This document shows, piece by piece, positions 1 through 42,398 of a stretch of 42,398 nucleotides of DNA; position 1 is the stretch's first letter; each line of letters starts with the position of its first letter. The notes below the pieces were generated by a model. The model worked only from the letters and a program-made list of their open reading frames with translations. It was not told the origin of the DNA and did no database searches. Where the stretch lies: the IMG/VR virus record IMGVR_UViG_3300050500_000090. The stretch is one strand, 5' to 3'. A program made the translations under genes and the position numbers. This DNA comes from a virus.

Positions 1-127
1 ACAAGAAGACGATGGAGATCTTTCACAAGATCGGCGCGGGCATGTCCGAAGCCTCGTTCCATCAGGACGGCAAGCCGGGGCAGCATGGCGACGGTAAGAA
101 CGTCGATACGCTGCAAGCCGAGATGCA
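1..127. repeat. Exact 127-bp terminal overlap, copy 1 (identical to 42272..42398)
   Basis: nt 1-127 (acaagaagacgatggagatc...ctgcaagccgagatgca) recur verbatim as the last 127 nt of the window. The repeat lies inside an ORF that continues in-frame across the junction, so the unique length is 42271 bp. Confidence 0.95.
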
Positions 128-314
128 CGCCAAGCTTCGCGATCCTGACTTCAAGGCTCGCTACAATCACCATGATCCGCGTGTTCGCGCTCCTGCAATC
201 GAAGAGATCGAGAAGATGCAGAAGCGTATCGCGGATCTCCAGGAAGCAGCTCCGCCGTTCGATCCTACCAAGCGGGGAACGAGCGTCAGCGAAGCGAAGT
301 TCGGAAGGCGCTAG
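1..314 (+). CDS. Capsid scaffolding-like protein, C-terminal portion (continuation of 41677..42398 across the circular junction; full product 302 aa)
   Basis: Track ORF 12..314 is in frame with the stop-less ORF starting at ATG 41677 once the overlap is collapsed (position 12 = 42283; 42283-41677 = 606 = 3 x 202). The product is a charged, helical, Ala/Glu/Lys-rich protein placed between portal and capsid genes, as in T7-like head modules. Stop TAG at 312-314. Confidence 0.7.
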   Translation, partial: KKTMEIFHKIGAGMSEASFHQDGKPGQHGDGKNVDTLQAEMHAKLRDPDFKARYNHHDPRVRAPAIEEIEKMQKRIADLQEAAPPFDPTKRGTSVSEAKFGRR

Positions 315-317
315 CCG

Positions 318-488
318 ATGGACGCGACACAAAGGGCAGCACTGCGACTTGAGTGTTTGAAGCTCGCGGTGCAGATGGAGGGTCGCAACGGCCCTACAAA
401 CGTGTTGATCGGCGCGGAAACACTATTCGCGTGGGTTACGACACAACAGGAGCCTGCGAAGGCTCCGGAGAAGGCGGCGAAGAAATGA
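318..488 (+). CDS. Hypothetical 56-aa protein (below ORF-track cutoff)
   Basis: ATG 318 lies 3 nt after the scaffold stop. Stop TGA 486-488 overlaps ATG 485 of the next gene (ATGA coupling). Translation: MDATQRAALRLECLKLAVQMEGRNGPTNVLIGAETLFAWVTTQQEPAKAPEKAAKK. Confidence 0.5.
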   Translation: MDATQRAALRLECLKLAVQMEGRNGPTNVLIGAETLFAWVTTQQEPAKAPEKAAKK

Positions 489-814
489 CGCTGATCATTG
501 GCAATGCGGAAGACGAAGCCACGAAAATACTTATTCGCGGGATTATCCATAGCGTTGGTCCCTTCTACTTCGAACGCGTCGTCAACACTGCAAAGCGCGA
601 GATGGCGAAGAGCGGCGTCTTTAATTGGAAGCCGTCTATCGACAATATGCTCTTCGAAGTCAGTGCGGCTCCGGAGCCCTGGGTCGGACAGTTCGCGTTT
701 CGTCTTCGCTGCACGCATCTCATGGAAGACAACAGCGTTCAGATTTGCGAGTTCTGGCTTCCTGAAAGCCAGCTCGCTTTGGCGAAGGCTGACAAGCTCA
801 CGGATCTCCACTGA
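485..814 (+). CDS. Hypothetical protein, 109 aa
   Basis: Internal ATG of track ORF 353..814 (MTLIIGNAEDEATK...). It is preceded by a purine-rich GGAGAAGGCGGCGAAGAA stretch and ATGA-coupled to 318..488. The upstream 44 codons of the track ORF are Gly/Arg-rich and overlap the micro-ORF. Confidence 0.6.
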   Translation: MTLIIGNAEDEATKILIRGIIHSVGPFYFERVVNTAKREMAKSGVFNWKPSIDNMLFEVSAAPEPWVGQFAFRLRCTHLMEDNSVQICEFWLPESQLALAKADKLTDLH

Positions 815-815
815 T

Positions 816-1181
816 ATGGCGAACTTCGAAGAACCCAAGTTCAGCGGCGCTATGCGTCCGGAACCCGTGCTCTATTCCGATGTGAAGAGCACGAAGGATG
901 CGAAGCAGATCCGCGCCATTCTCGGCGATACGCTCTACGACGAGCTGTTCACCGAAGGATGCAACGCTCTGCTGCGCAATCCAGGCGTTAAGATCGGTTC
1001 GGGACAAGTCATCTTCTGGCCTGTCCTGATCTTCAACACGCTGGAGCGGCCGATCTATCGGCTTTACGATACGTTGGATGCTCCGGTTGACGGGCCAGAA
1101 CCTATCCACTGGCAGAAGAAGCTTCCGGAAGACGGAGGAGAGCTATTTCGCAGGGCTCAGAAAATCTGCGACTGGAGATAG
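816..1181 (+). CDS. Hypothetical protein, 121 aa
   Basis: Internal ATG of track ORF 498..1181 (MANFEEPKFSG...), 1 nt after the TGA of the previous gene. The N-terminal 106 codons of the track ORF are Ser/Arg-rich low complexity overlapping 485..814. Confidence 0.65.
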   Translation: MANFEEPKFSGAMRPEPVLYSDVKSTKDAKQIRAILGDTLYDELFTEGCNALLRNPGVKIGSGQVIFWPVLIFNTLERPIYRLYDTLDAPVDGPEPIHWQKKLPEDGGELFRRAQKICDWR

Positions 1182-1184
1182 ACT

Positions 1185-1469
1185 ATGACTTTGAGTATCA
1201 GCGGACCAATGCCGCACGCGAGCGGACACATTGAGCTTACGACCGAAGCGACCGAAAGGGCTCGTATCGGTTTTAATCCCTCTGGAGACGACCGCGTCGC
1301 GCGCCTGAAGACGCTGGCCGCCGCATTCTACAGCGAGTGCGAGCGGATTATCGAAGACGCTGGCGGACCCGGCTCCAGGGGCGTCGCCCAGCGCGAGGCA
1401 GCAACAGCCATGACGCAAATGCAGATGGCTGCAATGTTCGCGGTCTCCGCCGCTACGGCAGGCAAATAA
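1185..1469 (+). CDS. Small (94 aa) protein with a GFNPSG...LK...A.T..Q.A.MFAV.A signature; candidate Acb2/Tad1-like cyclic-nucleotide sponge (tentative)
   Basis: GGAG lies 7 nt upstream of the ATG. The sequence ...ERARIGFNPSGDDRVARLKTLAAAFYSECERI...REAATAMTQMQMAAMFAVSAAT matches, from memory, a widespread small phage family. The function call is unverified. Confidence 0.6.
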   Translation: MTLSISGPMPHASGHIELTTEATERARIGFNPSGDDRVARLKTLAAAFYSECERIIEDAGGPGSRGVAQREAATAMTQMQMAAMFAVSAATAGK

Positions 1470-1503
1470 CCGGCTTGACGGCGGAGCAGCACGCTGTCTT
1501 TAT

Positions 1504-1535
1504 AGGGCTTCGAGGGGACAACTCTTCGGAGCCCT
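1504..1535 (+). other. Long imperfect hairpin in the 185-nt spacer upstream of the capsid gene
   Basis: agggcttcga/tcggagccct pair (10 bp with one G.U). This extends through gggg/ctct with wobbles around an acaa loop, followed by TTTCTGCTTCTC. A TTGACG-N18-TTTATA promoter-like pair sits at 1475..1504. Confidence 0.4.
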
Positions 1536-1654
1536 TTCTGCTTCTCGGCAAGCGAGACGCCAGCCCGCTGTAGGGCTAGAATTCGGGCCTGCGTCCAGCA
1601 GACAACCCTATTCGCCAAACAATACCCTTGGATCTCGAATAGAGGATTTCCCGA

Positions 1655-2569
1655 ATGTCTTCGTACATTCCCGTTCACTTTGTGAACACTTACAGCACCA
1701 ACGTTCAGTTGCTGCTGCAAGAGAAAGGCGGGAAGCTGGCCGAATGCGTCATGATCGGAACGCACGTCGGCGACATGGCTTCCCCCGTTGATCAGATTGG
1801 CGCTGTGAAGGCTCAGCGCGTCACGACACGCCACGCCGATACGCCGCTGATCAACACGCCATCGGCTCGCCGCTGGGTGCAGCCCAGTGACTGGGACTGG
1901 GGCGATCTGATCGACAAGGCCGATAAGCTGCGCATGCTGATCGACCCACAGTCTGCCTATACGCAGAACGGCGTCATGGCTCTGCGCCGCGCTCAGGACG
2001 ACGAAATCCTGGCTGCTTTCTATGCGACTGCAAAGGTCGGACAGAACGGCGGCGACACGGAAGCTTTCAACACGACCACGAACTCCATCGGCGTCACTGT
2101 CGGCGCTTCCGGCAATACCGGCCTGAATGTCGCGAAGATCCGCGCCGCTCGGAAGAAGTTCATGGGCTGGCATGTCGATTTCGACAGCGAACAGCTCTAC
2201 ATCGCGGTTACTGCGGAAGAGCACGACGACCTCTTGGCGGAGACGCAGATCGTCAACCTGGACTACACCGAGCGTCCCGTTCTCACGGACGGTAAGATCA
2301 CCCGGTTCCTGGGCTTCAACTTCAAGCATATCGAATTCGGCGACGCCGCGTTCTATGAAGCCGCGCCCAGCATGGTTTCCGGGACGATCAACTACTGCCC
2401 GGCATGGGTGAAGTCCGGAGTGCATCTCGGTCTCTGGAACGATCTCATGGTTCGTGTCGCCGAGCGTCCCGACAAGCGGTTCTCCACGCAGGTTTACATC
2501 TGTGGAACCTACGGCGCGACCCGGCTGGAGCTGAAGAAGGTTCAGCGGATCGAGTGCGATACGGCGTAG
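1655..2569 (+). CDS. Major capsid protein (HK97-fold, T7 gp10-like arrangement)
   Basis: 304 aa with AGAGGA 9 nt upstream of the ATG. It is the first large ORF after the scaffold region, and its N-terminal pattern (VHFVNTYSTNVQLLLQEKGGKL...) resembles podovirus capsid proteins. A hairpin follows directly. Confidence 0.85.
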   Translation: MSSYIPVHFVNTYSTNVQLLLQEKGGKLAECVMIGTHVGDMASPVDQIGAVKAQRVTTRHADTPLINTPSARRWVQPSDWDWGDLIDKADKLRMLIDPQSAYTQNGVMALRRAQDDEILAAFYATAKVGQNGGDTEAFNTTTNSIGVTVGASGNTGLNVAKIRAARKKFMGWHVDFDSEQLYIAVTAEEHDDLLAETQIVNLDYTERPVLTDGKITRFLGFNFKHIEFGDAAFYEAAPSMVSGTINYCPAWVKSGVHLGLWNDLMVRVAERPDKRFSTQVYICGTYGATRLELKKVQRIECDTA

Positions 2570-2586
2570 TCCCCGCTTAGGGGACT
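2568..2586 (+). terminator. Hairpin overlapping the capsid gene stop (candidate partial terminator)
   Basis: AGTCCCC-gctta-GGGGACT (7-bp stem, 5-nt loop) followed by gcttctccc. Confidence 0.45.
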
Positions 2587-2622
2587 GCTTCTCCCGCTGG
2601 CTTCGACACAAAGGTACAGGTT

Positions 2623-3105
2623 ATGACGACACAGAACAGCACTCAGTACGCCGCGCAAGTCGCGGTTCCGCCTACGAAGACCGACGCCGCGCTGATGTAT
2701 GGCAAGGCTCGCGTCTATAAGATCAACTTCGCCCAGGCTGGCGTCGGCTCGGCGGGCTCCATTGCCCGGCTGATCAAGCTCCCGCCCGGCAAGGTCGCCG
2801 TCTATGGGTATCTGTCCTGGCTGCGCACGTCGGCGCTCGGCTCCGGCCGGACGCTGCATATCGGCTATTCGCAGTATCGTCTGAAGGACGGCACAATCCA
2901 GACGGCCGATAACGACGCCTTCAACGTCTCCCAGGCCGCCGCAACCGCTGCCGTGTTTCAGCTCGGCGCGGCGGAGGCGACGGCTCCAGGTGGAACGATC
3001 GTCTTCGAGAGCCTCGCTGGTGTCACCCTCATTGGGACGGTGAACGTCGGCACTATTCCGGATCTCGCCACCATTACCGGCGTTATCACGGTCGGCGTGG
3101 AGTAA
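2623..3105 (+). CDS. Hypothetical virion-module protein, 160 aa (possible capsid accessory/decoration protein)
   Basis: Lies immediately downstream of the capsid gene. The sequence is Gly/Ala/Thr/Val-rich and beta-rich in appearance. No motif recognised. Confidence 0.65.
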   Translation: MTTQNSTQYAAQVAVPPTKTDAALMYGKARVYKINFAQAGVGSAGSIARLIKLPPGKVAVYGYLSWLRTSALGSGRTLHIGYSQYRLKDGTIQTADNDAFNVSQAAATAAVFQLGAAEATAPGGTIVFESLAGVTLIGTVNVGTIPDLATITGVITVGVE

Positions 3106-3111
3106 GACGAC

Positions 3112-3711
3112 ATGGAACAGGAGCGGCCATTGCTGATCTGTGGCTCTGGCCGCTCGCTGTTCTACGACTTGCAGACCGTCTGTGCTCGGCTCGCCGCTGC
3201 CTCCCCTGCGACGCTGCACGAGAGCGCGGACATCATGGCTGTGAACGACGCCTATCTGGCTCTCGATACCGTTCATCACCTCGTCAGCTACCACGACGAA
3301 ATTATATGGCCGCTGCTGATGCTCAAAGGTCCGCGTCTGGCCTGGAACGGTGAATACCGGGTGGAGACAGAGCCGCGCGTGACGTGCCACTCTCAGCGCG
3401 AATGCAAGGGCGTGGATAGGGTTTGGATCTTCGACGATGGCGGAGGCAGCTCCTCTTTCTTCGGCGTCCAGATCGGCTTGGAACTGGGCTATAGACGCAT
3501 CGTCCTGGCTGGCGTACCTTTCGACGCAAGTGGGCGCTTCTACTTCCCGCCCTGGAAGAACGGTCACGACTACGCCGGAACGGACGACTGGGAGCTGTGG
3601 GAGCGCTGGAAGGCAGAAGGCAAGCTCGAAAATGTTCGCTCTGTATCGGGACGGACGCGCGAGCTGTTAGGCGAACCAGATTGGAGCTGGCTAAATGGCA
3701 GTGACACGTAG
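3112..3711 (+). CDS. Rossmann-like enzyme resembling the DUF115 / MptE-like (Maf / sialyltransferase-type) family
   Basis: 199 aa. N-terminal LLICGSGRSL...ADIMAVNDAYL and central DDGGGSSSFFGVQIGLELGYRRIVLAGVPFD match the G-x-G-P/R-S ... GGS..A..lA..LG...I.L.G.D layout of that family. GGAG lies 9 nt upstream of the ATG. Confidence 0.55.
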   Translation: MEQERPLLICGSGRSLFYDLQTVCARLAAASPATLHESADIMAVNDAYLALDTVHHLVSYHDEIIWPLLMLKGPRLAWNGEYRVETEPRVTCHSQRECKGVDRVWIFDDGGGSSSFFGVQIGLELGYRRIVLAGVPFDASGRFYFPPWKNGHDYAGTDDWELWERWKAEGKLENVRSVSGRTRELLGEPDWSWLNGSDT

Positions 3712-3940
3712 ATTTTTCGGCTTGAACTATGCGGCCGAGCGCGGAACGATTACCCATGCGGCGTCTACCACGTCGAAGGATATCGAGATCGTTATCAACC
3801 AGGGCAACGCGGCAGGGACGTCTACCGAGATCGCGGCGAACGCGGTCTATAAGAACAAAGACGTCGTGATCGGCCAGCTCTACGAGCTGATCGAAGAGCT
3901 GAAGACCGGCAAAATTCCCTGGCCGCAAGCCCTGGTCTAA
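3695..3940 (+). CDS. Hypothetical protein, 81 aa
   Basis: GGAG lies 8 nt upstream of the ATG. It overlaps the end of 3112..3711 by 17 nt. The composition looks non-repetitive and protein-like. Confidence 0.55.
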   Translation: MAVTRRFFGLNYAAERGTITHAASTTSKDIEIVINQGNAAGTSTEIAANAVYKNKDVVIGQLYELIEELKTGKIPWPQALV

Positions 3941-3950
3941 GACTTCAACA

Positions 3951-3962
3951 GCGTTTGAACGG
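3951..3962 (+). repeat. GCGTTTGAACGG dispersed 12-mer, exact copy 1
   Basis: Read directly from the sequence. Intergenic, ending 8 nt before ATG 3971. Confidence 0.95.
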
Positions 3963-3970
3963 GGCATGAG

Positions 3971-4585
3971 ATGGCTACGCAGATCGAAATCGCCAACAAC
4001 GCGCTGACGCTCTGCGGAGCCGCCCGCATCATGGGACTGACGGACGCCCAGAAGCCAGCCCAGGCGATCAATGCTGTCTACGAGGTGACGCGGAAGAAGG
4101 CGCTCGCGTCGCAAAACTGGAAGTTCGCCCTGCGTCGTTTCAAGCCTGCCGTGACCACAGCGCCGCTGTTCGGCTGGACTTACGCCTATGTCATCCCGAC
4201 GACGATCCTCCGCCTTGTCGAGATCCGCGACCGCTTCGTAGGCTATGGCTCCCTTGGCCCCAGCGTCAGCGACGGCACGCCCCAGGAATTCGAGGTCGAA
4301 GAAGACAACCTGATCGTTACGAACTACGAACCGCCGCTGAATTGTCGCGGCGTCGCCGATATCACAGCCGTTGATAGGTTCGATCCGCTCTTCGTCGATT
4401 ACTTCACGCATGAACTTGCGCTGGCCGTCTGGGAAGACGTGTCTCGGAAGAACGCCACGAAGAAAGACATGATCGAGAGAGCGCGAGATCGCTCCTTAAA
4501 GATCGCTCGAAACAGGAACGGCATTGTAGAGCCGCCTGAAGAACTCCCTGACGATAACTGGCTGCTAGCTCGCATAGGTCCATAA
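3971..4585 (+). CDS. Tail tubular protein A / head-tail adaptor (T7 gp11-like)
   Basis: 204 aa. The N-terminal IEIANNALTLCGAARI...W.FA pattern and the position directly before the nozzle gene support the call. TAATG stop-start overlap with the next gene. Confidence 0.75.
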   Translation: MATQIEIANNALTLCGAARIMGLTDAQKPAQAINAVYEVTRKKALASQNWKFALRRFKPAVTTAPLFGWTYAYVIPTTILRLVEIRDRFVGYGSLGPSVSDGTPQEFEVEEDNLIVTNYEPPLNCRGVADITAVDRFDPLFVDYFTHELALAVWEDVSRKNATKKDMIERARDRSLKIARNRNGIVEPPEELPDDNWLLARIGP

Positions 4586-7500
4586 TGGGTGAAATCAGCC
4601 TCTGGCAAGCTTCGTTCAATGGTGGTGAACAGACGCCATTGCTCGAAGGCCGCGAAGACACGCAAAAATATCAGACAGGCTGTCGCCGTCTCCGGAACTT
4701 CCACGGCATCATTCAAGGCCCCGCTCGGAGACGAACAGGGACGCGTCGCGTTGCCAATACGAAGAGCAACGGCGAAGCGTGGCTTATCCCGTTTATCAAG
4801 TCGCGGCAGGACAAATACGTCATTGAGCTGGGCAACAATTACGCTCGGTTCTACAAAAATCGCGGCCAGCTCCTGAACACTTCGACAGGCGGAGGGCTTG
4901 ACGACAGCTTTACCAAAGCGCTGCTGCATATGGACGGCGCGGACGGCGCAGCTTTCTTCGGTGATGAAAGCGGCAAAGCCTGGACGCGTCAGGGAAATGC
5001 ACAGATCGACACAGCTCAGAGCAAGTTCGGCGGCGCTTCTGGTCTCTTCGACGGTACGGGAGACTGGCTGACGACGCCTGACCATGCCGATTTCAACTTA
5101 GGAACGCAGAACTTCACTGTCGATCTCTGGTTTAACTGCACGAAAGCAGGCGGGACAGACGCCGATCTCGGCGGGCAGACGGACGGCATTGGCACGCCCT
5201 GGGCTAACACGTCGTTCTTTATCGACCGTAGCTCAGGCAATATCATGCGTTTCTTCGTCTCTGACGGAACGAACCTGACGGCAATCCAGGGAACGACGCA
5301 GTTCACGAACCTGATTAACCCTGGCTGGCATCACTTCGCGGCAGTTCGGCAAGGCAACACGCTGCGTCTGTTTATCGACGGTATACAGGAAGCGTCAGGG
5401 AGCTTCACTGGGACTATTCCGAATTCAACCGCGTTGCCGACCATTGGCGTTCGTGCGTCAACTGGCGGTTCGCCCTGGATCGGGTGGATTGACGAATGGC
5501 GCATGTCTGTCGGCGTCGCGCGCTGGACGACGAACTTCGTCCCTCCGAGCGGTCCTTACGGCAATGCGCCTTATGAGATCGCCACGCCCTGGACGTATGC
5601 CGACCTAACGGACGCTGACGGCACGTTCAAGTTTCGTCTCGTGCAGAACCAAGATGTTATCTACATCTGTGGCGGAACCGGGATTAAGCAGCTCAACAGA
5701 ATAAGCGATCTGAATTGGACAATAACAGACTTCGACAGCGTCGGCGGACCCTTCGACGCTACAAACAGCAGCGCTACGACCGTTTATGCTTCCGCTGCTA
5801 CGGGCTCGGTAACGTTAACGGCGTCAACGTCTATTTTTACGAGTGGTCACGTGGGTTCGCTTATGCTTTTGCGACCACAAGACCTCTCTGCGGTCCCGCC
5901 CTGGGAAGTCCATCAACATGTGGCAACCGATGTGTTGCGGCAGAACGATGGAAAGACCTACAAATGCACGACGGCAGGCGTTACGGACGCGACAGGACAG
6001 CGGATCACGGGAACGAAGTCGCCAATTCACGAGGAAGGAACAGAGAAGGACGGTGACGGCGACGCGGCAGACCCGAAGGCGACAGACGGCTCCGTCGTCC
6101 CGACAGGGATCGACTGGCAGTTCCAAGATCCGGGCTACGGCGTGCTGAAGATCACGGCGGTAGCCAGCGGGACGTCGGCGACGGCGACCGTACAGCCGTG
6201 GCGCATAGGGGCGAACGCGCAGCTTCCTGCTGAAGTGGTCAGCTCTGGAAACCCGACAACCCGTTGGGCTTTCGGCCTGTTCTCTAACGCCAATGGCTGG
6301 CCCAAGGCCGTGACGTTCTTCCGGGAGCGCCTGGTTTTCGGCATGCCGCGCCAGCTCGCCTTCAGCGTTCCCCAGGGCTTCACGGAGTTCCTACAGGAGA
6401 CAGCCGGGCAAGTGCTCCCTGATAACGGCTTCGTCGCGGATATCAGTTCGGATCGAGATGAAGAGCTGCGCTGGCTGCTGCCGAACGGCGCTGTGCTGCA
6501 TGTCGGCACGACGGGCGGAGAGCTGGCTTGCCTGGAGCAGAACCCGAACAACGCCTTCGGCCCCTTGAACCGCAAGATCGACCCGCAGACGGGCTTTGGC
6601 TCGAATGGCGTCGCGCCCCTTCGCGTCGGCGATACGCCCCTCTTCGTCGAAGCGTCGGGCCTACGCGTGCGAAAGATCGCGGCAGGCGACAGCGGCAGCT
6701 TTCAGGCGCTGTCGCAGAACGACCTCGCCGAGCACATCACCAAATCGACCGTCATCCAGACGACCTACGCAGCCCTGCCGGACAGCTTCTATTGGGGCCT
6801 GCGCGCTGACGGTCGGCTCGCCTGCCTGACGTTCTCACCAGAGCAGGAAGTCTTTGGGTGGTCGCTGCACTATGTCGGCGGCTACCGTGACAGCTCTCGC
6901 CTACAGCCTGCGAAGGTTCGCTCTATCACCAGCATTCCGAGCGAAGACGGCACGATTGACGACGTCTGGGCGGTCGTAGAGCGTCGGATCAATGGGCAGA
7001 CGGTTCGCTGGGTGGAGTTCTTTACGGAGCAGACCACGAAGCCGGATCGCTGGGAGTTCGAAGGCGCTGGCGCTTACGAAAGACGTGTTCACGACTATCA
7101 ATCCACGCTGTTCTTTCTCGACGGCGGGACCAACTACGACGACCCGAAGCCGATCTCGAATATTGCCGTGGTCGCTGGCGATGTGACCGTTACGACTTCG
7201 GTTCCACACAACTTCGCAAACGGGGACGACGTTCGTCTTGACGCGATTGTTGGTCCCTGGGAGCTGAATGCGCGCGTCTTCGAAGTCGAGAACGTCACGA
7301 CGTTTACGTTCGATCTTGTCGATTATGACGGAAGCGATCTCTCGGCTTATGTCATGGGTGGCAACGCTCGCGAAATGGTTACGGTCATTTCGAACCTCAG
7401 CCCTTGGGAAGGCGAAACGCTGCAAGTCCTCACTGATGGCGCGGTTCATCCGAACAGAACGGTTTCGGGTGGACAGATCACGCTTCAGTATCAGGCGGCG

Positions 7501-7851
7501 CGCGTCGGCGTCGGCTTTGGCTATAACAGCGTTCTGGAGACGCAGCGCCCAGCAGGCGGGAACAGCAAGGGCTCTGCGCAAGGTCAACTCGGCGCGATCA
7601 ACGAGCTTGTCGTTCGGCTCGAAAGCTCTATCGGAGGTAGCGTCGGTCCTGACGAAGACCATTTACAGGAGATCCTGTATCGTACGGCTTCGGACGAGAT
7701 GGACTTGCCTATCCCGCTGTTCTCTGGCGATAAAGAAATCCACTGGCCTGACGGCTTCTCGACAGATAGAACTGTCGTGTTTGTCCAGGACCAGCCGTTG
7801 CCTTCCATCGTTGTGGGCTTAGGCTCTGATATGGAAGTGAGTGAAAGTTGA
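4585..7851 (+). CDS. Tail tubular protein B / nozzle (T7 gp12-like) with inserted LamG/ConA-like lectin domain and E1 FCCH-like beta-barrel
   Basis: 1088 aa. N-terminus FNGGEQTPLLEGREDTQKYQTGCRRLRNF...GPARRRTGT. LamG-like block at about 4897..5565 (GDWLTTPDHADFNLGTQNFTVDLWF...WHHFAAVRQGNTLRLFIDG). FCCH-like block at about 7186..7380 (GDDVRLDAIVGPWELNARVFEV...YVMGGNA). Confidence 0.8.
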   Translation: MGEISLWQASFNGGEQTPLLEGREDTQKYQTGCRRLRNFHGIIQGPARRRTGTRRVANTKSNGEAWLIPFIKSRQDKYVIELGNNYARFYKNRGQLLNTSTGGGLDDSFTKALLHMDGADGAAFFGDESGKAWTRQGNAQIDTAQSKFGGASGLFDGTGDWLTTPDHADFNLGTQNFTVDLWFNCTKAGGTDADLGGQTDGIGTPWANTSFFIDRSSGNIMRFFVSDGTNLTAIQGTTQFTNLINPGWHHFAAVRQGNTLRLFIDGIQEASGSFTGTIPNSTALPTIGVRASTGGSPWIGWIDEWRMSVGVARWTTNFVPPSGPYGNAPYEIATPWTYADLTDADGTFKFRLVQNQDVIYICGGTGIKQLNRISDLNWTITDFDSVGGPFDATNSSATTVYASAATGSVTLTASTSIFTSGHVGSLMLLRPQDLSAVPPWEVHQHVATDVLRQNDGKTYKCTTAGVTDATGQRITGTKSPIHEEGTEKDGDGDAADPKATDGSVVPTGIDWQFQDPGYGVLKITAVASGTSATATVQPWRIGANAQLPAEVVSSGNPTTRWAFGLFSNANGWPKAVTFFRERLVFGMPRQLAFSVPQGFTEFLQETAGQVLPDNGFVADISSDRDEELRWLLPNGAVLHVGTTGGELACLEQNPNNAFGPLNRKIDPQTGFGSNGVAPLRVGDTPLFVEASGLRVRKIAAGDSGSFQALSQNDLAEHITKSTVIQTTYAALPDSFYWGLRADGRLACLTFSPEQEVFGWSLHYVGGYRDSSRLQPAKVRSITSIPSEDGTIDDVWAVVERRINGQTVRWVEFFTEQTTKPDRWEFEGAGAYERRVHDYQSTLFFLDGGTNYDDPKPISNIAVVAGDVTVTTSVPHNFANGDDVRLDAIVGPWELNARVFEVENVTTFTFDLVDYDGSDLSAYVMGGNAREMVTVISNLSPWEGETLQVLTDGAVHPNRTVSGGQITLQYQAARVGVGFGYNSVLETQRPAGGNSKGSAQGQLGAINELVVRLESSIGGSVGPDEDHLQEILYRTASDEMDLPIPLFSGDKEIHWPDGFSTDRTVVFVQDQPLPSIVVGLGSDMEVSES

Positions 7852-8363
7852 TTATCGACTATCGGCCAGAGCACCTTTTAGCGATCCAATGGCAGCGGGA
7901 GCAGGAAGGCTACGGAACGTCCCGCTCTCACGCCGAAGCAGTAGGACATAGCTGGAGCGCCAAGACAGCCCTTCAAGACGGTGTCCCTGTCATGTGCGCT
8001 GGGATAATGGAAGTCTGGGAACAGCGCGCAATGGCCTGGGCTGCTGTCGATTGGCGAGCGAGCCGAGCGACTTTCCTGGAGGCTCATAAGGCCATGCTGC
8101 CGGAGCTTGACCGCGCTCCGTTTCGTCGTCTAGAGATGTATGTCAAGCCGGGCTTTTTTGCCGCGTGGCGCTGGGCTCAATTGCTTGGCTTCACTTACGA
8201 AAGCACGATGAAAGCCGGATCGCCTGACGGCAAGGATCTATTCGTCTTCGTGCGTTTGAACGGTCGTGCGGCATACGAAATGCTTACGGAGAAAAGACAT
8301 GCAGTTCGCAGCCGTGTTCATGGCAGGCGTGCAAGCGCTCGGATCTGTCGTCAGCGGAGCTGA
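7848..8363 (+). CDS. Hypothetical protein in the position of T7 gp13 / internal virion protein A
   Basis: TTG start overlapping the nozzle stop (TTGA). 171 aa. The function is assigned by synteny only, and the C-terminal 65 nt overlap the next gene. Confidence 0.45.
   Translation: MIIDYRPEHLLAIQWQREQEGYGTSRSHAEAVGHSWSAKTALQDGVPVMCAGIMEVWEQRAMAWAAVDWRASRATFLEAHKAMLPELDRAPFRRLEMYVKPGFFAAWRWAQLLGFTYESTMKAGSPDGKDLFVFVRLNGRAAYEMLTEKRHAVRSRVHGRRASARICRQRS
8252..8263 (+). repeat. GCGTTTGAACGG dispersed 12-mer, exact copy 2
   Basis: Read directly from the sequence. Inside CDS 7848..8363 (codes VRLNG), 36 nt before ATG 8299. Confidence 0.95.
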
Positions 8364-8781
8364 AGAGCGTAACCAGCTTCAATATAGCGCCGAAGTCAAT
8401 GATCGGAACGCGCTATATAAGCAACAGAACGCCACGTTGGAAAATCAACTGGCGACAGCGGACGCCAATCTTCAGAGACGACGCGGCAGAGAAGCTACGG
8501 CGGAGACGTCTGCTGCGCTGGCGCAATCCGGCTTTTTGGTCAACGGTGACGCCGCTCGCGCGATACAAGCCAGCGGAGCGGAAGCCGAAATGGACGCGCT
8601 GTCGATCCAATATCGCGGCCTGCTGCGAGCGCGAGGCGAAACCATCGAAGCAGCCGGGTTACGAGCCCAGGCGAGAGCCGATAGAGCCGCCGCGAAGGCT
8701 GTGCCTGCTAAGACCCTCATCCGCGCCGCGACATCGGCCATGAGCGGCTACTCCACAATGCGCGGCATGAGGATCGCATAA
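8299..8781 (+). CDS. Small internal virion protein (T7 gp14-like position), 160 aa
   Basis: Internal ATG of track ORF 8266..8781 (MQFAAVFMAGVQALGSVVSG...) with GGAGAAAAGAC upstream. Hydrophobic N-terminus followed by an Ala/Arg-rich helical region. Confidence 0.55.
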   Translation: MQFAAVFMAGVQALGSVVSGAEERNQLQYSAEVNDRNALYKQQNATLENQLATADANLQRRRGREATAETSAALAQSGFLVNGDAARAIQASGAEAEMDALSIQYRGLLRARGETIEAAGLRAQARADRAAAKAVPAKTLIRAATSAMSGYSTMRGMRIA

Positions 8782-8783
8782 CC

Positions 8784-11372
8784 ATGGCTATTCAGGTTCC
8801 CGTCTATCGCCAGCAGACGGCGTTTGGTGGCGCTCCCGACGCGAGCGGCACAAATGAGCGCATGCGCCCTACAGGGATCGGCGAGGCTATTTCCGATCTC
8901 GGCGAAGCTGGTCTGCGCATGGCCGCGAATGCGGACCGCGTCAACCGGGAGAACGCCGCGTCGAATGCGATCTTCGCCGTCTCCGATACGAACCTCGCCA
9001 TGGAGGAAGCGTTTCAGAAGGCGAAGGAGCAGGCGCAGCCGGGCGCTCCGCAGTTCACGCCGAACCTGATGAAGAACTATGACGCCGAGATCGAGCGGCG
9101 CGCCACGGCTCTTCCGGACGAGTTGACGCGAAAAGCCTATCGGGAGAGAATGGCTGCGTCTCGTGACAATTTCGGGGCTCGCTCGCTGGCTTGGGAGAGC
9201 GCCGAGAACAAACGCAACAAGATCGACAACTTCTCGAAGACGGCCGATAACGATGCGAACCAGCTCTTTGCAGCGGACGCGGCCAGTCGCGGTATTGTCT
9301 ACCAGTCGCAGAAAGAACAGTTCGATCAAGCGATTGACGTGCTGGAGCTGGAGCCAGGAGACAAGGCGAAGCTCAAGGAAGAAGCGCAGAACAAGCGCAG
9401 CTATGCCGCTGTTCAGGGCGATCTTCGCGACCGTCCGGACCGCGTACAGGACTGGCTGACGAATGGCGGAGGCGGTTCCTACTTCGCCATGCTGCGTTCT
9501 GCGGAGAGCGGCGGCAGGAACATCGGCAGCGACAGTTCAAGCGCTTTCGGACCGTATCAGTTCACATCCGGAACGTGGTCGAATGTGATCAAGCGGCATC
9601 CGGATCTCGGCTTGACGGAGGCAGACCGCTTCAACCCGGCAAAGCAGGAGATCGCGATCCGCGCCTTCACGGCAGACAACGCTCTCGCATTGAAGAGCGC
9701 TGGCTTGCCACAGACGGATGTCAATCTCTACATGATGCATTTCCTTGGCGAAGCTGGCGGTCGTAGAATGATTGTCGGCTTGATGCATCACGCGGGAGAA
9801 GACGCGCGCAACTTCGCCGATCCTAAAGCCGTTGCGGCGAACCCTACGATCTTCAACGGGCGCAGCGTTGAGCAAGTCTTCAAGCTGTTCGGGGGCAAGT
9901 TCGGCGACAAAGAGACATGGAAGAACGTCTCGGATGCGCCAAACTACTACGCCGATATCCCCTTCGCAAAGCGCGATATGCTCTACGGGCAAGCCGAAAC
10001 GGAGATGAACAAGCGGCGCGCTCAAGGCGAGGCTGCATTCCGTCAGCGCGTGGATAATGCTGTCGCCGAATACAGCACGACCGGGAGTGCGTCGTCAGCG
10101 CCGACAGAGCCGGAATTCGTCGCGGCTATGGGAGCCCAGCGCGGCTCAGTCGCTTACGGAGAATTCCAGGCGAACGCAGTCGGGGCGGCGGCGGGCTATC
10201 GCGTGCAGCGCATGTCTCTGGCAGAAGGTGCACAGTATGTCGAGAGCCTGAAGCCGGCCGCTGGCGATCCGTTCTACGCGGAGAAGTCGCGCGGCTACGC
10301 CCAGGCGAAGGAGGTCGCGGACCGCGTCAGGACGTCGGCGCTGACGGACTTCGGCCAGCACGTCGCCACCTTCAACGAGGAAGCTCGCTCGGCTCTGGGA
10401 ACCGCTATGACCTCCAACGACGCGGCAGCGGCGAAGGCAGCAGCCCAGAGCTATGCGCGCATCATTGACACAGAAGCTGTTCGCCTGGGCGTCCCTGCTG
10501 CCGGACGCGGCTTCCTGCCGAAAACCTACAGCCAGCAGATCGCCGCGACCCTTGACCAGAAGTTGACGAAGGACGCCGACGCCGCCGTGGTCGTTCAAAC
10601 GCTCAATGAATTCCGGGATCGCTGGGGAGAGAACTGGCCGCGCATCTACAGCGAGATGAAGGAGACGCTGTCGCCGACGCTGCAAGTTGTCACATCTGGC
10701 GTCCAGCCGCGAGCGGCCATGACGCTGGTTTCTGTCGCGAACCAGAGCTTTGACGACCTCGCCAAGGTGCTGCCGAAGAGCACGAAGACGGATATCACGG
10801 AGAACTTGCAGGAAGCCTTCCAGCCTTTCGTCACGTCTACGATGTGGCAACAGTCAAGCCTTCCGACCGTCACGAACTTTTTCGAGCAAGCAAAGAAGCT
10901 TTCGGCTGTTTACGTAGCGCAGGGCGAAACGGCGGGAGACGCGGCGACGCGTGCTTACGAAGACGTTCTCGGCTTCAAATATCGCATGCTCTCTGCAAGC
11001 TCGGCGAATGTCCGCGTGCCGAAGCCGGTTGACTTTCCGGAGCTGGAGCATGTGTTGAAGTTTGAGCGGCTGAACATTATCGAGCGTCGTATTGCGGCGA
11101 ACCCGAACGATCCTGTTACGAAGTTTGATCCTGTTGCCGCTGATCGTCTCGTCAAACAGCAATATGCCGACGATAGCAAGTGGGTGACAATGCCAGACGA
11201 AAGCGGCGTCGCTCTGATGCGTGGGAAAGAGCTGCGTCCTGACAAAGACGGCAAGCCTATTGTTCTGTCGTGGCAAGAGCTGCGCGCTTCTCGTGACCGC
11301 ATGAAGACCCGCGCGGAAGAAGAGGCGCAGAGTGAACAGACGATGTTCGGCTTCTGGCATATGGGGGATTAA
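8784..11372 (+). CDS. Internal virion/ejection protein with lytic transglycosylase (SLT) domain
   Basis: 862 aa. SLT signature at about 9470..9790: AESGGRNIGSDSSSAFGPYQFTSGTWSNV (catalytic E-S, AxGxxQF, TW). Confidence 0.85.
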   Translation: MAIQVPVYRQQTAFGGAPDASGTNERMRPTGIGEAISDLGEAGLRMAANADRVNRENAASNAIFAVSDTNLAMEEAFQKAKEQAQPGAPQFTPNLMKNYDAEIERRATALPDELTRKAYRERMAASRDNFGARSLAWESAENKRNKIDNFSKTADNDANQLFAADAASRGIVYQSQKEQFDQAIDVLELEPGDKAKLKEEAQNKRSYAAVQGDLRDRPDRVQDWLTNGGGGSYFAMLRSAESGGRNIGSDSSSAFGPYQFTSGTWSNVIKRHPDLGLTEADRFNPAKQEIAIRAFTADNALALKSAGLPQTDVNLYMMHFLGEAGGRRMIVGLMHHAGEDARNFADPKAVAANPTIFNGRSVEQVFKLFGGKFGDKETWKNVSDAPNYYADIPFAKRDMLYGQAETEMNKRRAQGEAAFRQRVDNAVAEYSTTGSASSAPTEPEFVAAMGAQRGSVAYGEFQANAVGAAAGYRVQRMSLAEGAQYVESLKPAAGDPFYAEKSRGYAQAKEVADRVRTSALTDFGQHVATFNEEARSALGTAMTSNDAAAAKAAAQSYARIIDTEAVRLGVPAAGRGFLPKTYSQQIAATLDQKLTKDADAAVVVQTLNEFRDRWGENWPRIYSEMKETLSPTLQVVTSGVQPRAAMTLVSVANQSFDDLAKVLPKSTKTDITENLQEAFQPFVTSTMWQQSSLPTVTNFFEQAKKLSAVYVAQGETAGDAATRAYEDVLGFKYRMLSASSANVRVPKPVDFPELEHVLKFERLNIIERRIAANPNDPVTKFDPVAADRLVKQQYADDSKWVTMPDESGVALMRGKELRPDKDGKPIVLSWQELRASRDRMKTRAEEEAQSEQTMFGFWHMGD

Positions 11373-13862
11373 ATGGACGATCCTAATTACGTCCCTTTCG
11401 GCAATGCTCCTCTGTTTGTCAGAGACGAACCTATTGCCGACATGACGCCGTCGTTTTCCACCTATTTCGAGAGCGCCGCTGGAAACGTGCTGCGCGATAG
11501 CCCAACGTCGTCACTCTTCCGAGCAACGGAGCTGGCTGGCGCGAATGCGGAGCAAGGCGGCTTTGACGAATTCGGCGTCTATCACGGCGGCATGCAGGAG
11601 ACGCGGAGAACAGTGTCGTCTGAGGATGCCAAAGCTAAGGCGGAGGAAGCTGGCGTCACTGTCGATTTCGGCGGAGATCGCTACACGCCTGAAGCCGTGG
11701 ATATCATGATCGACCGCGCGAAGCGTCGCACTATTCGCGATGTTGTCGTCAACGCTTACGATCCGTCTTGGGGAACGCAGCTCGGCGTCTCTCTGGTGAC
11801 GTCCCTCGCCGATCCGCTCAACATTGGCGCGGCGTTTATCCCCTTCGTCGGCGAGGCGCGCTATGCGGCGATCCTGGAAGGAGCAGCCAGCTTCGCGGGA
11901 CGAACCGGCATCCGCGCGGGCCTGGGCGCTGCTGAAGGTCTGGCGGGCGCTGCCTTGGTGGAGCCGCTTATCGCGGGCGCAGCGCTTCAGGAAGGCCGCG
12001 ACTATACCCTTGCCGACAGCCTCTACAATCTCGCTTTCGGCACGGCTTTCGGCTCCGGCCTGCACGCGGCTGGCGGCGCGATCAAGGAGAAGCTGTTTCA
12101 GCGCCGCGTCAATTCCGAGCCCGTTCAAACGCCTGCTGACATTGTCGAGCGTCTGCCTGTCGAAGTGAACGAGGCTGCTCTGCGCGGCGCGATCTCCGAC
12201 TTGATCCATGGCCGCGCCGTACAGTCTAGCGAGCTGATTGACAGCTTGATCGGCCAAAATCCACAGCTCAAAGAGGCGCTATCCGTTACATCCACGCTTC
12301 GCCGAGACGGCCCGGATCTGGACGACATTCCCGGACGCATTGAATACTGGGAGAAGAACCTCACGGCGCTGAAGGAGAAGACCGCGAAGGGCGTGGACTT
12401 CCCGACATGGCTCCGGCAGCAGGGCGGCGTCAAGGATACGGACGGAGCGCTTGCGGCTGCGCTCGGAGATGTTTCGCATCTGAAGAGTTCCGTCTACATC
12501 TCGCAGCGGGGAGCAGCCAGGGCGAAGCGGGGCCTGTCGCTGGACGAGCTGTTGACCAAGGCGAAGCAGGCGGGATACGCCGAAACGATGGAGGAGCTTG
12601 TCGCCGCCTTCCGCCCAGGCGCGAAAGCCGTCACCAGGGACGCACAGAAGGCCGCTAAGGCGCGGGAAGATCTGGCGGCTTGGGCTGCGACGCTGGAGAC
12701 GGAGAGCGGCGTAGGGAAGAACAGGCCGCTTTCTGTGAAGGCGCGTGCCATCGCTGGCCGGGAGCAGCATATCCTCGCCTCGGAGCGTGCCCGCGTCGCC
12801 AATGCTATCGACGCGCTTATGGGGCGCAAGAAGGATTATCAGGCGATTGCGGAAGGCCCTATCGATAAGGAGGTTCCGGAGTATGTGCCAGAGCCCGCGC
12901 CAAAGGCAGCAGCGGAGACGGAAGGGGCTGCGAAGTCTGCTGAGACCCCGGCTAAGGAAGCGCAGACGCCAGCCGCTCCCGTATATTCCGAGCGGCAAGT
13001 TCTCAAAGCTATCGAAACATCCATTAAAGTGAACGAAGGAAACCCGGTTCCGACGGATCGCGTAATGAAGGACTATCTTCCCGGCATGTCGCGGAGTAAG
13101 TTCGATGCTGCCGTTAAGAAGATCGCAAAGAACCGTCCGGATCTCGTCAAGAAGAAGGGAAAGGACGGAACCGAAATCGTTATGTTCGGAAAGCTCTCGA
13201 AGGAAGCGCAAGAGGCTAGGGAGCGTGCGGACGTTGATGCTCGCGTGAATTCGCTTCGCCGTGTTATGGAGCAGAAATATCCTTCTCTCGGCAACGGGCC
13301 TTTCTTCTTGAACGAGCTGTTCGGACCGCGTATGCGTACCGTGTTCAACATGGGGGAAGCGCAGATCGTTCGCTATGTGAACCGCATGGCGGCAGAAGGT
13401 AAGGTGGAGCTGACAGCCCAGGCGCAGACGTCAACGAACCCTCCCCGCAAGATCGGCCGCATCAACGCTGACCACCTCTACAGCGACGACCGGAGCGCAG
13501 ATGTCCGCATTACCTTTAAAGAGAAAGTCCCGCCGCAACCGAAGAGAAAAGTTGCGGAAGCTGCTCAAGGAACCGTTGCCGTCTCCGAGCCTGTCACACT
13601 GCCTCCAGCGATTACGGCTAAAGTTGAAACACCTCCCGCGCCGCTTAACGCGCTGAAGACGGCGGAGATCGTCACTTACGAAGCGCAGTTCAAGGCTGTT
13701 GAAGCAGCGACACAGAAACAGTTCGATGCAATGGCCAGTATGCTGCCTCCGGAAACGGCGCTGCGTCTGAAAGCCCAGCTCGAAAAGATCAACCTGGAGC
13801 AGGGCGAACTTGAGAACGTCTACAACACGGCTGTGCAATGTCTGCTAAATCCGGAGAGCTAA
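11373..13862 (+). CDS. Large internal virion/ejection protein (gp15/16-like position), 829 aa
   Basis: The start abuts the previous stop (TAA then ATG). Assigned by size and synteny. Contains an Ala/Pro/Glu/Lys-rich linker. No catalytic motif recognised. Confidence 0.55.
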   Translation: MDDPNYVPFGNAPLFVRDEPIADMTPSFSTYFESAAGNVLRDSPTSSLFRATELAGANAEQGGFDEFGVYHGGMQETRRTVSSEDAKAKAEEAGVTVDFGGDRYTPEAVDIMIDRAKRRTIRDVVVNAYDPSWGTQLGVSLVTSLADPLNIGAAFIPFVGEARYAAILEGAASFAGRTGIRAGLGAAEGLAGAALVEPLIAGAALQEGRDYTLADSLYNLAFGTAFGSGLHAAGGAIKEKLFQRRVNSEPVQTPADIVERLPVEVNEAALRGAISDLIHGRAVQSSELIDSLIGQNPQLKEALSVTSTLRRDGPDLDDIPGRIEYWEKNLTALKEKTAKGVDFPTWLRQQGGVKDTDGALAAALGDVSHLKSSVYISQRGAARAKRGLSLDELLTKAKQAGYAETMEELVAAFRPGAKAVTRDAQKAAKAREDLAAWAATLETESGVGKNRPLSVKARAIAGREQHILASERARVANAIDALMGRKKDYQAIAEGPIDKEVPEYVPEPAPKAAAETEGAAKSAETPAKEAQTPAAPVYSERQVLKAIETSIKVNEGNPVPTDRVMKDYLPGMSRSKFDAAVKKIAKNRPDLVKKKGKDGTEIVMFGKLSKEAQEARERADVDARVNSLRRVMEQKYPSLGNGPFFLNELFGPRMRTVFNMGEAQIVRYVNRMAAEGKVELTAQAQTSTNPPRKIGRINADHLYSDDRSADVRITFKEKVPPQPKRKVAEAAQGTVAVSEPVTLPPAITAKVETPPAPLNALKTAEIVTYEAQFKAVEAATQKQFDAMASMLPPETALRLKAQLEKINLEQGELENVYNTAVQCLLNPES
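12121..12132 (-). repeat. GCGTTTGAACGG dispersed 12-mer, exact copy 4 (reads CCGTTCAAACGC on + strand)
   Basis: Read directly from the sequence. Antisense within CDS 11373..13862 (the + frame codes EPVQTP). Confidence 0.95.
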
Positions 13863-14011
13863 GCGCGCTGGAGCGGGAATGCGTCGCAAAGCTCCCTTCC
13901 GCTCTGTTGCCGCTGCTGTCGCACGCGAAAGCTTGCCCGTGCAGCGTGCTGGCAATCTACCGGGCTAAGGGACTTCTCGCGGCAGAACAGTATCTGGAGC
14001 GCTTGAAATGA
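13838..14011 (+). CDS. Hypothetical 57-aa protein (below ORF-track cutoff)
   Basis: ATG 13838 overlaps the end of 11373..13862. Stop TGA 14009-14011 overlaps ATG 14008 (ATGA). Translation: MSAKSGELSALERECVAKLPSALLPLLSHAKACPCSVLAIYRAKGLLAAEQYLERLK. It fills an otherwise empty 145-nt gap. Confidence 0.4.
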   Translation: MSAKSGELSALERECVAKLPSALLPLLSHAKACPCSVLAIYRAKGLLAAEQYLERLK

Positions 14012-16581
14012 ACGCAGACCGCTGCATTCGTACAATCATTGACGAGACACAAACTCGGCTGACGAAGCAAGAGGTCGGCGCGATTGTCGAGATGCTGATT
14101 GCCTACGACATTCACCCGCGCAATCAGCAAGTCTTCGGACCATTCTCCCCGGAGCAAGGTCGCATCCAAGCCGCGCTGGAGAACCCACAGACGGCGACGC
14201 TACAACAGGCTCGGGATGTGTTGATTGCGCGGGCTCGGTTGGTCGCAGCCCAGCAGCGGGCTAACGTCGTCATGGACGCAGCCAAACGCGGCCAGCGCTT
14301 CATTACGTACCAGAACGCAGGGGACGAAAGCCTCGGCGTGCAGTCGAAGCTTGTCGGCACGAACACGCCGTTTCTCGGATCTCGCGACAGCGCGGCAGCA
14401 GCAATCCAAGGGAACACCTACAACCTTCTCGGCACGTTTGACGCAGAGCTGAAGCAGGCTGGTCTTGACAGGATCTTTGCTTCTGGAGCGATGGAGCGCG
14501 ACTGGACGCGGGAACTCTTCGAGCTGAACAGGACAGCTCCAGGACCGAGACGACCCGTGACGCGCAATCCTCAGGCGCTCCAGATCGCGCGTATTGTGCA
14601 GAACATGCAGCGGCGCGCCGTGGAAATGCTGAATAACGAAGGCGCTTTCGTCGGCTCTTATGACGGCTATATCGCGCGGACGACGCATGACAAGGATCTC
14701 GTTCGGCGCATGGGCGAAGACCGTTGGATAGGATACGCTCAGCAATGGTTCGATATCCCGACGATCTATCCGAACAGGACGCAAGCGCATATCGAAACGC
14801 AGCTTCGCGCCCAGTATAAGCGGATCGTCAGCGGCCTGCATGACAGCTACGACATGGACGAGCTGGACTTGATACCGGATAGCGTCGGCGGGCAAAACCT
14901 CGCCAAGAAGGTCTCCCAAAGCCGCGTTATCCACTTCAAGGATGCCGATAGCTGGCTGGCGTATATGGGCGTCGCGTCGCAAATGACGCCGTCACAGATC
15001 ATCATGCGTTCGGCACAATCGGCGGCGCGTGACGCTGGCTTAATGCGGATCTGGGGGACGAACCCAAAGCGAGCAATGCAGACGGACATTCAGGTTCTTC
15101 AGCAGGAAGCTCGCGGGCGCAGCGACTACGACATGATCGAGCGGCTGACGACCGAAACGCCGCGCTACAATCTGTGGATGGACTACATGACGGGCGAAGC
15201 GAACCGTCCGCATAACGAAACCTGGGCGCGCGTCACGTCGAATATCCTCAGCGTTCAGCGCATGGCGAAGCTCGGTTTCCTGCCGTTCGCCCAGCTTGTC
15301 GATCTGGCCAGCATCAGCGGCGAGCTGCGCTACCAGGGCGTCGGCTTTATCGACCGCATGACGTCGGGGCTGACGGCGTACTTTCGCGGCGGGATGAACA
15401 GCGAGAAGCGTCAGGTCGCGGATCTGCTGGGAGCCTATCTCGACGGCGAGCTGGCTCAATACAACGCGGATCTGGAGCTGCACGACCCGCGCCAGCTCGG
15501 AGGCTTCACGGGGCGTTTGAACAGGCTTCAGGATATCTTCTTCCGCTACTCCGGAGCCCAGGCGCTGACGAACCGGGCGCGCGGCGGGCTGCTCCATATG
15601 ATGTCTCGGCATATGGGCAGCTTCCACGGGCAGTTCTGGGGAGCACTGGACACGGCGGAGCAGCGTATCATGAGCGCCTTCAACATTGGCGAGCATGAGT
15701 GGAACGCGTTGATGCGTGCGCAATGGACGACGGGCGTCGAAGGTGGAACGTTTCTGACGCCGAGAGATGCCTATAACATTCCTGACGCGGCAATCTCGGC
15801 TTACAATGCCGCAACGGGCGTCGTCTTCGAGTACGACACCTTTCGCGAAGAGATGGCGAACCGTCTCTATTCGTACTATGCGGACCGCATGGATTACGGC
15901 GTCCTCAATCCCGGCATTGCGGAGAAGGCGATCCTCTACCAGGGGGCTGCTCCCGGCTCCGCTCTCGGCGTAACGCTTCGGCTAATCACGCAATTCAAGT
16001 CATTCATGGTCGCGAACTTCCGCCGAACCTGGGGACGCGAGATCTACGGCGGGCAAGGCAGGCTCGGCGCTGTCGCGGGCATTGCTGAGTACGCGATCAC
16101 GGGCGCTGTGCTGGGCGTGCTGGCGAACGGCATGAACCAGCTTTTCAAGGGGCAAGATCCTTTCAGCCAGTGGGACAACGATCCGGGAAGGGCGATCCTC
16201 GCAGGGCTGACGCGCGCAGGAACCTCCAGCATGATTGGAGACTTCATGTTCGGCGAGCTGGGACGGCATGGGCAGAGCGTCGCGGCCTACCTGCTGGGAC
16301 CGAACGTCGGCTCTGTCGAGAGCTTCATGCGGGCGTATCAAGCGGCGCGCAGCGGAGAGAACCCGTCTGGCGAGCTGCTGTCCTTCGTCCGGGGCATGAC
16401 ACCATTCGCCAATATGTTCTATACCAAGATGGCGCTGGATTTCCTGGTATGGAACGGGTTGACGGAGATGGCGAGCCCTGGCTACCTCAGGCGAACCGAG
16501 CGCCGTCTGAAGCAGACGCAGGGCATAGAATTCTTGAAGTATCCAGTTGACCTTTCGCCGAACAATATGAGGGCTTTCTAA
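14008..16581 (+). CDS. Large internal virion/ejection protein, 857 aa
   Basis: Assigned by size and synteny between the ejection-protein genes and the tail fibre. TAATG overlap with the fibre gene. Confidence 0.55.
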   Translation: MNADRCIRTIIDETQTRLTKQEVGAIVEMLIAYDIHPRNQQVFGPFSPEQGRIQAALENPQTATLQQARDVLIARARLVAAQQRANVVMDAAKRGQRFITYQNAGDESLGVQSKLVGTNTPFLGSRDSAAAAIQGNTYNLLGTFDAELKQAGLDRIFASGAMERDWTRELFELNRTAPGPRRPVTRNPQALQIARIVQNMQRRAVEMLNNEGAFVGSYDGYIARTTHDKDLVRRMGEDRWIGYAQQWFDIPTIYPNRTQAHIETQLRAQYKRIVSGLHDSYDMDELDLIPDSVGGQNLAKKVSQSRVIHFKDADSWLAYMGVASQMTPSQIIMRSAQSAARDAGLMRIWGTNPKRAMQTDIQVLQQEARGRSDYDMIERLTTETPRYNLWMDYMTGEANRPHNETWARVTSNILSVQRMAKLGFLPFAQLVDLASISGELRYQGVGFIDRMTSGLTAYFRGGMNSEKRQVADLLGAYLDGELAQYNADLELHDPRQLGGFTGRLNRLQDIFFRYSGAQALTNRARGGLLHMMSRHMGSFHGQFWGALDTAEQRIMSAFNIGEHEWNALMRAQWTTGVEGGTFLTPRDAYNIPDAAISAYNAATGVVFEYDTFREEMANRLYSYYADRMDYGVLNPGIAEKAILYQGAAPGSALGVTLRLITQFKSFMVANFRRTWGREIYGGQGRLGAVAGIAEYAITGAVLGVLANGMNQLFKGQDPFSQWDNDPGRAILAGLTRAGTSSMIGDFMFGELGRHGQSVAAYLLGPNVGSVESFMRAYQAARSGENPSGELLSFVRGMTPFANMFYTKMALDFLVWNGLTEMASPGYLRRTERRLKQTQGIEFLKYPVDLSPNNMRAF

Positions 16582-18008
16582 TGTCCGTACCAGCAGGGAC
16601 TGCAAGGGTTCGCTATATCGGCACGGGAACAACAGGGCCGTTTGCGTTCAACTTCAAGCTTTACGATCAGACACACTTGAACGTCGTCAAGACGAATACG
16701 CTTGGCGTCGATACTGTGCTTACTCTCACGACTGATTACACAGTCTCTCTCGCTGCTGACCTCTCCAGCGCCACGATAGCGACTGTTGCTCCTGTCGCGG
16801 GAGACGGGATCGACGACGGGGACAGCGAGATCCTGACGCTGACGCGCGATCCTCCGATCTCGCAGCTTATCGAGTGGCCGCGCAGCGATCCGTTCCCTTC
16901 GGCGACGCACGAAAGAGCGGCCGATCTCGCTGTCATGCTTCTTGATCGTCTGAACGAGAAGCTAGGGCGTACGCTGCTGCTCCCGGAAAGCTCTGTGCTG
17001 ACGGGTCTCCAGTTGCCGAACCCGGACCCGCTGCTCTTCCTTCGCTGGAACGCGGCAGGCGACGCACTGGAGAATATGTCTGTCGCCAGCCCTGGGGCTT
17101 TGATCGTTTCGCCCTTTATGCAAACGATGCTGGACGATCTGACGGCAGCGGCTGCGCGGACAACGTTAGGTTTGGGCTCTCTCGCGACGTTGAACTCCAT
17201 CGCCACGGCGAACCTGGACAACAACGCCGTGACTTATGCGAAGATGCAGCAGGTTTCTGCGGAAGCGCGCGTCCTCGGTCGCAATCAGTCAGCGGGCGTC
17301 GGCAACGTCCAGGAGATGACACGTTCCAATGTCCTGGATATGGGTGGAGCATCGCAAGGACTTATCATCTATCGCGGCGCGACGACATGGGACAATCTTG
17401 CGCCGGGAACCAGCGGGCAAATGCTGCGCACCAATGGTGGCGGCGCTAATCCGTCGTGGCAATTCCCTGGTTGCACGCTTCTCGCAGCCGGTTCCGTTTC
17501 CAATCAGGCTTCGCTTGATATCGTTCTGTCTTCGTTTATCGGCGCGTTCCCGATTATCAAAATCTTTCTGGAAAACGTGTTTCCGGTCACGAATGACGAA
17601 GAATTGTGGATGCGCACTTCCACCAACGGAGGAAGCAGCTACGACAGCGGAGCATCAGACTACGCCTTCATTATGCAGGGCATGGACAGTAGCGGCAACG
17701 TCCGGCAAGCAAACTCTAGCGCATTGGGTCGAATTGAGTTTGCTGGCGATGGCGTTGGTTCTGCTGGTATCAGCAACGTTGCTTCGGACGGCGGCGTTAA
17801 TGCCGAAATTACTCTGTATGAGCCATCGTCAACCACGCATTTCCAGAATATCCACACGCAAGCGTCTTACTATCTCCCTGCTGACAGAGCCACTGTCACT
17901 CACACGACGGGAGTTAGACTTGCGGCGCAAGATCTGGATGCGGTTCGGTTCTTGTTTAGCGCGGGGAATATCGCGGGTGGACTGTACAGAGTTTATGGGT
18001 TCGCATAA
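16581..18008 (+). CDS. Tail fibre / receptor-binding protein
   Basis: 475 aa. N-terminus RYIGTGTTGPFAFNFKLYDQTHLNV is typical of phage fibre N-termini. Central ...NNAVTYAKMQQVSAEARVLGR... fibre repeat motif. The C-terminal third is visibly AT-richer. Confidence 0.8.
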   Translation: MSVPAGTARVRYIGTGTTGPFAFNFKLYDQTHLNVVKTNTLGVDTVLTLTTDYTVSLAADLSSATIATVAPVAGDGIDDGDSEILTLTRDPPISQLIEWPRSDPFPSATHERAADLAVMLLDRLNEKLGRTLLLPESSVLTGLQLPNPDPLLFLRWNAAGDALENMSVASPGALIVSPFMQTMLDDLTAAAARTTLGLGSLATLNSIATANLDNNAVTYAKMQQVSAEARVLGRNQSAGVGNVQEMTRSNVLDMGGASQGLIIYRGATTWDNLAPGTSGQMLRTNGGGANPSWQFPGCTLLAAGSVSNQASLDIVLSSFIGAFPIIKIFLENVFPVTNDEELWMRTSTNGGSSYDSGASDYAFIMQGMDSSGNVRQANSSALGRIEFAGDGVGSAGISNVASDGGVNAEITLYEPSSTTHFQNIHTQASYYLPADRATVTHTTGVRLAAQDLDAVRFLFSAGNIAGGLYRVYGFA

Positions 18009-18020
18009 GAGGAAAGCAAA

Positions 18021-18332
18021 ATGGCTGGACAGGTAAGATTATTCGAGAAGAGGGAAGACGGTTCACTTAGCGAAGTCGTCGATCAAGCCAAGATTGACGG
18101 CCTTCGCGCGGGTGGATACGTGTCGCGCATGTGCTTGGAAATCGACGTTGCTTGGAGCGACAGCGAAATACTTGCGCGTCAAGCTGAGGTCGCCGAAGCC
18201 CAGAAGGCTAAGGCGGAAAAAGTCGCGGAAAGTCAGAGACAGGAAGCGCTGCAAACCTCTGCAATGGAGAAGCTTGCGGCGCTTGGTTTGTCGGAAGACG
18301 AGATAAAGGCCGTTACCGGATCTCGGTCGTAA
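18021..18332 (+). CDS. Hypothetical protein, 103 aa (possible fibre-associated/chaperone)
   Basis: AGAGGAAAG upstream of the ATG. Charged helical C-terminal half. The function is assigned by position only. Confidence 0.55.
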   Translation: MAGQVRLFEKREDGSLSEVVDQAKIDGLRAGGYVSRMCLEIDVAWSDSEILARQAEVAEAQKAKAEKVAESQRQEALQTSAMEKLAALGLSEDEIKAVTGSRS

Positions 18333-18340
18333 TCTGGAGG

Positions 18341-18418
18341 CTACCGCTTCCAATCGGGATCGCGGTAGTCTTCCCAGGCTTCGACTTGACGAATGATCCA
18401 TGAAATAAAGCGCGTCAT
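18341..18418 (-). CDS. Speculative minus-strand 25-aa micro-ORF (MTRFISWIIRQVEAWEDYRDPDWKR)
   Basis: AAAGGAACAGGACAC precedes the ATG. A TTGCGG-N17-TATCTA promoter-like pair lies on the - strand at 18479..18451. The stop codon is embedded in the CTACCGC/GCGGTAG hairpin (18341..18368). Confidence 0.25.
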   Translation of the reverse strand: MTRFISWIIRQVEAWEDYRDPDWKR

Positions 18419-18553
18419 GTGTCCTGTTCCTTTCTGTGGCGTGCGCAGCTTAGATAAACCTTCGCGAACCTTTCCGCAAGAGGAAAAGCCTTAAACCAAT
18501 TTCCTAGGTGCATTTGGTAAGGTAAGCGACTGACGAAACGAGGAATTCCTGCT

Positions 18554-18922
18554 ATGGACGAAAGGTCGCAGAGAGCGAAATCGGGCATGTCTCCGGAGCA
18601 GGAATTGAAACTTCGAACCGCTACGACATGGATACCGCTCTCGCTAGTAGCGGTTATCGTGGGCAGTCTTGTCTACGGAGCATGGACGCTGTCAAATGAG
18701 CGTTCGCAAATATACGGCCAGATCAATCAAGTCAGCAGCGACGTAAAGTCTCTGGCCGAAACAGTGAAGTCGCTTACGGAGACTATCACAAAGCCGAATA
18801 ATCTTGCGTTCTCTCGGCAAGATTGGATCATGGACTGCCTTCGCACGCAGATCGCGAACCCGGCATGGAAATGTATCTATTCCGAGCCGGGAGCGACTTA
18901 CGCGAAAGGAGTAGTGCAGTGA
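18554..18922 (+). CDS. Type II membrane protein with coiled-coil ectodomain (holin or i-spanin-like lysis candidate)
   Basis: 122 aa. Single TM segment WIPLSLVAVIVGSLVYGAWTL followed by a heptad-like region (SSDVKSLAETVKSLTETI). GTGA overlap with the endolysin start. Confidence 0.6.
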   Translation: MDERSQRAKSGMSPEQELKLRTATTWIPLSLVAVIVGSLVYGAWTLSNERSQIYGQINQVSSDVKSLAETVKSLTETITKPNNLAFSRQDWIMDCLRTQIANPAWKCIYSEPGATYAKGVVQ

Positions 18923-20040
18923 TCTACGAACAGGCGAAGCGTGGCTATGCGAACCTCTGGGCGGAGGCGGAGATCCGTCCGGAACGGAAAGCGGCAGCGC
19001 TCTCGGTCGCGCGGAAGCTGCTGGTCAACAAGGCTCGCTACGAGACTATCGCGGCCAAGATCGGCTGTCCGTGGTACTTTATCGCGGTCGTGCACAATCT
19101 CGAAGCTGGCGGGCGCTTCGACAGGTATCTGGGCAACGGCCAGCGGCTCAGTCAGGTTACGACGATCAAGCCGAAGGGTCGCGGTCCTTTCCGGAGCTTC
19201 GAGGAAGGGGCAATCGACGCCCTGCGCCTGGAGGGAGTTGACAAAGTTCGCGACTGGTCTATTCCACACTGTCTCTATCTCTGGGAGAGCTATAACGGCT
19301 TCGGCTACGCTCAGCATAAGGTGAACTCTCCTTACGTGTGGAGCTTCACGACGCTGTACACCAGAGGCAAGTATGTGGAAGATGACCTATACAGCGCAAC
19401 GGCAGTTTCCCAGCAGTGCGGCGCGGCTGCGATCCTGAAAGCGCTCATTGAGCTGGGCGCTGTGCAAACCGAACATAAGGACGACGACATGGCAACGAAA
19501 GAACTCGCCAGCAGCATACAGCCCTTCGAGGGTCTGGTTCCAAACCTGGTTAGGGCAATCGCCGGACCGCTGCCGAGCTTGGCTGTGCGGGCTCTGGCTG
19601 AAGCTCTGGGGACGCCTCCGGCTGCGCAGGATGTCAAAGACAAGCTGGAGGCGACGCCGATCTCCCAGCTTGTGGGAGCGCTCCAGAAGGCGGAGGAGCT
19701 TGTCGGCATGCTGACTGTGCCCGTGCTCGAAGAGACGCCTGCAAAGGCTCCTGTGGCCGCGCCAGAGCCGGTTCCCGCCGCTGCCCCTGTCGTGGTGCAG
19801 CCGGTAGAGCCCGTGCAGCCTCCGAGCCTGTTTATCGATCGGTTCTTACCGAAGGGCTGGAAGACGATTATCGGCATCACCGTGTATTGTGCTGGCGTGA
19901 TTTTGCCTACTCTCGGCTACGTCACGCCAGACACAGGGACGGTTATCCAGACGGTCGGCGGAGGCATGGTCGGCATTACTGTGAAGCTGATGCTTGACCG
20001 CTGGCTTCCGCTCTTCGCTGGCTTCTTGAAGCGAACCTAG
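18919..20040 (+). CDS. Endolysin: lysozyme-family (COG5526-like) domain plus Pro/Ala linker plus C-terminal hydrophobic segment(s)
   Basis: GTG 18919 with AAGGAG 7 nt upstream, overlapping the upstream TGA. Catalytic-domain pattern: PWYFIAVVHNLEAGGRF...GRGPFRSFEEGAIDAL...WESYNGFGY...YTRGKYVEDDLYS. C-terminus: TIIGITVYCAGVILPTLGYV and a weaker GGGMVGITVKLML...LPLFAGFL. Confidence 0.8.
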   Translation: MIYEQAKRGYANLWAEAEIRPERKAAALSVARKLLVNKARYETIAAKIGCPWYFIAVVHNLEAGGRFDRYLGNGQRLSQVTTIKPKGRGPFRSFEEGAIDALRLEGVDKVRDWSIPHCLYLWESYNGFGYAQHKVNSPYVWSFTTLYTRGKYVEDDLYSATAVSQQCGAAAILKALIELGAVQTEHKDDDMATKELASSIQPFEGLVPNLVRAIAGPLPSLAVRALAEALGTPPAAQDVKDKLEATPISQLVGALQKAEELVGMLTVPVLEETPAKAPVAAPEPVPAAAPVVVQPVEPVQPPSLFIDRFLPKGWKTIIGITVYCAGVILPTLGYVTPDTGTVIQTVGGGMVGITVKLMLDRWLPLFAGFLKRT

Positions 20041-20603
20041 TTGCTACAGACGAACGTGTAGCGCTCGGGGCTCTCGTCTTCGTCCAGCCACTCCCGTTTA
20101 ACCTTCCGGAAACGCCGCGCAAGCAATCTCTCCCATTGCGCGGCGTCATGCAGAGACAGGTGCAGCTCTTCGCCGATCAACGCTCCGTAGCTCTCGGGGA
20201 AGTTCGCGACGCGGATCAAGGCAACGCGATCCGTAGCGTCGCAGATTAGGCCGATAGCTCCGGGAAGCAGATCAGGCGGCAGATGCTCCAGCACATCGAC
20301 ACAGATTGAATAGTCGCAGCGCAGCAGATTGCGCGGTAGCATGTCGAAGCTGGACACGATGAACGGAAACTCGTCCGTCATGACCTCGTCCAGCGCATTG
20401 TAGGCGATGTCCACGCCGACGACGTTAAAGCGTCCCGTCTTCTTGAGCGCGTAAGTCGCTCTGCCGGTTCCGCATCCCCAGTCAATCAGCGTCCCAGATC
20501 CTGGAAGCAGCCGGTTGATGTGGGGCAGGATGGTTTCAGCCGGGCTTACCCTGCGGTACTCAGGTACAGCCCAAATCAGTTCGTATTTGTCGATCTCTTC
20601 CAT
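20037..20603 (-). CDS. Class I SAM-dependent methyltransferase (small-molecule/Methyltransf_23-like type)
   Basis: Motif I LIDWGCGTGR, then VVGVDI and CVDVLEHL. No DPPY/NPPY or PCQ DNA-methyltransferase motif seen. ATG 20603 was chosen; an alternative GTG lies at 20651. The stop shares CTAG with the convergent endolysin stop. Confidence 0.8.
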   Translation of the reverse strand: MEEIDKYELIWAVPEYRRVSPAETILPHINRLLPGSGTLIDWGCGTGRATYALKKTGRFNVVGVDIAYNALDEVMTDEFPFIVSSFDMLPRNLLRCDYSICVDVLEHLPPDLLPGAIGLICDATDRVALIRVANFPESYGALIGEELHLSLHDAAQWERLLARRFRKVKREWLDEDESPERYTFVCSN

Positions 20604-20607
20604 GCTT

Positions 20608-21276
20608 TTAATCTTTCGTGTAGAGTTTCGGGTCGCAGGGGCCTTCGTCACCTCGCCAATACGGTTGCTCGCCGCAGAGATGGTTACCTCTCGCGTCGAG
20701 ATGACAGACGGTCTCTTCGTTCTGTTCTATCCATGCTGTTTCTAGACAATGGATAAGGGTCTGCATTACGCTGCCTTTGATTGAGCGCGCGGCTCTCACA
20801 GTCCAGCGGACAGTCAGACAGCCTTTGTGATCATGGAGAGAGATTAGCGTTCGATTAAGAATTTCTCCGAGATCAGATCTCGCGATGTGTATTCCGTCTA
20901 AACATTTCCTTTCTCTAGCTGTCGCGAACTGTTGTGCCCTTCGAAACACGACTAGCAATCTGTCGAGACGATCTGTTTCTCTGTTGCAGGACAGCGTTAT
21001 GGTGCTTTGATAGTCGGGATCGAGCGTCTTTGGTCTATCTAATCTCGCTTGTCTCTTTGTTGTCGCGTACTGAAGAGAATGCTTCAAGAAATGTTGAAAC
21101 AGCGCGTCAGCGCTATGCTGTTCCGATCCTGCGCGCGGAGCTGGGGTTCGGTATACGTAATCCGAGAAGCCACGCAGCAAGTCTCCAGCGTTCTCGTACC
21201 TCTCTGGCTCTGTTGCGTGACGGATAAGCCATGCGAATAGCTCTTTAGCTGCAACATCATAATCTATCTGGCTCAT
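20608..21276 (-). CDS. Hypothetical protein, 222 aa, in a lower-GC segment
   Basis: ATG 21276 is ATGA-coupled to the DNA polymerase stop. No motif recognised. Sampled 60-nt lines at 20881 and 21001 are 47-48% GC, against about 60% at 12001. Confidence 0.65.
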   Translation of the reverse strand: MSQIDYDVAAKELFAWLIRHATEPERYENAGDLLRGFSDYVYRTPAPRAGSEQHSADALFQHFLKHSLQYATTKRQARLDRPKTLDPDYQSTITLSCNRETDRLDRLLVVFRRAQQFATARERKCLDGIHIARSDLGEILNRTLISLHDHKGCLTVRWTVRAARSIKGSVMQTLIHCLETAWIEQNEETVCHLDARGNHLCGEQPYWRGDEGPCDPKLYTKD

Positions 21277-23252
21277 TTCCTGTATCTCTTCGTTGCGACG
21301 GCATCCACCTTGATAAGCATGCGCTCCATCCATGGCCGTCTGTTGTCTCGCATGCTCATGACGTGCTCAAACTCTTCTAAACGTTCCGGGATATCTTCGC
21401 AAACCAATTCGTCATGGGCATGAAGCACGATATCGAAGTCAGCCGCTGTCAGATCGAAGGCTGCGCAGCGCTGGAGCCTGTTCGCTGTGGCCTGGACGAC
21501 ATGACCCGTTGCAGCTCCGCCCCAGATCTTAATTGGAACCCATTGATGCGTCTTACTGTCTTCGCCCCAGTAGAAGACGTCGCGGCCTTCAATGTATGGC
21601 TTTTGATAACGGATTTTTGAGCCGTCCGGCAGGGCGATGACCAGTTGATCCTTGCTGGCGACGATCTTCAAAGGCCCTAGGCTGTACGGCGTCCCCATAT
21701 TCATCACGGCTTGGAACATGGCGTCACCGAGCTTGCGCCAGAAGCGCGGAACCCCAGGGAACAGCTCTTCGCGGTAGCCGGTTACGGCCCTGCCGGGAAC
21801 GCCTTCCGCGAGCTTGACGGCGTATTTCTGCTCAAGCTGCGTCTCGAAGCCGCCTTCGCCCAGGCCATAGCCGAGCCCAAGCACGCCTGTCTTTCCGAGC
21901 TGGCGCTCTTCCTTCGTGATCTTGGCTTCCGGCTTCTCGTAGACGATGGACGCCAGCCGCTTGTAGAGGTCAACGCCGTTGCCGAGATCTTCGAGCGCCT
22001 TCCATTCCTTCGCGTACCACATCAGCACGCAGAGTTCGATCCGGGAGAAGTCGCCGATCAACAGCACGTGCTCCGGCTTGCGCGCAAGGATCATCGGCCG
22101 CACAGCCATTCCGGACAGACGCAGCGGTTCGTCATACAGCAGCCGCGTGACCTCTAGCGGGTCGTAGAGCAGGCTTTCGACTTCCTCCTGGGAGCAGATC
22201 TCGCGCTTCAGGTTCTGCGCCTGGAAGCCCTTCGCTGAGTGTCTGCCGGTATGCGCGCCGTCCACCACGCCCCAGTCACGGATTATCAGGAAGGCCCCTT
22301 CGATCATGCCTCTGTCGCGGAACGCCGCATACTTGCTGCTGGCTTTCAGCGCCGCGAGCTGCCGCATAGCCAGCAGATCCTTAACCGGCTCCGGACAGTC
22401 AGGATCTGACAGGGCGAGCCGGATATGATGCGCGTCCATCTTCGCCATGGGGTAGAGGTGGCGAGCACAGAAAGCGTGCAGATGATCAGTAGAGTTGAGG
22501 TTGATCGGCTCTCCGCCTGTCAGATCGAAAGCTCTCACGCGCAGCTCGGCTTGTGCTTCCTCCAGACGAGAGATCATCAGCGAGACTTCGGCGAAATCGA
22601 CAGCAAAACCGCGCTGGTTAATCAGATAGTCCAGCTCCCAATAGCGTTGTTGCTCATGGCTTACGGGTCGCGTGCGGTCCATGATTTGCCACATGCGCTT
22701 AATGTCAGTGCGGTTATAGTTCCAGATCTTGAGCTGTTCTGTTCCGGGGATCTCGGAGCGCGGCGTCAGGGTCACGCTCTTACCCCGTTTGAACGGCTTA
22801 CACCAGCGCATGAGCGTCGCGCGACCGTCCTTATCCTTGCCCGGCAGACCGAGCGCGGCGCAGCACTCGTCCAGGCCACGCGGCAGGCCGTTCGTCGAAG
22901 CGCGCTGCGCCGTGCAGATCCAATGCTTCGGAGGTGGCACAGGGATCTTGCCCTGCAAGAACATGAGCCTCCAGAAAGTCCAATCGAACTGTGCGTTATG
23001 AGCGACGAAGGTCCACTCCTCCGAGCGCACAGCGTCTTCCAGCTCTTCCGGGAACTCGTTGAAGTCGGGCGTCCAGATATCGGCTGCGCTGTCGCGGTCC
23101 TTCTGCTTCTGGAAGCCTAGGCAGAGGATATCCGTCGAAGGGTGCGCAGCGTATTGCGTCGCGCCGACGTCGGAAATATCGAGAAGCGACTGTCCTTCGA
23201 AGTCAACGCCGATAAAGCTCGTAGCGCGGCGCAGTTTCTTGAAATCAACCAT
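21273..23252 (-). CDS. Family A DNA polymerase with 3'-5' exonuclease domain
   Basis: Exo motifs VDFEGQS and FVAHNAQFDWTF. Pol motif A LLIGDFSRIELCVL, motif B RQLGKTGVLGLGYGLG, motif C VLHAHDELVCE. Confidence 0.95.
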   Translation of the reverse strand: MVDFKKLRRATSFIGVDFEGQSLLDISDVGATQYAAHPSTDILCLGFQKQKDRDSAADIWTPDFNEFPEELEDAVRSEEWTFVAHNAQFDWTFWRLMFLQGKIPVPPPKHWICTAQRASTNGLPRGLDECCAALGLPGKDKDGRATLMRWCKPFKRGKSVTLTPRSEIPGTEQLKIWNYNRTDIKRMWQIMDRTRPVSHEQQRYWELDYLINQRGFAVDFAEVSLMISRLEEAQAELRVRAFDLTGGEPINLNSTDHLHAFCARHLYPMAKMDAHHIRLALSDPDCPEPVKDLLAMRQLAALKASSKYAAFRDRGMIEGAFLIIRDWGVVDGAHTGRHSAKGFQAQNLKREICSQEEVESLLYDPLEVTRLLYDEPLRLSGMAVRPMILARKPEHVLLIGDFSRIELCVLMWYAKEWKALEDLGNGVDLYKRLASIVYEKPEAKITKEERQLGKTGVLGLGYGLGEGGFETQLEQKYAVKLAEGVPGRAVTGYREELFPGVPRFWRKLGDAMFQAVMNMGTPYSLGPLKIVASKDQLVIALPDGSKIRYQKPYIEGRDVFYWGEDSKTHQWVPIKIWGGAATGHVVQATANRLQRCAAFDLTAADFDIVLHAHDELVCEDIPERLEEFEHVMSMRDNRRPWMERMLIKVDAVATKRYRK

Positions 23253-23267
23253 TGTGAAGCACCTATG

Positions 23268-23309
23268 AAAAAGGCCCCTTGTTGCCTATCATGACGACAA
23301 CAAGGGGCC
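23268..23309 (-). terminator. Rho-independent terminator between the SSB and polymerase genes
   Basis: On the - strand: GGCCCCTTGTTG-13 nt loop-CAACAAGGGGCC (12-bp perfect stem) followed by TTTTT. Confidence 0.7.
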
Positions 23310-23342
23310 ATAGCTAGCGTACGGGGATGTTCGGGGGAGGAA

Positions 23343-23936
23343 CTACGCTAGCAGATCTTCACCTTCTTCAATGGCCAGGGGAGCAGCGTCAAGAAGCTCG
23401 TCCTGCTCCTCCGCAGACACGAAGCGGCCGAAGCGATCCGAGCCGTCAGCGAGCGGAGGCCGCGTGCGCTGCACCGTCAGAAGGTTGAAGGAAACGCCGC
23501 GCTTCACGACGACGCCGTTACGAGAATACGTCCAGGGGAAGGCGGAGAGGATCGCGCGGGCATAGGCTCCGCCGTAGATCTCGCCCTTCTTGGCGACGGC
23601 CTTGTTTTCCAGGAGCAGGCGCGGGGCGTAGTCGGCTCCCGACTGGGCGCGCAAGATCCAACAACCCTTGCGGCTGTCCTGCTTCTTCTTGTCGCCGTTG
23701 ATAAAGCATTCCTTGAACGTGCGGTAAGGAACGCCGCCAGCCTTCCACTCCTGCGGAACCGTGTCGTTATACAGCTTCTCCATGTCGCGAAGATCGGACA
23801 TTTTGATCGTCTTGGGGAAGAGCATATCGAGACGGAAGCCGAGCTTTCCTTCCTTGCCTTCGTCGGACAAGCCGACTTTGGGTTCGAAGAGATCGAAGAA
23901 GGAGCAACGGAATTCAGGCGTGAGACACTTCGACAT
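23343..23936 (-). CDS. Single-stranded DNA-binding protein, T7 gp2.5-like (DUF2815 family)
   Basis: N-terminus MSKCLTPEFRCSFFDLFEPK matches the family start. Acidic C-terminal tail ...LAIEEGEDLLA. AGGA lies 9 nt upstream of ATG 23936; the track start at 23954 is a TTG. Confidence 0.75.
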   Translation of the reverse strand: MSKCLTPEFRCSFFDLFEPKVGLSDEGKEGKLGFRLDMLFPKTIKMSDLRDMEKLYNDTVPQEWKAGGVPYRTFKECFINGDKKKQDSRKGCWILRAQSGADYAPRLLLENKAVAKKGEIYGGAYARAILSAFPWTYSRNGVVVKRGVSFNLLTVQRTRPPLADGSDRFGRFVSAEEQDELLDAAPLAIEEGEDLLA

Positions 23937-24111
23937 TTGCGAAATCCTGTTCAAGTTTTAACATGGTTATCTCCGTCTTGTTTTCCTCCGGACGGATACG
24001 CTGAGGGATCTTGAGCACTAGCCTGTCGGCTCGCTTAGCAAACCAGACGGTGCGAACGCCGATTTACCGTTGCTCGGGACAGGCTAGGCTCAAACTCGAA
24101 ACTAACTCATT

Positions 24112-24129
24112 ACGCAACTAAACGCAACT
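24112..24129. repeat. Tandem 8-bp direct repeat ACGCAACT (24112..24119 and 24122..24129), spaced one helical turn apart
   Basis: Read directly: ttACGCAACTaaACGCAACTcg, in the spacer between the HTH gene and the SSB gene. Confidence 0.8.
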
Positions 24130-24151
24130 CGCCTCTCTTGCTGGGAGCTGT

Positions 24152-24412
24152 TTACGCCGCGAGCGGGTCGGCCTTCGAAGCGCGCTTCGCCGCTTTCTTC
24201 GGCGTCTTGTCGAACTGCGCAGCCAGCCATGTGTCGAGATCCGACTTGCGGAACGACAGCACGCGGGAGATACGGGCGTATTTGGGGCCTTTGCCTTCGC
24301 GAACGAGCCGCTTCAGCGTGCTGACGGTGATCGACAGGTAGGAGGCAGCGCTGTCGGCGTCCATGGTGGCGCGGGTCTCGGCATAAACGTCAATGTCAGT
24401 CATCTTTTTCAC
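24152..24412 (-). CDS. Excisionase/MerR-type helix-turn-helix DNA-binding protein (HTH_17-like)
   Basis: 86 aa. SAASYLSITVSTLKRLVREGKGPKYARISRVLSFRKSDLDTWL matches the AlpA/Xis HTH pattern. Basic C-terminal tail. Confidence 0.8.
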   Translation of the reverse strand: MKKMTDIDVYAETRATMDADSAASYLSITVSTLKRLVREGKGPKYARISRVLSFRKSDLDTWLAAQFDKTPKKAAKRASKADPLAA

Positions 24413-25520
24413 CTTTCCTTTTCAACCTAGGCCCAAGCTGTGGGCGGTATGTGAGCCCAGGTTTCCCCGGACGGCCTTTCATGAGAGCTTTCGCTTTCGG
24501 CCAGATAGCCTCAATCTGCGCGGGGCTTCTGAGTTCTCTCGGTTCGTAGATATCATCACCGAACTCTTGTTTCAAGACACTTTCTGCATTCGAGACGTCA
24601 ACATAGCGTCTGTGTCCCTGCCCGTCTTTCAGCTCGTAGCCGGGGATCTCGGTTCCCAGCATGGCGAGCTGCGACGCCCAGCTTGCGACAGCGGCGAACC
24701 AGATATTGACGACGGGCTGGCGATCCATGATTTCGGCCAGCAATCCCGGCGTCAGCCGCTGCACCATTTCGTCGAAATCCTCCTTGCCGTGCAGCTCTCC
24801 AGGCAGCACGTCGTTCGCATAGCTCGCCAGCGTGTCACAGTAATGCGCATGCGGGCAGTACTTGCACCACTCTCCCGCCTTTGCCGCGTGGCCTTTGGTG
24901 GCTTCCTTGAGCTTCCTTGCGATCCTGCGCAGATCCTTAACCGTGTAGTTGTGCTCGCGGATCGGATCGGCTTCGTTGGTCGGCTGCACAATGACGCAGG
25001 TTATCGTCTCGATCTCGTACCCCATATCGAGAAGCGTCTCTAGCTCCCCGTTTGCGTAGATTGCGAGCTGGTATGTGGTCGGGTCAACCTGCGTATGTCC
25101 GGACTTGTAATCGACCATGACGAGGTGTTTACGGATCTCGCTGAAGGCGCGGAAGTCCGTCGTCCCGTAACAGTCTTCGTGAATGGACGGCGCTTCGACG
25201 TGGTGCTCGACATACCACTCGTAGCCGCGATCAATGTAAGCTTCCTGGACGTAGTTCAGATAGACAGAAGCGCTTTCGACCATGCCGACAGTAACGTCCA
25301 TCTTATGGAACTGACGGTCTTCGAACAGGAAGTCAGCCGGTTGCACTCGTTCATTGAGACAGGCAGCGGAAAGGGCGTGACACGCAGAGCCGAGCGACGC
25401 GTCTTCACGGTCAACCTCAGCGACGAAGTGTTCAGAGGCAACCGGCAGCAAGGAGATCTGGCAATTCGCCCAGCGATCTGACTTTGAAGGCGCAAAGCGG
25501 CTATGCGTGTCCCGTTCCAT
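24396..25520 (-). CDS. PD-(D/E)XK nuclease, DUF2800 / Cas4-like with Fe-S cysteines
   Basis: APSKSDRWANC near the N-terminus. GTTDF...VMVDYKSGHTQVD...YQLAIYA nuclease core. C-terminal CKYCPHAHYC cluster. Confidence 0.8.
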   Translation of the reverse strand: MERDTHSRFAPSKSDRWANCQISLLPVASEHFVAEVDREDASLGSACHALSAACLNERVQPADFLFEDRQFHKMDVTVGMVESASVYLNYVQEAYIDRGYEWYVEHHVEAPSIHEDCYGTTDFRAFSEIRKHLVMVDYKSGHTQVDPTTYQLAIYANGELETLLDMGYEIETITCVIVQPTNEADPIREHNYTVKDLRRIARKLKEATKGHAAKAGEWCKYCPHAHYCDTLASYANDVLPGELHGKEDFDEMVQRLTPGLLAEIMDRQPVVNIWFAAVASWASQLAMLGTEIPGYELKDGQGHRRYVDVSNAESVLKQEFGDDIYEPRELRSPAQIEAIWPKAKALMKGRPGKPGLTYRPQLGPRLKRKGEKDD

Positions 25521-25521
25521 A

Positions 25522-25845
25522 TCAACTCCCTATCCAGTCGCCCGTGTGTTTCTTGATCGTCTCGCGGTCGGCTTCGTTTCGGATCTCCGCCAGCCAATGG
25601 ACGAACTTTCCTTCGCGATAGATCCGGACGACGTTCGCGGTGATAATGTTTGCCTTCTCAGAGATCGGCACAGCACCGCGCCGTCTCAAGTCTTCTGTCC
25701 GCATGCGTGGCCGAAGATACATAGGGAACTCTTTTCGGCCAGCTTCGACTTGGTAAGAGAGGTCGGATGACACGAAGCCTTCGCCGATCTTCTTCCGAGC
25801 TTCGCCTTCCTTCGCTCTAGGCGCGTAGAGCTTTATGTGTTTCAT
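25522..25845 (-). CDS. Hypothetical protein, 107 aa
   Basis: Internal ATG (MKHIKLYAPRAKEG...) overlapping the upstream stop (TGATG). The longer track ORF is Arg-rich upstream and overlaps 25845..26063. Confidence 0.55.
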   Translation of the reverse strand: MKHIKLYAPRAKEGEARKKIGEGFVSSDLSYQVEAGRKEFPMYLRPRMRTEDLRRRGAVPISEKANIITANVVRIYREGKFVHWLAEIRNEADRETIKKHTGDWIGS

Positions 25846-26063
25846 CAGAAGAGCCAGCCTAGCAGCATGAAGAACGCGGCGATCAAGCCCAGGATCGCGG
25901 CAGCGAAGATGTAGCCTCCGGGATCTCTCGGGACTTCTTGGAGCTTGTAGGGACATTCGCGAGCTTCAGGGCGAATGTTGAGATGCCAGGACGCGCCGCA
26001 CGCAGTGCACACGACGCGCCTATAGTCTCGAAGCTCCTGGATTTCACAGGGGAGCTTGGTCAC
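25845..26063 (-). CDS. Small Cys-rich, C-terminally membrane-anchored protein (72 aa; start uncertain)
   Basis: GTG 26063 chosen to minimise overlap with 26044..26292. Cys-containing PCEIQ...VCTACG...ECPY segment followed by the TM segment YIFAAAILGLIAAFFMLLGWLF. Confidence 0.4.
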   Translation of the reverse strand: MTKLPCEIQELRDYRRVVCTACGASWHLNIRPEARECPYKLQEVPRDPGGYIFAAAILGLIAAFFMLLGWLF

Positions 26064-26292
26064 GGTCTTCGATCTCGAAATAAAGCGTGTTCGTGTCTTC
26101 GGACAACCACGTCTTGAAGCGCTGGAGGTAGGCGTCGCCGTCTTCACCCTCCAGAGCCTCCGACATTTCGCGCCCGATTTCGAACTTCGTGATATTGAGC
26201 TTGATCATGAGCTGGTGAATGATCAAGACAGCCAGCTCCGGCAGCTCGCCAAAGCAATCCAGTAGCGGCTTTTTCTCAGTGTGCGCGCTCAC
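26044..26292 (-). CDS. Acidic hypothetical protein, 82 aa
   Basis: Asp/Glu-rich (…SEALEGEDGDAYL…SEDTNTLYFEIEDRDQAPL). No motif recognised. Confidence 0.6.
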   Translation of the reverse strand: MSAHTEKKPLLDCFGELPELAVLIIHQLMIKLNITKFEIGREMSEALEGEDGDAYLQRFKTWLSEDTNTLYFEIEDRDQAPL

Positions 26293-26638
26293 GGTCTTTG
26301 CGCTCCTTCTTCCAGTGTTTGAACGCTCTCCAAACTTCGCCGAAGATAATGCGATAGGTGGAGAGAACTTCCCGCAAGCTCAGCCTGACGGGCTCGCCGC
26401 TGCCGTAGACGATAGCAGGCTTCGGCAGCGGCTTCGCGGTCCATACCGTCGCGTTCTTATCCTGGTCATAGTACCAGTTCAGAACCTCGTCTAGCTCGCT
26501 GTAGTGAACGAGATCGACATGAGAGATAGCGATCTGTCCGCCAGCCATGCGAACGGTATGGAACATGCAGCGGCGGAGCATGCGGTTCTGTTGCTCCAGG
26601 ATTTCGATCCGCTCTTCCGGTTTGACGCCGTAGTCCAT
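26276..26638 (-). CDS. Hypothetical protein, 120 aa
   Basis: AAGGAAACGCAG precedes the ATG. The composition looks protein-like. No motif recognised. Confidence 0.65.
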   Translation of the reverse strand: MDYGVKPEERIEILEQQNRMLRRCMFHTVRMAGGQIAISHVDLVHYSELDEVLNWYYDQDKNATVWTAKPLPKPAIVYGSGEPVRLSLREVLSTYRIIFGEVWRAFKHWKKERKDRERAH

Positions 26639-26648
26639 CTGCGTTTCC

Positions 26649-26747
26649 TTAATGGTTCTGAAGAATGGTCAAGATCGCGAAGCCTATGCAGCCCGCCGCG
26701 ATCTTAAACGCGAAGATGGCAAGGCCGAGTTTAAGCTCTCGGTCCAT
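26649..26747 (-). CDS. 32-aa single-TM micro-protein (below ORF-track cutoff)
   Basis: Translation: MDRELKLGLAIFAFKIAAGCIGFAILTILQNH. The start lies 4 nt after the stop of 26752..26928. The stop lies 10 nt before ATG 26638. It exactly fills the gap. Confidence 0.4.
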   Translation of the reverse strand: MDRELKLGLAIFAFKIAAGCIGFAILTILQNH

Positions 26748-26751
26748 CGGC

Positions 26752-26928
26752 TTACTTCGCCTTCCCAGTTCCGCCGCAATCGGTACATGTGACCGTCTCG
26801 ACAGTCGGGTTCCCGTTTGCGTCTTTGTAGCCGGTCAATCTGGTGATTGTCTTCCGACCGTGGCATGTGGAGCAGAATTCCTCTTGCGGATGGTCGGCGC
26901 GAGGAAAGCCGCGTTTCGTGTGTGGCAT
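26752..26928 (-). CDS. 58-aa DnaJ-type zinc-finger micro-protein (two CxxCxGxG-like motifs)
   Basis: GGAG lies 8 nt upstream of ATG 26928. Translation: MPHTKRGFPRADHPQEEFCSTCHGRKTITRLTGYKDANGNPTVETVTCTDCGGTGKAK. Confidence 0.6.
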   Translation of the reverse strand: MPHTKRGFPRADHPQEEFCSTCHGRKTITRLTGYKDANGNPTVETVTCTDCGGTGKAK

Positions 26929-26964
26929 GCTGAAGTCTCCTGCGGTTGCGAGTTCGGTTGATCT

Positions 26965-27028
26965 GGGCTCCGCCGTAGCGAGACGGAGCCCTTGACGTGC
27001 ACTATCCGCCGAAGATAGTGCACGTCAA
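26965..27028 (-). other. Two abutting perfect hairpins directly downstream of gene 27031..27636
   Basis: GGGCTCCG(26965-72)/CGGAGCCC(26984-91): 8-bp stem, 11-nt loop. TTGACGTGCACTATC(26992-27006)/GATAGTGCACGTCAA(27014-28): 15-bp perfect stem, 7-nt loop. No U-tract on either strand. Confidence 0.85.
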
Positions 27029-27030
27029 CC

Positions 27031-27636
27031 TTACGCGAGAGCCTTGACGGCCAGCGCGTAGAGTTCCTGATATTTGGTCTGGGGCGTGGACTTCAGATCC
27101 GCCGAGCCGACCTTCTTGAAGAGCTGCGTCAGAGCCGGTTGCCCCTTGGCCTTGAGAACGTCGCGCAGCTTGGCCGTCAGGCTCTCCCGCGTGATCTCGA
27201 CGACCTCTTCGCCGCCCAGCAGATCCTCGTCGCCGCCCAAGCCGGGCTCTTCCGCGCCGAGCTGGTCTTCCTTATCCAGACCGCCGACGTTCATGCCGTC
27301 TTCCGTGTCCGACAGCAGCGCCTCGGAGCCGTTGGTCTTTTCCTTGGGCTTCGGACCCGGCTTCTTCTTGTCCGTGGCGGCCGTTTCGGTCTTGGGAGCG
27401 GCGATAGCAGCCTGACCCTTCCCGCCAGCCAGGAGCTTCCGAGCGGCGTCGGGATGCGCAGAGGTCGCCGTGCCGATCAGATGCTGCATGACCTTGGCGC
27501 GCAGCTCGGAGGTCGCCGCGTCCACATCCTCGCCGCGACCGAGTTCGGCGCGCATGGCAATGGTTGCCTTGACGGACTGGTAATCGCCTGCGTTCATGGT
27601 GAACCCGGCTTCGACTTGAATGCTCGTAACGTCCAT
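27031..27636 (-). CDS. Hypothetical protein, 201 aa (folded N- and C-terminal parts joined by an acidic/Gly-rich disordered linker)
   Basis: GGAGACTGACAAA precedes the ATG. The central segment ...DKKKPGPKPKEKTNGSE...GGDEDLLGGEE is low complexity. No motif recognised. Confidence 0.7.
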   Translation of the reverse strand: MDVTSIQVEAGFTMNAGDYQSVKATIAMRAELGRGEDVDAATSELRAKVMQHLIGTATSAHPDAARKLLAGGKGQAAIAAPKTETAATDKKKPGPKPKEKTNGSEALLSDTEDGMNVGGLDKEDQLGAEEPGLGGDEDLLGGEEVVEITRESLTAKLRDVLKAKGQPALTQLFKKVGSADLKSTPQTKYQELYALAVKALA

Positions 27637-27727
27637 TTTGTCAGTCTCCAGTTGTGGTTAGGATGGAACCGGCTTCCAGAATTGCACTGGTGCGCGCTAG
27701 GACTTCACTCCCTAAGCCGGTATTAAC

Positions 27728-27820
27728 TCAGAACAGCAGGTTGACGGTATAGCCAGCAACCCAGGGCAGCGCGAGCCAGAATACGACGGCAAGCCAGCCC
27801 TTTTTATCTCTCTCGGTCAT
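27728..27820 (-). CDS. 30-aa single-TM micro-protein (below ORF-track cutoff)
   Basis: Translation: MTERDKKGWLAVVFWLALPWVAGYTVNLLF. The ATG overlaps the helicase stop (ATGA). Confidence 0.4.
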   Translation of the reverse strand: MTERDKKGWLAVVFWLALPWVAGYTVNLLF

Positions 27821-29439
27821 GGGAACCTCCTTGCGAGAAAATTAAAGAACTTGCCCTTTCGTATCACATGTATTTGGTTCGGTAAAACTAATTCTTGTTT
27901 GCGCTCCCTGGCGTCGCGGGCTGTTTTCGGCACGGGAAGCTTTCCGTTGTGCGTCCTCCACCACTTCTCGAATGCATGCCGCGCAGCGAAGCTTTCCGGA
28001 AAGACATATTCCTGCACCGTAGCGCCGTCAACCGTCTTGTGCATTGCGACAAAGCACTCTGGCTTTTCCTCCAGTTCGTGAGTGCTTCGGGGCTTGTGTA
28101 CGCGGAATGTGGTATTGCGGAGATCGACCCAGACGGCCTTGTTCTCGATGATCGTCTTTCCGTCTTCGTCGAGACCGTCTTCGTTGATCGGCCAGTAGTA
28201 GCCGCATTCCTTGCAGTGTTGCGTCGTCCGGTCAACCTTCGTCCCGCATTCCGGACAGTTCTTAAACATGTTCTCGAATGGAGCGTCGCAAGCGCTGCAC
28301 TTACGAGCTTGCATCGAATTGCTTTCCCCGCATTTGGGGCAGAGTTTTCTATCCTTGGAGTTGCCTTTCTCCCTGATCTCAGGGGAACCGAATTCACCGA
28401 AGCGAGAGATATTCCCGCCGTAGTCCAGCAGCAGGCAGTTGATCTTGCCTGGATAGATCCGCGTCCCGCGTCCACCGCATTGAATGAACAGAACCGGCGA
28501 GCCGATAGGGCGGCAGAGCACGACGCAGTCAAGGGCGGGATAGTTGAAGCCTGTCGTGCGGATGCCGACAGAGATCTCCACGCGATACAAGCCCGCGAGA
28601 AAGGCTTCCGTGGCGTTGTCGCGCTCGGTCGCGTCCATCTCACCGTGGACGACGTTCGCCATGACGCCATGCTTCGCAAACTCCTGCTGCATGACGTAGG
28701 CGTGCCGCACATTGATGGCGATCACCAGGATAGCCCAGCGGTCAACCGTTCTCTCGACGATCTGCGCGACGATCTTCTTCGTTTTGGCGTTGTCCTGCGC
28801 CAGCTCGTCCAGCTCGTTCTGAACGAACTCTCCGCCGCGCATGTGCAAACCTTCGTCGGAATAAGCCAGCTCAGAGCCCAGCTTCGCGAACGGCACGAGG
28901 TGGCCTTCGTCTACCAGCGTCTGGTATTTGATCTCGTAGCTGATCTCGTCAAAGATCGCATGCTCCCCTTTGTGGAGGTATCCTGTCCCTGAACGGAACG
29001 GCGTCGCGGTCAATCCGATTACGGGGATGCCGGGAAACTTCTCCAGGACGGAACGATACATCTTCCCGCCGACAGGAGTAATGCGGTGACATTCGTCGAT
29101 GATAATCAGCGTGACGTCGTCGAAGTCCTCCAGCTTCTTGTAGACGCTCTGAATGCTGGCGATAACTACGTCTGCGTCATACTCGTAGCGCTTCAGTCCC
29201 GCACAGCAGACGCCGACGTCCAGCTCCGGAGCGTTCTCCCTCAGCTCAGCTTCGTTCTGCTGTACAAGCTCCTTGACGTGCGTCAGAACCAGCACGCGGC
29301 CGAACATGGCTTCGTTGACGCAGAGCATTGCCGCGATAAGGCTCTTACCTCCGCCTGTCGGGACAACGATAAGCTTCTTCCCTTCCGGAGGCTGTACAGA
29401 ATTGACAGCCTCCGTCTGATACCAGCGCGGCGTTTTCAT
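27817..29439 (-). CDS. Superfamily 2 DEAD/DEAH-box DNA helicase with C-terminal zinc ribbons
   Basis: RWYQ; Walker A VPTGGGKS; IIIDECH; GLTATP; QCGGRGTR. Then CPKCG..CSAC and CPECG..CKEC. Confidence 0.92.
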   Translation of the reverse strand: MKTPRWYQTEAVNSVQPPEGKKLIVVPTGGGKSLIAAMLCVNEAMFGRVLVLTHVKELVQQNEAELRENAPELDVGVCCAGLKRYEYDADVVIASIQSVYKKLEDFDDVTLIIIDECHRITPVGGKMYRSVLEKFPGIPVIGLTATPFRSGTGYLHKGEHAIFDEISYEIKYQTLVDEGHLVPFAKLGSELAYSDEGLHMRGGEFVQNELDELAQDNAKTKKIVAQIVERTVDRWAILVIAINVRHAYVMQQEFAKHGVMANVVHGEMDATERDNATEAFLAGLYRVEISVGIRTTGFNYPALDCVVLCRPIGSPVLFIQCGGRGTRIYPGKINCLLLDYGGNISRFGEFGSPEIREKGNSKDRKLCPKCGESNSMQARKCSACDAPFENMFKNCPECGTKVDRTTQHCKECGYYWPINEDGLDEDGKTIIENKAVWVDLRNTTFRVHKPRSTHELEEKPECFVAMHKTVDGATVQEYVFPESFAARHAFEKWWRTHNGKLPVPKTARDARERKQELVLPNQIHVIRKGKFFNFLARRFP

Positions 29440-29442
29440 AGA

Positions 29443-30456
29443 CTACTCGGCGGCTTGGATAGCTTCGGCTACGGTTGCGATCTCGGCTTGCTTGTTGACG
29501 CCGTTCTCGTCAGCGTCCTGGGGCTCGCAGAAGGGCTTTCCGCTTGTCGGGCTCGTGTCGCTCCACTTGGTTCCGCAGACCTCGCAGAGCGGATCGACGT
29601 CGCCGCCGTTGTAATCGACGGCGGGGAAGACGTGGTCCTTCTTGCCGAGCGCTTCAATTGCGTCCGGCTCGGCTTTCTGCGTCAACAGCTCCGGCTCGTC
29701 CTGGTCCGCGAGAACCAGTGTGTAGTTGATCGGCTTCGCCGCTTTCTCCATCCTATTCAGCGTCTCGCCGAGCATCTTCGTTACGACGTCGCTATAGTTT
29801 TGCCCTGATACTAAGTCGATAATGAACCGCCTTGCTTCATCGATAACATGACGACGGCGGTTCGCGACCTTGCGGATTGACACGATTTCGTTGCGCAGAG
29901 CCTTTTTCTGTTCGGCGTTGTTGTCTTTATGATTGAAGACGGTCTGCAAATCCTTCTGAAGCTTCTCGTTCTCCTCTTTCAGGCCGATAATGGTCTGGCG
30001 CTGGTTCTCGTGCATCCCCTCCAGATCGGCATAGGCGCTTCGCTGGCGCTGGTTCATCGTTTCCAGGGTCTTGGCGAAGCGCTGCACTTCCTGGTAGCGC
30101 TCTTCCATCTTCGAGACTTGCAGAGTGGCCTTCAGAGCGAGGCTGCGCTGGGCGATGTACAGCTCTTCGAGGCTGGCTTCCCTTGCGTCGCGATATTCCT
30201 GCCGGATGCGCTGGGCTTCGACTTCGCGGCGCAGCTTATCGACTTCTTCGAGCAAGGCGCGGCGCTCATAGACGTTGTTGTCGTAGTCGGCGAGCAAGGT
30301 TCCGGCGATCTGCGAGAGTTTGTCGAAAGCCTCTTTGCGGTGCGCGTGCTCGGTTCCGTGCGGCAGCGAGTTGATGGCGATCTCCATGCCGTACATCGCG
30401 CCACGGAAAGCAGATCCAATGCTCTCCATCGCTTGGCTGTTCATTCTGTCTTCCAT
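29443..30456 (-). CDS. Long coiled-coil protein, 337 aa, function unknown
   Basis: GGAG lies 7 nt upstream of the ATG. Extended heptad-like Glu/Arg/Lys/Gln-rich central region. C-terminal CEVCG. Confidence 0.75.
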   Translation of the reverse strand: MEDRMNSQAMESIGSAFRGAMYGMEIAINSLPHGTEHAHRKEAFDKLSQIAGTLLADYDNNVYERRALLEEVDKLRREVEAQRIRQEYRDAREASLEELYIAQRSLALKATLQVSKMEERYQEVQRFAKTLETMNQRQRSAYADLEGMHENQRQTIIGLKEENEKLQKDLQTVFNHKDNNAEQKKALRNEIVSIRKVANRRRHVIDEARRFIIDLVSGQNYSDVVTKMLGETLNRMEKAAKPINYTLVLADQDEPELLTQKAEPDAIEALGKKDHVFPAVDYNGGDVDPLCEVCGTKWSDTSPTSGKPFCEPQDADENGVNKQAEIATVAEAIQAAE

Positions 30457-30487
30457 GTCAGTCTCCTTCGGTGAGGTTTGCTGTTGA

Positions 30488-32887
30488 TCAGTCTAGCAGC
30501 TCGTCTGCTTCTTCCTGTAGGTCGATCTTGTAGCGGAATTGGCCGTTCTGGTAAACGATTTCCTTTACGAGATGACGACCTTTCTTTCTGAAGTGCCCCC
30601 TTCCTTTGCCGTGGTCGTGTTTCGATGTTTCGCCTATCGTCCAGCCAGCATGACGCAGCATTTTTTCCAGATCTTGCAGCGCGTAGCGTGCTGTCGCCTG
30701 GAGCTTCTTATCCCTGCCGTTTTCGTCGCCGAAGCCTAACGCGCTCCAGAGCTGCGAACGATGGATGAAGCCTTCTTCGAACGCATTGATTTTATCGAAC
30801 ATCTCTTCGATTGTCACGTCTCGGTCAATGCGCGTCTGTTGGATCGCCTCCATATCCTTGACAGCCTCCGGGGAGAGACGGAGGTCTAACGTTAGATCCT
30901 CCCAGGCCACGGCTTCCGCCCAGAGCTGGTCTCTTTCTGCCTTCAACGCATCCCAGTCAAGTTCTTTTGTCACGGGGATGATAGGAAAGCGGCGGTTCCC
31001 GGTAAGATCTCGTAAGACGCGATGCTCGTTTGTGGTGCCGACGAAGACGGCAAGCCGATGATACTCAGAGACTTCGGTCGCGTGGTTCTTAATCAGTTCG
31101 TCCTTCTTCTGAGTGACGAAGGCTTTGATCTTTTCAATCTCGGTGCTTTTCTTCCCCGACAGCTCTCCGAACTCAACAAACAGCTTCCCTTGGATCTGCG
31201 TATAGAGACGTTTTTCTTCGAGATCAAGCCGGACTGAATTCAGGAACCATTCCGGATTAGGGCACAGCAGCTCGAACAGAGACGACTTGCCGAGCCCTTG
31301 CAGTCCCTGAAGGATCGGCATCATATCGAACTTGAAGCCGGGTTGAAACACGCGGCGAACCACGGCGTAGCACAGCAGTTGACCGAGTTCGCGGACGGCA
31401 GGGCGGTTCGGCGCTCCCATATGCCGCTGAAACATGGTTTCCAGGCGATAGACGCCGTCCCACTTCCCGGACAGGCTGTTGAAGTAGTCCTGCGCGGGGT
31501 TGTAGGGGGCCTGCCGGGCTATACCTTCGACAAACTCGCGCAGGACGTTGCGAGATGGTCTCCAGCGCTGGTCATGTGCGATGCTCCAGAGGTCGATAAG
31601 GCTCTCGTTCGTCATGCGCTCTCCGTCCAGACGAACGCATTTGGCGAAATCATCCCAGCGCGCCGTTATGCCAAGGTCGCGAAGATGATCCTCGCAGTTC
31701 TGCTTTGAGTTCGTCTCCAGCTCCTGCGAGAGCCCTTCGGCCGTGCGCTTGCGGTCGCTGTAGTGGATAGCCAAAGGGCGATAGTCGATATAGGGCTCCA
31801 GCTCGCTCCTAAGCCGTTCAAACGCTGGTGAACGGAGGCGATCCTTCTCCACGTCCGTGACTTTGACCTGTCCCGCCATCTGCTTCAGCGTAATCCAGTG
31901 CGTCGGACGCGGATGCTCGGCGTCCAGGCCGTTCCAGAGCGCGACGCAGTCGAAGCCGCCCTTGTAGTTGTTGCCGAGCCCGGACCAAGTCTCGAAGATG
32001 TTCAGGCCGATATCGGAGCCTTCAAACATGTAATGAAGGGCTCCGCCGACGCGCCTCCACTCGTTGCGGCCCATGCTGGGATTGAGCTTGGCCATGACGT
32101 CCAAGACGTCGTCAAGGCGGATCTGGCTGCGCGTCGTGCCGTGGAGCTGGGCTTTCTGTTGCTCCTCTCTGTTGCGGAGATCGGCTGTCGGGGAGCGCTT
32201 GGCCTTTTCTTTCTGCATGTCGTAGACGCGCGCCGTTCCGCTGTCCCCGGTTTGCATCTTCTGGAAGGCGTTGGAGGCGTTCTCGTCCGTGGCGGCCAGC
32301 GCATCCGGAAAGGCGAAGTGCTTAGCGACAGCCGCGAGCGTCAGCCTGGGAAGGTACGATCGATTGTGGACGATCCGGGAGACAGGGCGCTCGGCGTATT
32401 TGGTGTTCATGAAGCCGGGAGCGCGGAGGATCTGGGCGGGGCCCGTCGCGCATTCGTGGTCGTGTCCGTGCCATTCGACCATGCGGCGGTGAATAAGCTC
32501 CCACATATCGACGGGGATCGCCTCACACAGCCAGAAGCGTTGAAAGCGGCCAGGGCTCGTCTCGATGGTGAAATGGGCGTCCTGGCCGCAAATCTGGGGC
32601 TCTGCGCGGGGATCTGTGGTCTTCCCCGGCTCGGCGTCCTGGTAGAGGCAGCGCAGCTCCCGGTAGGCGTCGATTTTGGCGTAACGCGAGCCGGGATCGT
32701 TCGCCGTGAAGTAGATGGAATAGCCGGCCGCGTTCAGGGCTTGCAGCTCAGGGAGAAATTGCCACAGCTCGCCATAGAAGGACTTGGCGTCGTCGGCGGC
32801 GTGGTCAACCGCGCGGAAGAGGTGAGACCCGGCGAAGGCGTCAAAGAAGGCTTCGATTGCATTGCAATCGACGGAGGGCTGTGCCAT
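30488..32887 (-). CDS. DNA primase: RepB'-type catalytic domain plus PriCT-like domain plus VirE/D5-like P-loop NTPase
   Basis: GYSIYFTAN and TIETSPGRFQRFWL (RepB'-type hallmark). W..VGGALHYMF...FETWS (PriCT-like). Walker A GLQGLGKSS with LAVFVGTTNE (VirE-like). ATG 32887 is preferred over the track's TTG at 32938, which lies inside a hairpin. Confidence 0.9.
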   Translation of the reverse strand: MAQPSVDCNAIEAFFDAFAGSHLFRAVDHAADDAKSFYGELWQFLPELQALNAAGYSIYFTANDPGSRYAKIDAYRELRCLYQDAEPGKTTDPRAEPQICGQDAHFTIETSPGRFQRFWLCEAIPVDMWELIHRRMVEWHGHDHECATGPAQILRAPGFMNTKYAERPVSRIVHNRSYLPRLTLAAVAKHFAFPDALAATDENASNAFQKMQTGDSGTARVYDMQKEKAKRSPTADLRNREEQQKAQLHGTTRSQIRLDDVLDVMAKLNPSMGRNEWRRVGGALHYMFEGSDIGLNIFETWSGLGNNYKGGFDCVALWNGLDAEHPRPTHWITLKQMAGQVKVTDVEKDRLRSPAFERLRSELEPYIDYRPLAIHYSDRKRTAEGLSQELETNSKQNCEDHLRDLGITARWDDFAKCVRLDGERMTNESLIDLWSIAHDQRWRPSRNVLREFVEGIARQAPYNPAQDYFNSLSGKWDGVYRLETMFQRHMGAPNRPAVRELGQLLCYAVVRRVFQPGFKFDMMPILQGLQGLGKSSLFELLCPNPEWFLNSVRLDLEEKRLYTQIQGKLFVEFGELSGKKSTEIEKIKAFVTQKKDELIKNHATEVSEYHRLAVFVGTTNEHRVLRDLTGNRRFPIIPVTKELDWDALKAERDQLWAEAVAWEDLTLDLRLSPEAVKDMEAIQQTRIDRDVTIEEMFDKINAFEEGFIHRSQLWSALGFGDENGRDKKLQATARYALQDLEKMLRHAGWTIGETSKHDHGKGRGHFRKKGRHLVKEIVYQNGQFRYKIDLQEEADELLD
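31814..31825 (-). repeat. GCGTTTGAACGG dispersed 12-mer, exact copy 5 (reads CCGTTCAAACGC on + strand)
   Basis: Read directly from the sequence. Sense orientation inside the primase CDS (codes PAFERL). Confidence 0.95.
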
Positions 32888-32937
32888 ATATGGTTCCTGC
32901 GAGGTCGGCGAGGGCCTAGCGGTTGATCTCTTCTGCA

Positions 32938-32982
32938 AGGCCGTTCAGATGCTTCGGCGTCACCTTGGCATCTGAACGGCCT
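32938..32982 (-). other. Perfect 15-bp hairpin between the 65-aa ORF and the primase gene
   Basis: AGGCCGTTCAGATGC(32938-52)/GCATCTGAACGGCCT(32968-82), 15-nt loop. It starts 5 nt downstream of the stop at 32988. No U-tract. Confidence 0.85.
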
Positions 32983-32987
32983 CTCCG

Positions 32988-33185
32988 TCAACTCCAGGCT
33001 TCGGTTGACGTCTCGATCCGGAATTCTGTATGCGGTTCGATCAGGGTCCACTTGGCCAGAGCAGCGAAGGCCTTGTCCTCAGCTTCCTTGATGCTTCTCG
33101 TTCCCGGACGGTATTGTCCGAAGCTATTGCGACGCTTCCACTCAGAGAAAGCGTCGCGGCGGGATAGTAAGCGAACGTAAATCAT
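32988..33185 (-). CDS. Hypothetical protein, 65 aa
   Basis: The ATG overlaps the stop of the SprT-like gene (ATGA coupling). Confidence 0.5.
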   Translation of the reverse strand: MIYVRLLSRRDAFSEWKRRNSFGQYRPGTRSIKEAEDKAFAALAKWTLIEPHTEFRIETSTEAWS

Positions 33186-34063
33186 TCTTCCTCGTCTCCA
33201 TCTTCCTGTTCAACTTCGATATCGAGATAGATCTTCGTCGGGATCATATATTTCAGTCTATCGACGTTCGGCGTCTCCTCCATGATGTAGTTGATATCGG
33301 GCTGTTTGCACTTCGGCGAAGGGCAATGGGTATAATAGCGGCCTTCTTCGATCATCGCAATTTCGGCAAGCGGAGCTTTCGAGGCGCGGAACTTGAAACC
33401 GCAACAGGGACACTCGACTTTGAGGTTCCGGCCTTTCTGACGCTTCTTGACGCTAGGGGTAAGCTTCTTGTGGGGCAGCGGACCTAGGTCGGCGAGCACG
33501 TGAGAGAAGAGCTTCCGGAAGGGCTCTCCCTCGGTCGTGTGCGTCGGCTTGCCTTCCAGTTCCATGACCTTGCAGAACTTGCGGAAGCGGTTGCGATGAC
33601 CTTCCTTAACGCCGAGCACGGCATGGCCTAGTTCGTGAACCAGGACGCCCAGGACGCGGATAGGATCGTCCAGGAGCGGAGAGACGAACATCTCTACCGT
33701 GTCGTCGCCTGACGTAGACGGGCAGTGACATTCGCCGATACGCGTCCCCAGGCCGCCGACAGACGGGAAGCCGACAGTTGCGCGAACCTTCTCAGGGATC
33801 TGGTAGCCGCGCTCAAGGAACATAGGGCGAAGCAGATGAATGGCGGTCATCAGCCACTCTTCGCGCGTGTAGTCGATAGCGCGGTTTGACGTCTTAGCGA
33901 TCTGCTGAAGCTTGGCGACGGTGACGCGCTTACGGTCACGAGCGGCTTTGTTGCGCTTGGCCTTGCCTTCGAGATACTTCGCATAGCGGTCCATATCGGC
34001 GGCGAACTTGCGCTCGATCAGGTGAGGAAGGCCGGTATATTTGGCTTTGATTGGCTTCTTCAT
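33182..34063 (-). CDS. SprT-like zinc metalloprotease with C-terminal zinc ribbon and acidic tail
   Basis: VLVHELGHAV (HExxH) preceded by IGECHCP...EMFVSP. CPCCG...CPSPKC. C-terminus EVEQEDGDEEE. Confidence 0.8.
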   Translation of the reverse strand: MKKPIKAKYTGLPHLIERKFAADMDRYAKYLEGKAKRNKAARDRKRVTVAKLQQIAKTSNRAIDYTREEWLMTAIHLLRPMFLERGYQIPEKVRATVGFPSVGGLGTRIGECHCPSTSGDDTVEMFVSPLLDDPIRVLGVLVHELGHAVLGVKEGHRNRFRKFCKVMELEGKPTHTTEGEPFRKLFSHVLADLGPLPHKKLTPSVKKRQKGRNLKVECPCCGFKFRASKAPLAEIAMIEEGRYYTHCPSPKCKQPDINYIMEETPNVDRLKYMIPTKIYLDIEVEQEDGDEEE

Positions 34064-34099
34064 GGCGAGGGTTCCTGTTAGTTCGTGTTGACAGGTATC

Positions 34100-34128
34100 T
34101 CTCTAGGCGCGTTCAAACGATGTGTCAA
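34100..34128 (-). promoter_or_regulatory. Candidate sigma70-type promoter for the SprT/primase operon
   Basis: On the - strand: TTGACA (34128..34123), 17-nt spacer, TAGAGA (34105..34100). The spacer contains a near copy of the dispersed motif (tCGTTTGAACGc). Flanked by the GTTGACA/TGTCAAC inverted repeat. Confidence 0.35.
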
Positions 34129-34137
34129 CGATCTTTT

Positions 34138-34299
34138 TCACAGCACGGCATGGATAAGGCAGATATCAGGATCGAACAGGCTGATAACGTCACCTTCGAG
34201 ACGGTTCGCGATGGTACGCGCCGTTCGATAGTCGCTCCCGATGGCTGTGAACACAAAACGAAGCTTCTCAGAGCTGTAGTACCGAACGGCGTACGTCAT
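34138..34299 (-). CDS. Hypothetical protein, 53 aa
   Basis: Internal ATG (MTYAVRYYSSEK...) with AGGGAGACTGCCCAA upstream. ATGA-coupled to the 44-aa ORF. Confidence 0.5.
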   Translation of the reverse strand: MTYAVRYYSSEKLRFVFTAIGSDYRTARTIANRLEGDVISLFDPDICLIHAVL

Positions 34300-34430
34300 T
34301 TGGGCAGTCTCCCTGTTCCGTTGCAGCGGGGACAAGGAGCCTGATGAATGCCGCCCTTGCCGTCTGGGATGGTTATGATGCCATTAGCGCAGATGTCGCA
34401 AGGCTTGGTCTTCTCTTCGTAATCGTTCAC
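34296..34430 (-). CDS. 44-aa DnaJ-type zinc-finger micro-protein (below ORF-track cutoff)
   Basis: GTG 34430 overlaps the upstream TAG (TAGTG), with AGGA 9 nt upstream. Translation: (M)NDYEEKTKPCDICANGIITIPDGKGGIHQAPCPRCNGTGRLPK. The stop overlaps the next ATG. Confidence 0.5.
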   Translation of the reverse strand: MNDYEEKTKPCDICANGIITIPDGKGGIHQAPCPRCNGTGRLPK

Positions 34431-34879
34431 TAGAATAGTCCTTCGGTTGTGAGTTTCATCTCATTGCGGAGATCCGACGTGTCATCACCACTCTCCTGCA
34501 AAAACCTTACGAAATAATGAAAGTCCTGCGCGCTCGGAATGGCCTTCGGCCTCATGCGACGATCAAACTTGACAGCCTTGCCAGTAAAGCGATCATGAAC
34601 GTTGATGACACGACACCACAAGTTTCCGTCAGCATCCAAGCCGAGCACTTGCCACACGTTGCGCGCTGCGCCGACGAACTCGGTAGAGATGCGCGAGAGC
34701 CAGACATTGGCCTCCGCTTGCTTTGTGGTGCTCTTAGGCTGTTTGGCCTTAGCGTCGGCATTCAGCCAGAAATCCAAGTGCTGGCGGAGGTAGTGCCGCT
34801 CGGGGATCGGCTGAACTCCATAGACGATAAGCACCTCGTTAAGAGCGTTGAAGGCTGCGTCGTTGATCTCGGTGGACAT
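34430..34879 (-). CDS. First leftward early protein, 149 aa, function unknown
   Basis: Internal ATG (MSTEINDAAFNAL...) with AAAGGAGAACGCTT upstream. The upstream part of track ORF 34430..35017 lies in the AT-rich intergenic DNA. Confidence 0.7.
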   Translation of the reverse strand: MSTEINDAAFNALNEVLIVYGVQPIPERHYLRQHLDFWLNADAKAKQPKSTTKQAEANVWLSRISTEFVGAARNVWQVLGLDADGNLWCRVINVHDRFTGKAVKFDRRMRPKAIPSAQDFHYFVRFLQESGDDTSDLRNEMKLTTEGLF

Positions 34880-34904
34880 AAGCGTTCTCCTTTGTTTAAG
34901 TCTG

Positions 34905-34934
34905 TATATAACCTGAAATATGTATTCGCAACAA
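34905..34934 (-). promoter_or_regulatory. Candidate leftward early promoter
   Basis: On the - strand: TTGTTG (34934..34929), 18-nt spacer, TATATA (34910..34905). It lies about 25 nt upstream of the ATG at 34879. Confidence 0.3.
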
Positions 34935-34989
34935 TTATCTGATTTCAACTCTAGGTTGATTGCTTTACACGACATACAACTTATTGGAA

Positions 34990-35230
34990 GGTCACAGTTT
35001 TGGACTTGGGACTTCACAGAAAATGTGACCGAAAAAACCCTTAAAAATCAACGCTTTTATACCCTAAGTCACAGTTCACAATTTATAAAGGGGGTAGGGG
35101 TATAGAAGAATTCCGGTAGACGCATAGGGGTATATATACCTGTCAAAGGAACACTATGCAGTTTACGGCCTATATCCAAAACAGCCATTGTGACCGGGGA
35201 CTTGTGACCTTCTATCTAGGATTGTGTGAC
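34990..35230. promoter_or_regulatory. Repeat-dense AT-rich divergent control region (candidate operators/iterons, possible origin)
   Basis: TGTGACC at 35024, 35189 and 35203, and as GGTCACA at 34990. TGTGAC/GTCACA at 35225 and 35068. Degenerate TTCACA(G) at 35013 and 35075. TAGGGGTATA at 35095 and 35125. Palindrome GGTATATATACC at 35129..35140. CTAGGTTGA (34951) / TCAACCTAG (35239) flank the region. Confidence 0.6.
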
Positions 35231-35255
35231 TTTCGCTCTCAACCTAGAAGGGAAC

Positions 35256-35311
35256 GCGGCCGAGCGGAGGCTTGCCGGAGGGTAAGACGGTAGCCTACGA
35301 CGCTCGGCCGC
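35256..35311 (+). other. GC-rich stem-loop in the leader of the rightward operon
   Basis: GCGGCCGAGCG(35256-66)/CGCTCGGCCGC(35301-11): 11-bp perfect stem, 34-nt loop with inner AGGCT/AGCCT pairing. It is followed by two self-complementary GCCATGGC octamers (35314-21, 35342-49). Confidence 0.7.
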
Positions 35312-35378
35312 TAGCCATGGCGCGGTTGCGGCGGCGTTCGGGCCATGGCATAGCTTGAGCGTATCGAAGGGGTAAGAC

Positions 35379-35708
35379 ATGATCAACGGCAATCAGAAGG
35401 GTAAGGCTGGCGAACGCGAGCTTGCGGCAGAGCTTCGCGAGCGCGGCTTTGCGGCACGGCGCGCCCAGCAGTATAGCGGCACGGACGGAAGCCAGGACAT
35501 CAAGCACGACCTGCCCGGCGTGCATCTGGAGTGCAAGAGGGTGGAGCGGCTGAACGTTCTGAACGCCTACCTGCAAGCCCAGCGAGACGCCCAGGCTGGC
35601 GGTCTGATGCCGGTTGTTGCGCACCGTTGCAATCGGTCGCCCTGGCTCGTAACCTTGAGCCTGGACGACTTCTTGCAGCTTGTGCGTGGTGAGGATCTGC
35701 TGGCGTGA
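35379..35708 (+). CDS. PD-(D/E)XK endonuclease, Holliday-junction-resolvase-like
   Basis: 109 aa. GERELAAELRERGF...DGSQDIKHDLPGVHLECKR gives an E...D...E-x-K layout. GAAGGGG upstream of the ATG. Confidence 0.7.
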   Translation: MINGNQKGKAGERELAAELRERGFAARRAQQYSGTDGSQDIKHDLPGVHLECKRVERLNVLNAYLQAQRDAQAGGLMPVVAHRCNRSPWLVTLSLDDFLQLVRGEDLLA

Positions 35709-36250
35709 GTGCGATCACTGAAGAGCAACGGCGGTTCATCCTGCTATTCATCACGGACGGGGAGCGCGACCTCTTTCGAACGTGCTCACAGCTCGCCATA
35801 AGGCCGTCCGTGGCACAGAGCTGGTTTCGGGACCAGGGCTTCCAGAAGACGCTTAAGCAGGCTCAGGCCATGAAGCTGGCCACCATGGGCTATGACGCAC
35901 TGTTTGTCATGGAAGACATCCTCGCCATAGCGCACAGCGATATCGCGAAGGTGCAGGTTGTGCAGGGCGAAGGGTTGGACAGCATTCCGCGTCATGTCCG
36001 CGTCGCCGTGAAGACAGTCGAGTTCGGTATCGGCGTGAAGGCTGACGGCGAGGTCTTCACCTATCCGAAGAAGATCGTCATGCATGACAAAGCCTGGGCG
36101 CTTCAGAAGGTCGCCGAATGGCATGATGTTGCCGCAATGGTGCGCAATGGCGGAGTGCAGCCAGACGACGGGCCTAAGCGCCTTGCCGGTCTGGTAGTGC
36201 GTCCTCCGATCACGAAGGACGAGGCAGACGGTGAGGAGCTGCTAAAATGA
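35705..36250 (+). CDS. terS: Terminase small subunit (Terminase_2-like)
   Basis: GTG start overlapping the upstream TGA. ITEEQRRFILLFITDGERDLFRTCSQLAIRPSVAQSWF (HTH-like N-terminus) and ...IVMHDKAWALQKVAEWH. Its position upstream of terL supports the call. Confidence 0.7.
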   Translation: MSAITEEQRRFILLFITDGERDLFRTCSQLAIRPSVAQSWFRDQGFQKTLKQAQAMKLATMGYDALFVMEDILAIAHSDIAKVQVVQGEGLDSIPRHVRVAVKTVEFGIGVKADGEVFTYPKKIVMHDKAWALQKVAEWHDVAAMVRNGGVQPDDGPKRLAGLVVRPPITKDEADGEELLK

Positions 36251-36336
36251 TGGATGGTTTCGAAAAGGTGCTGTTCGCTTATGCTGCGCTGGCCGTCTTG
36301 GTCGGCTTCGGCCTGGGCTGGCTGGTGTTCGGATGA
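36247..36336 (+). CDS. 29-aa single-TM micro-protein (below ORF-track cutoff)
   Basis: Translation: MMDGFEKVLFAYAALAVLVGFGLGWLVFG. ATGA overlaps at both ends (terS stop and ATG 36333). Confidence 0.4.
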   Translation: MMDGFEKVLFAYAALAVLVGFGLGWLVFG

Positions 36337-36530
36337 CTGAGAGCGTATCCTGCTGGGCTATCACGGACGTTGATAGCCTTGTCCACGTTCGCGGCGGAGC
36401 CTGGGAAGTCTCGCATGCGGCGAGAGACGGTAGCAAGCAATGCTGCACTGTGATATTCAGCGGTCCTGACGCTCGGAAACGTGCGGAATGGTACGCAGAC
36501 TATCTCAGAGGCGAGGAATTGCTTGAATGA
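36333..36530 (+). CDS. Hypothetical protein, 65 aa
   Basis: Translationally coupled on both sides (ATGA). No motif recognised. Confidence 0.55.
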   Translation: MTESVSCWAITDVDSLVHVRGGAWEVSHAARDGSKQCCTVIFSGPDARKRAEWYADYLRGEELLE

Positions 36531-36808
36531 CCGTCTATGTGGATACCATGCGGCATCCGTTTGGGCGCATGATCATGTGTCACATGTTCGCGAATACAGA
36601 CGCCGAGCTGCATAAGATGGCTGCGCGTATCGGCGTCGCCCGTATCTGGCATCAACGGCCGCCCTGCGACGCTCCTGGAATGAATGCGTCATGGTCTCAC
36701 TACGATATCAGCGTGTCAAAGCGCAAATTAGCTATTGCTTACGGCGCTGAAATCATCGAATACAGACAGCTTGCAGACTTTCTAAGAGGTTTGGAGCTGT
36801 TGAAATGA
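36527..36808 (+). CDS. DUF4031-like protein, 93 aa
   Basis: VYVDTMRHPFG..MCHMFANTDAELHKMAARIGVARIW......HYDIS..KRKLAIAYGAEII matches the family pattern as I recall it. Confidence 0.65.
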   Translation: MTVYVDTMRHPFGRMIMCHMFANTDAELHKMAARIGVARIWHQRPPCDAPGMNASWSHYDISVSKRKLAIAYGAEIIEYRQLADFLRGLELLK

Positions 36809-36990
36809 ACGGATCTGTAGCATCACCTAATTTCCCTTTGTTCATGACGCTGGTTATCGTGGTCGCGTTCTCGATCATGCAGTCAGAATGTCACGACGAT
36901 AGCAGCATTGAAGACTGTTCGAAGCGAAACAAGCCGCAATACCACGTCCAAGACGGTGAATGGACGTGTAAAGACAGAGAAGGCCGCTAG
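36805..36990 (+). CDS. Small membrane protein, 61 aa, with a Cys-containing C-terminal part
   Basis: TM segment FPLFMTLVIVVAFSIM. ATGA overlap with the upstream gene. The segment is visibly AT-richer. Confidence 0.55.
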   Translation: MNGSVASPNFPLFMTLVIVVAFSIMQSECHDDSSIEDCSKRNKPQYHVQDGEWTCKDREGR

Positions 36991-36993
36991 AGT

Positions 36994-38676
36994 ATGCATC
37001 TGATACCAGCTAAATCCATCGATCTGACGCTTCCAGAAGGCTTTAAGCTGGTAAACGGCGAGATTGTCGAAGGCATAGACAAAGATGGAATGATCAATGT
37101 CGCCTTCGACCACTCGCCGACGCTCTGGCGCTTCTTCAACTCTCGGAAGCGAACGAGGATCATCCTGGGGCCTGTTGGCTCTGGGAAAACCGTGACGTGC
37201 TGCGTTGATCCTTACGCTATCGCCATGAACCAGGAGCCGGGAAATGACGGCGTCCGTCCATTCAAGCTGGCTATCGTTCGCAACAGTATGCCGGAGCTGT
37301 GGCGTACGACAATTGCAACTTGGCTTGGCATTTACGACGAAGGAAAGTGCGGAATGCTGCGCCGATCCGCGCCTATTTCACACTCTATTGTCGTTCCAGA
37401 CCTCGGAGACGGAACTTCTCTGCATTTTGAAGTTGAGTTCTTTAGTCTCGATAGGCCCGACCAAGTGAAAGCGCTGCTCTCGTATGAGTGCACGATGATC
37501 TATTTCAACGAGATGCGCGAAATCCCGCGACCGATTGTGGACGCTGCTGGCGACCGTATTGGCCGTTACCCCAGCATGAAGAAGGGCGGCGTCATGCCTA
37601 CCTTCATGGGGATCATCGGCGACAGCAACCCGCCTGACAAGGATCATTGGCTCTATCGTGCGTATGAGCAGCCTCCGGAAGGATGGGAGTTCTTCTTGCA
37701 GCCTGCTGGACTGTCGGAAGTCGAAGAGATCAAGGCAGGCGTGTTCAAGGCTAAGCCAGGGGAGCCGGATGTCGGCGAGATCGGACCAGACCTCACAGCA
37801 ACAACCTTCAACGGGAAGACTTGGGCCGTTAACCCGAATGCGGAGAACCTTCCAAACCTTCCGATTGATAAGACATTTGATCCAACTTTCAAGAAGCTCG
37901 GGAAGGGGAATTACTATCTCTCGCGTGTCTCTGGCAAAACGCAGAGTTGGATTGACGGTTACTATCGAAATAAGTTCACGTTTGTAGTTGATGGCCAGCC
38001 TGTTATCCCTGAGTTCAACCTTGAACAGATGGCCGTTGACCATCTCGAAGTGCTGCCGAACGTGCCGATTGGTGGCGGCTACGACGTCGGCTCAGGCACG
38101 CTTGCGCCTGCCGGGCTCGCATGCCAGATGCATCCGTCTGGGATCTATCTCGTTCATGCTGAGGTGACGCTCGAAGAGATCGGCCTTGTTGAGTTCGGTC
38201 AACAGATGGTTCGCATGCTGAAGACCGAATTCCCGGATCATGAGCTAGAGGAGTTCTTCGGCGATCCGGCAGGCGCGGCGCGCGATGGCATCCACAAGAA
38301 GAGCTACTACGACCACCTCAAGAGCTACGGTCTGCCGGTCAAGGCCGCGCCGACGAACGATCCTGAACTTCGGATCGACGCGCTGAAGGCTCCCATGCTG
38401 CGCAACGTTCGCGCTCGCCCTGGCATCCTGATCAATCGCCGACGCTGCCCGCGTCTGGTCAAGGGCTTGTCTGGCGCGTGGCACTATCGACGCCTGCAAG
38501 TGGCGGGCTCGGAAAGGTTTGCGTCGGCTCCCGAAAAGAGCATATATTCGCACGTCTGCGAAGCGCTCGGATATTACCTTTGCGGCAAGGGCGAGATCAA
38601 AACCCTGCGCGGCAAGGATAAGAGCCGTCAGCGACAGCCGGAGCGCGACAGCGATCACGATTACGACTATTGGTAG
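36994..38676 (+). CDS. terL: Terminase large subunit
   Basis: Walker A ILGPVGSGKT. Walker B-like TMIYFNEMRE. C-terminal nuclease-like region GGGYDVGSG...FGDPAG. 560 aa. Confidence 0.9.
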   Translation: MHLIPAKSIDLTLPEGFKLVNGEIVEGIDKDGMINVAFDHSPTLWRFFNSRKRTRIILGPVGSGKTVTCCVDPYAIAMNQEPGNDGVRPFKLAIVRNSMPELWRTTIATWLGIYDEGKCGMLRRSAPISHSIVVPDLGDGTSLHFEVEFFSLDRPDQVKALLSYECTMIYFNEMREIPRPIVDAAGDRIGRYPSMKKGGVMPTFMGIIGDSNPPDKDHWLYRAYEQPPEGWEFFLQPAGLSEVEEIKAGVFKAKPGEPDVGEIGPDLTATTFNGKTWAVNPNAENLPNLPIDKTFDPTFKKLGKGNYYLSRVSGKTQSWIDGYYRNKFTFVVDGQPVIPEFNLEQMAVDHLEVLPNVPIGGGYDVGSGTLAPAGLACQMHPSGIYLVHAEVTLEEIGLVEFGQQMVRMLKTEFPDHELEEFFGDPAGAARDGIHKKSYYDHLKSYGLPVKAAPTNDPELRIDALKAPMLRNVRARPGILINRRRCPRLVKGLSGAWHYRRLQVAGSERFASAPEKSIYSHVCEALGYYLCGKGEIKTLRGKDKSRQRQPERDSDHDYDYW

Positions 38677-38684
38677 AGGCTGCA

Positions 38685-38894
38685 ATGCAAAGTCTATTTG
38701 GGGTAGAAAAGCCCAAGCCAGCGCCGATCATTCCGCCTGCCCCGCCTCCGCCGACCGTCAACGAGGCGCAAGAGCGGCAGGTAAGCTCTGACAGAACCCG
38801 GTTTCGCAAAGGCGCTGCCGCGAACCGTCTATCCACGCCAGCAGCCCCACAAGGCCGCGTCGGCGTCTACAGAGCCCTTGGAGGTGGCGTATGA
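38685..38894 (+). CDS. Hypothetical Pro-rich protein, 69 aa
   Basis: ATG 38685 (MQSLFGVEKPKPAPIIPPAPPPP...) is preferred to the track's TTG at 38670. It lies between terL and the portal gene. Confidence 0.5.
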   Translation: MQSLFGVEKPKPAPIIPPAPPPPTVNEAQERQVSSDRTRFRKGAAANRLSTPAAPQGRVGVYRALGGGV

Positions 38895-39184
38895 CATCAG
38901 CAGCACAAGGCGACGTTGTCCAGCTCTCTGCGGCAGGCACAGCGTCCAGTGCGGGCTTTGCGTGGCGCGGCGGTATGGCGGCGCTTCTCGTTGACAATCT
39001 CAGCGGCACGCCGAGCCTGGAAATCCAGACGCCGTCAGGCGCATGGGTTGCGGCGCATGATCTCAACGGCGACGTGATCACGGCAGGCGCGACCGATCTG
39101 CACTTCACGGTTCTGTTGCCCGCGTGCCGCGCTCGGCTCTCGGCAGGTGGCGGCGCAATGAATGCGTGGTTGGTCGGCATCTGA
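38891..39184 (+). CDS. Hypothetical protein, 97 aa
   Basis: GGAGGTGG upstream of the ATG. ATGA overlap with the previous gene. Confidence 0.6.
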   Translation: MTSAAQGDVVQLSAAGTASSAGFAWRGGMAALLVDNLSGTPSLEIQTPSGAWVAAHDLNGDVITAGATDLHFTVLLPACRARLSAGGGAMNAWLVGI

Positions 39185-39193
39185 TTTCATAAG

Positions 39194-39205
39194 GCGTTTG
39201 AACGG
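39194..39205 (+). repeat. GCGTTTGAACGG dispersed 12-mer, exact copy 3
   Basis: Read directly from the sequence. Intergenic, ending 2 nt before the portal ATG 39208. Confidence 0.95.
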
Positions 39206-39207
39206 CC

Positions 39208-40842
39208 ATGGCTGATACTGACAGCGATATCGCTCGGCGCATCCTGCGGGATAGCGAGGCGGAGCAGGCAGACCGCGCGAACTTTGACGCGCTCTGGGAA
39301 GAGACCCGGAGGCGCATTGTTCCGTCCGCTGCCCGGTTCCAAGGCCGCGACACGCCTGGAGAGCGTCGGACCGAATGGCAGTTCGATAGTATGGCCGTGC
39401 TGGCTGTCGAGCGCTGCGCTGCCGTGTTCTCGGCGCTCAACATGCCGCGCTCGGAGAAGTACCAGAAGATCCAGGCGACAGAGCGCTCTATCCGCAAGTT
39501 CGTTGAGGTTCGGCAATGGTGCGAGAACCTTCGCGACGATATGTTCGATATGCGCTATGCGACAGCGAGCAACTTCGCGTCTCAGCTAACTGAAGTCATC
39601 ACAAGCCGCGTCGCCTTCGGCAATGGCGCTATGATGATCGAAGACAATCCCGGCAGGCCGACGAACTACAAGAGCCTGCCGCTGCCTTATACATGGTGGA
39701 GGGAAGCCGAGAACGGCAAAGTTAACTATATGCTGCGCAAGCTGCATTACAAGCCGTATCAGGCTATCGAGAAGTTCGGAGCCGACGTGTTGCCGGACAC
39801 GATAAAGAGCGCGGCTGTGAACAAGCCTAACCAGGAGTTTATCTTCTGGCACATGACCGCGCCGAACGACAGCCGCAACCCTCGTATCCGTGGCCCTGAG
39901 AGCATGGGCTTCACGTCGCACTACATCGCGGAAGCCGAAAAGACGTTGATCCAAACCGGAGGCTATCGCGTCTTTCCGTTCGCTATCGCGCGCGCCACGA
40001 CGGCCAGCAATGAGAAATATGGACGCGGACCAGCGCAGACGGTGCTCGCAGATATCAAGATGCGCAACGAGATGCGCAAGAGCATTCTGCGCTCTACCAA
40101 TCGCATGGCAGACCCGACGCTCCTCGTTGCCGACGATACTGCGCTTATGCCGTTCTCGCTGCGCCCAGGCTTCCGCAACCGTGGCTACATCACGGAAGAC
40201 GGGACGAAGCTCGCCGAACAGATGAAATGGGAAGGCGATCTCAATCCGGCTATGGTGCTGGACACGCAGACAGGCGAAGTCATCAAAGACGCCATGCTGC
40301 TGCGTGTGTTCGAAATGATGCTTGCTAACCCGAACATGACCGCTACGGAAGTGCTGGAGCGGCTGAAAGAGCGCGCGATCCTGCTCTCTCCTGATGGCTC
40401 GAAGTTCATGGATGAATTCGGCGGAGCTGTCACGGAGCGCGAGATCGACATTCTGGCCGCTCGCGGACGCATCACAGACATGCCAGAACCGCTTGCCCAG
40501 GCTCGCGGGGAGATCGACGTTCTGCCGAACGGTCCGCTTGCCCGTGCTCAGCGTGCTGAGGAGGCAACAGGTTTCTCGCGGACGCTGGAACAGGTCGTGC
40601 CGCTGGCGCAAGTCAATCCGAAGGAAATGCTCCGCTTCAAGACAAGCGAGATCGTTCCGGATCTGGCCGAGATCCACGGCATGCCCGCACGCTGGCTGCT
40701 GACGACGGAAGAGTTTGACGAACTCATGCAGCGCATGGCAGAACAGGAGGCGCAACAAACCGCGCTTACTGCCGCTCAGCCGCTTGCAACAGCAGCGAAG
40801 GACGCAGCCCAAGCACGGTTGTTTTCACAACAGAGTGCTTAG
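39208..40842 (+). CDS. Portal (head-to-tail connector) protein, T7 gp8-type
   Basis: 544 aa, lying after terL. The N-terminal ...RANFDALWEETRRRIVPSAARF... and the overall layout resemble podovirus connector proteins. Confidence 0.85.
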   Translation: MADTDSDIARRILRDSEAEQADRANFDALWEETRRRIVPSAARFQGRDTPGERRTEWQFDSMAVLAVERCAAVFSALNMPRSEKYQKIQATERSIRKFVEVRQWCENLRDDMFDMRYATASNFASQLTEVITSRVAFGNGAMMIEDNPGRPTNYKSLPLPYTWWREAENGKVNYMLRKLHYKPYQAIEKFGADVLPDTIKSAAVNKPNQEFIFWHMTAPNDSRNPRIRGPESMGFTSHYIAEAEKTLIQTGGYRVFPFAIARATTASNEKYGRGPAQTVLADIKMRNEMRKSILRSTNRMADPTLLVADDTALMPFSLRPGFRNRGYITEDGTKLAEQMKWEGDLNPAMVLDTQTGEVIKDAMLLRVFEMMLANPNMTATEVLERLKERAILLSPDGSKFMDEFGGAVTEREIDILAARGRITDMPEPLAQARGEIDVLPNGPLARAQRAEEATGFSRTLEQVVPLAQVNPKEMLRFKTSEIVPDLAEIHGMPARWLLTTEEFDELMQRMAEQEAQQTALTAAQPLATAAKDAAQARLFSQQSA

Positions 40843-40845
40843 ACA

Positions 40846-41403
40846 ATGGCAACGTTTCATAGAAAGAAGCAGACTGTTGAGGCCATTCAGTATGAGGGTG
40901 GTCTCGTCAGTGCGGCGAAGGTTATCGAGCTGTTCGGGCTCGAAGAAGACTGTTACAAGGCGAAGGAGAAAGCGCTTTACGTCGAAGGGACACAGGTCTT
41001 TCAAGGCTCCTGGGTGGTCCGCGAGCCATTCTTCGGCCGTGACATCTTCCGCTTTCTCTCCAACGAGGAGTTCAACGCGATCTTCGAGCCGTCAACGCCT
41101 GTAGGGCTTCCGGAGCGCTCTATCCCGCGCATGAGCTATCCAGCTGCGAAGCCGTTCGATCCTGTCGTAGTGGAGCCTAGTATCCCGGACAGGTCTGCCC
41201 TTCAGCACCGTATCGAAGCCTCGGAAGCGCTGAAGTATGAAGGCGCTGCGATGCCGCTTGGCGATGGTTCTTACGCTATCGCGCATCCGGACAGGCCCGC
41301 TGAGATACTTAGTCGCGACGGAAAGCGGGAGCTGATCGACACGGGCATAGGGATCTTTCCCGCGTCACAGTCCGTTAAAATCACCGATCCTTCGAGGCTG
41401 TAA
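40846..41403 (+). CDS. Hypothetical protein, 185 aa
   Basis: The N-terminal KKQTVEAIQYEGG...GSWVVREPF...FLSNEEFNAIFEP resembles a common small phage beta-barrel domain of unknown function. Confidence 0.65.
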   Translation: MATFHRKKQTVEAIQYEGGLVSAAKVIELFGLEEDCYKAKEKALYVEGTQVFQGSWVVREPFFGRDIFRFLSNEEFNAIFEPSTPVGLPERSIPRMSYPAAKPFDPVVVEPSIPDRSALQHRIEASEALKYEGAAMPLGDGSYAIAHPDRPAEILSRDGKRELIDTGIGIFPASQSVKITDPSRL

Positions 41404-41705
41404 TGTTTCGCAAGTGGCTGGCGATTGAGCGTAAGTCAACGCTGTTCAAACGGGTCTTCGAGAATATCGACGGTCGCGCCGTTCTCGCAGAGCTGTCGGC
41501 TTTCGCGCATATGGAGACGACGACTGCGAAAGCTTCGACGATCACGGGAATGATAGACCCGAATGCGATGCTCATTGCAGAAGGTCGCCGTCAAGTCGTG
41601 TTGCACATTGCGCGCGTTTGCGGCATATCGTACGAAGAGATAGCGAACATGCGCTATCTGGAGGAAGGATACTCGAATGAACCTGTTCAACAGGATTTAT
41701 CGTAA
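41403..41705 (+). CDS. Small conserved head-module protein, 100 aa (Bbp19-like pattern, tentative)
   Basis: FENIDGRAVLAELSAF...AEGRRQVVLHI resembles small proteins found between portal and scaffold genes in some podoviruses. TAATG overlap upstream. Confidence 0.55.
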   Translation: MFRKWLAIERKSTLFKRVFENIDGRAVLAELSAFAHMETTTAKASTITGMIDPNAMLIAEGRRQVVLHIARVCGISYEEIANMRYLEEGYSNEPVQQDLS

Positions 41706-42398
41706 CGCTGAAGGCGGCGCGGGTGGAGGTGGTGGTGCTCCTGCTCCTGCTGCGCCGTGGTATCAGGCTGCTGGCGTCGCGGATGAGCATCGCGAATGGC
41801 TGGCCGGTAAGGGCTATGCCGATATCTCGACGGCTATCGCCAGCCATCGCAGCTTAGAGACCGTGATCGGCCGCAACCGTCTGGCTGTGCCGAGCGGTCC
41901 GGAAGATCAGGCAAGCTACGACGCGATCTATAAGACGCTGGGCAGGCCCGATACGGTCGAAGGCTACGCCCTGAAGGAAGGCAGCAAGATCAAGGCCGAT
42001 GAATTCAAGGCCACTTTCGCGCCTGTCTTCCACAAAGCCGGGATCTCGTCTTCCCAGGCGACGGCGCTGCTGGACGCCTACGAGGCCCGCGCCGTGGCCT
42101 TGGAGGAAGCCCGGCAAGCCGAGATCACCGCTCGCGAGACGCGGGAGATCGAAGAGCTGGACAAGGTCTGGGCTTCGAACAAAGACGCGAATATGGACAT
42201 TGCGTCGCGCGCTTTCCGGCATCTCGGCATCAGCGAGGAAGAGACGTCGGCTATCGAAGAAGCGCTCGGCTACAAGAAGACGATGGAGATCTTTCACAAG
42301 ATCGGCGCGGGCATGTCCGAAGCCTCGTTCCATCAGGACGGCAAGCCGGGGCAGCATGGCGACGGTAAGAACGTCGATACGCTGCAAGCCGAGATGCA
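41677..42398 (+). CDS. Capsid scaffolding-like protein, N-terminal portion (runs off the window end; continues at 1..314)
   Basis: ATG 41677 with GGAGGAAGGA 6 nt upstream. There is no stop before the window end, which is why it is absent from the ORF track. Translation begins MNLFNRIYRNAEGGAGGGGGAPAPAAPWYQAAGV... Confidence 0.75.
   Translation, partial: MNLFNRIYRNAEGGAGGGGGAPAPAAPWYQAAGVADEHREWLAGKGYADISTAIASHRSLETVIGRNRLAVPSGPEDQASYDAIYKTLGRPDTVEGYALKEGSKIKADEFKATFAPVFHKAGISSSQATALLDAYEARAVALEEARQAEITARETREIEELDKVWASNKDANMDIASRAFRHLGISEEETSAIEEALGYKKTMEIFHKIGAGMSEASFHQDGKPGQHGDGKNVDTLQAEM
42272..42398. repeat. Exact 127-bp terminal overlap, copy 2 (identical to 1..127)
   Basis: See copy 1. 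Confidence 0.95.

Follow-up and report, generated by a model that had tools for sequence, protein, structure and literature searches.

Distribution of the repeat in the phage genome

The stretch of viral DNA analysed here (42,398 nucleotides, referred to as the window) was assembled as a circle with a duplicated 127-bp end; its true length is 42271, and each repeat copy was counted once. The 12-mer GCGTTTGAACGG is dispersed through the window in five exact and six near copies, the latter with one or two mismatches each, and one copy lies in the promoter of a gene for an SprT/SPRTN-like zinc metalloprotease (Table 1). All copies have the coordinates and strands given in an earlier description made from the letters alone (the sequence-only reading), which placed three of them at gene starts; a fourth copy, with its core at 8254, is also intergenic.

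Table 1. Repeat copies in the window, with the promoter and genes of the candidate readers
Feature	Position	Strand	Context
Exact 12-mer	3951..3962	+	30-bp gap 3941-3970; core ends 10 nt 5' of tail tubular A ATG (3971)
Exact 12-mer	8252..8263	+	Intergenic region 7852-8298; core 37 nt 5' of gp14-like gene (8299)
1-mismatch copy	10591..10602	-	Within 862-aa internal virion protein gene; frame GTT-CAA-ACG
Exact 12-mer	12121..12132	-	Within 829-aa virion protein gene; frame GTT-CAA-ACG
1-mismatch copy	15513..15524	+	Within 857-aa virion protein gene; CGT-TTG-AAC = R-L-N
1-mismatch copy	22785..22796	+	Within DNA polymerase gene (minus strand); coding strand CCG-TTC-AAA-CGG (F-K)
Copy with 2 flank mismatches	26315..26326	+	Near 3' end of 120-aa gene 26276-26638 (minus strand)
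Exact 12-mer	31814..31825	-	Within primase-helicase gene; GCG-TTT-GAA-CGG (F-E)
Copy with 2 flank mismatches	34109..34120	-	17-bp spacer of SprT-like gene promoter
Exact 12-mer	39194..39205	+	23-bp gap 39185-39207; ends 2 nt 5' of portal ATG (39208)
Copy with 2 flank mismatches	41442..41453	-	41 nt into Bbp19-like gene; L-F-K-R conserved
86-aa HTH_17 protein gene	24152..24412	-	Rival candidate reader within clade
SprT/SPRTN-like zinc metalloprotease gene, 293 aa	33182..34063	-	Candidate motif reader
Sigma-70-like promoter of SprT-like gene	34100..34128	-	TTGACA 34128-34123, TAGAGA 34105-34100

Five exact copies compare with 0 in 100 dinucleotide shuffles, and the 8-mer core (GTTTGAAC/GTTCAAAC) occurs 11 times, the same count as before, versus 1.02 ± 1.05 in such shuffles (largest 4). 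The top 10-mer of the window is CGTTCAAACG (8 versus 0.2, p = 5e-11, order-3 Markov model), the 10-mer with the highest enrichment is CGTTTGAACG, and the 15-mer shared by two copies was located again at 22786(+) and 31810(-). Both GTTTAAAC and GTTCGAAC have 0 copies in the window. After synonymous-codon shuffling of each gene, core copies within genes numbered 1.09 ± 1.03 (maximum 5 in 1000) versus the seven seen, and 10-mer copies 0.17 versus four. The excess survives both the codon-shuffled and the order-3 Markov null, and the 12-mer repeat is confirmed as real and specific. In 78 kb of the lineage with this form of the motif (G form), GTTTGAAC occurs 23 times versus 2.75 and is the sole enriched word, its one-mismatch neighbours not being enriched. 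Intergenic DNA is 7.9% of the sequence yet holds 22 of 56 sites (p = 8e-11). Core copies occur on both strands of the window (6 plus, 5 minus) at a density of 1 per 3.8 kb, and are spaced more evenly than random (coefficient of variation 0.43, P = 0.004).

Dialects of the motif among related and unrelated phages

Relatives with 45-77% protein identity carry GTTTAAAC (A form) at places homologous to the window copies, so that the sites themselves are kept in related genomes, where the sequence-only reading had proposed to look for them. In L010/L013, L011, and L015, GTTTAAAC is the top k-mer with 7-11 copies each, versus 0-1 each of GTTTGAAC. The site before the tail tubular A gene has homologues in L009 (13106, G form), L010 (17470), and L011 (16777; both A form), and that before the gp14-like gene in L009 (17401, G form) and L010 (21246, A form). 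The pre-portal site is kept in L009, L010, L011, and L012, and in L010 and L011 the gene upstream ends on the TAA of the motif.

Within genes, the orientation of the motif follows codon constraints; at 10591..10602, for example, the reading frame permits this orientation only. The one-base A/G switch is synonymous in two genes. TTC in the window's Bbp19-like gene is TTT in A-form relatives, and in-gene copies have TTG where the A form has TTA, both encoding Leu. The virion-protein genes of relatives contain CGT-TTA-AAC, also R-L-N, at an offset unlike that of the 15513 site, so they are at most putative homologues of it. In the primase gene, A-form relatives have TTT-AAA (F-K) versus GAA in the window, where a Lys-to-Glu change was forced. 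Because the codon-aware null is exceeded and homologous sites have switched from A to G, the repeat is not a product of protein homology and acts at the nucleic-acid level, in agreement with the sequence-only reading, which had argued for DNA or RNA. The motif is under DNA-level selection, and the dialect switch among homologous sites is concerted. Totals for the G clade are 32 GTTTGAAC, 0 GTTTAAAC, and 0 GTTCGAAC, i.e., the hybrid site only, and therefore a simple symmetric dimer fails as an explanation.

In a broader set of 80 viral contigs, fetched from IMG/VR with the SprT-like family, the 8-mer ranked first is in most cases GTTTAAAC (or CGTTTAAA) or GTGTAAAC, and motif-bearing contigs range over 32-71% G+C. 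Enrichment is strong in three of four cultured phages examined, which infect Methylophilales, Acinetobacter, and Arthrobacter (GTGTAAAC in the last), and weak in the fourth, an E. coli phage. The core GTTTAAAC is dispersed through the genomes of many unrelated tailed phages, numbering in the hundreds, and GCGTTTGAACGG is a lineage-specific, one-letter dialect of this cis-element. A scan for TTCANNNNGCGTTTGAACGG in one genome per species (185,579 species) returned single matches in unrelated taxa and phyla and no enriched taxon; the motif belongs to the phages rather than to their hosts.

Association of the motif with an SprT/SPRTN-like gene

The 293-aa protein has a HELGH motif (143-147), a basic arm (KRQKGRNLK, 207-215), and a C-terminus with a zinc ribbon (CPCC...CPSPKC) and an acidic tail (GDEEE). 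Among solved structures, its AlphaFold2 model (mean pLDDT 90.5) is closest to the human SPRTN protease in complex with DNA (6mdx, probability 0.93), and CapP follows as a weak match. The phage family falls below the Pfam SprT-like threshold (14.1 vs 25.6 bits), and its homologue in Bordetella phage CN1 is annotated as an antirestriction protein. The promoter spacer of the gene reads catc-GTTTGAAC-gcgcc, a layout conserved across the clade (also in L009, L011, L015, L334, and L337), with the copy in the opposite orientation in L001. Operator-like motif geometry at the promoter of the SprT-like gene is shared by unrelated phages (ep3, Alexa, Lizalica, L301, L308, and this clade).

In exonuclease-anchored loci, the SprT-like protein is the sole window protein common to the distant motif-rich L061, L063, L074, and L075, and its gene is missing from ~28 motif-poor loci and L012. 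When all ORFs of 102 loci were clustered, this was the only family in nearly all motif-rich loci (55/57, versus 18/45 motif-poor loci; p = 1e-10). All three dialects are absent from 18 gene-bearing loci. A scan based on the motif only recovered the gene in 12 of 44 short loci, with a motif pair directly upstream in 4 of the 12. The motif lies ≤100 nt upstream of the gene in 16-20 of 69 motif-rich loci versus ~7 expected, which indicates that autoregulation is not universal.

Before the ribbon, G-form phages have the basic arm KRQKGRNLK and A-form phages KKQxTRMLK, and the change from TRM to GRN coincides exactly with the change of dialect. In four newly fetched contigs the dialect was correctly predicted from the protein in every case: L334 and L337 have G versus A counts of 7 vs 0 and 2 vs 0, and L335 and L336 have 3 A (plus 1 G) and 2 A vs 0. 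In a second switch event, L061 with KNRN prefers GTGT half-sites (GTGTACAC 10, GTGTAAAC 11), and xARM is paired with GTTTAAAC (29) in its relatives L063 and L074. The motif is missing where the protein is without the ribbon part (L129, L164) or has xCRL (L095, L120, L139). It is worth noting that high-GC GTGTAAAC phages mostly retain TTRM, and therefore the arm cannot be the sole determinant. The G-form phages may form a single clade, in which case GRN could mark shared descent without causing the switch.

Enrichment of the motif, its co-occurrence with the gene, its overlap with the promoter, and its covariation with the basic arm are thus all observed. This evidence is correlative, and we put the probability that the dispersed copies are docking or operator sites for the SprT-like protease at roughly 55%; the putative reader is most likely the phage's own 293-aa early protein.

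Alternative explanations

The sequence-only reading had proposed the site of a dimeric DNA-binding protein, possibly the 86-aa HTH protein. A protein site is broadly upheld, but the better candidate is the SprT-like protein, in whose promoter a copy lies; the HTH protein has no homologue in other motif-rich phages. Operators of this small HTH_17 (excisionase/MerR-like) regulator, with only an indirect link to the SprT-like gene, are unlikely, although within this clade HTH_17 is a rival candidate reader. The protein does contain a genuine DNA-binding fold (PF12728, E = 3e-9), and two residues at the start of its recognition helix and in the wing are Val and Tyr in G-form phages (the window, L014/L017, L016) and Glu and either His or Gly in A-form phages (L013, L018, L015). 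However, these differences track one phylogenetic split only, a profile search detected no homologue in motif-rich loci outside the clade, Venkman, Lizalica, and IMG/VR loci keep the motif without HTH_17, and ORF clustering gave no family besides the SprT-like one that is common to motif-rich loci.

It is improbable that the motif acts in RNA, where copies just 5' of start codons in polycistronic mRNA would direct processing or translational coupling or bind a translational repressor. Six of seven independent intergenic copies in the G lineage have GUUUGAAC in the sense direction, copies lie 1-50 nt 5' of start codons, Venkman, L010, and L011 take a TAA stop codon from the motif (e.g., GTT-TAA-AC-ATG), and GUUUGAAC is still self-complementary via G.U pairs. 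Nonetheless, the promoter-spacer copy lies 5' of the transcription start and is inverted in L001, five of seven in-gene copies are antisense (one of them conserved across four lineages), GUGUAAAC is without self-complementarity, the motif alone cannot make a hairpin, and an Rfam search gave no match.

Equally improbable are single-strand nicks or protein-DNA adducts of the T5/phiKMV kind, or DNA modification, with the protease clearing covalently attached protein. The even spacing would fit, SPRTN-type proteases, which the fold resembles, remove DNA-protein crosslinks, and the site is asymmetric in the G and high-GC lineages, as would befit a nickase. Nicks in T5 and phiKMV are on one strand, whereas the copies here are on both; the common form is a perfect palindrome, at which nicks in both strands would cut the genome; and the core-promoter position suits binding better than cutting. 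The phiKMV nick consensus suggested by the sequence-only reading was not found in the window, nor was any nickase, HUH, topoisomerase, or DNA methyltransferase family. The window encodes only a generic SAM methyltransferase, and the modification target that the sequence-only reading had also listed is not supported.

A neutral by-product without a reader, i.e., a linker that recombination of modules or shuffling of cassettes left behind at gene boundaries, is more doubtful still. The motif does sit at gene junctions, to an extreme degree in the Venkman early region, and the Cluster AZ preprint mentions repeats and mobility near the SprT-like gene. Yet 8-10 bp is too short for homologous exchange, in-gene copies are kept at a cost (Lys to Glu), even spacing is not expected of boundaries, and the exclusive, concerted dialect switch (32 vs 0 vs 0) needs a reader. 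Least probable is a word dictated by the host (Chi-like, as the sequence-only reading had suggested, or an uptake sequence, host regulator, or restriction site, with dialects reflecting different hosts): density, use of both orientations, and one-base dialects recall Chi and uptake sequences, but the species scan found no enriched taxon, no single host factor fits Methylophilales, Acinetobacter, and Arthrobacter phages (the motif family spans phages of Actinobacteria and Proteobacteria) together with contigs of 32-71% G+C, and the motif tracks a phage gene instead.

Comparison with known systems

The stoperators of Cluster A mycobacteriophages, bound by the L5 repressor gp71, are numerous 12-13 bp sites spread genome-wide, mainly in narrow gaps between genes. 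One copy overlaps the early promoter, the reader is phage-encoded, and site and reader co-evolve between lineages. The present motif resembles them in its dispersed sites, one at an early promoter, its (candidate) phage-encoded reader, and its lineage co-evolution. Stoperators are asymmetric, have a single orientation relative to transcription, and are read by the HTH immunity repressor of a temperate phage. In contrast, the orientation of our motif is free, its candidate reader is a metalloprotease, and neither an integrase nor an immunity repressor turned up among the window proteins that were scanned. In addition, stoperators are confined to one phage cluster, whereas the GTTTAAAC word spans phages of several bacterial phyla.

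Short conserved motifs before start codons, in small intergenic gaps, are also known from actinobacteriophages, namely the start-associated SAS/ESAS of Cluster K and the repeats of Clusters EC and EG (PMC7302621). These lie 14-30 bp upstream of start codons and include the 18-bp TAGaCTCTaGGTgTaAgC of Microbacterium Cluster EC and the inverted repeats of Cluster EG (PMC7302621). The Cluster EC motif includes GGTGTAAGC beside TAGACT, akin to the TTAGACT-GTTTACAC unit of Lizalica. Those motifs are described per cluster with no assigned reader, whereas the present one is linked to a single gene family, recurs in phages of very different types, and also occurs within genes.

Like Chi and uptake sequences, the motif is an over-represented 8-12 bp word with one-base dialects between lineages, and like T5/phiKMV nicks it is an over-represented word at fixed dispersed positions. 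Unlike these, it is not host-wide, is not strand-biased, and has no nick consensus, and it follows a phage gene across hosts.

Like SPRTN, Wss1, and ArdC, the 293-aa protein joins a HExxH zincin core to a zinc-binding DNA module. To our knowledge, these three bind DNA (single-stranded DNA or junctions) without sequence preference, and we know of no dispersed cognate word for any of them; the phage family differs in having its own basic arm and C-terminal ribbon. In ArdC, a DNA-binding domain is joined to such a protease and the protein counters type I restriction (PMC7213743). A zinc metalloprotease gene is likewise tied to a palindromic operator in IrrE/DdrO with its RDRM motif (PMC6868357), ImmA/ImmR, and CapP/CapH, and there, as here, the site precedes several genes including the protease's own operon. 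In those systems, however, the palindrome is bound by a distinct XRE/HTH repressor, which the COG2856 protease cleaves, whereas the phage protease is from another family and no family of partner repressors accompanies it.

Proposed role of the SprT-like protein

We infer that the 293-aa protein physically binds the motif. The element would act as double-stranded DNA in either orientation, and its reader would be an SprT/SPRTN-like, DNA-dependent zinc metalloprotease with a basic arm and zinc ribbon. Because one copy sits in the spacer of its own promoter, the protein may limit its own synthesis. The remaining ten copies, three of which lie close 5' of the portal, tail-tube, and gp14-like genes and seven within coding sequence, are distributed fairly evenly round the genome and would serve as docking points for the protein along the phage DNA. 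Once docked, it might be a local transcription roadblock or regulator; alternatively, it may be a DNA-activated protease acting on proteins bound to phage DNA.

Genome Context and Enrichment of the Word

The window was assembled from a metagenome as a circle with overlapping ends and a true size of 42,271 bp, and its source is ENA contig k141_819947 (42,412 bp). Fragments of it also occur in a JGI metagenome, where contig names suggest switchgrass rhizosphere. The structural module is T7-like (portal, capsid, tail tubular A and B, and internal virion proteins) and is transcribed divergently from a replication module encoding AEP primase-helicase, DEAD helicase, DUF2800-type exonuclease, gp2.5-like ssDNA-binding protein, and family A DNA polymerase. 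Neither a phage RNA polymerase nor an integrase was found among the scanned window proteins, and no tRNA was found in the window, so tRNAs give no hint of the host. The closest cultured phages share about 35% portal identity; megablast returned no near relative among GenBank phages, and a capsid protein search returned no prophage relative in bacterial genomes. A PADLOC scan of the window early proteins gave nothing meaningful.

Features of the window and of related phage and metagenome contigs
Feature	Contig	Coordinates	Strand	Description
End duplication	window	1-127 = 42272-42398		exact, 127 bp
94-aa protein	window	1185-1469		just upstream of capsid gene; precomputed Pfam match Acb2_Tad1_hairpin (anti-CBASS/anti-Thoeris sponge family); kept in L009, L010, L011
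Methyltransferase	window	20037-20651		near DNA polymerase gene, with a 241-aa gene between; kept in relatives
HTH_17 protein	window	24152-24412	minus	86 aa
337-aa early protein	window	29443-30456		sole family match faint MukB/JetC-like
Stem-loop	window	32937-32983	minus (RNA)	16-bp stem, -33.8 kcal/mol, z -6.0, without U-tract; between SprT-like and primase genes; arms GGCCGTTCAGATGC match motif at 10/12 positions; possibly an attenuator or RNA-stability element
SprT-like gene	window	33182-34063	minus	293 aa
SprT-like gene promoter	window	34128-34100	minus	TTGACA-catc-GTTTGAAC-gcgcc-TAGAGA
Divergent region	window	34880-35378		AT-rich, ~500 bp, where the leftward and rightward genes diverge; several GTGAC(C)/GGTCACA repeats, in either orientation; TAGGGGTATA in two exact copies separated by 30 bp; GGGTAAGAC twice
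DUF4031 protein	window	36527-36808		packaging block
Tandem array	L327 (IMGVR_UViG_3300012352_000396)	6510-6796		contig end; perfect, 29-bp unit x9.9, CGTTTAAACG in each
Repeated unit	L169 (Lizalica)	9250-9345 and similar		cTTAGACT-GTTTACAC-AAGGCAAGGAaCAAC, includes GTGTAAAC; also in L157
ART-PolyVal domain	L015	21031-21935		in 1124-aa virion protein

The motif coordinates of the sequence-only reading were all correct on re-check, and the excess that it had estimated for the core was borne out. The exact 12-mer GCGTTTGAACGG occurs 5 times in the window and never in 100 dinucleotide shuffles; six further near copies carry 1-2 mismatches each, none of them within the 8-base core GTTTGAAC/GTTCAAAC, which occurs 11 times (1.0 +/- 1.05 in shuffles). 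Under an order-3 Markov model, CGTTCAAACG is the top-enriched 10-mer of the window (8 observed vs. 0.2 expected, p 5e-11). When synonymous codons were shuffled per gene (1000 trials), the excess inside genes also held, with 7 core copies against 1.09 +/- 1.03 (maximum 5) and 4 copies of the 10-mer against 0.17. The core copies are split between the strands (plus 6, minus 5), and their spacing round the circle is more even than that of random points (coefficient of variation 0.43, P = 0.004), with a smallest gap of 1,530 bp. The divergent region, whose sequence looks like that of an origin or main control region, holds no copy of GTTTGAAC. Other words enriched in the window under the Markov model are GCCCAGGC (16 vs. 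2.9), CCTCCGCC (12 vs. 2.0), TCCGGA (39 vs. 12.8; TCCGGAA 28 vs. 7.2), and GAATTC (20 vs. 5.1).

Dialects of the Word in Related Phages

Relatives were fetched via the portal, DNA polymerase, and exonuclease proteins. Close relatives keep GTTTGAAC: L009 (portal identity 90%) and L014/L017 (~80% DNA polymerase or exonuclease identity). At 45-77% identity the word has switched, as L010/L013, L011, and L015 (77, 56, and 45%, respectively) are essentially without GTTTGAAC and carry instead the perfect palindrome GTTTAAAC, in 7-11 copies each, as their top k-mer (p 1e-11 to 1e-17). The G form (GTTTGAAC) and the A form (GTTTAAAC) are mutually exclusive: 90 kb of the G clade contain 32 copies of GTTTGAAC and none of GTTTAAAC or GTTCGAAC, and 103 kb of A-form relatives contain 40 copies of GTTTAAAC and 2 of GTTTGAAC. 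One-mismatch neighbors of the word are not enriched in either group.

Homologous sites are kept in the local dialect before the portal ATG, tail tubular A, and a gp14-like gene, in the early promoter, 41 nt into a Bbp19-like gene, and inside the primase gene. In the Bbp19-like gene the A-to-G switch is synonymous (TTT to TTC, Phe), and copies that fall within genes in the Leu-Asn frame have TTG in place of the TTA of A-form sites, Leu either way; in primase the switch from AAA to GAA replaces Lys with Glu, and A-form phages retain Lys there. In-gene copies (2 sense and 5 antisense in the window) take the orientation that their reading frame allows; in frame 0, GTT-CAA-AC is the sole stop-free option. 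Since in-gene orientation tracks the reading frame and the promoter copy in L001 is inverted relative to those of L009 and the window, the orientation of the motif appears to be functionally neutral and its target is probably duplex DNA. The sites prefer gene boundaries: intergenic DNA, 7.9% of the sequence, holds 22 of the 56 (p 8e-11). An unlikely rival reading would make the word a neutral boundary linker.

Co-occurrence of the Word with a SprT-Like Gene

Among the exonuclease-anchored metagenome loci, the distant phages L061, L063, and L074/L075 (G+C 43-47%) carry many copies of GTTTAAAC, as many as 16 within 19 kb, and the sole window protein common to them is the 293-aa SprT-like protein. 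About 28 motif-poor loci lack it, as does L012, where the motif occurs once. We fetched 80 IMG/VR loci with an alignment of the SprT-like family (G+C 32-71%). The top 8-mer is GTTTAAAC or CGTTTAAA in more than 50 of them and GTGTAAAC, a hybrid form, in about 10 high-GC loci; about 12 have neither. When every ORF of 102 loci was clustered into families, no family but the SprT-like one recurred in nearly all motif-rich loci (55/57 vs. 18/45 motif-poor, p 1e-10); the runner-up, a shared 117-aa family, proved to be an artefact, an antisense ORF within the SprT-like gene. A scan that started from the motif (two CGTTTAAACG 10-40 nt apart) recovered 44 short loci, 12 with a SprT-like gene, and the pair lay directly upstream of the gene in 4.

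Word counts in cultured phages and in contigs fetched by arm type
Phage or contig	SprT-like homologue (arm)	Word	Observed	Expected
Methylophilales phage Venkman		GTTTAAAC	34	2.2
Acinetobacter phage Alexa		CGTTTAAACG	8	0.11
E. coli phage ep3		GTTTAAAC (not among its enriched words)	4	
Arthrobacter phage Lizalica (right arm)		GTGTAAAC	12	0.3
L334	P0165 (KGRN)	GTTTGAAC; GTTTAAAC	7; 0	
L337	P0163 (KGRN)	GTTTGAAC; GTTTAAAC	2; 0	
L335	P0166 (KTRM)	GTTTGAAC; GTTTAAAC	1; 3	
L336	P0168 (KTRM)	GTTTGAAC; GTTTAAAC	0; 2	

Cultured phages show the same pattern, and many copies in Venkman make a GTT-TAA-AC-ATG junction between small early genes. The longer unit of Lizalica is repeated ahead of several genes, the SprT-like gene among them, and TAGACT in these high-GC phages looks like an actinobacterial -10 element. 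The tandem array of L327 could be iteron-like or an assembly effect; the opposite end of that contig (L314) also bears a CGTTTAAACG pair. Other phage contigs have very strongly enriched words of their own (L034, L064/L073, L058, L063, L158, and L152: CGGAAGCGGA 24, GCATCACGGC 19, CGGCGGAGTC 9, GCCAACGCCA 21, AACCGCTG 19, and CCGTAGCC 18), some of which may be tandem or coding repeats.

The SprT-Like Protein and Its Promoter

The 293-aa protein combines a zincin core, in which HELGH is joined by a third His, with a basic arm, a CxxC...CxxC ribbon at the C terminus, and an acidic tail. Its HExxH-type zinc site (HELGH 143-147 and H156) is invariant in 39 homologues. The AlphaFold2 model (mean pLDDT 90.5) has human SPRTN protease with DNA as its best PDB match (6mdx_A, E 6e-3, probability 0.93) and "SprT" of Bordetella phage FP1 as its best viral match (E 2e-14). 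The zinc site and the modeled fold, a protease domain plus a zinc-binding DNA module, are those of a SprT/SPRTN-like zincin. The Pfam score for PF10263 (14.1 bits) is below the gathering score of 25.6; some homologues have a precomputed PF10263 match, and PHROG 6361 matches the protein at E 7e-35. The family comprises 2,091 representative clusters (50% identity, E up to 1e-10) and, across hundreds of cultured phages of Arthrobacter, Microbacterium, Streptomyces, Bordetella, Pseudomonas, and E. coli, has no annotation beyond "SprT-like protease" or "transcription elongation protein".

In the window, one copy of the word occupies the spacer of the predicted promoter of this gene, and L009, L011, L015, L334, and L337 share its TTGACA-N4-motif-N5-TAnnnn arrangement. 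At the promoter of this gene in other phage types, the motif lies just past the extended -10 (TGTATAAT-N8-motif in ep3), follows TATTAT-N9 (Alexa), comes immediately after TTAGACT (Lizalica), falls on the -35 with another copy at about +1 (L301 and L318), or flanks a -10-like TAATAT as a pair (L308). Such overlap with core promoter parts reads as a classic signature of autoregulation, and the SprT-like protein probably limits its own promoter. A copy lies within 100 nt upstream of the gene in 16-20 of 69 loci (~7 expected), so the signature is not universal and a rule that one always stands just upstream holds only in part. In a sigma-70 consensus scan, promoters and terminators were no more frequent than chance would give, and none was associated with the motif. 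We also rejected an extended G-lineage consensus, TTCA-N4-GCGTTTGAACGG-c-y-T, as a generally applicable full promoter because 433 GTTTAAAC sites of other phages show only Y-GTTTAAAC-R, with flanks devoid of signal.

Covariation of Dialect and Arm

In the alignment, the arm before the ribbon is KRQKGRNLK in the window protein and homologues P0158-P0163 and P0165, and KKQxTRMLK in P0166-P0171 and almost the entire family. Because the protease domain of P0163 and P0165 elsewhere resembles A-form proteins, the dialect of their contigs could be predicted from the arm alone; predictions for four contigs were made first and the contigs fetched afterwards, and the counts agreed with the arm in all four. 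A second, independent dialect event is that of L061 (arm KNRN), with GTGTACAC 10, GTGTAAAC 11, and GTTTAAAC 3, vs. its relatives L063 and L074 (arm xARM), with GTTTAAAC 29, GTGTAAAC 12, and no GTGTACAC; the proportions in L061 fit a free choice of two half-sites. In addition, the word is absent from loci whose protein is without the ribbon part or has the arm Thr changed to Cys. The G-form phages may be one clade, and most high-GC GTGTAAAC phages retain a TTRM arm. Two lineages use the hybrid site exclusively, unlike what a plain symmetric dimer predicts. Ranking protein columns between GTTTAAAC and GTGTAAAC loci for determinants mostly recovered phylogeny.

Candidate Readers of the Word

We propose that the motif copies are dispersed docking or operator sites read by the phage SprT-like protein, to which we assign a probability of roughly 55%; that some phage-encoded DNA-binding protein is the reader is considerably more probable. 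The docked protein might act as a transcription roadblock before the late genes or, by analogy with ArdC, as a DNA-activated protease working on proteins bound to phage DNA (PMC7213743).

The HTH_17 protein, which the sequence-only reading had named as a possible binder, is a less likely rival reader: it carries Val/Tyr in G-form phages vs. Glu/His or Gly in A-form ones, but its homologues are confined to the clade. An RNA-level signal is an unlikely rival, and there is no Rfam match at gathering score. Readings as a boxA-like antitermination element, an ECF or sigma-54 promoter, or a -1 frameshift site (UUUAAAC) were ruled out because orientation is free, copies occur antisense, and the spacer that holds the promoter copy is not transcribed; the frameshift site also fails because the G form breaks the slippery heptamer. 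Nick, adduct, or modification sites are not supported: the phiKMV nick consensus CGACNNNNNCCTACTCCGG has 4 matches with 3 mismatches in the window (4.4 expected), none at the motif, and the strand split conflicts with the one-strand placement of phiKMV/T5-type nicks. The window proteins include no cognate DNA methyltransferase family, the sole methyltransferase being of generic class I SAM type (Methyltransf_25/11/23). A host word (Chi-like or an uptake sequence) is not supported: where such a word should reach hundreds to thousands of copies in the host chromosome, scanning one genome for each bacterial and archaeal species turned up only isolated single hits in unrelated taxa, a limited test as it covered only the extended G-form site. 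A one-host word is hard to reconcile with the same word family in phages of Methylophilales, Acinetobacter, E. coli, and Arthrobacter.

Comparison with Known Systems and Implications

In its working, the motif is nearest to the Cluster A stoperators and the start-associated repeats of actinobacteriophages, the latter unexplained (PMC7302621). Like stoperators it has many genome-wide copies, here 11, one of them in the promoter spacer at 34128-34100. The uniform orientation of stoperators relative to transcription fails here, given the mixed in-gene copies and the inverted promoter copy of L001, and the stoperator reader is a temperate immunity repressor, whereas no integrase or CI-like repressor is among the scanned proteins. 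In a Cluster AZ preprint the homologue is called a conserved SprT-like protease that binds DNA, and repeats close to it are noted as "data not shown" (10.1101/2025.05.26.655371). We found no literature linking the SprT-like family to GTTTAAAC; searches by motif sequence returned only primers and cloning sites.

A wider, doubtful extension of the SprT-like reading would take GTTTAAAC and its dialects as the address label of an undescribed, widespread phage system. A Spartan-like DNA-activated protease would read an 8-10 bp word through its basic arm and zinc ribbon, throttle its own promoter, and be stationed at regular intervals along the phage chromosome to cut proteins bound to phage DNA or moving along it, for example the motors of restriction and other defence systems, silencers, and stalled polymerases. 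Reader and word would co-evolve, GTTTGAAC here and GTGTAAAC in high-GC phages being non-palindromic hybrids, and a possible driver of the dialect shifts is escape from palindrome-cutting host enzymes.

The word can serve as a metagenome marker for recognizing such phages, and the one-base switch paired with a three-residue protein change offers a natural specificity-swap experiment. The proposal supplies a testable function for a family of ~2,100 clusters (50% identity, E up to 1e-10) and a possible explanation for at least some of the start-associated repeats. If binding is shown, the protein would be a new kind of protease, one addressed by sequence; among the DNA-dependent proteases of the SPRTN/Wss1/ArdC class it would be the first with sequence specificity, and it would represent a novel viral route for aiming a protease at the virus's own genome.
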